Below, piece after piece: positions 1 to 64,000 of a stretch of 64,000 nucleotides of DNA; position 1 is the first letter of the stretch, and every line of letters begins with the position of its first letter. The notes below the pieces were generated by a model that was given only the letters and a program-made list of their open reading frames with translations, did no database searches and was not told the origin of the DNA. Made by a program: the position numbers and the translations under genes. Origin of the DNA: Candidatus Oxydemutatoraceae bacterium (GTDB lineage: Bacteria; Pseudomonadota; Gammaproteobacteria; Poriferisulfidales; Oxydemutatoraceae); assembly GCA_965219575.1 (NCBI GenBank), contig OZ244779.1, positions 1,068,769 to 1,132,768 of the forward strand, read 5' to 3'.

Positions 1-3
1 GGA

Positions 4-3000
4 TTGATAAGGAATAGTTATGTGCGCGGTCGTGTTAGCGGTAGCGGCACTATAGGTGGTTTGATTGGCGATGCCGAGGCAACCGGCACGGTTGAGTTCA
101 GCTATTGGGATAGCACGGTGAATAGCGGTCTTACCACCGATACCAATGCCAGGATCAGCACCGATTTGCAGTCGCCGGTTGCGGCAATCGGCATCTATGC
201 ACAATGGAACACTGCCGATTGGGACTTCGGTGGTACGACGAGTTATCCTGCGCTGCGTTATGCCGAGGTTGACGGTGTCGATGCTTGCGATAGCGATGCG
301 AATACGGCGTTGCCGCGTTGCGGTGCGTTGCTATCCGATCAAGCCGGTCGCGACGAGGGTTTGAGCGCATTGTTTTTCGTGATAAACAGTGCCGAGCAGG
401 ATAATGATCGCATATTCGGCAATCAGCCTTTTTCATCGTTGGTGTTTGACTACGATGTAGTGATCCCGAATACTGCGGAGTTTCAACTGAGACCGTATGC
501 TATCGACAGCGAGGCAACGATTTCAATCGTCAAAGTAGCAGATACGAGTACCGACTATTTTGATGGCAGGCTTAGCGGTGAGTCTAGTCTTGACATTCCC
601 GTATCGGAGGGTATAACCGAAGTCATAAGGATTACGGTGGACGGTGTTGCTTATACTTTGCGTCTAAGAGTGAGCCCCGAGAATCCGGTTAGAATTACGA
701 ACTTTGTCAGTGATCCGGTAGCCGGTAGCATTGTGGATGAAGGACAGTCTGCTACTTTAACTTTTGCGGTTGCCGACGGTAGTAGTGTAAATTATCGTTA
801 TTCGTTGCAACAAGCAGGCAGAGAGATTGCCCAAAGTAATGATCCTACTTTTACCGCCGTCATACCGTTGGATTTTGTGCAAGCCGACCTGACGACACAG
901 AGCATCGTCTATACGATAACGGTTGACGATAGTTTTAGCACTGCGTCCGCCGAACTTGAGCTCATTGCGAATAAAGAGAATAACGGCGAGCCGCAACTGG
1001 AATTGCGCATCACGCCTACTTTCCTAAGCACAACTTCTACCGTAGCCGATGTCGATGGTGCCGGTACATTTACATATCGCTGGGAACGACGAGAGCGGAT
1101 TGATGTTAGCTGGATGGAGGTCTCTACGACTTTTGGTGTTTCGATACCTGCCGATACTCCTGGCGAGGTTCGTTATCGTGTGACAATAGACCATACCGAC
1201 GGGCAGGGATATCGCAATACCTATCTGATTGGACCGTTTCCTGCCGGCATCGACGGCAATAACAACGGCTTGATAGATATTTATTATTTGGAAGACTTGG
1301 ATGCGATGCGTAATCAGCTCGACGGTAGCGGTTATAGCATAAATTCCGGATACAGCAATATCATCGTAGATGAGAACACCTCGGGTTGTCCCGACGGCGG
1401 TTGCAGGGGCTACGAATTGAGTAGGAGTTTGGACTTTAACGAAGATACACACTACCTTGATGCTGCTGCAAACAAAGAGAGATGGACGACGGGTACGGGT
1501 TGGCAGCCGATCGGTGATTTTGATAATCCTTTCAGTGCGATATTCATGGCGAGTACCGAGAGCTTGACTATCTCTAATTTGACGATAGATAGGCGCAATG
1601 AGTCGGGTGTAGGGTTGTTCGGTGAGTCGTCGGGTCGCATAACCGATATTCGTTTAAGCGATGTATCGGTTAGAGGATATAGCGTAGTCGGTGGTTTGGT
1701 GGGTTCCAATAGAGGTCAAATAACCGCCGGTTCGGTAACCGGTTCCGTGGAAAGTGTGGACACATGGGCCGGAGGCTTGGTCGGCACCCATTGGAATGAG
1801 ATTAAGAACAGCTACGCACAGGTTGATGTGTCGGGGTATAGTTCGGTCGGTGGCTTGGTAGGCTATAGCTTCGGAACCATAGCCGATAGCTATGCCTTCG
1901 GTGATGTGAAAGCAAGGATCTTCGGCGGTGGTTTGGTCGGCTTTAACCAAGGCCCTATAGCTCGTAGCTATGCGAGTGGTAGCGTTGAGAGTGCCTTTTA
2001 CGCCGGCGGGTTAATCGGCTACAACGATAGTTATATAGATGCTATCGGCAGAGGTGGAGTAATTGAAAATGTTTATGCGACCGGCAATGTCATCGGTGGC
2101 ACTTATCTCGGTGGCTTGGCAGGTTATAACGACAGCGATATAAACAACGGATATGCGATCGGTCGCGTTATCGGAGGCGGTGGTTCGGGTGGTTTGGTCG
2201 GCTTCAACGACAACGAGGGTGTGATTACAAACAGCTACTGGGATATTGACACGACCGGGCAAGCAACCTCCGACGGTGGGATCCCTAGGACGACCGTGCA
2301 GTTGCAAATGCCGACCGAACCGGGGGCGACGGCGGATATGACTTATTACCAATGGAGCGATAGTGCTTGGAACTTCGGTAGTACGACCGAATATCCGACG
2401 CTCAAAGACGAGGACGGCAACGATTTACCGTTGCTCGAGACTCGGCTGGGTACATCGCTCGGGCTCGGTGCGCTGGTGTTAAGCGGATTACAATTATCGG
2501 ACGGTATGTTGGAACCGCCGTTTGACCCGACTAAGACAAGCTACGAGCTATTGGATCTAGCCGGCGAACAGACGACGATGACGGCGACGACGGCAGCGGA
2601 AAATGCAGTTATTTCTATAGAAGTAGATAGTCAAACGGCGTCTACGGGCAATCTGGCAGTGGCTACCCGAATAACGGATACGGTAAATAATATCGTTATC
2701 AGAGTGACGGTGTCAGGGCGTAGCACGGCAACCTATACGGTCGTATTGCCCGCCAACCGTCCGTCGCTGGCCGGCATACCTAAAGAACCCTGTAGTCTGA
2801 CGGATGTAGATCAAGACGACGACCGCCTGATAGAGATTTGCGACATAGAGGGACTGTATGCGATGCGCTATCGTTTGGACGGCAGTGCGTATAAAGCGAG
2901 CAGTGCGGCAGCGGAGATTGACAGCGGTTGTCCGCAGAGTGGCTGTATAGGCTATGAATTGATGAATGATTTGGACTTCGGTAATCCCGACCACTATAGG

Positions 3001-6000
3001 GATGGTAGCAACCGAGCGATATGGACGGTTACCGATTACGCCGACGATAGCGATAAAGGCTGGCGACCGATAGGGGATTTTGCCGTCTCGTTTAATGCCA
3101 CATTCAAGGCGAACAGTCATACGATTTCGGGTTTGCAGACCAACAGAGACGACAACACAAACGGCAGAGATTACGCAGGTCTTTTCGGGCATATAGGGGC
3201 GCGTGCGCAACTTGACGGGGTCGATTTGTCCGCTATAGATGTAAGGGGCAGATTTGTAGTCGGTGGTTTGGTCGGGCGGAGCGACGGTGGGACGGTAATC
3301 AATAGTTCTGTAGAAGGCATTGTAGCGGGAAGCCCGGTCATTAATTCGTTGGGTTCAAGCTGGATAGGCGGTATGGTAGGTTCTAATAACGGTGCAATCG
3401 TCAACAGCTATGCGCAAGCGAGCGTATTCGGACACACGACGATCGGTGGTTTGGTGGGTGTTGCAACAAAGGGTAGCGACATCCGAAATAGTTACGCTCT
3501 GGGTAGTGTGAACGGCATCAACTATGTAGGCGGTCTGGCCGGCTTTAATCAAGGTCGTTTTGAAAACTGCTATGCGAGAGTCTCAATCGGTGGTGTTTTT
3601 TCGGTTGCCGGTCTGGTCGCTTTGAACGACGACGAAGGTGTTATAAGGAATAGCTATGCTGTTCCCGACTCATTTTTTCCTATAGCCGGTTTGGTGGAGA
3701 CTAATCAGGGTACTATCATCGATAGTTACTGGCAACGAAGCGATACGGTAAGCAGTAGCGACGGAGGTATCGGTTTGATGCCGGAAGTACTGCAAGCGTC
3801 GGCTTCGTTTCCCGGATGGTTGTCGGCGAACTGGGATTTTACCGACGGTGAGTATCCGGGACTGAAGTATGCCGAGGGCGGCGATCCCGATAATCCTGCG
3901 TGCGAGACACCGCCGCCGGATACGCAACTGCCGAACTGCGGCACCTTATTGGCGAATCAAAGACTTGGACTGGAGCGCATAGAATTAGTCGGAGTCGAAC
4001 TGTTCCCGAATTTCAATTCTGCGATAAACAACTATTCTGCGAGTGTTTCCGTTGAGACGACGAATGTCATGATAGTCGTGAGCTCAAATAACGTAATGAC
4101 ACCGATAAATATAAACGGCGTTGAGGCATCGGGTAATGTTAGTAGTATCGTAAAATTAGCCGAGACCGAAGATACTAAAATTACGATTGCAAGCGTAGAG
4201 GATGCTACAACCTATACCGTCGTCATCGTAAAGCAGTCGGAGATCGCCGGTTTTGTGCCTAGCCGTTTTGCAGGACGGCCCGCCGACCCACAATGCAGAA
4301 ACTGCAATCCGACCGTCGACGGTGTTGTGCAGATACGCTTTGCCGACGAGACCTTATCGCAAAGTGGAGATAGCATACGGGTTAAGCTCCAATTTAGAAG
4401 ACTATTCGGTGGTGATGGCGATAGTCGCTATATTGCCTCCGCCGGTTTAGGTTTGAGATATAACCCCGCCGTTTTCGGCCAATGTACCCATGAACGTTCG
4501 GATTTCTTCACCGCTACCGATAATTACGCTATTTCGTTTTCCGATACCGATGTCGATGAGTTGCGTATAGCCGAGACAGGTATAGATCTAAATGCAGGCT
4601 CCGACGAATTTAGTGCGTTGGGTGAGGCATGGAAAGATTTGGTAACGCTGACCTGTGCGATACCGAATCGGGAGAACGAACTGGGAGCGGCAATAGCCGG
4701 TACCGCTGCCCGACAAGTTGTCTTATATAGGTACGACAGCGACGGTGATGCGATACCGAGTGTGGCGTTGCTGTCGGCAAACAACGATTTGCGAGGATTG
4801 AGAGCCGACGACAGGAGCTATGTGGAGGCGTATATGCGTCACAGCGACGGCAAGGGCGTACGCTTGAAGTTTTCCAAAGGTGTGGCGGTATTTCCCGATG
4901 TGCGCGGTGGCACACAATCGGATGCAGTCGCTTTGACGACCGACAATTTTAGTCTAGCTATGTCTACCGATGCGGCGATTAGTACCGTGACCCATGTGGT
5001 CGGTAGCCGCTATGTCAATATCGAGTTTGACCGAGTGGTGGTGAATAATATATTGAGGCTGGTCAGCACATCGACAAGCATAATCTACGATGTCGACGAC
5101 GCAATAATGCAAGGTGAGGCATTGGCACATGACAGTTTTGCTGCCGAATTGGCATACGACAGCGAAGCCCCGGTGGTCGAGCGTTTGGTTGAAAGTGTTA
5201 CCGTGGTTCAAGAAACAACGAGAAACATAATATTTAACAAGCCTCTAAACCCGGCGACGGTGAGCATAGAAGCCTTATGTTTGGCCGATGAAGAGGGTCT
5301 TTGTGCCGGCGACGACGAAGCAACGGGAAGCAGTATTACCTCGGTGGTACTGATGGAAGACAACAGCGTGTTGCAAGTAGGTATAAGTAGTGCCGAGCAG
5401 GTGGCAAGAGATGCTCGCATAGAGTTTAGACGCGGTGCGTTATTGGGAACCGATTACAGGTGGGTTGAAGAGTATCAAGTCGCATTGAGAGACCCGATAA
5501 CGATACCGGATGTTGTGGCACCGACGATCACGGTATCGGCGGTCGATGGTACGGCGAATATAGAAACACAAACGCATACGCGCATCACTTACGGTATGAG
5601 TTTCACGGTCTCTGCCAACGAACCCGTAGTCGGTTTGAATACGACAAGTTCTTACAGCTTATTGCGAGTCCCGGATACCGGTGATGCGGTGCTCGTAGAA
5701 AATGCCGTGCCGAGTACAACAACGGTATCGGGGACGAATCAAGTGACAGTGAGCTACAGTGGTATAGAGGTTCCGGTGTCGGATGTTACGAACACCAGAG
5801 GTTTTACGCTGAGAAGAACGAGCGATACATCGCTACAAGATTTATCGGGTAAAGATCCTATCGGGTCGTCCTCCGGCTTTTTGGACGCTACCGGTGTTAG
5901 CAACGGAAGTGCCGTAGCGCAGACCGGAGATTTAGATAATACGGCACAATTAATGAGTTTGAGCCTATCGGTAGAGAGCGAGAGCAGTCCATTGTCACCG

Positions 6001-7953
6001 CCCTTTGATCCTGCGGTTGCGGTTAGAAGTTATAGCATAGCAAATGTTGCAAATTCGGTGGGTGATACCACGATAAGCGTGACCGCACAAAACCCGGCAA
6101 ACATTAGACTAATAAGAATAGGGAGTAGCTCCGACGACGATATAGCGGTCAATGCGTTATCGGTGACCAGCGACGCCATACCGCTGGAAGAAGGTGGGAC
6201 GACGACGATTACCATCGTGGTTATTGCGCAAGACGGCACAACCGAAGAGGAATATACCGTTGCGGTAGAACGTTTGCCGAGTATGGTTGCCGACTTAGAA
6301 GCATTGGAGGTAGTAGGCGACAGTGGCACGATAGAATTGGATCCCGACTTTTCTACGGGTGAAACCGAATATACGGCACGAGTGCGAAACGATTTAGAGA
6401 CGATTTTGATAAACACGACGGCAACGCAAAGCGCGGCGACAATTCAAATCGCAAAAACCGAAATTATGGATAACACGCCGAGAATGCCTCGTCGATCGAT
6501 CTCCTTAGATCAAGGAACGACGACAACCATCGTCGTACGAGTAACTGCGCAAGACGGAACAACCACCGCAAACTATGTAGTTACGGTAGTACGCCTGCCG
6601 AGTACGGTTGCCGGCTTGGAAGCATTGGAGATAGTAGGCACTAGTGGCACGATAGAATTGGATCCCGACTTTTCTACGGGTGAAACCGAATATACGGCAC
6701 GAGTGCGAAACGATTTAGAGACGATTTTGATAAACACGACGGCAACGCAAAGCGCGGCGACAATTCAAATCGCAAAAACCGAAATTATGGATAACACGCC
6801 GAGAATGCCTCGTCGATCGATCTCCTTAGATCAAGGAACGACGACAACCATCGTCGTACGAGTAACTGCGCAAGACGGAACAACCACCGCAAACTATGTA
6901 GTTACGGTAGTACGCCTGCCGAGTACGGTTGCCGGCTTGGAAGCATTGGAGATAGTAGGCACTAGTGGCACGATAGAATTGGATCCCGACTTTTCTACGG
7001 ATGAAACCGAGTATACGGCACGAGTGCGAAACGATTTGGAGACGGTTTCGATAAACACGACGGCAACGCAAAGCGCAGCGACAATTCAAATCGCAAAGAC
7101 CGAAATTATGGATAACACGCCGAGGATGCCTCGTCGATCGATTACCTTAGATCGAGGAACGACGACGACTGTCGTCGTACGAGTAACTGCGCAAGACGGA
7201 ACAACCACCGCAAACTATGTAGTTACGGTAGTACGCCTGCCGAGTACGGTTGCCGACTTGGAAGCATTGGAGGTAGTAGGCGACAGTGGCACGATAGAAT
7301 TGGATCCCGACTTTTCTACGGGTGAAACCGAATATACGGCACGAGTGCGAAACGATTTAGAGACGATTTTGATAAACACGACGGCAACGCAAAGCGCGGC
7401 GACAATTCAAATCGCAAAAACCGAAATTATGGATAACACGCCGAGAATGCCTCGTCGATCGATCTCCTTAGATCAAGGAACGACGACAACCATCGTCGTA
7501 CGAGTAACTGCGCAAGACGGAACAACCACCGCAAACTATGTAGTTACGGTAGTACGCCTGCCGAGTACGGTTGCCGGCTTGGAAGCATTGGAGATAGTAG
7601 GCACTAGTGGCACGATAGAATTGGATCCCGACTTTTCTACGGGTGAAACCGAATATACGGCACGAGTGCGAAACGATTTAGAGACGATTTTGATAAACAC
7701 GACGGCAACGCAAAGCGCGGCGACAATTCAAATCGCAAAAACCGAAATTATGGATAACACGCCGAGAATGCCTCGTCGATCGATTACCTTAGATCAAGGA
7801 ACGACGACGACCATCATCGTACGGGTAACCGCGCAAGACGGCACAACCCCCCTCGAAGACTATACGATTACGGTAGTACGTTTGCCGAGTACGGATGCCA
7901 TGAATGCCATCCGCATTCGCGTCAAAGTATTCTTGGAAGGCCCCCTGCAATAG
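4..7953 (+). CDS. Giant secreted/surface protein (5'-truncated by window): GLUG-like Gly-rich repeats, repeated 'DxDxLIEI...GCP..C.GYEL..DLDF' modules, cadherin-like beta-sandwich domains
   Basis: 2649-aa ORF running from the window edge; many VGGLVGxN repeats; LxPxFDPxxxxY...VTAQDG cadherin-like units; five near-identical C-terminal repeats; ends IRIRVKVFLEGPLQ. Confidence 0.85.
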   Translation: MIRNSYVRGRVSGSGTIGGLIGDAEATGTVEFSYWDSTVNSGLTTDTNARISTDLQSPVAAIGIYAQWNTADWDFGGTTSYPALRYAEVDGVDACDSDANTALPRCGALLSDQAGRDEGLSALFFVINSAEQDNDRIFGNQPFSSLVFDYDVVIPNTAEFQLRPYAIDSEATISIVKVADTSTDYFDGRLSGESSLDIPVSEGITEVIRITVDGVAYTLRLRVSPENPVRITNFVSDPVAGSIVDEGQSATLTFAVADGSSVNYRYSLQQAGREIAQSNDPTFTAVIPLDFVQADLTTQSIVYTITVDDSFSTASAELELIANKENNGEPQLELRITPTFLSTTSTVADVDGAGTFTYRWERRERIDVSWMEVSTTFGVSIPADTPGEVRYRVTIDHTDGQGYRNTYLIGPFPAGIDGNNNGLIDIYYLEDLDAMRNQLDGSGYSINSGYSNIIVDENTSGCPDGGCRGYELSRSLDFNEDTHYLDAAANKERWTTGTGWQPIGDFDNPFSAIFMASTESLTISNLTIDRRNESGVGLFGESSGRITDIRLSDVSVRGYSVVGGLVGSNRGQITAGSVTGSVESVDTWAGGLVGTHWNEIKNSYAQVDVSGYSSVGGLVGYSFGTIADSYAFGDVKARIFGGGLVGFNQGPIARSYASGSVESAFYAGGLIGYNDSYIDAIGRGGVIENVYATGNVIGGTYLGGLAGYNDSDINNGYAIGRVIGGGGSGGLVGFNDNEGVITNSYWDIDTTGQATSDGGIPRTTVQLQMPTEPGATADMTYYQWSDSAWNFGSTTEYPTLKDEDGNDLPLLETRLGTSLGLGALVLSGLQLSDGMLEPPFDPTKTSYELLDLAGEQTTMTATTAAENAVISIEVDSQTASTGNLAVATRITDTVNNIVIRVTVSGRSTATYTVVLPANRPSLAGIPKEPCSLTDVDQDDDRLIEICDIEGLYAMRYRLDGSAYKASSAAAEIDSGCPQSGCIGYELMNDLDFGNPDHYRDGSNRAIWTVTDYADDSDKGWRPIGDFAVSFNATFKANSHTISGLQTNRDDNTNGRDYAGLFGHIGARAQLDGVDLSAIDVRGRFVVGGLVGRSDGGTVINSSVEGIVAGSPVINSLGSSWIGGMVGSNNGAIVNSYAQASVFGHTTIGGLVGVATKGSDIRNSYALGSVNGINYVGGLAGFNQGRFENCYARVSIGGVFSVAGLVALNDDEGVIRNSYAVPDSFFPIAGLVETNQGTIIDSYWQRSDTVSSSDGGIGLMPEVLQASASFPGWLSANWDFTDGEYPGLKYAEGGDPDNPACETPPPDTQLPNCGTLLANQRLGLERIELVGVELFPNFNSAINNYSASVSVETTNVMIVVSSNNVMTPININGVEASGNVSSIVKLAETEDTKITIASVEDATTYTVVIVKQSEIAGFVPSRFAGRPADPQCRNCNPTVDGVVQIRFADETLSQSGDSIRVKLQFRRLFGGDGDSRYIASAGLGLRYNPAVFGQCTHERSDFFTATDNYAISFSDTDVDELRIAETGIDLNAGSDEFSALGEAWKDLVTLTCAIPNRENELGAAIAGTAARQVVLYRYDSDGDAIPSVALLSANNDLRGLRADDRSYVEAYMRHSDGKGVRLKFSKGVAVFPDVRGGTQSDAVALTTDNFSLAMSTDAAISTVTHVVGSRYVNIEFDRVVVNNILRLVSTSTSIIYDVDDAIMQGEALAHDSFAAELAYDSEAPVVERLVESVTVVQETTRNIIFNKPLNPATVSIEALCLADEEGLCAGDDEATGSSITSVVLMEDNSVLQVGISSAEQVARDARIEFRRGALLGTDYRWVEEYQVALRDPITIPDVVAPTITVSAVDGTANIETQTHTRITYGMSFTVSANEPVVGLNTTSSYSLLRVPDTGDAVLVENAVPSTTTVSGTNQVTVSYSGIEVPVSDVTNTRGFTLRRTSDTSLQDLSGKDPIGSSSGFLDATGVSNGSAVAQTGDLDNTAQLMSLSLSVESESSPLSPPFDPAVAVRSYSIANVANSVGDTTISVTAQNPANIRLIRIGSSSDDDIAVNALSVTSDAIPLEEGGTTTITIVVIAQDGTTEEEYTVAVERLPSMVADLEALEVVGDSGTIELDPDFSTGETEYTARVRNDLETILINTTATQSAATIQIAKTEIMDNTPRMPRRSISLDQGTTTTIVVRVTAQDGTTTANYVVTVVRLPSTVAGLEALEIVGTSGTIELDPDFSTGETEYTARVRNDLETILINTTATQSAATIQIAKTEIMDNTPRMPRRSISLDQGTTTTIVVRVTAQDGTTTANYVVTVVRLPSTVAGLEALEIVGTSGTIELDPDFSTDETEYTARVRNDLETVSINTTATQSAATIQIAKTEIMDNTPRMPRRSITLDRGTTTTVVVRVTAQDGTTTANYVVTVVRLPSTVADLEALEVVGDSGTIELDPDFSTGETEYTARVRNDLETILINTTATQSAATIQIAKTEIMDNTPRMPRRSISLDQGTTTTIVVRVTAQDGTTTANYVVTVVRLPSTVAGLEALEIVGTSGTIELDPDFSTGETEYTARVRNDLETILINTTATQSAATIQIAKTEIMDNTPRMPRRSITLDQGTTTTIIVRVTAQDGTTPLEDYTITVVRLPSTDAMNAIRIRVKVFLEGPLQ
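6271..7890 (+). repeat. Five tandem 321-bp (107-aa) intragenic repeats
   Basis: gcattggag anchor at 6301, 6622, 6943, 7264, 7585; copies nearly identical at DNA level. Confidence 0.95.
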
Positions 7954-8004
7954 TACCTCATCATTAACCAACTATCTTGCGTAGGGCTAGTTGATGTGTG
8001 TCCA

Positions 8005-8598
8005 TCATATTGGGTTGATGACGGCGATCACTCCGATGACCGGGTGGTCTATATAGAATAGTTCTTCATCGGTCATAATTCTTTCTAAGTGTATAGGGAT
8101 AGAAAAAGTTTGTGGTGTGTCTACGAATCGAGGTGCTTCGTCGAAGGCGGGGTCGTATTGAAAATCTAATATCAGTTTGAAATAACTCTCAAAACTCATC
8201 CAAGCAGTCGCTTTGAGTAATCCGTTTTGAGGTTCGTTTAAGATATCGATGTAGGGTGTTTGGGCGCGGTTTAAGGGCGGTTGCCGCCACCCACCGTGAT
8301 AGAGTAATTCATAGCGGCTGTCTAGCTCGATTTTTTGTGCTTCGTCGGTTAATCTCAACTGACCCTCGGTTACCGCCCGTATATCGTCGTAGGCATCGGT
8401 TTGAGATAGATCCAAAGCTGCGCGTTCCGCATGCCGGCTTGTCTGCATATGGCTTAGGTCTTTGAGTTTGTCTATTGCGATATCGGCTTCTATTTGCTTG
8501 AAGACGATAATCTCTGCTTGGTATAGTTCGGCGGTGTCTTGTGCACCTGCATCGCTACAGCATATTAAAAGCGATATCGATAAAAATAGAATTTTCAT
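8005..8598 (-). CDS. CsiV-like periplasmic peptidoglycan-binding protein
   Basis: Signal peptide; YQAEIIVF, LLYHGGWRQP and FYIDHPVIGVI motifs; directly downstream of mfd as in other gammaproteobacteria. Confidence 0.7.
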   Translation of the reverse strand: MKILFLSISLLICCSDAGAQDTAELYQAEIIVFKQIEADIAIDKLKDLSHMQTSRHAERAALDLSQTDAYDDIRAVTEGQLRLTDEAQKIELDSRYELLYHGGWRQPPLNRAQTPYIDILNEPQNGLLKATAWMSFESYFKLILDFQYDPAFDEAPRFVDTPQTFSIPIHLERIMTDEELFYIDHPVIGVIAVINPI

Positions 8599-11500
8599 TT
8601 AAGCCACCTCCTTTAGCGATAATAGTTTAATAAAATCTTTTATTTTCGATTCCCGTACGGCAATGGTTTCCATGCCGTCGTCGTTCTCGCTTACGATGAG
8701 TTTTTGATTGCCTATAAAGCGATATTTCTCGGGTTCTTTTTTCACCATTTCAATCAGTTTATCCAGATCGAGTTTGGGTTGTTCTTCAAAGTGTATATTC
8801 AATTCGGATTCGTCGGCTCTTAATTTTCGTATACCTATATTGTGGCATATTATTCTAATCGCTGCATTGATATATAGATTTTTGGTGTAATCCGGCAGTG
8901 CGCCGAAGCGATCTATCATTTCTACTTTGAGTTCTGCTAGGCTCTCCTCGTCGCTCGCCGCAGCGATGCGGCGATAAAGCACTAGGCGTAGATTGACATC
9001 CGGGATGTAATCCGGCGGGATTAGTGCGGGTTCGCCCAAGTTGATTTCGGCTACCGTATCGAGCGGTCTATCGGGGTCGGGAAGTTGTCCCGATTTGAGC
9101 GTCTCTACGGCGCGTCGTAATAGTTTGTTATACATCGCAAAACCGACTTTTTGTATATGCCCACTCTGCTCTTCGCCCAATAATTCTCCCGCACCTCTGA
9201 TTTCCAAGTCGTGGCTTGCGATAGTGAAACCGATGCTTAAATCTTCCAAAGACTCTATCACCTCGAGACGTTTTGTTGCGTCGTCGGTAATTTCCGAGCG
9301 CGTCGGAATGAGTAGATACGCATAAGCGGCGTGGTGCGATCTCCCGACGCGTCCGCGGAGTTGGTGCAGTTGTGCCAACCCCAAGTGATCGGCACGATTG
9401 ATGATTATCGTATTCGCATTCGGTATGTCTATGCCGCTTTCTATAATCGTCGTGCAGACGAGGACATGATGATTGTGGTTGTAAAAATCCATCATCGTTC
9501 GTTCCAAGTCTTTTTCGTTCATCTGCCCGTGTGCCACCACGATTTTTGCATCGGGTAGTAGCGATCTTAACGCTTCTGCGGTATCGTCTATGGTTCGCAC
9601 TTCGTTGTGTAGGAAAAAGATTTGCCCGCCGCGACGGAGTTCTCGATTGCACGCTTCGCAGATTAAGGCATCGTCCCATTGTGTCACAAAGGTTTTAATC
9701 GCTCGGCGTCCCGGGGGCGGTGTTGCAATGATAGACAAAGACCTGAGCCCGCCGAGGCTCATGCCGAGGGTGCGCGGTATCGGTGTGGCGGTCAATGTCA
9801 ATACATCCGCCGATGTGCGTATGGATTTTATCTGCTCTTTGTCTTTGACACCGAAGCAGTGCTCTTCGTCTATTACGATCAGTCCTAAATTCTTGAAATC
9901 GGGCGGCGTGCGCAGTAGGGTATGCGTACCGATGACGATATCGACATCGCCTTTTTGTATTGCGCTCAAGATTTGTTTTTTTCGTTTACCCGAGACGAAG
10001 CGCGACAACATCTCTATGCGTACCGGCCATTTTGCAAAACGCTCTCTGAATGCCTCGAAGTGCTGTATCGCAAGCAGTGTGGTCGGCACCAATACGGCAA
10101 CCTGTTTGTGGTTGTGTACGGCGACAAAAGCGGCGCGTATCGCAACTTCGGTTTTGCCGAAGCCCACATCGCCGCAGACGATCCGGTCCATGAGTTTATC
10201 GCTGTTCATATCTCGTAGCACATCGTCTATTGCGCTTTTTTGATCGGGCGTTTCTCTATAAGCAAAGGTGGCGGCGAAAGCGTGGTAGTCCGAATGGTCT
10301 ATCTCAAAGCGTATATTGGGCGAAGCGTTGCGGCGCGCTTGTATATCCAACAGTTCGGCTGCAACATCGTGTGCCTTGATTGCCGCTTTGCGTTTTGCGG
10401 TATTCCATGCTCGGCCGTTGAGATTATCGAGTTTGATATGTTGTGAAGGATTGCCGGTGTAACGGCTCAGTAGATGTAGTGCGGTGACCGGGACATAAAG
10501 TTTATCTTTATCGGCATATTCTAATACGCAAAACTCCGATAGATAACCCCCTACCTCCATCGCCTTTATGCCGACGAAACGGCCTACACCGTAGTCTTGA
10601 TGTACGGTCGCACTACCGATTTCCAAATCTCCTATGCTCTGTATCAACGCCGCAACATTACGCGCTTGCTTCGATTGTGTGCCGGTGCTTGTCGGTTTCG
10701 TGACAATATCGTGATAACCGAGTAGTGCGATGTTCGGTTCCTCGAGGATAACGCTTTGATGTAGGTCGGCGCAACAAATGCAAAGTTTTGCAGAACTTTT
10801 AAGAAATGTTTGCCAATTTTCTACTACTTTGGGGCGTATGCGATAGGGTGCGAGTATTTCGGAAAGTTGTTCCGAATAGCCCTGTGTGGGTGCATGGAGT
10901 AGGATGCGTCCCGTATAGGTGCGTATAAAATCCTCCAGCTTAGCGGCGGGTGATTTCTGTTGCGGATCTAATGCAACGGGTGGTGGCAAGCGAGTTTTGA
11001 AATTACGGATACCGTGCTGCCGGGAATCTGCGTAATACTTAAAGGCTTGGGTTTCAATGTTGTCGAAGTGTTTTAAGCGTTGCGCTAGTTCATCGCTATT
11101 TAGGTAGAGTAGACCGGGGTTTAGTAGGGCGCGCGCTTCGGCACGGGCGAGCAATCGGTATCTTTCCTCTACATATTCCAGATGTTTTGCCGCGGTCTCG
11201 AGGACTTCTTTCGTATAGATGCAAACCGTGTCGGGACCGAGGTAATCGAACAGTGTTGCCGTTGTGTCGTGAAAAAACGGCAGATAATATTCTATGCCTG
11301 CCGGGATGATGCGCTCGCTGATGCTCGAATAAACGAAGCATTGATCCGGTTGTATGCTGAAGTGCAAGCGGAATTTGTATCTGAACGATTTTATGGTCTG
11401 CTTGTCTATTAAGAATTCTCGCGCCGGTAACAATATCGTAGAGTTTATTTTTTCTATCGTTTGTTGGGAGTCCGAATTAAACGATCGTAAAGTATCTATT

Positions 11501-12060
11501 TGATCGTCCCATAGATCTATGCGCGTAGGATAATCGGACGACGGAGAATAAAAATCTATGATCGAACCGCGTATCGCATATTCTCCGTACCGTTGTACTT
11601 GCGAGACCGAGGTATAACCCAGAGTGAATAACCGCGAGCGAAAATCCTCTATATCGAGTTGATCGCCTATAGAAATCTTGACGCTGTTGTTTTCGACAAA
11701 ACTGCGCGGCGGCAGACGCTGCAATAAAGTCGGTATCGCTACGATACAAATCCAGCTGTCTTCGGCGCGCAGTTGCGATAGTATGCCGAGACGCTCGGCA
11801 AGGATATTCTCGTCGGGAGAAAATTGATCGTAAACCAGAGTCTCGTAATTCGGAAACAGCAGTAATGTATCGTCCGTGCCTAAAAAAAATTGCAGTTGAT
11901 CGTATAGACGGCCGGCAGTCGTAGTATCGGTACAAACGAGCAGTAGCGGGCGTTTGTGTCGATAGTAAAAGTTTGCGGTTTGATAGGCGAAACTACAGCC
12001 TAATAATTCTCCCCAGCGCAGCAGTGTGTGTTCTTGTTTCGATGGTTGTGTGGACGACAT
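8599..12060 (-). CDS. mfd: Transcription-repair coupling factor
   Basis: CGDVGFGKTEVA, DEEH, TATPIPRT, QLRGRVGR and TRCF C-terminal domain; ATG at 12060 preferred as start. Confidence 0.97.
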   Translation of the reverse strand: MSSTQPSKQEHTLLRWGELLGCSFAYQTANFYYRHKRPLLLVCTDTTTAGRLYDQLQFFLGTDDTLLLFPNYETLVYDQFSPDENILAERLGILSQLRAEDSWICIVAIPTLLQRLPPRSFVENNSVKISIGDQLDIEDFRSRLFTLGYTSVSQVQRYGEYAIRGSIIDFYSPSSDYPTRIDLWDDQIDTLRSFNSDSQQTIEKINSTILLPAREFLIDKQTIKSFRYKFRLHFSIQPDQCFVYSSISERIIPAGIEYYLPFFHDTTATLFDYLGPDTVCIYTKEVLETAAKHLEYVEERYRLLARAEARALLNPGLLYLNSDELAQRLKHFDNIETQAFKYYADSRQHGIRNFKTRLPPPVALDPQQKSPAAKLEDFIRTYTGRILLHAPTQGYSEQLSEILAPYRIRPKVVENWQTFLKSSAKLCICCADLHQSVILEEPNIALLGYHDIVTKPTSTGTQSKQARNVAALIQSIGDLEIGSATVHQDYGVGRFVGIKAMEVGGYLSEFCVLEYADKDKLYVPVTALHLLSRYTGNPSQHIKLDNLNGRAWNTAKRKAAIKAHDVAAELLDIQARRNASPNIRFEIDHSDYHAFAATFAYRETPDQKSAIDDVLRDMNSDKLMDRIVCGDVGFGKTEVAIRAAFVAVHNHKQVAVLVPTTLLAIQHFEAFRERFAKWPVRIEMLSRFVSGKRKKQILSAIQKGDVDIVIGTHTLLRTPPDFKNLGLIVIDEEHCFGVKDKEQIKSIRTSADVLTLTATPIPRTLGMSLGGLRSLSIIATPPPGRRAIKTFVTQWDDALICEACNRELRRGGQIFFLHNEVRTIDDTAEALRSLLPDAKIVVAHGQMNEKDLERTMMDFYNHNHHVLVCTTIIESGIDIPNANTIIINRADHLGLAQLHQLRGRVGRSHHAAYAYLLIPTRSEITDDATKRLEVIESLEDLSIGFTIASHDLEIRGAGELLGEEQSGHIQKVGFAMYNKLLRRAVETLKSGQLPDPDRPLDTVAEINLGEPALIPPDYIPDVNLRLVLYRRIAAASDEESLAELKVEMIDRFGALPDYTKNLYINAAIRIICHNIGIRKLRADESELNIHFEEQPKLDLDKLIEMVKKEPEKYRFIGNQKLIVSENDDGMETIAVRESKIKDFIKLLSLKEVA

Positions 12061-12078
12061 GATTAAGGTCAATCACAG

Positions 12079-12474
12079 TTTGGTTTTGGTTTCCATAGAT
12101 CAAATTAATGAATATATAAAATAGTGCAGACTCCGCTGGGACTGTTGAAAAAGTATCGTCAGCGTGCAACCGTAACCGCTTGCGCCGTGAATTTATAATA
12201 ACCACCAAGCCGTAGGGGCAGGATAAAGCCGCCGATTGAGCCGGTAGATCAATCGGCAACTCTGATGTCTGCCCTTAAGTGTCGTTCTGCACAGCCGTAA
12301 CCGCTTTCGCCGTATGGTTTTGGTTTCCATAAATTGGATGAATGAATGTATAAATCGTGCAGGTGCAACGCGTTATGGGCGGACATATAAGTCCGCCCCT
12401 ACCACTCTATGAAATACTTTTTCAACAGCCTGCCGCTGCAACCACCCCGTCAGGCCGCGCCTGCCACCCCTCCA
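12079..12474. repeat. Composite repeat locus: IR-bounded element (12138-12432) with REP doublet and hairpin insert, followed by CCCCTCC-family repeat
   Basis: gggactgttgaaaaagt...tactttttcaacagcc; REPs at 12212-12274 (with insert) and 12377-12402; CCGCT on both flanks. Confidence 0.9.
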
Positions 12475-12494
12475 CAAATTAAAGCAAAATATTA

Positions 12495-13784
12495 TCAAGC
12501 GAACATATCTTGGACGATATTCTCGAACCAGCTATGCGCGTATTCAACTTCTCTTTCTCTGGCAAAGTCGGTTGCATCCATAGGCGTTAGCCCACCGGCT
12601 ATTTTTTCTATGTTGCTTTTGTCTTCGGAAAGCTTATACACTGCGGCTACCGAAATACCGTAATCCGGTGCGACGATACTATAGCAGGTATTGACATAAG
12701 AGGGTACCTCCGTCGGTTTTTCATGGAGGCTCGCAACAACCGCCATGGCACATATTTTGGCCTCGGAGTTTGCCGCATAACCCGATTTGGGCAATCCGGT
12801 TGCAATGCTCGCATCTCCGACGATATAAATGTCTTTTTGCAGGGTTGACTCAAAAGTGTCTAAATGTATCGGGCACCAGCCCGAATCGTCTGCAACGCCG
12901 CTATTTTGAGCAATCCGACCTGCTTTTTGAGGGGGTATCAGGTTGATCACATCGCCCTTGAAGTCGTCGAACTCGGTGGAGACCGTCATCTTTGTGGTGT
13001 CAACCGCAACGACACCTCTGCTACCCGTATCCGCCCCCGAAACCCACTCGATCATTCCTGCATAGCGTTCTTCCCAGGCTTGCATGAAAAGTTCCTGTTT
13101 GGAGAATTTGTCTTTGGCATCGATAACCATGATTTTTGATTTGGGTTTGTTGTTTTTTAGGTAGTGGGCTATTTGGCAGGCGCGCTCGTAAGGACCCGGC
13201 GGGCACCGGAAAGGATTACCCGGTGGTGTGATGATGACCACACCGCCGTCCTGCATCGCTTCGAGTTGTTGCCTCAAGAGCATCGTTTGTTCGCCCGCTT
13301 TGTACGCGTGTGGCATGACTTCGCTTGCCGCTTGCGTATAACCGTCTACGGCATCCCATTGAAAATCTATGCCGGGTGACAATACCAGCTTATTGTAAGG
13401 TAGCTTGGCACCGCTTGCGGTAGTAATTATTTTTTTCTCGGGATCGACCGTATCCGCCGTTTCGTTAACCACTTTGATGCCGCGTGCCCTCAAGCCATCG
13501 TAGCCGAATTGTAGGGTGGCTAAATCGCGCCCGCCGCCGATAACTTCATTGCTCATAAAACAGGTATAATAATTCGGGTTTGCTTCTATCAGTGTCACAT
13601 TGATAGATTGGTCCATCATTTTGATGTACTTAGCGGCGATCGCGCCGCCTGCGCCCCCACCGATAACCGCAACCTCGTGCGAGGTACCCAAAGCCAGTTG
13701 AGGAAAACCTAATATTGTGGCCCCGCCGGCAACGGTGCCGCAAGCACTTAGTTTGATAAAATCTCTTCTGTTGATGTTCGACAT
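12495..13784 (-). CDS. fccB: Flavocytochrome c sulfide dehydrogenase, flavoprotein subunit
   Basis: Tat signal NRRDFIK, GGGAGG FAD motif, [29 protein letters not shown]; start reset to MSNINRR. Confidence 0.93.
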
Positions 13785-13812
13785 TTCACTATCTCCTTGA
13801 TAATTGTTGGGC

Positions 13813-14484
13813 TTAATTACGTACGCTGGCGTAGTACTGCAACAAGTTGTATATGCTCTCGTCGCCGTGTACTTCAAGCATTTCCGTGAGTTTGGTGCGC
13901 ATTTTTTTAGGCATCTCACGACGGTCTTCTATATAATCCTCCAGAGTATACTGCAGATAAGGTATCCATTGTCCCGCCAACAGACCGACATCGTCGGCGG
14001 TCGAAAGACCACCGTCTTCATGACATTTACCGCAATACTCCTCGTGCAGTTCCTCACCTATGGCAACTTTTGATTTATCGTAATCTTGTTCGACGACTAC
14101 GACCTCGGAGCCGTCCAATGCATTCGCCATCGTGATAATCTCTTCGAGTGTATAGCCCGATGCGATACGAGACATAATCGTGCTAAAGCGAGGATATGCT
14201 TCTACATACTCGTACTCCTCGTCTTGATACAATATCTCGAGCGCAGCGTCTAAGCCGGCTTCGTCGTCGGTGTATTTATATGCGAGCATGGTACCTATAA
14301 AATAGTTTTTGGTTATCCCGGCGAGAGACGGGATTGCCGGGCCGCTGCTGACACCGTTCTCACCGTGGCACGCTACGCAACTATTCAGTAGCATTTGTGC
14401 CGATGCCGTCTGCGCTTGAGCAACCGTCGTTACTCCGAATAGCAAAGTTAAAGCAAGAAATAGAAAATTAAGTCTTTTGATCAT
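13813..14484 (-). CDS. fccA: Diheme cytochrome c subunit of sulfide dehydrogenase
   Basis: Signal peptide, CVACH and [13 protein letters not shown] motif, immediately upstream of fccB. Confidence 0.88.
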
Positions 14485-14655
14485 TTTGAAAGCCTCGTTC
14501 TCGTTAAAAAGTCGGTCGTTAAATTTAGGGTATCATACAGCGATTGGTGGTTTTGTGCAAGTGGTGTGGTTTATGTATGTCATTCTCAATTTCTGCAAGC
14601 AACCAATAGGGGTAGATTATCGAGCCGGCGATTCAATATCTCGTTTCGGTTTTCG

Positions 14656-15210
14656 TCAATCGAGCGAGGCACTTTGATTGTCGCTCGGTTGTTTGGGTTT
14701 TTTCGGTGTTTTGTGGGCGACACCGACATGGCACGAAATACAATTTTCGCCTTCGGCGTGGGCGCGTTCGTGTTTGCGTTTTGCGGTTCTATCTTGTTCG
14801 TCGAGATCCATAGCTTGGAATTGATGGCAACTCAGGCACGTTGTCGAGTACGACGAATCGAGCTTGCCCCATACCTTGTTTGCCATTCTCCATCTGTGTG
14901 CCTCGAATTTTTCTTGACTGTCTATAGTGCCGAGTATTTCGTGCCACACATCTTTTGCCGCCATCAGTTTGGCGTGTAGCTTTAGATCGAGCTGATCGGG
15001 TACATGACAATCGCTACATTGGGCGCGTATGCCTTGTAGATTTGAGTAGTGAACCGACTCTTTCCATTCCGCTTCGACCCACTGCATAGAGTGGCAAGAG
15101 GTACAGAACTCGGTGGTGTTTGTCGCTTCTAGGGTGGTTGTAAATGCGCCGGTTGCAACGATGCCGGCAATAAAAACCACACCGATTGAAATAATTCCTT
15201 TGTATTTCAT
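14656..15210 (-). CDS. NapC/NirT-family tetraheme cytochrome c
   Basis: N-terminal TM helix; TNTTEFCTSCH, CSDCH, CLSCH, CISCH. Confidence 0.92.
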   Translation of the reverse strand: MKYKGIISIGVVFIAGIVATGAFTTTLEATNTTEFCTSCHSMQWVEAEWKESVHYSNLQGIRAQCSDCHVPDQLDLKLHAKLMAAKDVWHEILGTIDSQEKFEAHRWRMANKVWGKLDSSYSTTCLSCHQFQAMDLDEQDRTAKRKHERAHAEGENCISCHVGVAHKTPKKPKQPSDNQSASLD

Positions 15211-15282
15211 TTAAATGTCCGTATACGGATTATAATTATATATCAATTATCGAGTTTAGTCGCCTTATTTTATGAAAACAAA

Positions 15283-15918
15283 GTGAACAGCAGGGTGTTA
15301 TTCGAGGTGCGCGCATTGCATCTGAGGCGAGGTACGGCAGTCGAACATGCACTAAACTTTGCCTTGCGTGCCGGGCAGTGGTGTGTGTTGAGTGGAGAAA
15401 ACGGATCGGGTAAGACAACTTTGCTGCGGGTGTTATGCGGTTTGTCGGAACCGCGTAAGGGGTTTGTAGGTTGGCGAGGTTTTGCTATCGGCTATTACCG
15501 CGAGCGTTATCGTCAAACCTTTATCTATATCGGACACAAGTTAGGATTTAGAGGTGGTTTGAGCGTCAAAGAAAATTTGAGGTTCTATCGTGATTTAAGA
15601 AATCGGCGCGGTGTTGCCGGTATTGACGAAGCGATAGATCACTTGGGACTCGAAAATGTAGCCGACCGTCCCTATGCCTCTTTGTCGCACGGTCAGCGAC
15701 AGCGCGGTGCATTGTGTCGTTTGATGACCGAAGAAGCCCAACTGTGGTTACTCGACGAACCTACCGGTGCATTGGACAATCGAGGCCATAATATTTTTCA
15801 GGAACTTTTAAGCGCACATTTGGACAGAGGTGGCATGGCAGTCGTCGCAACACACAAGCCGTTCGCGCACGACGCATTGCAGAGTGCGCACCAACTGAGA
15901 TTGACCGCCGATGTTTAA
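15283..15918 (+). CDS. ccmA: Heme exporter ATP-binding subunit
   Basis: GENGSGKT, LSHGQ, WLLDEP; first gene of ccm operon. Confidence 0.92.
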   Translation: MNSRVLFEVRALHLRRGTAVEHALNFALRAGQWCVLSGENGSGKTTLLRVLCGLSEPRKGFVGWRGFAIGYYRERYRQTFIYIGHKLGFRGGLSVKENLRFYRDLRNRRGVAGIDEAIDHLGLENVADRPYASLSHGQRQRGALCRLMTEEAQLWLLDEPTGALDNRGHNIFQELLSAHLDRGGMAVVATHKPFAHDALQSAHQLRLTADV

Positions 15919-16579
15919 GCCCTTATTTGCGTTACTTAAATGGGATTTGTTGTCGGTGGTGCGGGAGCGTAGCGACTGGATGATTGCGATTATTTTTTTT
16001 ACGATTATCGTCAGTTTATTTCCACTGGGTGTCGATGCACAGAGTTCGGTGTTGAGTATCTTTGCACCCACTGCGATATGGATTGCCGCGTTATTGTCCG
16101 GTTTGTTGTCGCTGGAGCGAGTTTTCAAGGATGATTTTGACAACGGTATTTTGGAGCAACTGATGTTGAGTACTCGTAACATCTATACGATAGTGGGGGC
16201 GCGTGTTTTCACACACTGGTGTACTACCGGATTGCCGTTCACGATACTTGCCCCGTTATACGGTTATGCTCTGGGTATTCCTATTAATGCCTTGACAGAT
16301 GTAATCTTCGGTTTATTATTAGGTACGCCGACCCTGAGTATCTTAGGTTCCTTGGGTGCAGCGTTGACCGTTTCCTTGAGGCAAGGGGGCATGTTGTTGG
16401 CATTACTGATAATGCCTTTTTACATACCTTTGTTGATATTCGGAACGAATGCGATCGATTTGGCGGCGAGCGGATTGCCGACGAATGCACCTCTGGCTTT
16501 TCTGGGTGCCATGCTGATTATCGGTATCGCTTTGGTGCCGATTGCCGTTTACGGTGCGTTGCGGGTCGTGTTGGATTGA
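15911..16579 (+). CDS. ccmB: Heme exporter permease
   Basis: SLFPLG, FKDDFDNGILEQL, LLLGTPTLS. Confidence 0.95.
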   Translation: MFKPLFALLKWDLLSVVRERSDWMIAIIFFTIIVSLFPLGVDAQSSVLSIFAPTAIWIAALLSGLLSLERVFKDDFDNGILEQLMLSTRNIYTIVGARVFTHWCTTGLPFTILAPLYGYALGIPINALTDVIFGLLLGTPTLSILGSLGAALTVSLRQGGMLLALLIMPFYIPLLIFGTNAIDLAASGLPTNAPLAFLGAMLIIGIALVPIAVYGALRVVLD

Positions 16580-16585
16580 TTTGAT

Positions 16586-17335
16586 ATGGATATTAGAACT
16601 TTTTATAGGTGGGGTACTCTGCCTTTTTTCTACCGCTGGACGACCGGTGCGCAACCGTGGTTGTTTTCGGTCACATTGATATTATTTGCATTCGGCTTAC
16701 TGTGGGCTTTGTATATTGCGCCACCCGACTATAAACAGGGAGAAGCCTATCGCATTATCTACATACATGTGCCGGCAGCGTGGATGTCTTTATTCGTTTA
16801 TATCGTGATGGCGTTCGCCGGATTAATCTTGTTGGTGTGGCGAGTCAAGCTCGCCGAGTTGATACACCGTGAATGTGCGGTGATCGGCGCAGCGTTTACC
16901 GCAATCACTTTGCTGACCGGGATGCTGTGGGGAAAGCCGATGTGGGGTGCTTTTTGGGTATGGGATGCGCGTTTGACTTCGGAGTTGATACTACTGTTTT
17001 TGTATCTAGGCGTTATCGTATTGGGTTCTGCAATCGACGACCGCGAAAAAGCGGCGCGTGCAACCGCAGTACTTGCAATCGTCGGTGTCGTCAATATCCC
17101 GATTATTCATTATTCGGTTATCTGGTGGAACACCCTGCATCAGGGACCTACGATTACCAAATTGGATGCACCGTCGGCGCATGTTAGTATTGTGCTACCG
17201 CTACTTTATATGGCAGTGGTATTTAAGTTATACTTTATCACCACGCTGCTTGCCCGCATCCGGATGCGGATTGCCGATGCGTGTCGCGAGCAACATTGGT
17301 TTAAGCGATACTATGATTTAATAGAGGTTAATTAA
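16586..17335 (+). CDS. ccmC: Heme exporter protein C
   Basis: WGKPMWGAFWVWDARLT (WWD domain), YIHVP, WWNTLHQ. Confidence 0.97.
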   Translation: MDIRTFYRWGTLPFFYRWTTGAQPWLFSVTLILFAFGLLWALYIAPPDYKQGEAYRIIYIHVPAAWMSLFVYIVMAFAGLILLVWRVKLAELIHRECAVIGAAFTAITLLTGMLWGKPMWGAFWVWDARLTSELILLFLYLGVIVLGSAIDDREKAARATAVLAIVGVVNIPIIHYSVIWWNTLHQGPTITKLDAPSAHVSIVLPLLYMAVVFKLYFITTLLARIRMRIADACREQHWFKRYYDLIEVN

Positions 17336-17484
17336 TGAACTGGTTTTTAATGGGTGGTTATGCATGGTTTGTATGGCCCTCTTATATAGCATGTGTATCG
17401 ATATTGTTGTGGCTTGCGGTGTCGCCGCATCGCCGCCATCGGCGCACAATCGAGAAACTCAAGCAATCGCCGAGTAGCCGATGA
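17335..17484 (+). CDS. ccmD: Heme exporter protein D (49 aa, not in ORF track)
   Basis: Manual translation MNWFLMGGYAWFVWPSYIACVSILLWLAVSPHRRHRRTIEKLKQSPSSR; MGGYAxFVW signature; overlaps ccmC stop and ccmE start. Confidence 0.9.
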   Translation: MNWFLMGGYAWFVWPSYIACVSILLWLAVSPHRRHRRTIEKLKQSPSSR

Positions 17485-17912
17485 CATCGAGGCACAAACA
17501 AAGACTGGCTTTTGTCACTATTTTGCTACTTGCGTTTAGTGCGGCTACGGTTCTGGTGTTATACGCACTGGAGGAGAACCTGCTTTATTTTTATACTCCC
17601 AGTCAACTGGCGGAACACGCACCGCCCGAAGGTCGCAGCTTCAATCTAGGCGGAATGGTTGTAGAGGGTAGCGTGCGTCATAGCGATGCGGTTTATTTTT
17701 CGTTGACCGATTACGAAGACACCGTCAATGTCGTCTACCGCGATATTTTGCCCGATTTATTCGGTGAAGGACAGGGAGTCATCGCAACCGGACGCTTAAA
17801 CCCCGAGGGTATTTTCGTCGCCGATACCGTACTGGCAAAACACGATGAAAACTACATGCCACCCGATGTTGCCGAAGCACTGAATATGCCCATTCCTTTG
17901 AAACAAAAATAA
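17481..17912 (+). CDS. ccmE: Heme chaperone
   Basis: LPDLFGEGQG, LAKHDENYMP. Confidence 0.97.
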   Translation: MTSRHKQRLAFVTILLLAFSAATVLVLYALEENLLYFYTPSQLAEHAPPEGRSFNLGGMVVEGSVRHSDAVYFSLTDYEDTVNVVYRDILPDLFGEGQGVIATGRLNPEGIFVADTVLAKHDENYMPPDVAEALNMPIPLKQK

Positions 17913-17923
17913 TCTTAGAATCG

Positions 17924-19858
17924 ATGATTGTAGAATTAGGACATTTTTTATTGGTGCTTGCGTTGAGCGTTTCCTTGCTGCAGGGTTTCGTCGGTTTGGC
18001 CGGCGCGCAATTCAACAGTGTTGCACTGATGGCGGTTGCCCGCCCGGCGAGCTATGCGTTATTCGTGTTATTACTGCTGTCGTATCTCGCACTGAGTTAC
18101 GCTTTTGCAACCGACGATTTTTCGGTGCTTTATGTTGCCGCCCATTCCAATACGAGTTTGCCTATCTACTACAAGTTATCTGCGGTTTGGGGTGGACACG
18201 AAGGTTCTTTATTGCTATGGGCATTTGTGTTAGCGGCGTGGATATTTGCAGTCGCATTATTGAGCCGTAAACTTCCCGATATTTTTTCGGTTAGAGTGTT
18301 GGGTGTTATGGGACTTATTGCCACCGGCTTTTTGCTGTTTATGCTGGCAACCTCCAACCCTTTCGAGCGGCTATTTCCGATGCCCGCCGACGGCAAGGAT
18401 TTGAACCCGTTGTTGCAGGACCCCGGTTTGATCTTTCATCCACCGATGCTTTATATGGGCTACGTAGGCTTTTCGGTTGCTTTCGCTTTCGCAATTGCAG
18501 CGTTGCTCGGCGGCAAGTTTGATTCGAGTTGGGCACGGTGGTCCAGACCGTGGGTACTGGCAGCGTGGGTGTTTTTAACGATCGGTATTACACTCGGTAG
18601 CTGGTGGGCGTATCACGAACTGGGATGGGGCGGTTGGTGGTTTTGGGATCCGGTTGAAAATGCATCTTTTATGCCGTGGTTGGTCGGCACCGCACTCATT
18701 CATTCGCTTGCCGTAACCGAGAAAAGAAATGCGTTTAGAAGCTGGACCTTGTTGCTTGCGATATTGGCGTTCTCGTTGAGTTTGCTGGGTACTTTTTTAG
18801 TGCGCTCCGGTGTGTTGGTATCGGTGCATGCATTTGCAAACGACCCGGAGCGAGGTGTTTATATATTGGCATTTCTTACCGTCGTTATCGGCAGTGCTCT
18901 GCTACTCTATGCGACACGCAGTCCGCAGATCAAAAGCGGCGGCGTATTCGCATTGGTTTCACGCGAGCATCTATTATTGATCAATAATGTATTGCTGGTG
19001 GTGGCAATGGCGTGTATTTTGATCGCTACCCTATATCCCTTGGCGATGGATGTGTTGGGTCTCGATAAAATATCGGTGGGTGCGCCGTATTTCTCGGCGG
19101 TATTCGTGCCACTGACCTTGCCGTTGGTGTTCTTGGCCGGATTGGGACCCAAAATGCAGTGGAAGCAAGCAAGTCTGAAGCAGTTGTGGCAAGCGACACG
19201 AGGCGTACTCGGTATTGCAATCGTCGTCGGAACAATTTTATTACTTTTGGTCGGCGACCATTTCTCGTTGTTGACCGTGCTGGGCGTTATTGCCGGAGTG
19301 TGGATTATCTTTGCAATGCTCAATACGTTGTTTAAGCTGGATAATAAAACCTTCTCCGGATCATTCACTCTGAATCGGTTGCGGAGCTTGCCGGCTTCTT
19401 TTTACGGCATGAACATGGCACATATCGGGATGGGAATTTTCGTTTTGGGGGTTACCTTCAGTGGTGCTTATAGCGAGGAGAAAAACGCATTACTCGGCGA
19501 GGGGGAGACGATCACGATCGCCGGTTATCGTTTTGTATTCAACGGGGTCGGCAACAAAGAAGGTCCGAACTATAGCGCACTGGAGGGCGAACTCGATGTC
19601 TATAAAGACGGCAAGCAAGTTGCAACGCTCTATCCGCAAAAACGCGTCTACCGGGTACAGACAAACCCGATGACCGAGGCGGCGATAGATGCAACTTTAT
19701 TAAGAGACCTGTATGTTTCGTTGGCGGAACCGGTCGGCGACCGTTTCGGGGTGCGGGTTTATTACAAACCTTTTATACGCTGGATTTGGATCGGTGCATT
19801 GCTGATGGCACTCGGCGGTTTGTGGTCGATCGGCGATAGACGTTATCGCTCGGACTAA
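17924..19858 (+). CDS. ccmF: Heme lyase subunit
   Basis: WGGHEGSLLLW, WGGWWFWDPVENAS, SVHAFA. Confidence 0.97.
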   Translation: MIVELGHFLLVLALSVSLLQGFVGLAGAQFNSVALMAVARPASYALFVLLLLSYLALSYAFATDDFSVLYVAAHSNTSLPIYYKLSAVWGGHEGSLLLWAFVLAAWIFAVALLSRKLPDIFSVRVLGVMGLIATGFLLFMLATSNPFERLFPMPADGKDLNPLLQDPGLIFHPPMLYMGYVGFSVAFAFAIAALLGGKFDSSWARWSRPWVLAAWVFLTIGITLGSWWAYHELGWGGWWFWDPVENASFMPWLVGTALIHSLAVTEKRNAFRSWTLLLAILAFSLSLLGTFLVRSGVLVSVHAFANDPERGVYILAFLTVVIGSALLLYATRSPQIKSGGVFALVSREHLLLINNVLLVVAMACILIATLYPLAMDVLGLDKISVGAPYFSAVFVPLTLPLVFLAGLGPKMQWKQASLKQLWQATRGVLGIAIVVGTILLLLVGDHFSLLTVLGVIAGVWIIFAMLNTLFKLDNKTFSGSFTLNRLRSLPASFYGMNMAHIGMGIFVLGVTFSGAYSEEKNALLGEGETITIAGYRFVFNGVGNKEGPNYSALEGELDVYKDGKQVATLYPQKRVYRVQTNPMTEAAIDATLLRDLYVSLAEPVGDRFGVRVYYKPFIRWIWIGALLMALGGLWSIGDRRYRSD

Positions 19859-19920
19859 GCGGAGCGCATTACCGACGACACCAATAGGGTTATTTCAATA
19901 AATCAAAAACAGCAAAATAG

Positions 19921-19979
19921 AACTGCCGATTGAGCTTGTAGGGGCAGACTTGCATGTCTGCTCGATAGGCCAATCGGCA
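19921..19979. repeat. Single REP sitting inside the arms of the GCCGATTGA hairpin module
   Basis: gccgattgagc-ttgtaggggcagacttgcatgtctgctcga-taggccaatcggc. Confidence 0.8.
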
Positions 19980-20262
19980 TGATATTGCGCAGAACTTTAG
20001 CGTATTATTAGCTAAGGCATACATTCAGTTGTGAATGTGTTAATATGTGAGTATTGGTGAGTCAATGGCTAAATTAAGGAATATAAATATCCGAGCAGTG
20101 TTGGAATACGGAGAATTATTTGATGAGGTATTGCGTATGCAGATGCGTGCTTGGGGTGGATGATGACTGCAAAGGTCGCAAGCCGTCGCAAACGACGGCA
20201 TTGGATGCGATATTAGCGGTTGCCGATAAACATTGAGACGAGTTGATAAGGAGTAAATAGAG

Positions 20263-20514
20263 ATGACCGATATTGCTTTGTATAATTTATTGCGGCGGAT
20301 ACCTGATGCTACCGATGACGAAGTAGAGAAGGCAGTTAATGATGTTGCGAGTTCAAGGGAAGTGGCTACGAAGGCGGATATAGCGAGGGTAGATAAAACT
20401 ATCGCCGAACTAAAGGGTGAGTTGAAAGCGGATATAGAGAGAATGGGTCGGATTATGATTATGTGGATAGTCGGTATTGGTTTAGCGGTTATTGGAGTGA
20501 TTAAATATTTGTAG
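20263..20514 (+). CDS. Small coiled-coil protein with C-terminal TM (DUF1640/CCDC90-like)
   Basis: RBS aaggag; VATKADI..ELKGELKADI motif followed by IIMWIVGIGLAV. Confidence 0.7.
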   Translation: MTDIALYNLLRRIPDATDDEVEKAVNDVASSREVATKADIARVDKTIAELKGELKADIERMGRIMIMWIVGIGLAVIGVIKYL

Positions 20515-20629
20515 AATGTAATGGATAGAAACAGAAATACTTTTTTGAGACTTTAATCTAAATTGTGTAAGTTCAAATTAAGATAAACTAGGTGGCAACA
20601 CCAAACTAATAAAGGAGAACTTTTATATT

Positions 20630-21043
20630 ATGAATAATTATCAGAAAATTTCACTTGTTATAGCAAGCCTAGCTTTGCTAATAGGGATTGCAACATATAT
20701 ACACAATATGCAGCGACCGAAGAATGAAATTGCTATACAGAAATTACAAGAATTACAAGAAATTGTAACCTCCGATACCGGCAAATTTAATGGTATTCTT
20801 AACGCCGCCGTACTTTCACAGGAACTCTCTGAACAGAATTTTAATGAGTTGTTTAAGATATATGCTAATGTGCGAGATGCCTACAAAGGTAGACATCAAT
20901 ATATTGGAAAATCAGCCAGAAATAAGATCGATAAAAAGATAGACGATTTAGAAACCAATTACATAAAAAAGCAAAAGATTAGTTATGAAGGTATAGAAGC
21001 CATGAGTAGCATTATGGAACTTATTAAGATATCGTCGCAGTAG
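20630..21043 (+). CDS. Hypothetical membrane-anchored protein (AT-rich)
   Basis: RBS aaggag, N-terminal TM helix, 137 aa. Confidence 0.65.
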   Translation: MNNYQKISLVIASLALLIGIATYIHNMQRPKNEIAIQKLQELQEIVTSDTGKFNGILNAAVLSQELSEQNFNELFKIYANVRDAYKGRHQYIGKSARNKIDKKIDDLETNYIKKQKISYEGIEAMSSIMELIKISSQ

Positions 21044-21275
21044 AGCAAGTGGCGTGACTTTGTGCAGAACCTGCCCGCTGTAAGCCACATAATTATATAA
21101 CCACCCCATGACCCCATGGAAAGGTTTTACATTTCGTACCATGTGCTAAGATTCTGCATAACGTTACGCCGGTTGACCTACTGATTCAATCGGCGGTTCT
21201 GTTGCGCCTGCCACCCTAAGGTTAGACATACCAGTCCGTCCCTGCGGTGTATGGAATACTGTTTCAACAGCCCCA
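21040..21275. repeat. Degenerate composite repeat locus
   Basis: Remnants of hairpin (ccggttgacctactgattcaatcggcgg), cgcctgccaccc, decayed REP and right IR tttcaacagcccc. Confidence 0.7.
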
Positions 21276-21826
21276 CATTTCATTTAAGTTTTGGTCTTGA
21301 AAATGGGGGAAGGTCAGACCAATTGCGACGGCGACGGTGCTTCCGGGATTTACTTGCGTCTCGCAAAGCGGATACACCGAACTCGTCAAAGCACTTTTTT
21401 CAGCGGTATAGAGTGGAACGGCTCACTCCGACAAAGTCTTGGGTTGCGTTTAAGCCGTGTTTGTTCCATGTCTAGTGCATTAAGTTTTTGTTTGGCATCT
21501 GTTGCCATCATAGCCTCCATTTTGTTGGGAAAAGAGGCTATTTTATAAAAACCTATAATGCGGTAGCCGATGTGCTGATTGCGCATGTCGGCTACTTTAA
21601 TTTAGGAGATATTTTCCCGCTAGAAAAAGCACTTTTCCTAGCGGAAAAATTAGGTTCTAAAGAGTCCAATATGTATCTGGCATTATACAAGGATTTTCAT
21701 CGGTAAATCAAAAGGAATATAGTAAAATCACACTATATGACGATGAAAAATAAAATTGCCGCTTGCCGTATCCTAAGTTTCTATGACTAAAATTTTTAAG
21801 GGTATTAAAAGTGCCTTAACAGAACG

Positions 21827-22372
21827 ATGCGATTGATAGTGTTATTGACAGCTTTTTTTGCAATGCTGGCACTATTTGCCGTCGGCTTGAAGTTGGATCC
21901 TTCGCATGTGCCGTCGCCGTTGGTCGGTAAAACGATGCCGGCTTTTGCAGCCGAAGATCTGCAACAACCGACGCAGCGTATAGAACAGAGCGACTGGTTG
22001 GGACAACCTGCGCTGGTTAACATCTGGGCAAGTTGGTGCGTGGCGTGCTTGAACGAACATCCGTTGCTGATGGAATTTTCACGACGCGAAGCATTCCCTA
22101 TCTACGGTATAGGTTATAAGGATGTTCGCGAAGACGCGCTACAATGGCTGGCACGGCACGGCAATCCCTATGCGATGAGTTTGCACGATATCGACGGGCG
22201 CATCGGGATAGATTGGGGTGTGTACGGTGTGCCGGAAACTTTTGTGATAGACCACACCGGTGTTATACACTATAAACATATAGGTCCTATAAACGAGATA
22301 CTGATGCAAGAAACACTGCTACCGCTACTGCAAAGATTACGCACCGAGCAATACGATGAAACCACAGGCTAA
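21827..22372 (+). CDS. ccmG: Thiol:disulfide interchange protein DsbE
   Basis: WASWCVAC, GVYGVPETF. Confidence 0.95.
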   Translation: MRLIVLLTAFFAMLALFAVGLKLDPSHVPSPLVGKTMPAFAAEDLQQPTQRIEQSDWLGQPALVNIWASWCVACLNEHPLLMEFSRREAFPIYGIGYKDVREDALQWLARHGNPYAMSLHDIDGRIGIDWGVYGVPETFVIDHTGVIHYKHIGPINEILMQETLLPLLQRLRTEQYDETTG

Positions 22373-22784
22373 AATCATTTTTCGCATATTGAATATAATT
22401 TTATTGTGGTCTTCGGTATGTTCTATCGCCGTTGCCTTATCGACTACCGGTTTATTGCCCGAACAAGAACAACGCTATCATGATTTGCTTAGAGAATTGC
22501 GTTGCTTGGTGTGCCAGAATCAATCGCTCGCCGAGTCCGATGCCGGTTTGGCAGTCGATTTGCGAGACGAGGTAAAGGCGATGATAATGGAAGGAGCCGA
22601 CGACAACGAGATTTTTAAGTTTATGACCGAGCGATACGGCGATTTTGTTTTGTATCAGCCACCGTTCAAGCCACAGAATTATCTATTGTGGGTTGCGCCG
22701 TTTCTATTATTGTTGATAGGTCTGGCGGTATTAATTAGAAATGTTGCGCAGCAAAACCGTGCGATAAAACCCGAGGCTGATTAA
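22356..22784 (+). CDS. ccmH: Cytochrome c biogenesis protein
   Basis: LRCLVCQNQS, RYGDFVLYQPP. Confidence 0.95.
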   Translation: MKPQAKIIFRILNIILLWSSVCSIAVALSTTGLLPEQEQRYHDLLRELRCLVCQNQSLAESDAGLAVDLRDEVKAMIMEGADDNEIFKFMTERYGDFVLYQPPFKPQNYLLWVAPFLLLLIGLAVLIRNVAQQNRAIKPEAD

Positions 22785-23887
22785 TGCTGGTATTCTGGGG
22801 TGTTGCGGCACTAACATGGCTATTGCTGTTGCTTGTTTTGTTGAAGCCGCTGCTTAGACGGCACGGCGCGAACCAACCGCATCAGCCGAGTGCCTACAAA
22901 AGACGTCTGCTTGTTTCGGTAGCGACGGCGGTTTTTATCGTCGTTTCCAGTGCCTCGCTTTATGTATACTGGTCAAACGGCTATTCGCTGCTCATCGCCT
23001 CTTCCGATAGAGAGAGCAATATGGTGGAATTGACCGAACAGCTGGCTCAAGAACTGGAACAATCTCCGGATAATCCGCAAGGATGGTTATTACTTGCTAA
23101 TTCGTACACCGCACTGGGAGAATACGATAAAGCCGTGACCGCTTATCAGCAGGCGGAACGTTATACCGAACTCGAAGCGTGGGCGCAGATTGCCTATGCC
23201 GAAGTACTGCTTGTTGCCGAAGGTTCGTTGAACGCCAAAGCCAAAGACTTGTTGGAGGTGGCCGTAGCGAGCAGACCCGATGACCCGCAGGGTTTATTTT
23301 TGATAGGGCTTGCGCATCTGGAGCGAGCAGATTATTTGCAAACTATTTCTTATTGGGAACGTTTGCTGGCATTGTTGGAAGCCGACAACCCCTTGGCGAA
23401 TGCGGTGGAGGAGAAGCTCGTCGAAGTCAGAGCATTAGCCGCCGAAGTGCCCGAGACGAGTCGCAACCAACCGCCGCAAGACACATCGGATAAGCAAGCC
23501 GAGGACTCGGAGGCGAGACAATCTACATCCGAGGAAGCACCCTGTTTTATACGCGTCGGTGTCGGCTTGGATGCCGAACTTTATTCAAAAATATCGCCGC
23601 AAGACACATTATTCGTTTATGCAAAAGCGGCAACGGGGCCGCCGATGCCGCTTGCGATTAAGCAATTCACCGCGGATGCTTTGCCGCTGGAAACTTGCTT
23701 GGGACCCGACGATGCGATGATAGGAGGTATGACCATCGACAATTTTGATCCGATTCAAATTATTGCGCGCATCTCAAAATCGGGTTTGGCGGCACCACAA
23801 CCGGGAGATCTGCAAGCTGCAAGCGAACCGTTGCCGACAAAAAATGGTAGTGCGGTTTCTTTGTCGATCGACGAGATATTGGAATAA
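22784..23887 (+). CDS. ccmI: Cytochrome c biogenesis TPR protein (CycH)
   Basis: TM segments, TPR repeats (PDNPQGWLLLA), GPPMPLA and ARISKSG C-terminal domain. Confidence 0.88.
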   Translation: MLVFWGVAALTWLLLLLVLLKPLLRRHGANQPHQPSAYKRRLLVSVATAVFIVVSSASLYVYWSNGYSLLIASSDRESNMVELTEQLAQELEQSPDNPQGWLLLANSYTALGEYDKAVTAYQQAERYTELEAWAQIAYAEVLLVAEGSLNAKAKDLLEVAVASRPDDPQGLFLIGLAHLERADYLQTISYWERLLALLEADNPLANAVEEKLVEVRALAAEVPETSRNQPPQDTSDKQAEDSEARQSTSEEAPCFIRVGVGLDAELYSKISPQDTLFVYAKAATGPPMPLAIKQFTADALPLETCLGPDDAMIGGMTIDNFDPIQIIARISKSGLAAPQPGDLQAASEPLPTKNGSAVSLSIDEILE

Positions 23888-23889
23888 CG

Positions 23890-25131
23890 GTGTCCGTAGA
23901 ATATCTTGTCGGCTGGCGGTATACCCGCGGCAAAAAACATAACCACTTCATCTCTTTCGTATCGCTGATATCTATCTTGGGTATCGCGGTCGGGATTACC
24001 GTTATCATTACCGTACTCTCGGTAATGAACGGCTTCAAGGAAGAGATCAGAAATAAGATACTCGATGTGGTTTCGCATAATACTCTGAGCAGTCTGGACG
24101 GTACCATTGACGACTGGCAAGTGCTTCGTCCCGAGCTTGAGAACGAGCCCGGTGTTGCTGCGACGGCACCCTTCGTCGAGATGCAAGTGATGCTGATGAA
24201 AGGCGATAAGGTCAGAGGGGCTTATGCACGCGGGGTGGTACCCGAACTCGAGAAGCAAGTATCCAACATAGAGGGTTATCTCGAAGCAGGTGAGATTGAA
24301 AGTCTGACAGCCGACGACTATCATATCATCTTAGGACACTCGCTCGCTTTTTCGTTGAGAGCCGAGCTCGGCGATAAGATCACCTTGATCAGTCCGCAAG
24401 CGGCGGTCACCCCGGCCGGTGTATTACCGAGAATGCGGAGCTTCGTCGTGTCGGGGATATTCGATACCGGATTGTCGGAGTTCGACCGCGGTGTCGTATT
24501 GTTAAATCTGGAGGACGCAAGCCGTCTTGCTCGCTTGGACGATAATGTCAACGGTATCCGCCTGCGATTGGACGATCTATTCGAATCCCCCGAACTCAGC
24601 AACCGTCTCAATTTGCGCTTGGGTCCGCAATATTGGGTTACCGATTGGACGCGCAACCACCGTAATTTTTTCAGGGCTCTGGAGATGGAAAAACTGTTAT
24701 TGTTCCTGATCATGGCACTGATTATTGCGGTTGCCGCATTCAATATCATCTCGATGCTGGTGATGGTGGTGATAGAGAAACAATCCGATATTGCCATCTT
24801 GAGAACGATGGGAATGCAGCCTATTCAAGTCATGAAAGTTTTTATAACCCAAGGTTGTCTGATCGGTTTTATGGGCAACATCACCGGTATAGTCGGTGGC
24901 GTACTGCTGGCAAGCTATGTAGAAGATTTGGTGACTGCGATAGAACGCGCAACGGGGGTCAAGTTTTTGTCGCCGGATGTTTATCCGATTACCGAAGTAC
25001 CGTCTAAGTTGATAGCCGAGGATGTTATCGTTGTTGCGGTGCTGACTTTTGTGATGACGGTGTTGTCTACGCTCTATCCGGCGTGGCGTGCGTCGCGCTT
25101 GAGGCCGGCGGAAGTTCTGAGAGGCGGATGA
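23890..25131 (+). CDS. lolE: Lipoprotein-releasing ABC permease (LolC/E family)
   Basis: FISFVSLIS, LSVMNGF, AAFNIIS, DIAILRTMG, LYPAWRA. Confidence 0.9.
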   Translation: MSVEYLVGWRYTRGKKHNHFISFVSLISILGIAVGITVIITVLSVMNGFKEEIRNKILDVVSHNTLSSLDGTIDDWQVLRPELENEPGVAATAPFVEMQVMLMKGDKVRGAYARGVVPELEKQVSNIEGYLEAGEIESLTADDYHIILGHSLAFSLRAELGDKITLISPQAAVTPAGVLPRMRSFVVSGIFDTGLSEFDRGVVLLNLEDASRLARLDDNVNGIRLRLDDLFESPELSNRLNLRLGPQYWVTDWTRNHRNFFRALEMEKLLLFLIMALIIAVAAFNIISMLVMVVIEKQSDIAILRTMGMQPIQVMKVFITQGCLIGFMGNITGIVGGVLLASYVEDLVTAIERATGVKFLSPDVYPITEVPSKLIAEDVIVVAVLTFVMTVLSTLYPAWRASRLRPAEVLRGG

Positions 25132-25820
25132 CGATGAACCCGTTGCTGGAATGTCGGGCGATCACCCGATATTACGACGACGGCGTGTCGCGTACCGAAG
25201 TCCTAAAAGGATTGGATTTAGAGGTGATGCCGGGTAGTACGCTGGCAATCGTCGGTGTATCGGGTTCCGGCAAGAGTACCTTATTGCATCTACTGGGTGG
25301 TTTAGACACGCCGAACGAAGGCGATATCACAATTCAAGGGCAGCGCATCGATACGATGTCGGAGACCGAGCGTAGCCGCTTCAGGAATCGGCATATCGGC
25401 TTTATCTACCAGTTTCATCATCTACTGGGCGACTTTAATGTACTGGAAAATGTGGTGATGCCGTTGCTGTTGCGGGGACAATCTTTTGCTAAAGTAGAAA
25501 GCCTAGGCGCGCAACTACTTGCCAAGACCGGTCTTAAAGAACGGGCAAAACACAAACCGTACCAATTATCGGGCGGGGAACGTCAACGGGTTGCTATCTG
25601 TAGGGCGATGATAACCCAGCCGAGCATTATTTTGGCGGACGAACCGACCGGGCAGTTGGATAGAAATAGTGCCGAAGCCGTCACCACCGAACTATTGAAC
25701 TTGAGTGCCGATAACCGAACCGCATTGATATTTGCCACGCACGATCAAGATTTGGTGAGCCGCTTACCCGAAGTGTATAGAATTGACGGTGGGCTATTGA
25801 ACCGCCGATTGAGCCGGTAG
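25128..25820 (+). CDS. lolD: Lipoprotein-releasing ABC ATPase
   Basis: GVSGSGKS, GFIYQFHHLL, LSGGERQR, ADEPTG; ATG overlaps lolE stop. Confidence 0.93.
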   Translation: MTMNPLLECRAITRYYDDGVSRTEVLKGLDLEVMPGSTLAIVGVSGSGKSTLLHLLGGLDTPNEGDITIQGQRIDTMSETERSRFRNRHIGFIYQFHHLLGDFNVLENVVMPLLLRGQSFAKVESLGAQLLAKTGLKERAKHKPYQLSGGERQRVAICRAMITQPSIILADEPTGQLDRNSAEAVTTELLNLSADNRTALIFATHDQDLVSRLPEVYRIDGGLLNRRLSR

Positions 25821-26020
25821 GTCAATCGGCGGTTCTATTCAGCCTGACGGGATGGTTGTGTCGTGAGGCTGTTGAAAAAATGCTGTTCTGCAAAACTGTA
25901 ACCGCTTGCGCCATTGAATTTACGATAACCACCGAGCCGTAGGGGCGGACTGGCATGTCCGCCCTAAAGTACCGTTCGGCACAAACCCAACCGCTTGCGC
26001 CACCTAATTACGACAACCAC
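25791..26020. repeat. Composite repeat left of RAYT (hairpin, IR, forward REP at 25939-25964)
   Basis: gtaggggcggactggcatgtccgccc; gaggctgttgaaaaaa. Confidence 0.9.
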
Positions 26021-26129
26021 TCGTCGTTTATTTGCTACCGTCTGTCGAATTGCTAAATAGACAAACTCACTATCCTGATAAATTTTTGATATACACATCT
26101 ATTCAATTCTTAACCCACAAGGATTATTT

Positions 26130-26696
26130 ATGAGAAACAAAAATGTCAAACCTAAAACTTATGCTCGCCGTCGTCAATCTATGCGATTGAAAGGATACGA
26201 CTATGCTCAACCGGGAATGTATTTCGTCACAATCTGTGTTCGGAATAAATTATATTTATTCGGCGATATTATCAATAATCAAATGCAATGTAATGATGCC
26301 GGTAATATGCTATGGTTTTGGTTTTATCAAATTGAGCATCAGTTTGCCGGTATAAAATGCGATGAGTGCATGGTGATGCCGAATCACATTCATTTTATTA
26401 TTGCTATTACAGAAGCGCAGCAACAATGCCATTCTATCGTTGCGTATGATAACCAAAAAATATCTTTAAGTTGTATTGTGCGATGGTGGAAGACTATGAC
26501 AACCACAGATTATATTCGTGGTGTTAAGCGATACGGCTGGGAGAGATTCGATAATAAGCTATGGCAGCGCAGTTATTGGGATGGTATTATCGATAATGAG
26601 ATATTTTTACATGAAATCCGTAAATACATCAAATATAACCCACAGAAATGGTCAACCGATACATTGAATACAGAAAATAAAGTTGCAAGGGGTTGA
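26130..26696 (+). mobile_element. REP-associated tyrosine transposase (RAYT, HUH/Y1)
   Basis: RRQSMRLKGYDY..G.YFVTIC, VMPNHIH (HUH), LWQRSY, YIKYNP (catalytic Tyr); flanked by inverted GTAG REPs. Confidence 0.93.
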
Positions 26697-26699
26697 CAT

Positions 26700-27019
26700 G
26701 GGGCTATTGAAAAACAGAACTGTCGATTGAACCAGTAGGTCAATCGGCGTAGCGTTGTGTAGAATTGTGATGCGTTGCGTCTGCACAAATAAAATCGTAC
26801 ACCAGTTAATTTATGGAAACCAAACCCAAATGGCGCAAGCGGTTGCGGCTGTTCAGAACGGCACTTTAGGGCGGACATGTTAGTCCGCCCCTACGGGTGG
26901 GTTGGATAATTATTCGGCGCATAGCGGTTGGGTTCGTGCAGAACGGTACTTTTTCAACAGCCCCACTTCTGCAACCACCCCGTCAGGCTCCGCCTACCAC
27001 CCCTCCGAAGGAGGGGAAT
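26700..27019. repeat. Composite repeat right of RAYT (IR, hairpin, reverse REP at 26869-26894, IR, CCCCTCC repeat)
   Basis: gggcggacatgttagtccgcccctac; actttttcaacagcccc; cccctccgaaggagggg. Confidence 0.9.
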
Positions 27020-27028
27020 GTATCATGT

Positions 27029-28237
27029 TCAATGTCGAGGTGTATTGGCTCCCAGCTCTTTTATGATATGTCTAAATAGTAAATCGGGTTTATAGAAATA
27101 ATCTCGTTTGACAAAATCGGTTGTTAGGTATTTATAAATAGCTATAAATTTGAACCACCGAGGGATTGTATGTGAAGAATTTGTATATAGAAGTTTAGGG
27201 CATGCCCTTGCTCGTACTATCTTAATGTGCGAGTATTGTAGGATATTTTTTTCTACCGAATAGAGCATTGCGTTGTCGCTCTCTTTTTTGTCTTTATTAA
27301 TAACCAAAGCCTTTAATTCCGGAAAATCGAAATATCGGTATACGGTGTAGTTTTTATTTAGAAAATCAAAATAGCGAGGCTCAGTAATATCCGACATCAG
27401 GTATATTATCGAGCCTTCGGGTATTGCGTGTTTCAGGATGCGCTTGAGGTTGTTTTGGTTCGCACCGTATTGATTACTAATATGCTTGAGTGAGTCGTTA
27501 CCTCGTACATGCAAGCAAGCATAATAAAGCGGATATTCCTGTGAAAAATTTACTTTATAGTTATTTTGTCCTTGTTGTAGCGGCGCATTGTGGTAAAAGA
27601 AAAAGCGTTTTTTCACGCTATCGAGGCTGGTGCCTATAGATTTTAGGACGATGTCGCTTAGACCTTCGACTTTGCTTGAAGGATGAAGACTTACCAACAG
27701 ACGGTCGGCACCGTCGTCGTAGCGATAGCGATTCGTTCTTCGTACTATGACTTTATATTGATCGTTTTGTTGCGCAGTAATACACTCGTTGTTTTCCATG
27801 ATAAGTAGGTTTTCGTTGATCGGTGTAGGGGCGTGCTTAGAGTCTTCGCCCACGAAGTTGCCGGTTTTAAGAACGGCTTCGGGATTATCGGTATAGGTGC
27901 TTAAATCAAAATCCTCCTCGCTGATATAGCGCAAAGGTTTTTCTACTCTTCGCATACCCCCATTATTTTCTAATTCGCATATTTCGGTTTTTGCTAAATT
28001 GATATAACGTTCAAATTCGATATTTTTGTATTCGGGTTTGTTTTTGATGTCGGCGGCGGTAATTTGGCTATATACGAGATTTTGGTAGTGCCATATAGCG
28101 AATTTCCTCAGAACAAGGACTCTATCTAGTCGCACGGCTTCTTTAATAGCACATTTTAGGGTACTGAGCTTGTGATCCAGCCCGGCCGGAAAGCAATTCG
28201 CGGTATCAAATATCAGATAGTTGTCGCTTGTTTCCAT
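27029..28237 (-). CDS. Putative O-fucosyltransferase-like glycosyltransferase
   Basis: GLxH...EAVRLDRVLVL N-terminal motif, YACLHVRGND, IYLMSD, MLYSVEKNIL; paralog of upstream gene. Confidence 0.55.
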   Translation of the reverse strand: METSDNYLIFDTANCFPAGLDHKLSTLKCAIKEAVRLDRVLVLRKFAIWHYQNLVYSQITAADIKNKPEYKNIEFERYINLAKTEICELENNGGMRRVEKPLRYISEEDFDLSTYTDNPEAVLKTGNFVGEDSKHAPTPINENLLIMENNECITAQQNDQYKVIVRRTNRYRYDDGADRLLVSLHPSSKVEGLSDIVLKSIGTSLDSVKKRFFFYHNAPLQQGQNNYKVNFSQEYPLYYACLHVRGNDSLKHISNQYGANQNNLKRILKHAIPEGSIIYLMSDITEPRYFDFLNKNYTVYRYFDFPELKALVINKDKKESDNAMLYSVEKNILQYSHIKIVRARACPKLLYTNSSHTIPRWFKFIAIYKYLTTDFVKRDYFYKPDLLFRHIIKELGANTPRH

Positions 28238-29249
28238 CGTATTGCGTGGTGTGCCCGATTAAAGATTGATACCATGATAGAAACTTGTATCGCCAAGGGG
28301 TCGTGTGGGAAGCGTTGCTATAGATTATAGGAAAACCGGATAGATCTTCAAAAGGAGTCATTTTAATAGCGGCGTATTGCAGAATATTTTTTTCTACCGA
28401 GTAGAGCATCGCGCTATTGATTCTCTTTTTATTTTTGCCGGAAACCAGAGCTTTTAATTCCGGGAAGTCGTAGTACCGATATAGGGTACATTGTTTTTTA
28501 AGCGGTTCAAAATAATCGGCATCATCGATATCCGATATAACATAAACGGTTCTATCTTTGGTTATTCTAGCTCTTTTGAAGATTGCTCGGATTTGACGGA
28601 TGCTGGTTGCGTATAGTTTTTCGGGTGTAACCGTAGTATCGCCGTGTTGCAAACATAGGCAGGCATAATGAGCCGGACCGGCAGGCGTTTTCGTTTGGTA
28701 AAAGTCGGAGTTCGCTGCGTAATCGACACCGTAGTGAATCTCGGCACATTGTTTTACCGCTTCAAGGCCGGTTCCCATGGCATTTAGCACGATATCGCTG
28801 AGGCGATCAACTTCTTCCGAAGCGGGAAGGTGTACTAAAATATCCGCATAACGATGGCTATATTTATCGCCGGTTATTTTTCGTACGATCACTTCGTATT
28901 GATGACTCGGTTCTGCAGAAATGGATTTATTTTTCACCGACAGCACTTCGTTGTCGGAATATGCTTTTAGATCGAAATCTTCTGCATTGATATAGTGAAA
29001 CGGTTCGTTAAGTTGTTCGATATCGCCGTCTATTATTCTGCATATTCGGGTTTTGTTTAAGTCCACATAACGATCGAAACCGGTATTTTTGAGCGTACGG
29101 CCGAAGTTGCCGCCGGCACCGATAGTAAATGTTCCGACAACGAGCGTTCTATTCAGGTACACCGCTTCTCGGACGGCATCGCTTAATATATCGAGTGCAT
29201 GCTCTATATTTCTAAGCGGTTTTTTTATATCGAGTAATAAATACTTCAC
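28206..29249 (-). CDS. Paralog of the O-fucosyltransferase-like protein with degenerate HxR motif
   Basis: EAVYLNRTLVV, YACLCLQHGD, VYVISD, YDFPELKALV, AMLYSVEKNILQY shared with 27029-28237. Confidence 0.55.
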   Translation of the reverse strand: MKYLLLDIKKPLRNIEHALDILSDAVREAVYLNRTLVVGTFTIGAGGNFGRTLKNTGFDRYVDLNKTRICRIIDGDIEQLNEPFHYINAEDFDLKAYSDNEVLSVKNKSISAEPSHQYEVIVRKITGDKYSHRYADILVHLPASEEVDRLSDIVLNAMGTGLEAVKQCAEIHYGVDYAANSDFYQTKTPAGPAHYACLCLQHGDTTVTPEKLYATSIRQIRAIFKRARITKDRTVYVISDIDDADYFEPLKKQCTLYRYYDFPELKALVSGKNKKRINSAMLYSVEKNILQYAAIKMTPFEDLSGFPIIYSNASHTTPWRYKFLSWYQSLIGHTTQYDGNKRQLSDI

Positions 29250-29785
29250 TTGCTTTTATATGCGTTCACCCCGTTATCTCTTCTAATGCGACGCTGCTTT
29301 AGATAAGAAAGTATATGTATACGCCATAAAACTTTAACCGTTGTATATCCGACTATGGAGGATATACAACTCATGACAAAGCAACCCAATAAGAAGGGTT
29401 GCCATAGATGGCTAATTTCCAAAATTTGATTCATATCCGACGAATCATGAAATTCGCTCATCGGTGTTTGTAATATCAGCTGTCCCACTTTGTAGCATAG
29501 ATAGAATATCGGTGCGACCGTGAGCGGGTTGCTAATCCACACGAGTAATATCGACACCGGGATATTCGCACCGATCCAAACCGCGATCAATGCTGCCGGG
29601 ATCATTTGAAAAGGTATCGGGATAAATACGCAGAATAACCCGACGGCAAAGGCGTTGGCGATCGAGTTGCGGTTGACATGCCACAGATTTTCTTTGTGGA
29701 TCAGGGTATCGAGGTACTTGAGCTGAGGGTGCGTTCGCATCTCGTGCATTTTCGGGGAAAGTCGTTTTATCAGTTTTTTAGGCAT
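29246..29785 (-). CDS. DUF2062 family membrane protein
   Basis: LWHVNRNSIANAFAVGLF, PIPFQMI, WISNPLT; divergent from comEC. Confidence 0.88.
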   Translation of the reverse strand: MPKKLIKRLSPKMHEMRTHPQLKYLDTLIHKENLWHVNRNSIANAFAVGLFCVFIPIPFQMIPAALIAVWIGANIPVSILLVWISNPLTVAPIFYLCYKVGQLILQTPMSEFHDSSDMNQILEISHLWQPFLLGCFVMSCISSIVGYTTVKVLWRIHILSYLKQRRIRRDNGVNAYKSK

Positions 29786-29836
29786 CTTCGGCAGTTTTAT
29801 TAACCACGCATATTTTAAGCTACTTATGATGTTTTC

Positions 29837-32152
29837 ATGCTATCTACAATCTATATTTTTGCGTTTTCTTTTTTGGCAGGAAATTTATCTCTGCAATTTT
29901 TGCCGGTACTCCCGAAAGTGCATAGTCTGATTTTTTTGGCTTTCGGTTTTTTATTATTTTCTTCTAAGTTAAAGTGGCGTTTATTGGGTGGTTTTTGTTT
30001 GGGTTTGTTCTGGACTGCTTACGCCGTGCCGTTGGATACCGAAGGCGAAGCCGCAAATACTTGGGAAGGGAAGACCGTTGAAGTCGTAGCTCAAGTTGAA
30101 ACAATTCCTATTCGGCGAACCGACAGCACACAATTTATACTGAAGGTGATAGAACATCCCGATGCGGACCAGCCTTTCCCCGAGCGTGTTAGAGCGAGCA
30201 TTTATCGTTATCAAGAGCCGATAAAGGTCTCGGATTTTTTACGCGCCCGGATCAAATTAAAAGATCGCTACGGTTTTGCCAACCCGAATACCTTTGATTA
30301 TGAACGCTGGTTGACGATGCAAGGCATAGAAGCTATCGGATATATAGTGTCTTATCAAAAGCTCGAGGCATCGGCGACGGCATCGGGATATAGCCTCGAG
30401 CGATGGCGACAACGGCTTTTTGATAAACTGGAATCGTACAAGCACCTGTACGCCCAAGTTGATTCCATCGCTGCCATCACGTTGGGTTTGAGTTCGCTTC
30501 TGTCGCATCGGCAAAGAGAAATTCTAAGTGCCACCGGCACGAATCATTTATTTGCCGTTTCGGGTTTGCATATCGGTATGGTTTTCGGTCTGTTTTTCGT
30601 GTTGATAGAACGTCTATGGCGTTACTTGTTTTTGAGCCGTTATTTATACCCGTCTCGTGATGTCGCTTTACTGGGTGCATTGCCGGTAGCAATCGCCTAT
30701 GCGGCACTCGCCGGCTTTTCGGTGCCGACGCAGCGGGCTTTGATTATGCTGGTATGTGTCGTCTGTGCCAACTTCTTTAGATACAAGATATCTTTATCGC
30801 AGTCTTTGACCGTCGCCTTATTACTGATTCTTATATACGACCCTTCGGCAACTCTGTCTATTTCCTTCTGGTTGTCGTTTGCCGCCGTTGCGATGATTGC
30901 ATTTTTTTTGTTGATCGCACCGAACCTGAAAGGATGGAAATTATGGTTCGGCATGCAAGCGTATATTGCCACGGTAATGATAATACCTTCTCTACTGTTT
31001 TTTACCCAAGGCGCACCGATTTCGCCGCTAGCCAATATGGTAATCGTTCCACTAACCGCCTTTTTGGTATTGCCGTGTTCGTTGATTGCCGTCGCTTCTT
31101 TTATGATGAGTGAACCGATCGCATCATTTTTCATGCAGGCTGCCGACTTGCTGTTCGAGATGTTATGGCAAATCAACGGCTGGTTTGCAAGCCATACCCT
31201 AAGATGGTTTCATCACATAGATAATTTGACGGCATTATTTGCCTTGACCGGTATTTTGTTGTTTATCGTGTTGAGAAAAAAGCTCGTGCGTAGTCTGGCA
31301 GTATTGTTACTATTTCCGCTGTTGCCGTTTTTCAGCACACCGTTGTCGCTGCCGTCGGGTGCTTTTCGGGTCGTATTTTTTGATGTAGGGCAAGGCTTGT
31401 CGGTTTTAGTACGCACACGAGAACATACTTTGGTCTACGATACCGGGCCGTATTATCGTTCGGGATTCAACACGATGGATAGCGTGGTTTTACCGTACTT
31501 ACGCTCGCGCCGCATCGATACGATCGACACCCTGGTCGTATCGCACGCCGACAACGATCACGCCGGCGGTGCAGAAGTATTGATGCGGCATATTTCACCG
31601 CACCGTTTGCTCGGCGGCGAACCCTTAACGGTTGCCAGCCGTACTTTTGAACCTTGCGTTCAGGGTCAATCTTGGGTTTGGGACGATGTGCGCTTTGAAA
31701 TACTCTATCCTCGATCCGGCACTATTTATAAAGGCAATAATGCATCGTGCGTGTTGCGCATTTCCAACCGCAGCCACTCGCTGTTGTTGACCGCCGACAT
31801 AGAGAAAGCTGCAGAGCGCATTTTATCGCATCACCCGTCTTTGCCGAGCGATGTGTTACTCGTTCCGCATCACGGTAGCCGTACTTCGTCGACACCCGAG
31901 TTTATATCGTCGGTCTCACCTTTACTTGCGGTAGTCACCTCCGGTTATCGCAATCGCTTTGCGTTGCCGAGGACCGATATCGTAGCGCGCTATTACGAGC
32001 GAGGTATTCAGGTATTGGATACCGCGCAGGCCGGCGCATTGATTTTTGATTTTCCGACCGACCGAAACTTCGATTTGCAATCGTATCGCATGCACGAGCA
32101 ACGCTATTGGCGCAACCGCCCTAATTCCTTATCGCCGTCGGGCGATAATTAA
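29837..32152 (+). CDS. comEC: DNA uptake channel ComEC/Rec2
   Basis: HLFAVSGLH, FWLSF, FDVGQG, SHADNDHAGG, HHGS. Confidence 0.95.
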   Translation: MLSTIYIFAFSFLAGNLSLQFLPVLPKVHSLIFLAFGFLLFSSKLKWRLLGGFCLGLFWTAYAVPLDTEGEAANTWEGKTVEVVAQVETIPIRRTDSTQFILKVIEHPDADQPFPERVRASIYRYQEPIKVSDFLRARIKLKDRYGFANPNTFDYERWLTMQGIEAIGYIVSYQKLEASATASGYSLERWRQRLFDKLESYKHLYAQVDSIAAITLGLSSLLSHRQREILSATGTNHLFAVSGLHIGMVFGLFFVLIERLWRYLFLSRYLYPSRDVALLGALPVAIAYAALAGFSVPTQRALIMLVCVVCANFFRYKISLSQSLTVALLLILIYDPSATLSISFWLSFAAVAMIAFFLLIAPNLKGWKLWFGMQAYIATVMIIPSLLFFTQGAPISPLANMVIVPLTAFLVLPCSLIAVASFMMSEPIASFFMQAADLLFEMLWQINGWFASHTLRWFHHIDNLTALFALTGILLFIVLRKKLVRSLAVLLLFPLLPFFSTPLSLPSGAFRVVFFDVGQGLSVLVRTREHTLVYDTGPYYRSGFNTMDSVVLPYLRSRRIDTIDTLVVSHADNDHAGGAEVLMRHISPHRLLGGEPLTVASRTFEPCVQGQSWVWDDVRFEILYPRSGTIYKGNNASCVLRISNRSHSLLLTADIEKAAERILSHHPSLPSDVLLVPHHGSRTSSTPEFISSVSPLLAVVTSGYRNRFALPRTDIVARYYERGIQVLDTAQAGALIFDFPTDRNFDLQSYRMHEQRYWRNRPNSLSPSGDN

Positions 32153-32199
32153 AAAGTAATTTTTTGTCACCCCAAGTTAAAACTTCATCTCCAAGTTTT

Positions 32200-32585
32200 G
32201 CAAACCACCCGTAGAGGTGGACTTGCATGTCCACCCTTAACTACCGTTCGGTACGAACCCAACCGCTTGCGCCATTTTGTTTTGGTTTCCATAATATTAA
32301 TGGGTGAACGCGTTAATCGTGCAAACATGATGTATTTCGGGCGGACATGTTAGTCCGCCCCTACACATGTCGTTTACATTGCGGTTCGGTACGAACCCAA
32401 CCGCTTGCGCCATTTTGTTTTGGTTTCCATAAATTGAATGGATGAATGTATAAATCGTGCCGATCAACGCGTTACGGGCAGAACAGAGCCGCCGATTGAG
32501 CCAGTAGGTCAATCGGCAATTTTGAAGTCCGCCCCTACAACTTTATGAAATACTTTTTCAACAGCCCCACGGCACAACCATTCCA
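32200..32585. repeat. Composite repeat locus with three REPs
   Basis: REPs at 32211-32236 (+), 32339-32364 (-), 32476-32538 (-, hairpin insert); right IR tactttttcaacagcccc. Confidence 0.9.
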
Positions 32586-32660
32586 TGGAAAGGTTATATA
32601 TTCTGCCAAACATTACCCAAAATAGCTTATAATACTAGGATTATTCAATAATATCGTTAA

Positions 32661-33653
32661 ATGACATATTACCGTATCTACTATTTATTCTTGACATCTC
32701 TTTTTCTGGGCCTAATCCAGTTGAATTCTTTGTACGCTCAAGAAGAAGAGGATGTTCAGGGTACGACTCAAACCGAAATTCGCCTGTTGCCCGAGGATAT
32801 AGGAGACAGTTCCGCAAGTACTAAAAATGAAGCCGAAAAGGCGGATACCGGTGAGCGGGATGTTGCCGAAGAAGAGCCTGTCGGAGAGGACGAGCGCATG
32901 GAAAGAGATATTCAAGCCATCATGCGGCGGATGGAGGCTAGAGAAAACCGAGCTAGAAAAGCCAAACTACTCGATTACGATGTAGTTAATCGTTTTCCGC
33001 ATCGTCAGGAGATTTTTACCCAGGGGCTGATAGTAGACGGCGATACATTGATAGCAAGCAGTGGTGGTTACGGCAAGTCGTCGTTGAGTAAGGTGAGCCT
33101 CAAAGACGGCGAAGTGTTGGCGGAAGAAGAATTACCGCCGCATCTTTTTGCCGAAGGTGTTGCGCGTCTCAAAGGCTCTCTTTATCAACTTACCTACAGA
33201 AGAGGAGTGCTGATGGTCTACGATGCGGACACGCTGCAATTGAGCAGTCAACTTCAATATAGTGGTGAGGGTTGGGGGATAACGAGCAACGGTAAAGAAT
33301 TAATTATGAGCGATGGTTCCGATATATTGAAATATATGGACCCTAATAACTTTAAGGAAACCAAGCGCATATCGGTGACCGAGAACGGCCGCCCGCTTAA
33401 ATATCTGAACGAGCTCGAATGGGTAAACGGAAGAATTTATGCCAATGTGTGGTTGCGGAATAAAATCGTCATAATCAATCCTAGAACAGGCGTGGTCACT
33501 TCTTATCTGGACCTCAAGGAATTATTGGACGAAGTGAGAGCCGAAACGAAGACCGGTGTCTTGAACGGCATCGCTTACGATAAAAAAGGTAAAAGACTTT
33601 ATGTGACCGGAAAGAACTGGCCTACCTTGTTCGAGATTGAAATTGACTCTTGA
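32661..33653 (+). CDS. Glutaminyl-peptide cyclotransferase (plant/bacterial beta-propeller type) with acidic N-terminal extension
   Basis: FTQGL, FAEG, GEGWG, MSDGS, LNELE, YANVW, VLNGIAYD, VTGKNWP. Confidence 0.93.
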   Translation: MTYYRIYYLFLTSLFLGLIQLNSLYAQEEEDVQGTTQTEIRLLPEDIGDSSASTKNEAEKADTGERDVAEEEPVGEDERMERDIQAIMRRMEARENRARKAKLLDYDVVNRFPHRQEIFTQGLIVDGDTLIASSGGYGKSSLSKVSLKDGEVLAEEELPPHLFAEGVARLKGSLYQLTYRRGVLMVYDADTLQLSSQLQYSGEGWGITSNGKELIMSDGSDILKYMDPNNFKETKRISVTENGRPLKYLNELEWVNGRIYANVWLRNKIVIINPRTGVVTSYLDLKELLDEVRAETKTGVLNGIAYDKKGKRLYVTGKNWPTLFEIEIDS

Positions 33654-33693
33654 AGTAAGGCCGCATAATCACCCTTGCGTGTCTTAAATAACC

Positions 33694-36234
33694 ATGCCCG
33701 ATTTTGCCAAAGAAATTCTTCCGGTTAGTTTAGAAGCCGAGATGCGTAAATCCTATTTGGATTACGCAATGAGTGTGATTATAGGCCGTGCTTTGCCCGA
33801 TATTTGCGACGGTTTGAAACCGGTACATAGACGCGTACTCTATGCGATGCACGAACTTCATAACGATTGGAACAAAGCGTATAAGAAATCGGCACGCATC
33901 GTCGGTGATGTGATAGGTAAGTATCACCCGCACGGCGATAATGCGGTATACGATACCATAGTACGGATGGCACAAACCTTCTCTTTGCGCTATCCGTTGA
34001 TAGACGGACAAGGTAATTTCGGTTCTATAGACGGTGATGCTCCTGCGGCGATGCGCTATACCGAGGTCCGGCTTGCGAAAATAGCACACGAACTGCTTGC
34101 CGACATAGATAAGGAAACGGTCGATTTCATTCCCAATTACGATAATTCCGAGAAAGAACCCGTAGTCTTGCCTTCGCGGGTGCCGAATTTGCTGGTCAAC
34201 GGTTCTGCAGGCATTGCAGTCGGTATGGCGACGAATATCCCGACCCATAATTTGGGTGAGGTAATCGATGCCGTTTTGGCACTTGCGAAGAACCCGGATA
34301 TATCGATAGACGATTTGATTCGCTACATTCCGGGACCGGATTTTCCGACCGCCGCCATTATCAACGGGCGCGAGGGGTTGCACGAAGCCTATCGTAGTGG
34401 GCGTGGACGCGCAGTGATGCGTGCCAAGTGCAAAATAGAACCCATAAAAAAAGGAGAGCACGAGCGTATTATCATCGAAGAACTGCCGTATGCGGTCAAT
34501 AAAGCACAGTTGCTCGAGAAAATTGCCGATTTGGTCAAAGAAAAACGAATTGAGGGTATTTCCGAATTACGCGACGAGACCGACAAGGAAGGCATGCGCG
34601 TCGTTATAGAATTAAAGCGTAGAGAGAACAGCGAAATCATACTCAATAATCTGTACAAACATACCAAGATGCAATCGACATTCAGCATCAACATGGTTGC
34701 GCTACAGCAAGGTCAGCCGAAGCTATTTAACCTCAAGGAAATTCTAGAGGCCTTTCTGCGGCATCGCCGTGATGTTGTCACCAAACGCACCGTGTTTGAA
34801 TTACGCAAAGCCAAGGACAAAGCACATCTTTTGGAAGGGTTGGCGGTTGCGCTTGCCAATATAGACGAAGTGATTGCGCTGATAAAAAGTTCGCAGACAT
34901 CGGCCGATGCCAAACGTGCGCTCAGCGGGCGGGCGTGGAAACCGGGGGCGGTTATGCAGCTCATGGAGAAAGCCGATGCGGTGATATCCAAACCGGACAC
35001 TCTGCCTGCCGAATTCGGCTTACACGAAGACGGTTATCATTTATCCGAACAGCAAGCGCAAGCGATACTAGACCTGAAACTTCATCGCTTGACCGCATTG
35101 GAGCAGGACAAAATAGTCTCCGATTACGAGGAGCTTATTGCATTGATATTGGATCTACTCGAAATACTCTCCAACCCCGATCGTTTGATGAAGGTGATTT
35201 GCGACGAGTTAAAGAATATCAAGAAGCACTACGGCGACGAGCGCAAGACCAAGATAGTAGACCAATCGGTTGACATAGACGAGGAAGATCTGATTACCGA
35301 AGAGGATATGATGTTGACGATATCGCACGCCGGCTATGCCAAAATACAACCGCCCGATCATTATCGCGCCCAGCGCAGAGGCGGCAGAGGAAAGACGGCA
35401 ACCGCCGTCAAAGAAGAAGATTTCATAGAAATGATGTTCGTTGCGAGTACGCACGACACCCTATTATGTTTTTCCAACCTAGGACAACTCTATTGGATCA
35501 AGGTTTATAAATTACCCCGAGCCGGACGCACCGCCAGAGGCAAACCCTTGGTCAATCTGCTCAAACTCGGTGAGGACGAGCGTATCACTACGATACTACC
35601 GATAAAGTCTTATGCAGAAGGTTTGTATATTACGATGGCAACCGAGAGAGGAATCGTCAAACGCACGCCGTTGACGGCATTTTCCAGACCGCGCAGCAAC
35701 GGTATCAGGGCGATCAATCTGAAAGCAGGCGACAAAATGATAGGTGCGGTGTTAACCGACGGTGCGAGAGAAATCATGCTGTTCAGCGATGTGGGGCGTG
35801 CGGTTCGCTTTAAGGAATCCGACATACGCTCGATGGGTAGAATAGCCCGTGGTGTCATAGGAATGCGACTGCCCGAGGGTGCGAAGATTATTTCTTTGAT
35901 TTGTTTATCGGAAAGAGATGAGGGAAAAGTTAAAATTTTGGTCGCAACCGAAAACGGCTACGGCAAGCGAACCTATGCAAAAGAGTTTTCTACCAAGCGG
36001 CGCGGTTGTATGGGAACGATTTCTATAAAAACCAGCGAGCGCAACGGCAAAGTAATAGGTGCGCTACCCTTTGCCGATGTCGACGAAATCATGTTGATTA
36101 CCGATAAAGGCGTGCTGGTTCGCACCCGAGTGTCTACCATCTCTACCGTAAGCCGTAATACGCAAGGTGTCAGGCTGATACGGCTCGACAACAATGCAAA
36201 GCTATCGGAAATAGTGCGCATAGATAAGGAATGA
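33694..36234 (+). CDS. gyrA: DNA gyrase subunit A
   Basis: [15 protein letters not shown], GyrA box QRRGGRG. Confidence 0.98.
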
Positions 36235-36261
36235 TCGTCGCTTAGCGCAAAGCTCGAACTT

Positions 36262-36590
36262 GGGATTGTTGAAAAATACCGTTTTGCATGAATAATGTGT
36301 TTACCGACCAAATTTATGCTTACCCACCGTAGGGGCAGACTAGCATGTCTGCCCTTAAGTATCGTTTTGCACAACACCAACCGCTCTGCGCCGACAAATA
36401 ATGGTTTCCATAAATTAATGGGTAAACGCGTTAATTGTGCAAACATGATGCGTTTCGGGCGGACATCATTAAATTGCCGATTGACCTACCGGCTCAATCG
36501 GCGGCTTTATACTGCCCCTACAGGTGGTCTGGGTAATTATATGGCGCAAGCGGTTAGATTTGTGCGATGCCAGTACTTTTTCAACAGTCG
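36262..36590. repeat. IR-bounded element with REP doublet
   Basis: REPs at 36329-36354 (+) and 36457-36521 (-, hairpin insert); IRs at both ends. Confidence 0.9.
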
Positions 36591-36613
36591 AGCCCAAGCA
36601 ACACGCAATCTAT

Positions 36614-37693
36614 ATGCCGCTTTATAATTTTTCCCCCGGCCCTGCGGTTTTACCTCAAGTCGTAGTGGAAAAATCCCGACAACTCGTTTGCGAAAGGCAT
36701 CCGGTGCCACTCCTAGAGATAGGGCATAGAACCGCTTATATCGACGAGGTCGTTCAAAGCATGCGCGATAGGCTACGCAGGCTATTGGATATCCCCGATG
36801 ACTACGAGGTATTATTTTCGTCGAGCGGCACCCGTGCCCAATACGCGGCGGTGGCGATGAACCTCGCCCACGATAAGCGTGTCGATTATTTCAATACCGG
36901 TTATTGGTCGGAGTACGCCGTTGCCGAAGCTAAAAAGTATATTCCCGATAACAAGCTCAAAATCGTCGCTTCAGTCTCCGAACAGCCACCGTTGTCCTTA
37001 GCCGCCCCCGAAGCGTGGCAGCTCGGCGAAGCGGCGGCGTATCGTCATTATGTTTCAAACGAAACGCTTACCGGGTTTGAATTTTTTGCCGAAGCGCATA
37101 TAGACGACGGTAGCTTGGTAGCCGATATGACATCCAATTTTCTAACCCGCACGATCGACATACGCTCGCATCGGATGATATACGCCGGCGCACAAAAGAA
37201 TGCCGGTGTCGGCGGCTTGGTTTATATCGTCATCGCACGCGAAGCCTTATCGGCACTGCCTCATCCCTCAACTCCGGCGTTATACGACTATAATAAATTG
37301 TATGAAACAAACTCCAGACCGACTACACCGCCGGTTTTTTCGTGGTTGGTTGCGAATCTGATGTTGGAATGGATAGAGGCGCAAGGCGGTGTGGTGGAAA
37401 TGCAAAAGCGATGCCGGCAACGCTCGGCTTTGATATACGATTGCATAGACGGCTCTTCAGTTTATACAAATCCTATTGCTAAGCGATATCGTTCTCGGGT
37501 CAATGTATTATTCAATTTGCCGACGAGTGCGCTCGAGCAGCAATTTATAGGTCAAGCGGAGCAACACGGTTTGTGGGGGTTGAAAGGGCATAGCCATACC
37601 GGCGGTATACGCGCAAGCCTGTATAATGGAATGCCGATTTCGGGAGCCCGAACCTTAGTGGAATTTATGAGAGATTTTGAACGCAAAATTTAA
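36614..37693 (+). CDS. serC: Phosphoserine aminotransferase
   Basis: YNFSPGPA, YAGAQKN, LKGH..GGIRASLYN; start reset to ATG 36614. Confidence 0.95.
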   Translation: MPLYNFSPGPAVLPQVVVEKSRQLVCERHPVPLLEIGHRTAYIDEVVQSMRDRLRRLLDIPDDYEVLFSSSGTRAQYAAVAMNLAHDKRVDYFNTGYWSEYAVAEAKKYIPDNKLKIVASVSEQPPLSLAAPEAWQLGEAAAYRHYVSNETLTGFEFFAEAHIDDGSLVADMTSNFLTRTIDIRSHRMIYAGAQKNAGVGGLVYIVIAREALSALPHPSTPALYDYNKLYETNSRPTTPPVFSWLVANLMLEWIEAQGGVVEMQKRCRQRSALIYDCIDGSSVYTNPIAKRYRSRVNVLFNLPTSALEQQFIGQAEQHGLWGLKGHSHTGGIRASLYNGMPISGARTLVEFMRDFERKI

Positions 37694-37708
37694 AAGGCAA
37701 GCAGTGTA

Positions 37709-38788
37709 ATGAAAGACGACGAGATAGAGAAACTACGAGCACGGATAGACGCAGTGGATGCGCATATACTAAAGCTACTCGGCGAGCGCGCACAACATGC
37801 GATAGACATAGGACATGCAAAGCAAAGGGAAGATAAAGACACCTGCACCTATCGTCCCGACCGAGAGGCGGCGCATTTAAGAGAGCTACTATCGCAGAAT
37901 CCGGGACCGTTGCCCGATGCCACCTTGTCGATGCTGTTCAGAGAAATCATATCGGCGTGTAGGGCACTCGAAAAAAAACTCACCGTTGTTTTTTTAGGTC
38001 CTGCCGCAACCTATACCGAACAAGCCGTGTTTAAGCATTTCGGACATGCCGTCTCGTTGGAATCGTGTGCGACGATAGAAGAGGTATTTCAATATATCTC
38101 GGCGAACCGGGCCTATTACGGTGTGGTGCCGATAGAAAATTCCAGTGAAGGTAGCGTGAGCAACACTTTGGATTGCTTCATGGAGACCGATGTAAAAATA
38201 GTCGGCGAGGTGGAATTGCGCATCAACCACTGCTTGCTCGGCAACCGAAGCCGTATCGAGGATATAGCAAAAGTCTACGGACATTCTCAATCTCTTGCCC
38301 AGTGCCGCTACTGGCTTAATACCTATCTGCCCGACAGCATGCAGGTCAACGCCGAGAGTAGCACCCAAGCCATTCGCCAACTCGAGCGAGACCCCGATGC
38401 GGCGGCGATTGCGAGTGCCCACGCAGCGGAGTTATATCAACTCAACATCCTAGCCGAAGACATAGAAGACAATGTACAAAACACGACGCGCTTTTTGATT
38501 TTGGGTAATCAATATCCGCAACCCAGTGGTCGCGACAAGACCAGCGTTCTGGTATCGACCGAAAATCATTCGGGGACGCTTGTCGGTTTGTTGCAGATAC
38601 TCGCCGACCAAGGTGTCAGTTTGACGCGTATAGAATCGCGTCCGTCGCGACGCATCAAATGGGAATATGCTTTTTTTCTGGACATGGAAGGACACTGCGA
38701 AGAGCCGCACATCAAAAAAGGGCTTGCCGAACTTCGGGCACAAGCCGCATTTTATAAATTATTAGGCTCTTATCCGTGTGCCGAATAA
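37709..38788 (+). CDS. pheA: Chorismate mutase/prephenate dehydratase
   Basis: LRARIDAVD, VVPIENSSEG, NTTRF, IESRPS. Confidence 0.96.
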   Translation: MKDDEIEKLRARIDAVDAHILKLLGERAQHAIDIGHAKQREDKDTCTYRPDREAAHLRELLSQNPGPLPDATLSMLFREIISACRALEKKLTVVFLGPAATYTEQAVFKHFGHAVSLESCATIEEVFQYISANRAYYGVVPIENSSEGSVSNTLDCFMETDVKIVGEVELRINHCLLGNRSRIEDIAKVYGHSQSLAQCRYWLNTYLPDSMQVNAESSTQAIRQLERDPDAAAIASAHAAELYQLNILAEDIEDNVQNTTRFLILGNQYPQPSGRDKTSVLVSTENHSGTLVGLLQILADQGVSLTRIESRPSRRIKWEYAFFLDMEGHCEEPHIKKGLAELRAQAAFYKLLGSYPCAE

Positions 38789-39282
38789 TAGAATTTACGC
38801 CGCAAATGGCGCAATACCGCGTAGACCCAAAGCCATGCGAACATACCGGTGGCAACCGAATATAACTTTTTCCAACTGCCTTCGGGTGCGTCGCGTATAC
38901 CTTCAATCCATAGACTAACAAGTATATAAAGACCGAGTACCATGGCGATAAACAACATTTGTTGTGGGATATAAAAGCGTAATCGCTTATAAAGTAAAAT
39001 TGCCGCATAAGCGATTAAAGTATAAAGCAGTGCATTTTGCCCCAGCCAAGTACCCGATATAAAATCGACCAATAATCCGGTAAACCATGCAAATTTGATG
39101 TTGAATCGGTAGGGCAGGGCGAGTACCCAATAAATAACGGCGAGCATAGTCCAACTAGGCCAATAAAAATATCCCCACTGCGGCAACGGCAGCGCATCCA
39201 TCGTTAGAGCAAAGAATATGCTCCCCCATACGAGCATGTATTGGCGTCGTATGAATTTTGTTTTTTCTTTAAGTGTCTTCAT
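38770..39282 (-). CDS. mreD: Rod shape-determining protein D
   Basis: Hydrophobic, YWVLALP, GLLVD...LGQNAL; after mreC. Confidence 0.9.
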   Translation of the reverse strand: MKTLKEKTKFIRRQYMLVWGSIFFALTMDALPLPQWGYFYWPSWTMLAVIYWVLALPYRFNIKFAWFTGLLVDFISGTWLGQNALLYTLIAYAAILLYKRLRFYIPQQMLFIAMVLGLYILVSLWIEGIRDAPEGSWKKLYSVATGMFAWLWVYAVLRHLRRKFYYSAHG

Positions 39283-40117
39283 CGGCGTGCGTTATTTTTC
39301 CGGTGGGCCAAACGAGTAGCATCTCTAGGTTGTGGTTGAGTTTGGCATTCGGTTTGATGTAAATCGTAGAGAAACTGTTTCCTGCCGGTTTTTCTATACT
39401 CAGTACCGTTCCTACCGGGTAGCCGTAAGGATATTTATGATCTAGTCCCGAACTAACGATTTGATCTCCGATTTTGATATCTGCGGTTGTCGGTACATAA
39501 AGCAATTGTAGTCGCTCTGCATTGCCGATGCCGCGCACGACCACTCGCAAACTGGAACGTTCGATTTCTCCCATCACCGTGAAACCCGGACTGGAGATCA
39601 ATATCACCGTTGCGCTAATCGGGGTCAATTTCCCGACTTGTCCGATAATACCGTTTATGCCCAACACCGGCTGCCCTACATAGACACCGTCCGAACTGCC
39701 TTTGTCGATAATAATCTTCTGTTCTATTGAAGAGGAATATACTCCGATCAGTTTGACCACCGTAAAATTTTTATCGTCGTTGCTTTCGAGTAGGTTTAAT
39801 AAATTTCGTAAATGATTGTTTCTGTGTTTGAGTGCCGACATTTCGGACAATTCGGCAAGAAGTCTGACATTTTCGTCTTGCAGTCGGTTTTTTTTGTCCA
39901 ACAATTCCGAGCGCTCCTGTAAGTAATCGTATGTCAGAAGTGTGGTGGCATAAGGTAGATTTGCAATATAGCGGATTGCGTAGCCGAACATGTCTGCGTG
40001 GTATCGCACCCTATCCAAATAGCTAAATCGGTAATCGGTTATTATCAATACGATAGATAAAGCTATAAAGAGAATCAGCTTGGAAGTGAGATTGCGAGGA
40101 CTGAATAATTCTTTAAT
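39269..40117 (-). CDS. mreC: Rod shape-determining protein C (probable ATT start)
   Basis: IDKGSSDGV..GQPV, SSGLD..YP.GYPVG; frame open upstream of track ORF to IKELFSPR with GGAG RBS. Confidence 0.9.
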   Translation of the reverse strand: MKELFSPRNLTSKLILFIALSIVLIITDYRFSYLDRVRYHADMFGYAIRYIANLPYATTLLTYDYLQERSELLDKKNRLQDENVRLLAELSEMSALKHRNNHLRNLLNLLESNDDKNFTVVKLIGVYSSSIEQKIIIDKGSSDGVYVGQPVLGINGIIGQVGKLTPISATVILISSPGFTVMGEIERSSLRVVVRGIGNAERLQLLYVPTTADIKIGDQIVSSGLDHKYPYGYPVGTVLSIEKPAGNSFSTIYIKPNAKLNHNLEMLLVWPTGKITHADEDT

Positions 40118-40134
40118 CTTTAGATGCTCCGACT

Positions 40135-41178
40135 TTATTCTTCATAGAGGAAAGTGACTTTCTTTTCGTCTAATAATTCCAGTGCTTTTCCTCCTCCTTG
40201 GGCGACGCAAGTTAGGGGTTCGTCGGCGATGACCGCAGGGATGGTCGTTTCTTGATTAATCAAGACATCCAAGTTTTTCAATAAAGCACCGCCGCCGGTC
40301 AAGACGATGCCGCGCTCGGCTATATCGGAACTTAATTCCGGTGGTGTTTCATCGAGTGCTTTTTTGACCGCCAAGATGATGTTGTTCAGTGTTTCTTTCA
40401 TTGCGTCGTAGATTTCGTTGCTACTGACGGTGATGTTTTTCGGGATACCGCCGGCAACCTCGCGAGCGTGAATCTCGGTTTCTATAATTTCCGCAGCCGG
40501 GTAAGCGGTACCGATAGAACTTTTCACTCGTTCTGCGGTTGCCTCGCCGATCATCACACCGTATTGGCGACGCATATAGTCTATAATTGCCTCGTCCAGC
40601 TTATCACCCCCGAATCTGACCGAAGCCGAATAAACGATGCCGTTTAGCGATAACACTGCGACCTCGGATGTGCCACCGCCGATATCCAAAATCATCGAAC
40701 CTTGGGCTTCGCTAATCGGGAGGTTCGCCCCTATCGCAGCAGCGATGGGTTCCTCTATTAAATAGACTTTGCTCGCACCGGCACCAAGTGCCGATTCCCG
40801 AATTGCGCGTCTTTCAACTTGGGTTGCACCGCACGGAACGCAGATAAGAACTCGACCGCTCGATTTAAGCAATTTACCTTTATGGACTTTGTGTATAAAC
40901 ATTTGAAGCATTTTTTCGGTCGTCGTGAAGTCGGCTATCACGCCGTCTTTCAGCGGTCTGATGACTTTTATATTGGAGGGTGTTTTGCCGAGCATTTCCT
41001 TGGCGGTGCGTCCGGCAGCCTCGACGCTCACCGTAGAGCCGTGGCTGTTGATGCGCGTTGCAACCACCGACGGTTCGTCGAGCACGATACCTTGACCCTT
41101 CATACAAATCAGCGTATTTGCGGTGCCTAAATCTATGGATAAATCATCCGAAAAAAGAGAAAAAATTCTTTTGAGCAT
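40135..41178 (-). CDS. mreB: Actin-like rod shape protein
   Basis: [31 protein letters not shown]. Confidence 0.98.
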
Positions 41179-41215
41179 GGTCTTTTATATTTGTCAGTAT
41201 AATGTGGAAGCATAG

Positions 41216-41832
41216 TATCATTACATCCATAATTAAACAAGGATAAAATTATTATATCCACCAAAGCTCAACCGTCTTTGCAAAAATTTCCACGAACCGT
41301 AGGGGCGGACATCAAAATTGCCGATTGACCTACTGGCTCAATCGGCGGCTCTGTTCTGCCCGTAGCGCGTTGGTCGGCACGATTTATACATTCATCCACC
41401 CGATTTATGGAAACCAAAACCATACGGCGCAAGCGGTTGCAATTGTGCGAAACGGCACTTTTTCAACAGCCCCACATTTCTACTTTGGGTTGACACATAT
41501 TTCTCTATCATTACATCCATAATTAAACAAGGATAAAATTATTATATCCGCCCAAGCCCAACCGTCTTTGCAAAAATTTCCACGAACCGTAGGGGCGGAC
41601 TAACATGTCCGCCCGTAGCGCGTTGGTCGGCACGATTTATACATTCATCCACCCGATTTATGGAAACCAAAACCATACGGGCAAGCGGTTGCAATTGTGC
41701 GAAACGGCACTTTTTCAACAGCCCCACATTTCTACTTTGGGTTGACACATATTTCTCTATCATTACATCTATAATTAAACAAGGATAAAATTATTATATC
41801 CGCCCAAGCCCAACCGTCTTTGCAAAAATTTC
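41216..41832. repeat. Tandem duplication (units of 290 and 252 bp plus a partial third) containing REP, right IR and an orphan IS end
   Basis: tatcattacatc anchor at 41216, 41506, 41758; REP filled at 41299-41361 and empty at 41589-41614. Confidence 0.93.
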
Positions 41833-41904
41833 TTATAAAAAGATGTCGCGTGCTTCAATAGGACCGGCAACAGGCTATAATATGCCCGAAGGAATATTGA
41901 AAAT

Positions 41905-42780
41905 ATGGAAATTCAAGTAAAAGCAATAGTATCCAAAATAATACTCGTTTCTCTTTTTATAGTGTCCGTATTACCGTTATCGGGTTGCGGGGATAGCATT
42001 TTTGAGGCGATTGCATTTGCGCCGGCGAGGCAACTGGCGGACGATGTATCGGTGTGTCGATATTTTAATCGGGTCGAAGACCGAAATTGCGAGGATACCG
42101 AATTCGAAGAATTATTTTTTCAGTCGCTCGACCCCAAGGTCAGATTGCACGCATTATTCTTCCCTAATCCCGATACGCGCAAACTCGTCGTCTATTTCCA
42201 CGGCAACGGCGCGCATATTTATTGGCGTTTGTCGCATAGCCTAAAATTGGCCGAACTTGCCAATGTTTTTATCGTGAGTTATAGAGGCTATAGTAAAAGT
42301 AGCGGAGAACCCTCCGAGGCGGGTGTTTATGAAGATGCGATTGCTACATTAAAATACACATCCGAACAGCTGGGTTTTGCGACTACACAGACTTATATCT
42401 TCGGGCGATCCTTGGGGAGTGCGGTGGCGATAGGGGCTTTGGACAGCTTGGTATCCGATAACGATTACGGCGGCTTGATTTTAGTTTCCCCGTTTTATAG
42501 CGGCTTAAGAATGGCCGAAGACAAAGGTTTGGGCTGGGTTCCGGGGTTGAACAATCCCTTTGACTCGGCATCTAAAGTTCGTAATTTCACTATGCCGTTG
42601 CTCGTTATACACGGCACCGAGGATAACATTATTCCATTCGAACACGGCTATGATTTATATCGACAATATCCGGTAGACGACAAGGTGTTTCGGACGGTAC
42701 ACGGTGTCGGGCACCACGGCATCAGTCGCCGCGCCGGCGAAGACTACTGGCGATGGATCGGCGATCTAGTCGCACGATAA
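41905..42780 (+). CDS. Alpha/beta hydrolase, probable lipoprotein
   Basis: LSGC lipobox, YFHGNG, YRGY, GRSLG, IHGTED, C-terminal His. Confidence 0.88.
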   Translation: MEIQVKAIVSKIILVSLFIVSVLPLSGCGDSIFEAIAFAPARQLADDVSVCRYFNRVEDRNCEDTEFEELFFQSLDPKVRLHALFFPNPDTRKLVVYFHGNGAHIYWRLSHSLKLAELANVFIVSYRGYSKSSGEPSEAGVYEDAIATLKYTSEQLGFATTQTYIFGRSLGSAVAIGALDSLVSDNDYGGLILVSPFYSGLRMAEDKGLGWVPGLNNPFDSASKVRNFTMPLLVIHGTEDNIIPFEHGYDLYRQYPVDDKVFRTVHGVGHHGISRRAGEDYWRWIGDLVAR

Positions 42781-42815
42781 ATATCCAAAATTTCACTAAT
42801 TAAAAGGAGCTTGTC

Positions 42816-43541
42816 ATGAGCAATACCATTCCTAATATCTCGTTATTCAACTTGGCGTTGAGTTTTATTCCGATGCTGGTCAGCGTGATTATATTCTATT
42901 GGTGGTCTGTAGGAATACGCACGACTTTATACGCATTCAGTCGGATGCTTCTCCAACTGATATTGGTCGGTTATCTATTGACTTATCTGTTCGCTGCCGA
43001 GCACGACATTATTCTTATCGTAGTATTGTGTGTGATGATACTGGTGTCGGCGTGGATTTCTCTGCGTCCTTTGGCACACAAAAACTTCCAACTTTATCTT
43101 AAATCTTTATCGGCAATCGCATTGAGCGGCACCCTGATTTTATTTTTCACGCTGGAGTTCGTTTTGGATCTCGAGCGTTGGTTGACACCGAATTATTTAA
43201 TTCCACTGGCCGGTATGATTTATGCAAATGCGATGAATTCGGTAAGCCTTGCCGCCGAACGATTTGATACCGAGATAAAAAACAATGTCGGTTATATCGA
43301 TGCGCGTAAAACCGCATTGCAGACCTCGCTGATACCGTCGCTCAATTTATTTTTTGCAGTAGGTTTAGTTTCTCTGCCGGGAATGATGACCGGTCAAATA
43401 CTCGCCGGTGTCTCTCCGCTAATAGCCGTCCGCTATCAAATCGTCATTATGAGTATAATTTTTGCCGCCGGTGCCGTTTCGGTATTCTTTTATTTATTGC
43501 AGATGAGAGAACCACCGATTGAACTTGTAGGGGCGGACTAA
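42816..43541 (+). CDS. UPF0014/FetB-type ABC transporter permease
   Basis: RMLLQLILVGY, IPLAGMI, GLVSLPGMMTGQIL.G..P..A.RYQI. Confidence 0.88.
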   Translation: MSNTIPNISLFNLALSFIPMLVSVIIFYWWSVGIRTTLYAFSRMLLQLILVGYLLTYLFAAEHDIILIVVLCVMILVSAWISLRPLAHKNFQLYLKSLSAIALSGTLILFFTLEFVLDLERWLTPNYLIPLAGMIYANAMNSVSLAAERFDTEIKNNVGYIDARKTALQTSLIPSLNLFFAVGLVSLPGMMTGQILAGVSPLIAVRYQIVIMSIIFAAGAVSVFFYLLQMREPPIELVGAD

Positions 43542-43985
43542 CATGTCCGCCCTTAAGTACCGTTCTGCACGACACCAACCGCTTGCGCCAACAAATAATG
43601 GTTTCCATAATATTAATGGGTAAACGCGTTAATCGTGCAAACATGATACGTGGGGCTGTTGAAAAAGTGCGGGCATTGCACAAACCTAACCGCTGTGCGC
43701 CGTGAATATTCGCAAACCGCCGTAGGGGCGGACTTATATAAATTGCCGATTGACCTACTGGCTCAATCGGCGGCTCTGTTCTGCCCGTAACGTTGACCGG
43801 CATGATTTATACATTCATTCATCCAATTTATGGAAACCAAAACCAAATGGCGCAAGCGGTTGAGTTTGTACAGAACAGTACTTAAGGGCAGACATGTTAG
43901 TCTGCCCCTACAACTCGGTGGTTATCGTAAATTCAATGGCGCAAGCGGTTACGATCGTGTAAAACGATATTTTTTCAACAACCCA
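43510..43985. repeat. Composite repeat locus with three REPs
   Basis: REPs at 43527-43552, 43722-43786 (insert), 43886-43911; IRs at 43652 and ~43984. Confidence 0.9.
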
Positions 43986-43991
43986 AGTATC

Positions 43992-44669
43992 TTATTGGGT
44001 GTGCGCCACATGCGACACCAGCGTGCCGGTGTAGATGGCATTCGCGGTTAACGCACCGGCAATACCTATCTCGGATAATGTATTCAAGTCGCCCCGGTCT
44101 CGTATACCTCCGCCGGCATAAATCTCTCCCCGATAGCGGCTGCGCAACTGTTTTAAGCAAGCGATATCGGCACCGCCTCGGCTACCGATGCGATCTAGGA
44201 ACAAAACGATAATGCGCAACGGCCAGTAGCGTATTTGTGTTAAGACATTGTGTCCGATCAACCGCCCATTCTTAAAATCCAACGACAAAATGTAGCGTTC
44301 ACTGACAAAGCGATCCAAGTCTTCGGTTAAGGTTTCGGTGCCTACGACCTTGACTACCGCTTGAGGTACCTCCAACGATCTAAACCGAGCATAATTGCCG
44401 ATTCCCGCATCCAGCCAAAATTCAATCTCGGGAAATTGTTTGCATAAATCGGAAATTAGATTATGATGATTGCCTTGTTTGTTAATCGCATCTAGATCTG
44501 CTAGATATATAATATCGGTGTCTAATAATTTTAATAGGGTTTGTATTACTTTAACGGCGGAAGCATTCGGAAAAAGTTTGCTATGCAACGGGCGATATTT
44601 TTGACGTACTCCGCCTTGTGCTTGAACTACTACACCGCCCATTAAATCTATTGCAGGTATTAGTTTCAT
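43992..44669 (-). CDS. HisA/HisF-related TIM-barrel protein (H4MPT/methanofuran cluster Orf17-like)
   Basis: IPAIDLMGGVVV, G.R..Y.P, YLADLDAI, WLDAG, GGGIR; cluster context. Confidence 0.8.
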   Translation of the reverse strand: MKLIPAIDLMGGVVVQAQGGVRQKYRPLHSKLFPNASAVKVIQTLLKLLDTDIIYLADLDAINKQGNHHNLISDLCKQFPEIEFWLDAGIGNYARFRSLEVPQAVVKVVGTETLTEDLDRFVSERYILSLDFKNGRLIGHNVLTQIRYWPLRIIVLFLDRIGSRGGADIACLKQLRSRYRGEIYAGGGIRDRGDLNTLSEIGIAGALTANAIYTGTLVSHVAHTQ

Positions 44670-44687
44670 CGTTGAAAATATAAGGTC

Positions 44688-45668
44688 ATGAGAGTAGTCA
44701 TATTCGAGTATACCAGTAGCGGCATCTGTAAACCCGAGTTATTATATCCCGACCTAATCAAGGAGGCGGATTTAATGGTCAACGAGCTGGGGCAGAGGAT
44801 GAGAGAAGCAGGCTGCGATTTAGTGCTATTTCGTAGCCCGTCGTTGCCGCCGCCGTTATTCGAAGCCGAGATTATACCGCTCGACGGGACCGATGATTGG
44901 CATGCTATCTTGGAAGACGAACTTCACAAGGCGGATGCCTATATACCGCTTGCCCCGGAAAGCGATGCTTTGCTGGAGAATTTGTGCCTCAAAGCGGAAC
45001 AAACACACTGCACTTTATTGAATACATCGGCGCACACGGTACGCGAGACCTCCGATAAACACTATACCTTGAAACGATTGGCAGAGCATGGTGTTCCTTG
45101 CATCGGTTGTTACCACATAGACCAATGTACTTTCCCGATGTCCGAAGATTGGGTTATCAAGCCGAATAACGGCTTCGCTTGCGAGCATACTTTTTTGATA
45201 CGCGCCGGCGATATGCCGACCTCGGAACAAAGGCAGCATGCACAAATATGCCAACCTTATATGCAAGGCACGAATGCCAGTTTGAGCGTAATCTATGCCC
45301 TCGATTCCAAGCCGTGTATTTTAGGTGTCAACCACCAAGAAATCACCGTAGGAGAGCAGGATTGTTTTCAGTTGGCTACTTGTCATGTCAATGCGCTTGC
45401 ACATCTGGAACTAGATTTTGAAGGTCTCGCTGCCGATGTGCAGAAATGTTTTACCGGTTTGCTCGGCCATGTAGGTATCGATATTATCATTCATGACGAC
45501 ACACCCTATGTACTGGAGATTAACCCGCGCCTGACGACTTCTTTTGCCGGTCTTGCCAAGACCACCGGTGTCAATCCGTGTGCGATGCTACTGGCAGCTG
45601 TTTGTGGTGAGCCACTGCCGTGTCCCAAGCGAAGCGAGTTCACCGACTATAAAGTCGGTATCACTTAA
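44688..45668 (+). CDS. ATP-grasp protein, MfnD (tyramine-glutamate ligase)-like
   Basis: VIFEY, LAPESD, SDK, VIKP, GHVGID, LEINPRLTTS. Confidence 0.8.
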   Translation: MRVVIFEYTSSGICKPELLYPDLIKEADLMVNELGQRMREAGCDLVLFRSPSLPPPLFEAEIIPLDGTDDWHAILEDELHKADAYIPLAPESDALLENLCLKAEQTHCTLLNTSAHTVRETSDKHYTLKRLAEHGVPCIGCYHIDQCTFPMSEDWVIKPNNGFACEHTFLIRAGDMPTSEQRQHAQICQPYMQGTNASLSVIYALDSKPCILGVNHQEITVGEQDCFQLATCHVNALAHLELDFEGLAADVQKCFTGLLGHVGIDIIIHDDTPYVLEINPRLTTSFAGLAKTTGVNPCAMLLAAVCGEPLPCPKRSEFTDYKVGIT

Positions 45669-45669
45669 A

Positions 45670-45903
45670 TGCCGTTATGCACAACATCAACCGTTCTGCG
45701 CCAATAAATAATGGCTTCCATGATATTAATGGGCGAATGCATCAATCGTGCAAATATGATGCATCTCGGGCGGACATCATTAAATTGCCGATTGACCTGC
45801 CGGTTCAATCGGCGGCTCTATACTGCCCCTACGGGTGGTTTGCGTAATTAGGTGGCGCACAGCAATTGGATCTGCACGATGCCAGTACTTCTTCAACAGC
45901 CCC
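45670..45903. repeat. Partial composite repeat (reverse REP with hairpin insert, right IR)
   Basis: REP 45768-45832; cttcaacagcccc ends 2 bp before the next ATG. Confidence 0.85.
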
Positions 45904-45905
45904 AA

Positions 45906-46979
45906 ATGACCAAAGCCGATATATGCGCCGAGCCACAGAATTATATAGGGTGGGATATAGGGGGCGCGCACTTGAAGGTGGCACGGTTATCACTCGATGC
46001 CGGTGTAGAAGCGGTGCTACAAATCGCATGCCCTTTGTGGCAGGGTATCGATGAACTGGAACGGGCATACCAAGAGGCATGCAGAGAGATGTCTATTTCA
46101 AGCAGTATCACCGATCCTATCCACATCGTTACGATGACCGGTGAATTAGCCGATAGTTTCAGCGATAGAAAGCAGGGCGTATATCGCATCTTAGATGCCA
46201 TGTATCGTTTATTAGGGCAACCTTATAAGGTCTATGCAAGTGATAAAGGTATGTTGAGTCATGACGGCGTATCCGATATAGAGTCGGTTGCATCCCGAAA
46301 CTGGCAAGCGACTGCCGAATGGCTTGCGATGAATTGTGAAGAAGGCATATTGGTGGATATGGGTAGCACGACAACCGATTTAGTGCCTTTTAAGCACGGG
46401 TTTATAAAAGTTCAAGGTTATGACGATGCGATGCGGATGCGACACGGAGAATTAATCTATACCGGCATCAGTAGAACGCCGATCATGGCAATTTCGGATC
46501 ATTTCAATATAGATAGCGTTAATTATCCGATTATAGCAGAAAATTTTTCGACAATCGCAGATGTTTACCGAATTTTAGGACAATTATCCGAAAATGATGA
46601 CTTATATCCCACCTGTGATAATACTGCTAAAACAGTCTCGGCAAGTGCGAGGCGCTTAGAGAGAATGTTTGGTATTGACTGGGCAGGGGATTTGGATGCG
46701 ACGCATGTTAAAGCCCGAGCGATTGCCGAGGCACAGCAGCAAAAAATTAGTTGCGCGCTTGACACTTTGATAAGGAAAACCCGGTTATCCGACGGTGCTT
46801 ATGTTATCGGTGCGGGTTCGGGATATAAGATAGTACAATGTATTGCCGAGCGTTTAGGACTACACTTTATGCCGTATCATCGTTTGCTGGACAATTTGCC
46901 CGAACATCTAGAAGATGTCGTATGCCGTTGTGCGAGTGCCGTGAGTGTTGCAAGCCTGGCGCACCGAAAGCACCTATAA
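45906..46979 (+). CDS. Hydantoinase/oxoprolinase-family H4MPT-linked protein (MfnF/Orf9-like)
   Basis: GWDIGGAHLK, CPLWQG, TMTGELAD, DMGSTTTD, GELIYTG..RTP. Confidence 0.85.
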   Translation: MTKADICAEPQNYIGWDIGGAHLKVARLSLDAGVEAVLQIACPLWQGIDELERAYQEACREMSISSSITDPIHIVTMTGELADSFSDRKQGVYRILDAMYRLLGQPYKVYASDKGMLSHDGVSDIESVASRNWQATAEWLAMNCEEGILVDMGSTTTDLVPFKHGFIKVQGYDDAMRMRHGELIYTGISRTPIMAISDHFNIDSVNYPIIAENFSTIADVYRILGQLSENDDLYPTCDNTAKTVSASARRLERMFGIDWAGDLDATHVKARAIAEAQQQKISCALDTLIRKTRLSDGAYVIGAGSGYKIVQCIAERLGLHFMPYHRLLDNLPEHLEDVVCRCASAVSVASLAHRKHL

Positions 46980-46983
46980 AGAT

Positions 46984-48366
46984 ATGACTAAGTTATGGAT
47001 CAAGGATTTGGCTTATGCGAGCGACAGCGCGCGACTATTTGATTGTTTGAAAGGACAGCCGGGTGCGGTATTTTTGGATAGTGGAAGCCGTCGTCGGGAT
47101 GCACGCTACGATGTTCTGACGGCGTGTCCTTCGCGCCTCATACGTAGCAAAGACGGCATCACGACCGTTGAATATGCCGATGGACACTCTCAACGCTATA
47201 CCGAAGATCCCTTTGAGGTCGTGCGCACACAACTCACTTTTGATGAAATACAAAGCGATACCGAACTGCCTTTTCATGGTGGTGCGATCGGTTATTTCGG
47301 ATACGATTTGGGTCGTCGGATAGAAAAGTTGCCGCACTATGCAAGCGACTCCGATAGGCTTCCGGAGCTGATGCTCGGGATATACGATTGGGCGATTGTC
47401 AACGACCATCTACGCAAGCGAACTTGTTTAATCGCATATCCGAGTGATCAATTCGGCACAAAGGACTTTAGTCGGTGGGAGGAATTGTTAAATCAAGCCC
47501 CGCACCCTGCGCAAAAATTTGTTTGCAAACAGTTGGGTGCGTTACAATCTAATATGGATCGTGCGACCTACATCAAGTGTTTCAACGCGGTAAAAGAGCA
47601 TATTTATCAGGGCAATTGCTACCAAATCAATCTGGCACAGAGATTTGCCATGTCGATGGAGTGCGATGCGTGGCAGCTGTATTGCCGTTTGCGCTCGATC
47701 AATTCCGCTCCGTACTCGGCGTATTTAGATTTCGGGCAATTTCAGGTTTTGAGCATTTCTCCGGAACAATTTCTACATTTGCACGAGGGTTATGTCGAGA
47801 CCAGTCCTATTAAAGGCACCCGCCCGCGGCATCATGACCCCGACCAAGATAATAGGCAAGTCGAAGCGTTGTCCAACAGTGCTAAAGATCAAGCCGAGAA
47901 CCTGATGATCGTAGATTTATTACGCAACGATTTCGGTAAAAGTTGTAGTCCGGGTTCTATCACTGCCAAACACTTATTTAATGTCGAGAGTTTCGATAAT
48001 GTGCACCATCTGGTCAGCACGGTCTGCGGAAAGCTCGATAAAAACAAAGATGCTTTGCATTTGTTGAAGGATTGTTTTCCCGGTGGTTCTATCACCGGCG
48101 CACCGAAGCTACGGGCGATGGAAATTATAGAGGAATTAGAACCGCATCGGCGCGGCGTATATTGCGGCTCTATAGGATACTTGAGCCGTAACGGCGATAT
48201 GATGCTCAATATTGCGATCCGCACTGCGATATATCAAAATCGGCAATTCGTGTTTTACGGCGGCGGTGGCATTGTTGCAGACTCCGATGCCGATTTGGAA
48301 TATCAGGAAACGATTGACAAGGTGTCGTCTATGACCGACTTGTTAAAAGAAGCCGCAAACGAATGA
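46984..48366 (+). CDS. pabB: Aminodeoxychorismate synthase component I
   Basis: FLDSG, LPFHGGAIGYFGYDLG, YQINL, PIKGT, ENLMIVDLLRND, FPGGSITGAPK. Confidence 0.93.
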   Translation: MTKLWIKDLAYASDSARLFDCLKGQPGAVFLDSGSRRRDARYDVLTACPSRLIRSKDGITTVEYADGHSQRYTEDPFEVVRTQLTFDEIQSDTELPFHGGAIGYFGYDLGRRIEKLPHYASDSDRLPELMLGIYDWAIVNDHLRKRTCLIAYPSDQFGTKDFSRWEELLNQAPHPAQKFVCKQLGALQSNMDRATYIKCFNAVKEHIYQGNCYQINLAQRFAMSMECDAWQLYCRLRSINSAPYSAYLDFGQFQVLSISPEQFLHLHEGYVETSPIKGTRPRHHDPDQDNRQVEALSNSAKDQAENLMIVDLLRNDFGKSCSPGSITAKHLFNVESFDNVHHLVSTVCGKLDKNKDALHLLKDCFPGGSITGAPKLRAMEIIEELEPHRRGVYCGSIGYLSRNGDMMLNIAIRTAIYQNRQFVFYGGGGIVADSDADLEYQETIDKVSSMTDLLKEAANE

Positions 48367-48935
48367 AATGGGTATTGAAGATCGGCGGCAGCTTGTATAA
48401 GCATACCGAGTTGGCGGATGTGCTGGCACAAGCAAAACATCTCTCCCGAGCCTCGGCAAGATGCACGATCGTACCGGGTGGTGGTCCGTTCGCCGACCAA
48501 GTTCGGGCAGCCGCTAAACAGTGGCACTTAGACGAGCAAACCGCACACCGAATGGCCATATTGGGAATGCGTCAATACGGCAGATTATTGGCAAGTCTAT
48601 CACGATTGCCGGTATATTATTCGGATGAACAAGGCGGCGAACGTTGTGCGATATGGTTGCCGACGGACCGCCCGACACCGACATGTCTGGCTAAAATTCC
48701 CCATCGGCAACTGGATTGGGACTTTACTTCGGACTCAATCGCAATTTGCATGGCGGATTATATCGGTGCCGAATATCTGGTTTTGGTAAAAGCAATTTCC
48801 ATCGATCAGGCAGGTTCTCTGACAAAATTGGTAGACAAACGTTTCGTCGGTTTGATGTACGATAGAGCGGTGAAAGTTATTTGCCTATCGGTGGCAGAGT
48901 GGCTGCAAAAGAATACCGCAGCATTGTTCTCCTAA
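48363..48935 (+). CDS. Amino-acid-kinase-fold protein (MfnE/Orf21-like)
   Basis: VLKIGGSL, VPGGGPFADQVR, AHRMAI..M.QYG, WDFTSDSIA. Confidence 0.82.
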   Translation: MKWVLKIGGSLYKHTELADVLAQAKHLSRASARCTIVPGGGPFADQVRAAAKQWHLDEQTAHRMAILGMRQYGRLLASLSRLPVYYSDEQGGERCAIWLPTDRPTPTCLAKIPHRQLDWDFTSDSIAICMADYIGAEYLVLVKAISIDQAGSLTKLVDKRFVGLMYDRAVKVICLSVAEWLQKNTAALFS

Positions 48936-48988
48936 AAGCTAAACCTATTTCTCTCTTCGCATCCAATTCGCGATAACCATTTGTCGGC

Positions 48989-49040
48989 TAGAATAATTTT
49001 CTACTTGCATATTTCATACAATAAGGGATAATTCCCTTGT
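48989..49040 (+). promoter_or_regulatory. Putative sigma70 promoter with overlapping palindromic operator
   Basis: ttgcat (49005)-16 nt-gataat (49027); palindromes aaggga-taat-tccctt (49023-49038) and tagaa-taatt-ttcta; no SD before ATG 49042. Confidence 0.4.
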
Positions 49041-49516
49041 TATGAATAAACGTATTTCAAGCGCAGACCTCTTAAAAATTATAGATCGTGCGCTTGATGA
49101 ACAAGGTATCTCTGCCCGCCAAGCCTCTATTCTTGCCACCGGCACTCCCGAACTTATTCGCAATATGCGTCGGGGGCGTGTGCCTTCGGTGGAGAGATTC
49201 TACGCTTTATGCGATACCCTAGACCTAGAGTTTTATGTAGGTCCCAGATACCATCGAAAATCACCTTCGGTTCGTGCCGTTAGCGAAAGAAAAACCATGT
49301 CCGATATGCTCGAAGAGATAATATCTCGATTACCTCCTCGTAAAATCCTGCAGCAAACATCGAAGCCCGACAAATCATATAAAGACTCAAAATTAGGTAG
49401 TGCGTATCGGATTCCTGTTTGTAAGCGCAAAGTAGTAATGTCACCTTTCGCCAAAGTAGAAATGTCACCTTTAGGGGACAATAAAGCATTTTTAACCCAG
49501 CTTAGGAGAAGATGCA

Positions 49517-50826
49517 ATGAACGAAGGAACTTACTCTATGTCAGACAAAGAAATAGAACGCCACCATGTCCTCAAGCGATGCTTGGAGGAAAAATTACCG
49601 AGAGCCAAGGCCGCACAGATGCTCAACATCAGCGTCCGCCATGTGAAGCGATTATTAAGTGCCTATCGCAAGCAAGATATCAAGGCACTGATATCTAAAC
49701 GACGCGGTAAGCCTTCAAACAATAAAATACCGGAGACAATCAAACAACTAGCCGTTAAGCTCATTCGTGAGAACTATCACGATTTCGGACCGACTTTTGC
49801 ACATGAGCAGTTGTTTGAATGTCATGGGCATTTATTTGACCGCTCATTCAGCGTTGAAACCTTGCGCAAGTGGATGATTGCAGAGGGGCTACACCAGGGT
49901 AAGCGACGCAATGCAATCAAAACGCATCAAAGCCGTCCCAGACAAACTGGCTTCGGCAAACTCATACAGATTGACGGTTCGACCCACGATTGGTTTGAAG
50001 GGCGAGGCGACCCCTGCACGCTCATTATATTTATTGACGATGCCACCTCACAGATTACCGCATTGCATTTCTGTGCTGCCGAGACCACCTTTGATTATAT
50101 GCGAACACTCAAACAGCATATCCAACGCCATGGCTGCCCGTTGTGCCTGTATTCCGACCGCCATAGCATCTTTAGCAACAATGCCAAAGAGCAACACATC
50201 TTTCAACAACCGACCCAGTTCCAAAGTGCTTTGCAACAAATGGAAATTGAACTATGCCTGGCACGCACACCGCAAGCTAAAGGACGCGTTGAACGCGCAT
50301 TCAAAACCCTGCAAGACCGATGGGTCAAACTCATGAGGCTTCACAACATCTGCTCTATTGAGGAAGCTAACCAGTTTGCTCAATGGTATCTCCCAAAACA
50401 CAATCAGCAGTTCGCCACGAAGCCTCTAGACAGCCACGACTATCATCGCAAAATGCCTCTCACCCAGCGAGAATTAGCACTGGCTTTGTCTAAACAGAGT
50501 ACTAGAAAGTTATCGAAAAACCTCATCTGTCAGCATCATAATATACAGTATCTTATCAAAACCAAGAAACCCGGTTATGCGATGCGTGGCGCATCGGTCA
50601 CCGTGTGCGAGCTACTCAATGGCGAGATTGTCATACTCTACAAAGGGCGGGAGTTGGCGCATGATATCTACTGCGAACACCCCCACTGTCTCAACCGTAC
50701 AACGACAAAACAATCAATCTAGCGGTAGATGAGATTGTGGCAAAACACCGTCGCGGTCATAAGCCGAAGCCGACCCACCCGTGGAGACGCTACAATAAGG
50801 ATTATCTCAGTGCCAAGCAGAAGTAA
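49517..50826 (+). pseudogene. DDE transposase with frameshift near C-terminus
   Basis: QIDGSTHDWFEGRG, IDDATS, YSDRHSIF, AKGRVER; tail NDKTIN..KPKPTHPWRR is in another frame after the C5 run at 50680-50684. Confidence 0.85.
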
Positions 50827-50931
50827 TCAGAACCGGTGTTTTCCCAGACTTACGCACAGGCTGTCTAACATGCCTGTGCCACTGCAAACGCATCATTCGT
50901 CAAACCACGAGATAGCAACCGAGCACCACAC

Positions 50932-51190
50932 ACGCTCTAAAATGCTTGGGAATTGGAAGGTAGTAGAGTTCATCTCAACTAGAGATCGTCTCTTAACGGC
51001 ACGCTATAGAGCTTGTTTTTTAGTCGGCAAGCCTGATTTAGGCAAAAACAAGCACTGGCACCGCATACGCTCTAAAATGCTTGGAAATTGGAAGGTAGTA
51101 GAGTTCATCTCAACTAGAGATCGTCTCTTAACGGCACGCTATGGGGCTTGTTTTTTAGTCGGCAAGCCTGATTTAGGCAAAAACAAGCAG
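50932..51190. repeat. 135-bp tandem duplication inside the IS 3' non-coding region
   Basis: acgctctaaaatgcttgg at 50932 and 51067. Confidence 0.95.
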
Positions 51191-51749
51191 TATTAGCCAA
51201 TTTATCACCTAGTCGAATAATCAACTAACGGACATAAAGTAATCTTAGATATCTAGTTTCCTGAAGGTTTTATCGGCATCAAGGGTGACATTTCTACTTT
51301 GGTCAAGGGGGTGACATTTCTACTTTGGGTTGACATATCGGATTCCTGTTTTTGAGACGGATACCGCTATGGATGATACCTCGATCAATAAGGAAAAACG
51401 CGCTGTGGGTCATATATCTTTTCAGGAAAGTTGGTTCAACGGACAAGGTTTGAATCCGGAATACTGCATCATCGTACAAATCCTAGATCACTCGATGGAA
51501 CCCACCATAGCAACTCACTCAATGGTTTTGGTAGACCTTTCACGATACCGCCGACGGCAGGAGCGTATCTATGCAATACGCATCGGCGATAATCTCATTG
51601 TCAGGCGGCTTAGCAAAAACAAAGATAAATGGCAGTTAGTCGCCGACCACCCGAAATCAAAGCCGGAACCTTTTCCGAGTTCTGCGGAGATTATCGGAGA
51701 AGTCAGATGGATGGCAAAAACCTTCGGCTAAGCACTTTAGCTGCATAGC

Positions 51750-52097
51750 ACGGTGGTTGTGTCGTGGGGCTGTTGAAAAAGTACCGTCAGTGTGCAACCG
51801 TAACCGCTTGCGCCGTAAATTTATAATAACCACAAAGCCGTAGGGGCAGACCTGTGTGTCTGCCCTAAAGTACCGTTCTGCACGACACCAACCGCTTGCG
51901 CCGTATGGTTTTGGCTTCCATAAATTGGATGAATGAATGTATAAATCGTGCAGGCGCAACGCGTTACGGGCGGACATAATAATTGCCGATTGACCTACTG
52001 GCTCAATCGGCGGCTTTATATTGCCGATTGACCTACTGGCTCAATCGGCGGCTTTATACTGCCCCTACCACTCTATGAAATACTTTTTCAACAGCCC
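51750..52097. repeat. IR-bounded element (51766-52097) with REP doublet; second REP carries two tandem hairpin inserts
   Basis: REPs 51840-51865 and 51968-52068; 38-bp unit at 51982 and 52020. Confidence 0.93.
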
Positions 52098-52162
52098 TAT
52101 ATCTTTTATTTTTAGCGCACCTCCGCATTGAGTTTGATAGTATCGTATGATACTATCAAACT

Positions 52163-53160
52163 ATGCCTTCCAAATCGAATAAACCGCCGTATCGTGTCAC
52201 CGACGAGGCAATCCGTCTGGTTGCAGAAATTTCCGAGCTATTGGGTGAATTAGGCGCAACGACCTTTAAGAAACCTTTGGTTGAATTGCGCAAAAAGAAT
52301 CGCATCCGCACAATTAAGTCCACCTTGGCTATTGAAGGACATTCTTTTAACGAGACTCAAGTTACCGCAGTGTTAGAAAAAAAAGGGTGATAGGAACGAG
52401 AAAAGAAATACTGGAGGTTCAAAACGCACTTCGCCTATACGAAGCGATGGATCAATTCAGGTCTTGTAAAGTTAAAGATTTTCTTCGTGCGCATAAAATT
52501 TTAATGAAAGGACTACTACCGGATGCCGGGCATTACCGCACGAGGAATGTCGGTATCTTTGATAAGCAAGAGGTCAAACATGCAGCCCCTAAACCATCGT
52601 TTGTTCCACAACTCATGAATCGTTTGTTTGAGTGGATAAAAGGCGCAAATAAAATACATCCGCTAGTCTTGGGTTCGGTTGTTCATTACGAGATAGAATT
52701 TATCCATCCTTTTGAAGACGGAAACGGAAGGATAGGGCGGTTCTGGCAAGGGCTCATCCTGAAAGAATTTAATACATTTTTCAGGTATGTTCCGATTGAA
52801 AGCCTCATAGAGAAAAATCAAAAAAAATACTACGCCACTTTGAAAGCAGCCGATAAAGAGGGTAATTCAACCGTGTTTATGGAATTTATGCTGCATATTA
52901 TAAAAGCAACCTTGCAAGAGATGTCTGTAGATATCATAGGTATAATCCATACGACCGAAGATCGCCTGAGAGTAGCCTGCCTGCATTTCAAAACCCAAGC
53001 CTTTGCGCGCAAAGATTATATGCAACTGTTCAAGAACATCTCTAGTGCAACCGCCAGCCGCGATCTAAAAGAAGGTGTAAAGAACGGCAGGCTTGAGCCT
53101 ATCGGCCGGAGAAATCAAAGCCGATATCAGGCTGTTGACAAAGTATTTTATGAACCGTAG
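52163..53160 (+). pseudogene. Fic-domain protein, frameshifted in A8 run (52377-52384)
   Basis: STLAIEG, HPFEDGNGRIGR, TASRDL HTH; one extra A joins LEKK-RVIG. Confidence 0.85.
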
Positions 53161-53740
53161 GGACAGAATAGAGTTGCGTGTCTGCATAAGTATAGTGTAG
53201 GTGTATTCCCCTCCTGTGGAGGGGTGGCCTATGCATTTTGCAATGCACGCGTTTAGCAGTCATGTTGAGGCTCTGAACAAAGTCACGCCGATTGACCTAC
53301 TGGTTCAATCGGCGGTTCTATTTAGTCTGACGGGGTAGTCGCGTCGTGGGGCTGTTGAAAAAGTATCGCCAGCGTGCAACCGTAACCGTTTGCGCCATGA
53401 ATTTATAATAACCACCAAGCCGTAGGGGCAGACCTGTGTGTCTGCCCTTAAGTATCGTTCTGCACAGCCGGAACCACTTGCGCCAACAAATAATGGTTTC
53501 CATAATATTAATGGGTGAACGCGTTAATCGTGCAAACATGATACGTTACGGACGGACATGCCAGTCCGCCCCTACGGCGGTTTGTAAATATTTACGGCGC
53601 AAGCGGTTGAGTTTGAGCGATGCCCGCACTTTTTCAACAGTCGCGTCGTATTTGCACGATTTATACATCCATCCAATTTATGGAAACCAAAACCAAATGG
53701 CGCAAGCGGTTAGATTTTTGAGATGCCAGTACTTTTTCGA
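53130..53740. repeat. Composite repeat locus: long CCCCTCC-family copy plus IR-bounded element 53348-53644
   Basis: GTCGT on both flanks; REPs at 53422 (+) and 53550-53575 (-). Confidence 0.92.
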
Positions 53741-53800
53741 TGCCATTTCTTTTGAAATTTTTTTATATCATACTCCTAATTTATCGTGTAAAATGGGAGT

Positions 53801-54961
53801 ATGATATCGAGAATCTTAAAACCTGGCTCAAAAGATAGCTTTTTTCTATTTGGCGCAAGGGGCGTAGGAAAATCCTTTCTCCTTGAACATAAATTCAAGA
53901 AAAGCGCATGCTTATGGATAGATTTTTTAGACTTTGAAGAAGAGCAAGCCTTTCGCCGGAATCCCAATGAACTATCTTATAGATTGTCCAAAGGTAGCTA
54001 TCGCAGGGTTGTTATCGATGAAATTCAAAAAGTGCCTAAACTTTTGGATATCGTTCAAAAGGAGATGGGAAAGAATCCTAAAATCCAATTCATCATGACC
54101 GGTTCCAGTGCAAGAAAACTTAAAAGAGATCAAAGCAACCTGCTTGCCGGAAGAGCATTTACCTATCATCTTTATCCGTTAACCACCTTTGAATTAAAAA
54201 ACAACTTTGACCTCACCGAAGTACTAAACTTCGGTAGCTTGCCGGGATTGCTGGAGAAAAAATCAAAGGCTCGGAAAAGCGAGTTTTTAAGAAGTTATGT
54301 GCATACCTATATGAAAGAGGAGATAAGAGTAGAGCAACTGATAAGAAACTTCGATCCTTTTCAAACATTTCTTGAGGTCGCCGCACAACAAAACGGAAAA
54401 ATTATCAATTACTCTAATATCGCCGACGATGTGCAGGTGAACCATAAAACGGTGGCGAGCTACTTCACAATTCTCGAGGATACATTATTAGGTTTTATGT
54501 TGCCGTCGTACCATAAATCCATCAGAAAACAACAGCGTAAATCTCCTAAATTCTATTTCTTCGATACCGGGCTAAAGAAAGCTCTGGATAGAACCTTAAA
54601 CTTTGATCTTAGCGAAGGGACCTATGCTTTCGGAGCAGCCTTCGAGCATTGGGTTATCGCCGAGTGTTTTCGTCTCAACGCATACTTGAGAAAAGATTTT
54701 AAGTTTTCGTATCTTAGAACCAAGGACGGAGTGGAGATAGATCTGATTATAGAAAGACCCATGCAAAAAGATCTTCTGGTCGAGATAAAGTCTTCCGGAC
54801 AAATCAAAGACAAACATACGACGCATCTTTGTGCCTTTCAAAAAGACTGGAAGCCCGGCGGTATAAGCCAGATTTGGTCGTTGGATAAAAACGAAAAAAA
54901 TATCAAAGGGGTGGATTGTTTATTTTGGAAAAATGCGCTTAAAAGAATATTCATAGAGTAG
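53801..54961 (+). CDS. AAA ATPase with DUF4143 domain
   Basis: GARGVGKS, IDEIQK, TGSSARKL, LLAGRA, PKFYFFDTG, EIDLII..VEIKS. Confidence 0.9.
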   Translation: MISRILKPGSKDSFFLFGARGVGKSFLLEHKFKKSACLWIDFLDFEEEQAFRRNPNELSYRLSKGSYRRVVIDEIQKVPKLLDIVQKEMGKNPKIQFIMTGSSARKLKRDQSNLLAGRAFTYHLYPLTTFELKNNFDLTEVLNFGSLPGLLEKKSKARKSEFLRSYVHTYMKEEIRVEQLIRNFDPFQTFLEVAAQQNGKIINYSNIADDVQVNHKTVASYFTILEDTLLGFMLPSYHKSIRKQQRKSPKFYFFDTGLKKALDRTLNFDLSEGTYAFGAAFEHWVIAECFRLNAYLRKDFKFSYLRTKDGVEIDLIIERPMQKDLLVEIKSSGQIKDKHTTHLCAFQKDWKPGGISQIWSLDKNEKNIKGVDCLFWKNALKRIFIE

Positions 54962-54989
54962 AATTTGCGAACCACCTATAGAGATGCGC

Positions 54990-55390
54990 CATTCCCTTCG
55001 TTGTAGGGGTGGCCTATGCATTTTGCAATGCATGCGTTTAGCAGTCATGTTGAGGTTCTGAACAAAGTCACGCCGATTGACCTACTGGTTCAATCGGCGT
55101 TTCTATTCAGCCTGATGGGGTGGTTGCAGCGTGGGGCTGTTGAAAAAGTATCGCCAGCGTGCAACCGTAACCGTTTGCGCCATGAATTTATACAAACCGC
55201 CGTAGGGGCGGACTGGCATGTCCGCCCTAAAGTGTCGTTCTGCACAGCCGTAATCGCTTGCGCCGTATGGTTTTGGTTTCCATAAATTAACTGGTGTACG
55301 ATTTTATTTGTGCAAACGCAGTGCGTTTCGAGAAGGTATGTTATCTCCCTACGGTTCATAAAATACTTTTTCAACGGCTCCGTCGTATCT
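54990..55390. repeat. Composite repeat locus (long CCCCTCC copy, IR at 55133, REP at 55202-55227, IR ~55381)
   Basis: Near-identical to 53206-53470 over much of its length. Confidence 0.9.
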
Positions 55391-55454
55391 GCACAAGCAC
55401 GGTGTCTGCCCATTCCCTTACTGTGGCGGGTGCAATAGCCCCACGTTCTTGGCA

Positions 55455-56033
55455 TTAGTTCACAAAAAGCACGACCACACTGAGAATAGAACATACCGAA
55501 ACAAAAATGCCGATAGCGAGCCCAACACCCCATTTATAAATGTTATCTCTCAATTTAGATTGTTCTCTTAAGATGTCATCTCTCAATTTAGATTGTTCTC
55601 TTAAGATGTCATCTCGCAATTTAGATTGTTCTCTTGCAATGGTCGCAATGTCCTTTTTCATTTCTACAATATCGGTTTTTATATTCAAGATGTCGGTTTT
55701 CATAACCGCCATCTCAACTTCAACATTGTTTAGTCTCAGTTCTATATTTTTTATATCGGCTTTCATATCTACGATGTCGGCTTCAATATTGTTTAGTCTC
55801 AGTTTCATGCTTTCTATATCGGCTTTCATGTCTGCCATCTCGGCTTTCATGTCTACGATATCGGCTTCAACATTGCTTAGTCTTAGATCTATACTTTCCA
55901 TATATAAACCTGCCTTGTCCGATTGTGGGGGATGTGTTTCCGATTCTAGAAAGTCTAGCGTTGACTTCATTTCGAGCACCATTTTGTAAATAGTTTCAAT
56001 CGTTAAGTTATCTACATTTTCTATATTTTCCAT
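55455..56033 (-). CDS. Coiled-coil repeat protein with C-terminal TM anchor (DUF1640/Bdr-like architecture)
   Basis: RBS agaggt; heptad repeats IVDMKADI; three 33-bp repeats (REQSKLRDDIL) at 55545, 55578, 55611; WGVGLAIG TM. Confidence 0.75.
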   Translation of the reverse strand: MENIENVDNLTIETIYKMVLEMKSTLDFLESETHPPQSDKAGLYMESIDLRLSNVEADIVDMKAEMADMKADIESMKLRLNNIEADIVDMKADIKNIELRLNNVEVEMAVMKTDILNIKTDIVEMKKDIATIAREQSKLRDDILREQSKLRDDILREQSKLRDNIYKWGVGLAIGIFVSVCSILSVVVLFVN

Positions 56034-56438
56034 TTTTAACCTCTTTAAGTTGAATTATAAGAAAGAGCCTGCGTTATAGCAAGCCGTCTAATCGCAATCG
56101 GATTATAAATTCGGCTAGAGGGTGCTGTTTCGCGTTTCCGACGAACGGTATCAAAAATATGGATGAACTTGCAGAAGCCATTGATTGAGGTCATAGGTTA
56201 ATCGGCCGATACCATCTTTCAACGGCTCCAGCGTATCTGCACCATTCCAATCGCTACCCACCAATATGGCAAGTGATGCGACTTTCTGCTACGATAGCCG
56301 TTTATACCGAACAGGAGAAGCAATGAAAGATGTTATAGATAAGGAATTATTCGGATGGATCCCACTCTACGAAGGAATAGCCGACCCTTTTAGAGGTCGT
56401 CGGAGAAGAGCCATCGGCGGAACCAAAGCCGAAGAAAG

Positions 56439-57664
56439 ATGAGTAGCTATCTTTTTGAGGGGAAGTTTATTACGAAGCTACGCGCTTCTAATCCTAGACG
56501 TACACCGGACGAAAGCCGGACCGACAAGGCGACTATTCGTAACAAATCTAACGGCTATTACAGCTGGAAGTTACTTTCGGACGGCGATTCCTACGAGGAA
56601 TATATAAAGAAGGGCGGTCGTCCTAAAGATCTACGCTGTGACTACGACCGCGATCGTATCGCCTTAAGCGATACGAGAGAAGAAGCCTTAGCTAAAGCTC
56701 TTCCGCAGGCGGAAGCCGAAGATGTAGCCGAAGAGGAAACCGAATATAAGCCTGATGATCTGCCCGATTCGGATGAACTCTATGGGGTTGACGACATCGT
56801 TAAAAACGGTTGCTTTATGACTCGTGCAGAATTGGAGAACATTCTCGGACCGCTACGAAGCAAAAAAACATCGTTCTACAAGGTCCTCCCGGCACCGGAA
56901 AAACATGGCTAGCCAAACGGTTGGCGTATGCTTTGATGGGGGTCAAAGATAGCGATAAATTAAAAGCCGTACAATTCCATTCAAACATATCTTACGAAGA
57001 TTTTGTTATCGGATACCGCCCGTCGGGGGACGGAAAGTTGGAACTGAAGCACGGTCCATTTCTAGAGATGATAGACAAAGCCGAAAATGACGACAACAAT
57101 AACTATGTTGTCGTGATAGAAGAGATCAACAGGGGGAATCCCGCTCGGGTATTCGGAGAAATGTTAACCCTTCTGGAAGCCGATAAAAGAGAAGCGGGGG
57201 AAGCATTGCAACTGAGTTACGGCAAGGAAAAGGTGTTCGTACCACCCAATCTTTTCGTTATCGGCACCATGAACATTGCCGATCGCTCGTTGGCATTGGT
57301 TGATTTTGCTCTGCGTCGCAGGTTTGCTTTTATAGATCTGAAGCCTAATTTTGGAGATAAGTGGAAAAACTGGGTTCATGCGGAAATCGATATCCCCGAA
57401 GAATTTTTGGAAAAAATAGGACAGCGGATGAGAGAACTAAACGATACAATCGCAAATGCCTCCGGCTTGGGTGAACAATTTAAGATAGGGCATAGCTATT
57501 TGATACCGACCGGCAATACGATAGAAGCGGACTATAAAGGGAGTCATACGGCGTGGTATAGAGAGGTGATAAAAACCGAGATAGAACCGTTGCTTAGAGA
57601 ATATTGGTTTGATACACCGGAGACTGCCAAGAAGGAGGCGGAAAAACTTAGCGAAGGGATTTAG
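56439..57664 (+). pseudogene. mcrB: McrB-like GTPase, frameshifted in A7 run (56862-56868)
   Basis: KNIVLQGPPGTGKT, VQFH..SYEDFV, IEEINRG, GTMNIADRS, LRRRF. Confidence 0.88.
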
Positions 57665-58770
57665 TGGCAGTGTCGGCAACTGAGGCTATACTCATTGTAG
57701 GCAAGATTCCTATTCGCAATTTATAGCTACTGATATTCTACGCTTCCGACCTTCATCACCACGACGAGACGGCTAGAAAAAACCTCGAAGAGAATCCCGA
57801 CGACATTGCCGATATCGCGGCGGATATACTTTGCCATCATGTAGAGCGGCGGCTGAGGCGCAATCTGAGTTTTGGTTATCAAAATAAAGTTGCCGTTCTG
57901 AACAGAGTGCGAGGACGTATAGACCTGCTCTATACCGAGTCTCGTCAACTATTGAGCAAAGCCGAGGTCTGTTGCCGTTTTGCCGAACTGACCATTGATA
58001 CACCGCGCAATCGCTATGTGCATGCGGCATTGCAATATCTAGCCTCACTAAAACAGCTTGATAAAGAGCGAAAACACCAATGCCGTTTGCTCGCTATGCA
58101 ACTTGAAGCCATAGGTGTGGGACGGCAAAAACCACCCAACTATGGTGCGAGGAGCGAGCGTTTCGGCTTACACGACTACGCAGACAGAGCCATGCTATAC
58201 GCTGCCGACTTGGCATTTAGCTTAGCCTTGCCGACCGACATAGACGGCGACCATTACCTGCTATCTTCCGATAAAGATATCAGCTGGTTGCGAAAGTTAT
58301 TTGAGCGCGCAGTGCGCGGTTTCTATGCGATTAGACTTAAAGATATATGCGAGGTGAAATCGGAAAATTTGAAATGGGATAGGCAACAAGAAACCGATCA
58401 AATTAAAGACATCTTGCCGGAAATGCAAACCGACATAAGCATTAAAAATAAATCATCCGGCGAGTGTTTAATCATTGATACCAAGTTTAACGAAATAACC
58501 ACCAAAGGGTGGCATAGGGACAGGGCACTGCGCAACAGTTATATCTACCAAATATACGCTTATGTAAGAAGCCAAGAGCGATACGAAGATCCGTCATCGC
58601 GTTCAACGGCAGGGATGTTGTTGCATCCCTCGGTTGGCGAAGATTACAACGAATCGGTTACTATTCAAGGACACGAGTTCAAGTTCTGCACCGTCGATCT
58701 CGCAGCCGAGGCAAAGCAGATAACTGCCCGATTATTGGATCTGCTACCCGCACATTTTAGGGAAGTGTGA
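57664..58770 (+). pseudogene. mcrC: McrC-like nuclease subunit with in-frame TAG at 57724-57726
   Basis: IPIRNL*LLIFYAS, RGRID, MQTDI, IIDTKF, YQIYAY, GMLLHP. Confidence 0.85.
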
Positions 58771-58821
58771 ACGATACGCGAGGCGCATATCGTTTAACCG
58801 CCGTTAATTTTGAGTTAATTT

Positions 58822-58876
58822 GTAGGGGCAGACTTATATGTCTGCCCGCTTTATAGCGCATGGAATACTTTTTCAA
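58822..58876. repeat. Single REP plus right IR fragment
   Basis: gtaggggcagacttatatgtctgccc...aatacttttttcaa. Confidence 0.8.
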
Positions 58877-59166
58877 TGATCGGATGTAGATTGTTTGTCT
58901 CTGTTCTTGAGGCGATCTCTGAGGTCTATGAAAGAATTTATTAATTTCATAAAAGCATTGATGAGCTTTACGAGGAAGAGTACTATGGTCAGAACCAACA
59001 GAACCAACCCACCGGCATAATAGATGGGGTCTTCTATTACTAAACTTCCCCAAGCTATTGCCATCACGACACCTCCCAGTATCATTAGCAATATGAGTTC
59101 GGCTAAGTTACCGTTCTCTTTCCATGTTGTCGATTGAAATCGATCAGAGTCTACCGAAACAGTCAT
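58873..59166 (-). CDS. Small hypothetical membrane protein (2 TM)
   Basis: RBS gaggg, two hydrophobic helices, basic tail. Confidence 0.55.
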   Translation of the reverse strand: MTVSVDSDRFQSTTWKENGNLAELILLMILGGVVMAIAWGSLVIEDPIYYAGGLVLLVLTIVLFLVKLINAFMKLINSFIDLRDRLKNRDKQSTSDH

Positions 59167-59231
59167 ATCAAATTTCCCTCAAAGTGTTATCACATAAGAC
59201 CTATCGTAGCACAAGACATTATCCATACCGG

Positions 59232-59939
59232 CTAGAACAAAAGAGCAAGACCGAGGGTGCCGATAAAAGCACCACTATCTTCGTCGTTGCTTCGGGCAAT
59301 AGACGAGGTCTCTCCGAGTTTGCGTTCGTATTTAATTTCCAAGTAGGGTGCGACAGAACGCGCAATCTCGTAGCGCGTTTGTATGCCGAGTTCAATGCTT
59401 GAAAAACCCGCACCTATATCTAGCTCCGACACATCTTGTGCGTAAAGTTCTATTTCAAAATAAGGTTCTGCGATAAGTCTTTGCGTGAACAGAAGTTCGT
59501 TTTCCTGTCGAAGGCGCGCGCTAAAGTCGCCGTCTTCACTAACAAACAAATGTGCTTCGGTCTCAAAGAAATAGGGTGCCAATCCGTCAAAGCCGACCAC
59601 TGCATAGGTCAATGAACGGGGTTGGGTATCGTGCCGTACGCCGACTTGAAAATCCCAAAAGCTAGAGATATTGCGGCTATACATCGCCCAAAACTCGGCT
59701 TGTTCGGTTTCGCTGTCGCTACGCTCACCCTCGGATTTAAGCCATAGTTTATTTTCGTCGGTGCCGATCCAGCCGTCAAAATCCCAGTCGGAAAAATTAC
59801 TACCGTCGTCGGTTGCACCGATACCTATTTCCAAGTCAAAAGTATGGAATGTGCCACCGCCGTGTGCATCGTCGGCATGAACTAAAGGAAAAGATAAGAT
59901 CGTCGCCAAGCCGGCAACGCTCATATATTTAATGAACAT
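59232..59939 (-). CDS. copB: Copper resistance outer-membrane protein B
   Basis: DGWIG.DENKLWLKSEGE, FWDFQVGVRHD, GLAPYFFE, RYEI...APY. Confidence 0.92.
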   Translation of the reverse strand: MFIKYMSVAGLATILSFPLVHADDAHGGGTFHTFDLEIGIGATDDGSNFSDWDFDGWIGTDENKLWLKSEGERSDSETEQAEFWAMYSRNISSFWDFQVGVRHDTQPRSLTYAVVGFDGLAPYFFETEAHLFVSEDGDFSARLRQENELLFTQRLIAEPYFEIELYAQDVSELDIGAGFSSIELGIQTRYEIARSVAPYLEIKYERKLGETSSIARSNDEDSGAFIGTLGLALLF

Positions 59940-59944
59940 CGTTT

Positions 59945-61714
59945 TTATAGCGGGGCATCGCCCGTTCGGTGGAGCGAGTGATGTTTCTCTTCTTGTGCTT
60001 TAGGTGAATAAAGTTCAGCCGACACTTTGGCCGCATCCAGTTTGGCAACGATAACTTTGTTCATCATGCCCGACATCATGTGATACAAAAGATGACAATG
60101 AAATGCCCATTCGCCGGCTTCGTCTGCGGTGAGCAGTGCCGAATAGGTATCCCCCGGTGCCACATTCACGGTATGCTTGTTAGGGAGTTTGGATATCGGC
60201 TGTCCGTTTTCCAACTGCACGAACATACCGTGCAGATGCATCGGATGCGCCATCATCGTATCGTTGATAAAGGTCAAGCGGACGCGTTCGCCGTGTTCCA
60301 AGTTTATCGGTCCGGAGTCTTCATATTTCTTGCCGTTCAGTGTCCATATATAACGCTCCATATTGCCGCCCAAGCGCACGATAATTTCCCGTCCCGGCAA
60401 TCGCTGATCCTTTTGAACACCGTAATAGCGTAGGTCTTTATATGTCAATGCCTTATGTCCTTCGGGTGTATCTGCATCGGCCCATCCACTGCCCGGTGTA
60501 CCGGTATCGAAGTCGTCGCCCGGCGGATGATACATGTCGTGCTCCTGATGTGATTCGTGTTCTGCGTGATCCATGTTTGTCGCAGAGTGTTCGCTATGAT
60601 TCATATCTGTCATATCGTGTTGGCTATGATCCATACCGGACATGTGATGCATCTTATGCGCCACGCCCATATCCGCCATCGTCAGTGTTGCGCGTTTGCG
60701 TTGACGAGGCGGTTCTCCGCGCATTCCCTCGCGAGGTGCTAAAGTGGCTAGTGCGAAACCGGTTCTATCAATCGGTTCGGCAACAATCGTATAAGCCTTA
60801 TCTTCCGATGGCTCAACGATTGCATCGTAAGTCTCCGCCACACCGAAGCGGAACTCGTCGACGACCACCGGTTCTATAGGCTGACCGTCGGTAGCGACCA
60901 TCGTCATTTTCAACCCCGGAATCCGTACATCGTAAAAAGACATCGCCGAGGCATTGATAAAGCGTAGCCTAATACGCTCGCCGACCCCGAAAAGCCCTGT
61001 CCAGTTTTGCTCGGGTGTTTTACCGTTGACCAAAAAGGTATAATTGCCGACATCCGTGAGATCGGTCGGCATCATCCGCATCCTGCCCCACATTTTGGCA
61101 TTTTCCCATGCCTTGCCGAAACCTTGCTTCTTTGCATCGGCAAAGAAATCACCGACGGTGCGCCGAACATAAACATAGTATTCGGATGATTTTTTTAGGT
61201 TTGCCATAATCATGTTCGCATCGTCCTCGTGGAAATCGGAGAACAAAATCACATAGTCACGATCCACCTTGATATAATCCTCGTCTTTGGGATGAATGAC
61301 GATAGACCCGTAAAGACCGTCTTGCTCTTGCCCTTTAGAGTGGGCGTGATACCAGTAAGTTCCGCTCTGCCGAATCCTAAAACGATAAGTAAATGTCTCA
61401 CCGGGCTTGATACCCGGGAAACCGTTAAAATCGGGAACACCGTCCATTCGCCCGGGCAACAACACCCCGTGCCAATGAATGGAGGTATACTCGTCCATCG
61501 TATTGCTAACATGAATAACCGCCTCTTCACCCTCGTTGAATTGCAGGGTCGGAGCGGGGATACTTCCGTTGACAGTAACCCGCTCAAGCGGTTTCCCGGT
61601 GATATAAACTTGCGCTTTGGCAACGACTAGGGAATACTCCCGCGTCTCGGCAACGCACGGCAAAGCAACAAGCACCCCTGCTATTACCAACATACTCAAT
61701 AGATATTTAACCAT
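59945..61714 (-). CDS. copA: Copper-resistance multicopper oxidase
   Basis: SIHWHG, GTYWYHAH, HPMHLHG, WAFHCHLLYHM; His/Met-rich insert. Confidence 0.95.
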   Translation of the reverse strand: MVKYLLSMLVIAGVLVALPCVAETREYSLVVAKAQVYITGKPLERVTVNGSIPAPTLQFNEGEEAVIHVSNTMDEYTSIHWHGVLLPGRMDGVPDFNGFPGIKPGETFTYRFRIRQSGTYWYHAHSKGQEQDGLYGSIVIHPKDEDYIKVDRDYVILFSDFHEDDANMIMANLKKSSEYYVYVRRTVGDFFADAKKQGFGKAWENAKMWGRMRMMPTDLTDVGNYTFLVNGKTPEQNWTGLFGVGERIRLRFINASAMSFYDVRIPGLKMTMVATDGQPIEPVVVDEFRFGVAETYDAIVEPSEDKAYTIVAEPIDRTGFALATLAPREGMRGEPPRQRKRATLTMADMGVAHKMHHMSGMDHSQHDMTDMNHSEHSATNMDHAEHESHQEHDMYHPPGDDFDTGTPGSGWADADTPEGHKALTYKDLRYYGVQKDQRLPGREIIVRLGGNMERYIWTLNGKKYEDSGPINLEHGERVRLTFINDTMMAHPMHLHGMFVQLENGQPISKLPNKHTVNVAPGDTYSALLTADEAGEWAFHCHLLYHMMSGMMNKVIVAKLDAAKVSAELYSPKAQEEKHHSLHRTGDAPL

Positions 61715-61819
61715 AATCCAACCTCCGCCGAGTGGTCATAATATAGTGAAAGGGGGAAGTCATCGCAAGCATAGCCATACTTGCTTATTATAGGCTACTT
61801 TCTCAAGCGACGATACCAG

Positions 61820-61910
61820 TGGCGGAGAGAGAGGGATTCGAACCCTCGATACGGGATAACCGTATACACGCTTTCCAAGCGTGCGCCTTCGACCGCTCGG
61901 CCATCTCTCC
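61820..61910 (-). tRNA. tRNA-Ser (anticodon GGA)
   Basis: Reverse complement GGAGAGATGGCCGAGCGG...CTTGGAAAG...long variable arm...GGTTCGAATCC...GCCA. Confidence 0.97.
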
Positions 61911-62010
61911 GCAATCAGAGGCTTATTCTATTACACTTGCACAGCGGTACACGGTTTGTATTTGCCGGTGTATATTCGGTGGGTTGTGCGTATCTATGAA
62001 ATTTGCCGGA

Positions 62011-62847
62011 TTACGGGTCGTAGATACGGCAGATTTTTTCAACGCCCTCGGCGATACGCAGCGACGGTCGCTGTATTAAATCCGACTCTATATAGTGGGT
62101 CGGTATTTCTTCTCCGAATAGATCGGCAATCGTTCCTTTATCTACGCCCGATTCAAAACTATGGAATATATAATCGGGCTTTGATAACAACAGTGCCTCT
62201 CTGCCGAGCCGCACGACTTGCGGCTCTAGATATGCATAGATGTTGGTGCCGCCGCAAAGGCTAATCGCTTTTGATATCCAACTCGTGCGGTTGACGCTGA
62301 GCGTGGGTTTGAGCCATAACAAATAGGCGGTTTTGCGATTGGTCTGCACGGTGCGGCCTAGCGATGTCAGAGTTTGCTCGAATCTATCGGCTAAAGCAGA
62401 TGATTTTTCGGGTTGTCCTATCAATACGCCTATATCTTTCAGTGTGTTTGCGATGTCTTCAAAATCACGCGGCTCGGAGATGTAAAAATCGTAGCCGGTG
62501 TCATTCAATCTCCGAAATACCGGTTGTTTGAGCATCACACCCCAGACGAGGATTAAATCGGGGGCAAGTTTAAGCAGTAATTCACGGTTAAAGGTACGGT
62601 AATCGGCAACGACGGGCAGTTCAAGTGCCTGCGGTGGATAATCGGAATGTTCCGACACGCCGACCAGATACTCGCCACCGCCTGCCGAGTAGACTAACTC
62701 CGTCAGATGCGGTGCCAGTGTGATAATACGGCGCGCCGGATTTTCCAATGAAATCGTTCTTTGCCAATCGTCTACGACGACGATTTTGTTTGCATCAACC
62801 GTCGTGCATAAACCGAGCAGTATAAAGATTATTATTTTACATTTCAT
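62011..62847 (-). CDS. btuF: Cobalamin-binding periplasmic protein
   Basis: RIITLAPHLTELVY..G, VGVSEHSDYP, PDLILVW, CGGTNI, IQRPSLR. Confidence 0.85.
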   Translation of the reverse strand: MKCKIIIFILLGLCTTVDANKIVVVDDWQRTISLENPARRIITLAPHLTELVYSAGGGEYLVGVSEHSDYPPQALELPVVADYRTFNRELLLKLAPDLILVWGVMLKQPVFRRLNDTGYDFYISEPRDFEDIANTLKDIGVLIGQPEKSSALADRFEQTLTSLGRTVQTNRKTAYLLWLKPTLSVNRTSWISKAISLCGGTNIYAYLEPQVVRLGREALLLSKPDYIFHSFESGVDKGTIADLFGEEIPTHYIESDLIQRPSLRIAEGVEKICRIYDP

Positions 62848-62938
62848 GGCTGTTTCGTATTAGTCTGTCTGTGTCGGTGCAAATATACCACTTGATTATG
62901 TTGATGTGTCGGTAGCGCATACATTACAAAATGCGGGG

Positions 62939-63540
62939 ACCACCCCGTCAGGCTGAATAGAACCGCCGATTGAACCAGTAGGTCAATCGGCGTGACTTTG
63001 TTCAGAACCTCAACATGACTACTAAATGCATGCATTGCAAAATGCATAGGCCACCCCTCCAGAGGAGGGGAATGTACCGACGCTATACCTTGTGCAGATA
63101 TTTCTGCAACCACCCCGTCAGGCTAACGCCTGCCACCCCTCCAAAGGAGAGGAATTGACTCGTGCAGACCCTTAGGGGCTGTTGAAAAAGTATCCACGAA
63201 CCGTAGGGGCGGACTTGCATGTCCGCCCGTGACGCGTTGGTCGGCACGATTTATACATTTATTCACCCGATTTATGGAAACCAAAACCATACGGCGCAAG
63301 CGATTACGGCTGTGCAGAACGATACTTTAGGGCAGACACACAGGTCTGCCCCTACGACTTTGTGGTTATCATAATTATGTGGCGCAAGCGGTTACGATCG
63401 TGCAAAACGGTATTTTTCAACAGTCCCCCTTAGCAACCACCCCGTCAGGCTAACGCCTGCCACCCCTCCAAAGGAGGGGAATTGACTCGTGCAGACCCTT
63501 AGCAACCACCTCGTCAGGCTTTTCGCCTGCCACTCCTACA
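62939..63540. repeat. Array of CCCCTCC-family repeats with an IR-bounded REP-doublet element (63175-63427) at one junction
   Basis: ~69-bp units near 63106, 63433, 63502; CCTTA at 63170-63174 and 63428-63432. Confidence 0.93.
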
Positions 63541-63541
63541 G

Positions 63542-64000
63542 TTAAGGTGTCTCGGCTTCGGGTTCCACCGGTGGCGGTGGCACATAAGGCGAGCATCGCT
63601 TTTCTATAAACTTTTTCATTTCCTTTTTTGTAGTCTCAATGCCCACAAGGCTACTATATGTTTTACATAGATAATCGGGTTGTAGCGTCGTATCCCAATT
63701 TTTGGGAGTTCCTATGGGAAGAAAGGTTTCGGGAGGTTGTTCGGGAGGCGATTTCCATGACCATGGGTAGTCAATCACCGTTCCTTTATCTATTACCGCG
63801 TCGGCAAGGTTTGCGGCACTAAAATTCACCGCGAAAAGATTCGCGTCGGAGAAAATCGCATTGCTGAGATTGGTGGCAGTGAAGTCGGTACCGAAAAGAT
63901 TGGCACCACTCAGATCCGCTCCCGATAGATTGGCACCGCTAAGGTTCGCTCTTGATAGATTGGCTCCCGATAAATCCGCGCCGGTGAGGTTTGCATCGTG
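63542..64000 (-). CDS. Pentapeptide-repeat protein (5'-truncated by window)
   Basis: Frame from 64000 reads HDANLTGADLSGANLSRANLSGANLSGADLSGANL... Confidence 0.85.
   Translation of the reverse strand, partial: HDANLTGADLSGANLSRANLSGANLSGADLSGANLFGTDFTATNLSNAIFSDANLFAVNFSAANLADAVIDKGTVIDYPWSWKSPPEQPPETFLPIGTPKNWDTTLQPDYLCKTYSSLVGIETTKKEMKKFIEKRCSPYVPPPPVEPEAETP

Follow-up and report, generated by a model that had tools for sequence, protein, structure and literature searches.

Among the described systems closest to the repeats analysed here are the miniature elements (MITEs) of DDE insertion sequences (ISs), for example Correia/NEMIS, RUP and MITEAba12, the ISs that target REP hairpins, such as IS1397 and ISPpu9/10, and the E. 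coli BIMEs, mosaics of alternating REPs with a few interchangeable linker motifs, for which we know of no described terminal inverted repeats (TIRs) or target duplications. REPtrons and REPIN-RAYT systems (Nunvar 2010, PMC2817692; Bertels and Rainey 2011, PMC3116915), in the portions of these papers used here, consist of GTAG-headed, GC-rich hairpins in hundreds, inverted copies of which flank an HUH/Y1 gene; this gene, the RAYT, is typically single-copy and without IS-like mobility. The same portion of PMC2817692 also covers ISs that target REP hairpins and contributes to the BIME comparison made below. In TIRtrons, or TIRYTs, as treated in part of Di Nocera et al. (2013, PMC3733652), a RAYT-like gene lies between long TIRs whose copies make up a dispersed repeat family, and the motif GGGGWSAS is common to some of the published TIRs.

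The window, i.e., the whole stretch of 64,000 nucleotides that was analysed, holds four repeat families: REP hairpins (A); B elements, bounded by an inverted pair of T ends (T..t); C, a double hairpin that is often tandem; and D, a 27-nt hairpin within a 38-bp unit. Every layer belongs to a known kind. Hairpins and an HUH/Y1 gene are arranged as in a REPtron, REPs alternate in orientation with a small set of interchangeable linkers between them as in BIMEs, and a RAYT-like gene stands between the TIRs of a dispersed repeat family as in TIRtrons. As in MITEs of DDE ISs, B elements share their ends with an autonomous IS, are flanked by duplications, measure 160-470 bp without a transposase gene, are nested and reach high copy number; as with the REP-targeting ISs, IS1182 copies of sister genomes (9/10) and IS110-family copies of this genome lie in the loops of REP hairpins.

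The differences are equally specific. In contrast to REPtrons, the REPs and the RAYT lie within a unit that is bounded by TIRs and generates target duplications, and the RAYT is present in two near-identical full copies and a cut one. Empty sites and young copies point to T..t, with its 4-5-bp duplications, as the unit here, in place of the inverted REP doublet of a REPIN, and the youngest B class has one REP, not a doublet. Unlike the MITEs of DDE ISs, B takes only its terminal 17-25 nt from the IS, its cargo is the DNA of another transposon system and includes an enzyme gene (2-3 copies), and this genome lacks the autonomous IS. The REP-targeting ISs differ from the B MITEs, 0/170 of which were found in a REP loop by pattern search of this genome. 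Compared with TIRtrons, the TIR belongs to a DDE IS, there are REPs as well, and T, being GGGGCTGT, does not match GGGGWSAS.

Abundance and nesting of the repeats

All four motifs occur in the window far above chance, with 0 expected for each in 100 shuffles. The REP pattern GGGCRGAC-N6-GTCYGCCC was matched 16 times (≤1 mismatch), the B end GGGGCTGTTGAAAAAGT 17 times (≤2 mismatches; 8 on the plus and 9 on the minus strand), the C head eight times (≤2 mismatches) and the D hairpin 12 times exactly or 14 times with ≤2 mismatches. Counts for the whole 2.37-Mb genome are 456 for B ends, 302 for REP hairpins (303 plain hairpins in a separate count), 174 for D and 157 for C, and these motifs are its top 9-12-mers by over-representation. 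The repeats are strictly intergenic and strongly structured, and Rfam holds no family matching them. The initial annotation, made from the letters of the window, had reported the same four motifs clustered between genes, and both points stood, although its ~16 loci became 14 on counting (12088 to 63518); its ~25 REPs agree with our 16 pattern matches once D-bearing REPs are added.

The nesting that it had described, with D in A and C, A in B, and B next to C, was borne out by positions in the window and the genome. Six of the 14 window copies of D lie inside REP hairpins, two further tandem copies share a REP, and four are inside long C units; genome-wide, a REP was found inside D in five cases and inside C in four, as REPs inserted alone in the loops. 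B encloses REPs and adjoins C heads, and tandem [C+B] and B-B arrays are present. The reported shuffling of internal segments was likewise found, the modules of 170 B copies standing in at least 40 different orders, and in otherwise identical paralogues a REP allele with D is swapped for one without. The features are collected in the table, where complete T..t elements are marked and stand beside several one-ended fragments.

Table. Repeat elements and the RAYT gene in the window
Feature	Position	Strand	Remarks
P-box/GTGCAGA remnant	12079-12137		Directly left of B element 12138..12432
B element T..t, 295 bp (complete)	12138..12432		D-bearing REP and plain REP (12377-12398); duplication CCGCT, 5 bp
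C unit ending after CCCCTCC	12438..12474	+	Abuts right end of B 12138..12432
D hairpin with REP in loop	19925..19978		REP just 3' of GTAG; order GCTTGTAG, REP, GATAGG
One-ended B fragment	21168..21274		D, C-like piece, decayed REP, right T end
D hairpin and reverse C head	25804..25859	-	Abuts left end of RAYT unit
T..t unit with RAYT gene, 1100 bp (complete)	25865..26964	+	Window copy without flanking duplication
RAYT-like HUH/Y1 transposase gene	26130..26696	+	188 aa; HUH at H86-I-H88, Tyr149
C unit	26971..27016	+	Abuts right end of RAYT unit
B fragment without left T end	32261..32568		U, P, REP, U, P, D-bearing REP, t
B fragment without left T end	36333..36591		REP, P, D-bearing REP, u, t
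Two tandem B fragments	41320..41725		Period about 252 bp; D in one REP, not in its paralogue
REP-U-P fragment, then B element	43531..43985		Fragment 43531-43651; B 43652-43985, 334 bp (complete)
B copy without left T end, 232 bp	45672..45903		Duplication AAATG, 5 bp; empty in G003 and G001; related gap in G004
B element, 333 bp (complete)	51766..52098		Second REP holds two tandem D units, 38-bp period
Outer T-type element with long C and D	53128..53711		Encloses inner B
Inner B, 297 bp (complete)	53348-53644		5-bp duplication GTCGT at the P tail / C head junction
D and reversed C head, then B element	55072..55381		D and C head 55072-55127; B 55133-55381, 249 bp (complete)
Lone GTAG-headed REP hairpin	58826..58847		Outside any B
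C/B array	62936..63540	+	Long C with D (62936-63100), short C (63106-63174), B (63175-63427, complete; duplication CCTTA), two tandem C units (63433-63540)

REP hairpins and the RAYT gene

The GTAG tag stands on exactly one side in 289/303 plain REP hairpins of the genome, and REPs are frequently in inverted pairs. One inverted pair, at 25943 and 26869, brackets the RAYT gene with GTAG/CTAC facing outward. This gene and the 4-5-bp flanking duplications had been overlooked by the initial annotation. The RAYT protein scores 25.2 bits against Pfam Y1_Tnp (cut-off 23) and matches NCBIfam REP_Tyr_transpos at E 5e-13, with a score of 49 that is below the cut-off of 80; a whole-genome search with PF01797 did not pick it up. 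Among 1058 homologues, several carry the JGI name RayT, and in an alignment of 36 sequences H88 and Y149 are invariant and at least 90% of the sequences share H86. Foldseek searches with a structure model (pLDDT 84.5) retrieved ISDra2 TnpA and E. coli TnpA-REP (4er8_A), with 2xma and 2a6m among the matches, at E 1e-6 to 5e-6, so that the predicted fold matches the IS200/IS605 TnpA / TnpA-REP type. As inverted REPs of its cognate family flank the gene, it would constitute a REPtron, with RAYT as the putative processing enzyme of the REPs.

The unit that holds the gene reads, from left to right, T, U box, REP (25943-25964), U box, RAYT, an inner T-like end with D (26700-26748), P and U boxes, REP (26869-26890), U box and t. 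The two full RAYT genes of this genome are 99.5% identical and lie at unrelated loci. Their units match at 99.5% identity across 1126 bp, with homology stopping exactly at the right T end; the second has its own 5-bp duplication, ACGAC/GTCGT, and is absent from the syntenic position in G003, the nearest relative. In sister genomes, one of which (G004) has five RAYT genes, REP arrays flank RAYT genes without a T..t bracket.

Ends and insertion sites of the B element

The 170 T..t pairs of ≤470 bp in this genome (G000) amount to 43,702 bp, or 1.8% of the sequence, and their T ends start with GGGGCTGT or GGGACTGT. Perfect flanking repeats were present at 4 bp in 28/170, at 5 bp in 29/170 and at 6 bp in 4/170, against shuffled-partner means of 2.2, 1.9 and 0.2; thus 61/170 copies keep a perfect duplication, where about 4 are expected, and 109/170, including the RAYT unit of the window, do not. 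The flanking repeats comprise 34 different sequences and their length is not fixed, being 4 or 5 bp. Six clean empty sites show the 4-5-bp duplication: the window copy at 45672-45903 and those empty in G003 at genome positions 408624 (GCGA), 596791 (GCGT), 2083953 (ATTT), 314418 (ACGAC) and 601540 (GTCGT); another clean empty site, at 442634, has no duplication. Landing sites are mostly the spacer between a P or C tail and a C head, or ACAT/ATGT elsewhere, and one insertion restores a start codon.

The same ends bound an intact IS, found in sister genomes only. All ten fetched copies (1461-1827 bp) are bounded by GGGRCTGTTGAAAAAGT, eight of them are flanked by ACAT or ATGT as a perfect 4-bp duplication, and the transposase belongs to the IS1182 family (395.5 bits against NF033551, cut-off 270). 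DUF772 matches numbered 10 in G001, 11 in G004, one in G003 and none in G000 or G002, and tblastn with the IS1182 transposase gave 0 matches at 1e-10 in the one-contig assembly of this genome. Its IS1182 traces are a remnant of 30 aa and 133 bp (80% identity) and one 55-bp end; blastn of the IS found, beyond the ends, nothing but the 133-bp remnant. B is a MITE with the TIRs of an IS1182-family IS, whose transposase probably moved it in trans. A simple deletion derivative of the IS was rejected as the origin of B, because only the terminal 17-25 nt are shared and the internal sequence is not from the IS.

Of 157 B copies having a full-length partner, 29 are at least 99% identical to a copy elsewhere, a number that includes two fragments of the two RAYT units as well as some tandem neighbours. 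Copies that are 100% identical occur at unrelated loci with differing duplications, and after neighbours within 1.5 kb were dropped, 27 young copies remained, all with a REP and 20/27 with a single REP. B copies thus look recently active in a genome without the IS1182 transposase.

Origin of the layered repeats

Counts in five genomes of the genus, given as T ends / REP / C / D, were 400 / 281 / 139 / 220 in G000, 383 / 39 / 289 / 219 in G001, 100 / 40 / 116 / 130 in G003, 466 / 115 / 164 / 188 in G004 and 5 / 0 / 0 / 0 in G002. T and D were not found in 10 genomes of other genera, and the repeats were found only in this genus. The initial annotation had counted on modules that come and go separately, and the modules do vary independently, their copy numbers differing separately between species.

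We consider it probable, at roughly 0.75, that these repeats are a genus-specific pile of non-autonomous mobile elements with two transposition chemistries, landing in one another. This reading builds on the anatomy, shared ends, duplications, empty sites and independent copy numbers demonstrated above, together with the predicted RAYT fold. A would be a GTAG-headed REP hairpin family with RAYT, whose gene lies in the window, as its cognate HUH/Y1 enzyme. B would be a MITE whose 17-25-nt ends are the TIRs of the IS1182-family DDE IS. Its insertion would duplicate 4-5 bp of the target, with a preference for ACAT/ATGT and for the spacer ACGAC that separates a C head (CAACCA..) from a P or C tail (..GTGCAGA). 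Instead of IS sequence, the cargo of B would be the modules that stand at the flanks of the REPtron (REP, P box and U box AACCGCTTGCGCC), and the 1.1-kb version would take the RAYT gene itself as cargo. Since B carries REPtron modules and RAYT, the HUH system would travel as a passenger of a DDE-type element. C and D are further small palindromic cassettes, set in REP loops, in each other and as alternative B cargo. The mosaic of HUH and DDE mobility signals first proposed is supported on both sides, by GTAG REPs that flank a RAYT-like gene of predicted fold and by B ends that are IS1182-family TIRs with 4-5-bp target duplications. The single four-module system of that proposal gives way to separate element families in layers, and its statement that no equivalent had been described overshoots, as REPtrons and BIMEs, REP-targeting ISs and, in the part of PMC3733652 concerned, TIRtrons are in print.

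Alternatively, B could be REPIN-like and moved by RAYT or another enzyme of this genome, IS1182 having shared or borrowed ends. B activity does track RAYT and not chromosomal IS1182: G000, with two full and one cut RAYT and no IS1182, has 29 of its 170 pairs with a partner at ≥99%, whereas G003, with no RAYT and only pieces of IS1182, has 30 pairs with a best partner identity of 92%. RAYT is not the sole difference between the two, however, since G003 also lacks ISNCY and one IS1595-like family, and the young look could come from an unassembled plasmid, recent loss or gene conversion among the 170 copies. The REP in 27/27 young copies discriminates little, because 161/170 B copies carry REPs. 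The RAYT gene sits in a T..t unit, and RAYT-like genes with long TIRs and matching TIR repeat families are published (PMC3733652, same part); but B has exactly the ends of a DDE IS, and duplications of this kind flank the copies of that IS as well. RAYT would also have to produce 4-5-bp duplications, for which HUH/Y1 enzymes have no known route, the IS200/IS605 type being described, in the relevant portion of PMC2817692, without TIR-dependent cuts or larger target duplications. We regard movement by RAYT or another enzyme of this genome as unlikely.

It is highly improbable that the repeats mainly serve the host, as terminators, mRNA stabilisers or protein-binding sites like the E. coli BIMEs, and were selected with mobility secondary. 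The intergenic placement and strong structure, a P box that looks like a putative sigma-70 promoter and the start codon recreated by one insertion would fit such roles, but the same sites differ in presence or absence between close relatives, G002 is almost free of these repeats, and they match no Rfam family. Hardly credible is a single old composite, decaying and reshuffled by recombination alone with no module independently mobile: the evident flank shuffling, the copies without a perfect duplication, the tandem arrays and the interchange of REP alleles with and without D would suit it, but it is already contradicted by the precise filled and empty sites with duplications, and also by the copy numbers of T, REP, C and D, independent among the five genomes, the identical copies with different duplications and the lone REPs in D and C loops.

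As single-stranded DNA, B folds into a long hairpin of -63 kcal/mol (z -5.5).

Distribution of the repeat modules

The four motifs proposed in the initial annotation were confirmed at their positions in the window, where none is expected by chance. These comprise the GTAG-headed REP hairpin (16 pattern matches), the end of the B element (17), the head of the double hairpin C (8) and the 27-nt hairpin D, part of a 38-bp unit (12 exact matches, 14 at up to 2 mismatches), and form clusters at 14 intergenic loci from 12088 to 63518. The genome, a single contig of 2,369,097 bp with 47% G+C, contains about 302–303 REP hairpins, 456 B ends, 174 exact D copies and about 157–164 C copies, and its most over-represented 9–12-mers are words of these repeats. 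In this small genome of a symbiont, B elements alone take up about 1.8% of the sequence. An Rfam search of the window returned no family matching the repeats, the sole match being a tRNA, and contigs from four public sequencing runs (X1, X5, X6 and X7) were broken at every repeat.

Coordinates of the features discussed
Feature	Coordinates	Remarks
T..t unit with RAYT	window 25865-26964	1100 bp
RAYT-like HUH/Y1 transposase ORF	window 26130-26696	one of 2 full copies (tblastn)
Second RAYT unit	genome 66166-67266, opposite strand	99.5% identical to window unit over 1126 bp
B insertion	window 45672-45903	232 bp; site empty in G003 and G001
P boxes (TTTCCA-N17-TGTATAAAT), examples	window 12322-12370, 51913-51960	
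Stretch of broken synteny	window 40000-58000	18 kb; maps to at least 5 places in G003
ISNCY-family IS	window 49420-51337	1922 bp
Tandem triplication	window 41252-41867	period about 252 bp
tRNA	window 61823-61910	sole Rfam match
Giant open frame	window 1-7953	more than 2650 aa, running off the window start
IS110-family, examples	G000:C1 883852-884826, 1375610-1376611, 1429204-1430205	outside window
Rpn-family gene, example	G000:C1 638458-639405	
B after apparent tRNA 3' end	G000:C1 45055-45263	209 bp

The repeats were counted in the genome holding the window (G000), in three sister genomes (G001, G003 and G004) and in a nearly repeat-free member of the same genus (G002). The five-genome counts speak against a single decaying element whose modules never occur or fail independently, since the numbers of T, REP, C and D vary independently among genomes. 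In 10 genomes from eight other genera, neither T nor D was found.

Modules per genome (T ends, C and D at up to 1 mismatch; REP exact) and RAYT genes found with one query
Genome	T	REP	C	D	RAYT
G000	400	281	139	220	2 full, 1 cut
G001	383	39	289	219	1 and a scrap
G003	100	40	116	130	none
G004	466	115	164	188	5
G002	5	0	0	0	none

C follows the pattern CRACCACCCCGTCAGGC-N3-4-GCCTGCCACCCCTCC-N3-GGAGGGG and in many cases bears a GTGCAGA tail; of its 164 copies, 99 are short, 38 are long and contain a D-bearing insert, and 27 are of other kinds, and tandem arrays exist. D, present in 239 copies genome-wide at up to 2 mismatches, was located inside a REP hairpin (79 copies), beside one REP half (34), beside a C head (47), in tandem arrays of 38-bp period (23), adjoining a T end (2) or in other contexts (54). 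REPs were also observed in five D loops (GCTTGTAG-REP-GATAGG) and four C hairpins (TTGTAG-REP-TTAGGG), each directly 3' of GTAG. Such a placement is consistent with insertion of the HUH type next to a fixed tetranucleotide, and it could also go back to a single event that was later copied. Judging by the CGTC directly 5' of its AGGC..GCCT stem, C may be a CGTC-tagged REP. No mobiliser of C or D was identified.

IS1182 ends and target duplications of B

Pairing each B end (T) with its nearest inverted partner (t) revealed 175 pairs genome-wide, 170 of which span at most 470 bp, with length peaks at about 167, 209, 255 and 295 bp. Perfect flanking direct repeats of 4 bp were found for 28 of these 170 copies, of 5 bp for 29 and of 6 bp for 4, in comparison to means of 2.2, 1.9 and 0.2 for shuffled partners; the remaining 109 copies have no perfect repeat. 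The repeats comprise 34 different sequences, most commonly ACAT/ATGT (14) and ACGAC/GTCGT (9), and four of the eight window elements keep a perfect 5-bp repeat. A favored spot for B is the 5–7-nt spacer between a GTGCAGA tail and a CAACCA head, with the motif on both sides of 47 of the 170 copies and on one side of 62. Folded as single-stranded DNA, B forms a single long hairpin of -63 kcal/mol (z -5.5).

Empty sites in related genomes confirm target duplication by B. At the window insertion that is missing from both G003 and G001, the empty site reads CTTAAATGAC and the filled site CTTAAATG-(232 bp)-AAATGAC. This copy, with its flanks at 45666-45908, sits precisely where the stop and start codons of two genes overlap (TAAATG); the AAATG duplication restores the downstream ATG, so that both ORFs stay intact, now 232 bp apart. 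A flank scan against the whole of G003 gave 122 flank pairs, most of them with paralogous repeat flanks, and only unique-flank cases were used, judged by eye. Among the matches listed, empty sites were present for insertions at genome positions 408624 (GCGA), 596791 (GCGT), 2083953 (ATTT), 314418 (ACGAC) and 601540 (GTCGT), and at 442634 without a duplication. A scan of 400 kb for adjacencies common to G000 and G003 found 25; in most of them, divergence or a different filling obscured the boundaries.

An IS with matching ends was found in the sister genomes. DUF772 matches numbered 10 in G001, 11 in G004 and 1 in G003, with none in G000 or G002. All ten IS copies that were fetched are bounded by GGGRCTGTTGAAAAAGT, measure 1461–1827 bp and carry ORFs of up to 601 aa; eight have a perfect 4-bp ACAT/ATGT duplication, and all nine from G001 and G004 occupy a REP hairpin loop. 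Their transposase belongs to the IS1182 family of DDE-type elements (NF033551, 395.5 bits, cut-off 270; also DUF772 and DDE_Tnp_1_6). As read from the sequence, about 25 nt are common to one B end and the left end of the IS, and no IS-derived sequence was found in B beyond the ends. B is a MITE whose ends are those of an IS1182 element. A Tn3-derived MITE, considered for its GGGG ends and 5-bp duplication, was dropped after the IS1182 match, there being no PF01526 match in the genome. None of the resident IS3-like, ISNCY, IS1595-like (two), IS110 or TnpB elements has T-type ends.

The RAYT unit and the apparent spread of B

The first lead to a REP-associated HUH/Y1 transposase (RAYT) came from a cut ORF, weakly matching the NCBIfam RAYT model, that a T..t pair at another genomic site encloses; relatives of this ORF are full-length in the sister genomes. 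With a sister RAYT as query, tblastn found three loci, two full copies and one cut. The zero matches of a whole-genome PF01797 profile search are a false negative, since these three loci exist; searched alone, the window protein passes the Pfam Y1_Tnp cut-off of 23 with 25.2 bits despite that miss. Its NCBIfam REP_Tyr_transpos score of 49.1 bits (E 5e-13) lies below the cut-off of 80. Homologs numbered 1058 at E <= 1e-5, several of them called 'REP element-mobilizing transposase RayT' by JGI, and a 36-sequence alignment shows no variation at H88 and Y149 and at least 90% conservation of H86. Searching the PDB by sequence gave no meaningful match, so a fold search was needed: the predicted model (pLDDT 84.5) matches ISDra2 TnpA, IS608 TnpA and E. 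coli TnpA-REP (4er8_A, E 1.2e-6, rmsd 4.2). Inverted REPs lie on both sides of the gene with their GTAG/CTAC heads outward, with the U and P boxes alongside, which is the REPtron arrangement.

The cargo of B is this REPtron. Among 303 plain REP hairpins, 206 lie within T..t pairs, 77 more are at most 130 bp from a T, U or P box, and the other 20 stand alone. Modules occur in at least 40 orders (lower case denotes inversion), for example T-U-P-REP-u-t in 26 copies and T-U-REP-U-P-REP-t in 18, and in some copies a REP is replaced by C. In sequence, the P box resembles a sigma-70 promoter with an extended -10, which would be directed into the second REP and outward from the element.

Homology between the two full RAYT units ends exactly at the right T end. 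The second unit is nested at a P-C junction with an ACGAC duplication and is missing at the syntenic place in G003. The window unit has no duplication. Synteny with G003 is broken at this unit, whose two flanks map 1.2 Mb apart on opposite strands of G003. The third copy, which is cut, is 89% identical. RAYT genes of the sister genomes are flanked by REP arrays, with no T..t bracket. The 18-kb stretch listed in the table likewise has its synteny breaks at repeat clusters; this coincidence of repeats with rearrangement breakpoints relative to the nearest relative, together with the genome share of B, matters for genome annotation.

The combination of HUH-type and DDE-type signals suggested in the initial annotation is thus supported, with a RAYT and its REPs inside an IS1182-ended, target-duplicating element. 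Each layer is of a known kind, and the whole is not a new category. MITEs are well known. REPtrons and REPINs have been published (PMC2817692, PMC5581495), as have ISs targeting REPs (PMC2817692) and 'TIRtrons', RAYT-like genes between long TIRs with matching repeat families (PMC3733652). Two of these papers regard RAYTs as vertically inherited domesticated transposases, with REPs and REPINs spreading by an HUH route yet to be defined (PMC2817692, PMC5581495); RAYTs are described as having neither IS-like multiple copies nor changes of location (PMC2817692) and as typically single-copy (PMC5581495). In contrast, two copies of 99.5% identity are present here. The literature searched, with most subscription journals outside it, contained no RAYT with REPs enclosed by identified DDE IS ends and duplicated with a target-site duplication. 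Such a MITE offers a concrete route for RAYT duplication and movement, and a concrete case of two transposon systems exploiting one another.

Some B copies look young. Full-length partners exist for 157 of the 170, with 29 at least 99% identical and 11 of these 100%; the kept duplications differ between such partners. The 29 include two pieces of RAYT units and some tandem neighbors; after neighbors closer than 1.5 kb were dropped, 27 remained, and all 27 contain a REP. It is possible that gene conversion gave old copies a young appearance. Yet G000 has no IS1182 transposase; what is left of the IS there is one remnant of 133 bp, 80% identical, and a single end of 55 bp. Very recent loss of the IS is also possible. 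In G003, the closest relative, whose shared genes are about 92% identical, IS1182 is represented by pieces only and RAYT is absent, and the ISNCY and one IS1595-like family are missing as well; none of its 30 T..t pairs has a partner above 92%. Based on this contrast, B activity tracks RAYT, ISNCY and the IS1595-like family, not chromosomal IS1182. An unassembled plasmid carrying the IS would be a possible source of transposase, and mobilization by RAYT or another enzyme is likewise possible.

The most far-reaching reading is that an HUH REPtron, REPs and RAYT together, packed between IS1182 ends, is still spreading with 4–5-bp duplications in a genome with RAYT and without IS1182 transposase; we consider this unlikely, at a probability of roughly 15%. 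If true, RAYT or an unrecognized enzyme can mobilize TIR-bounded elements by a target-duplicating route, and we know of no such route described for HUH/Y1 transposases. Young MITEs facing a missing cognate transposase make the question of who moves B a testable one.

Neighboring mobile elements and genes

The ISNCY-family IS in the window (NF033594, 405 bits) has 8 copies of about 100% identity in the genome and none in G003, and as read at the junctions its end fragments abut several B copies (..AAAGTAGAAATGT-B). In each repeat of the tandem triplication, part of a B element is joined to a fragment of an ISNCY end and to the region upstream of the following gene; D is present in the REP of one repeat and absent from that of the next. 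IS110-family elements number 7, and the inspected copies lie in a REP hairpin loop inside B (GTAGGGGCGGACTTGCATG-IS).

Genes of the Rpn family (PD-(D/E)XK), which we take to be 'transposase_31'-like, number 11–14 at 14 loci, often beside complete or partial B, and three have an identical p-u-t context upstream. Rpn genes were rejected as cargo or mobiliser of B, having no consistent T..t bracket and similar copy numbers in G000 (11) and G003 (12). The B element directly following an apparent tRNA 3' end (..GGTTCGAATCCTGCCGGGCCCA) has a CCAT repeat, and the copy at 2129529 matches it with 100% identity. Besides the giant open frame at the window start, the genome encodes several families of repeat proteins of 4000–5800 aa.
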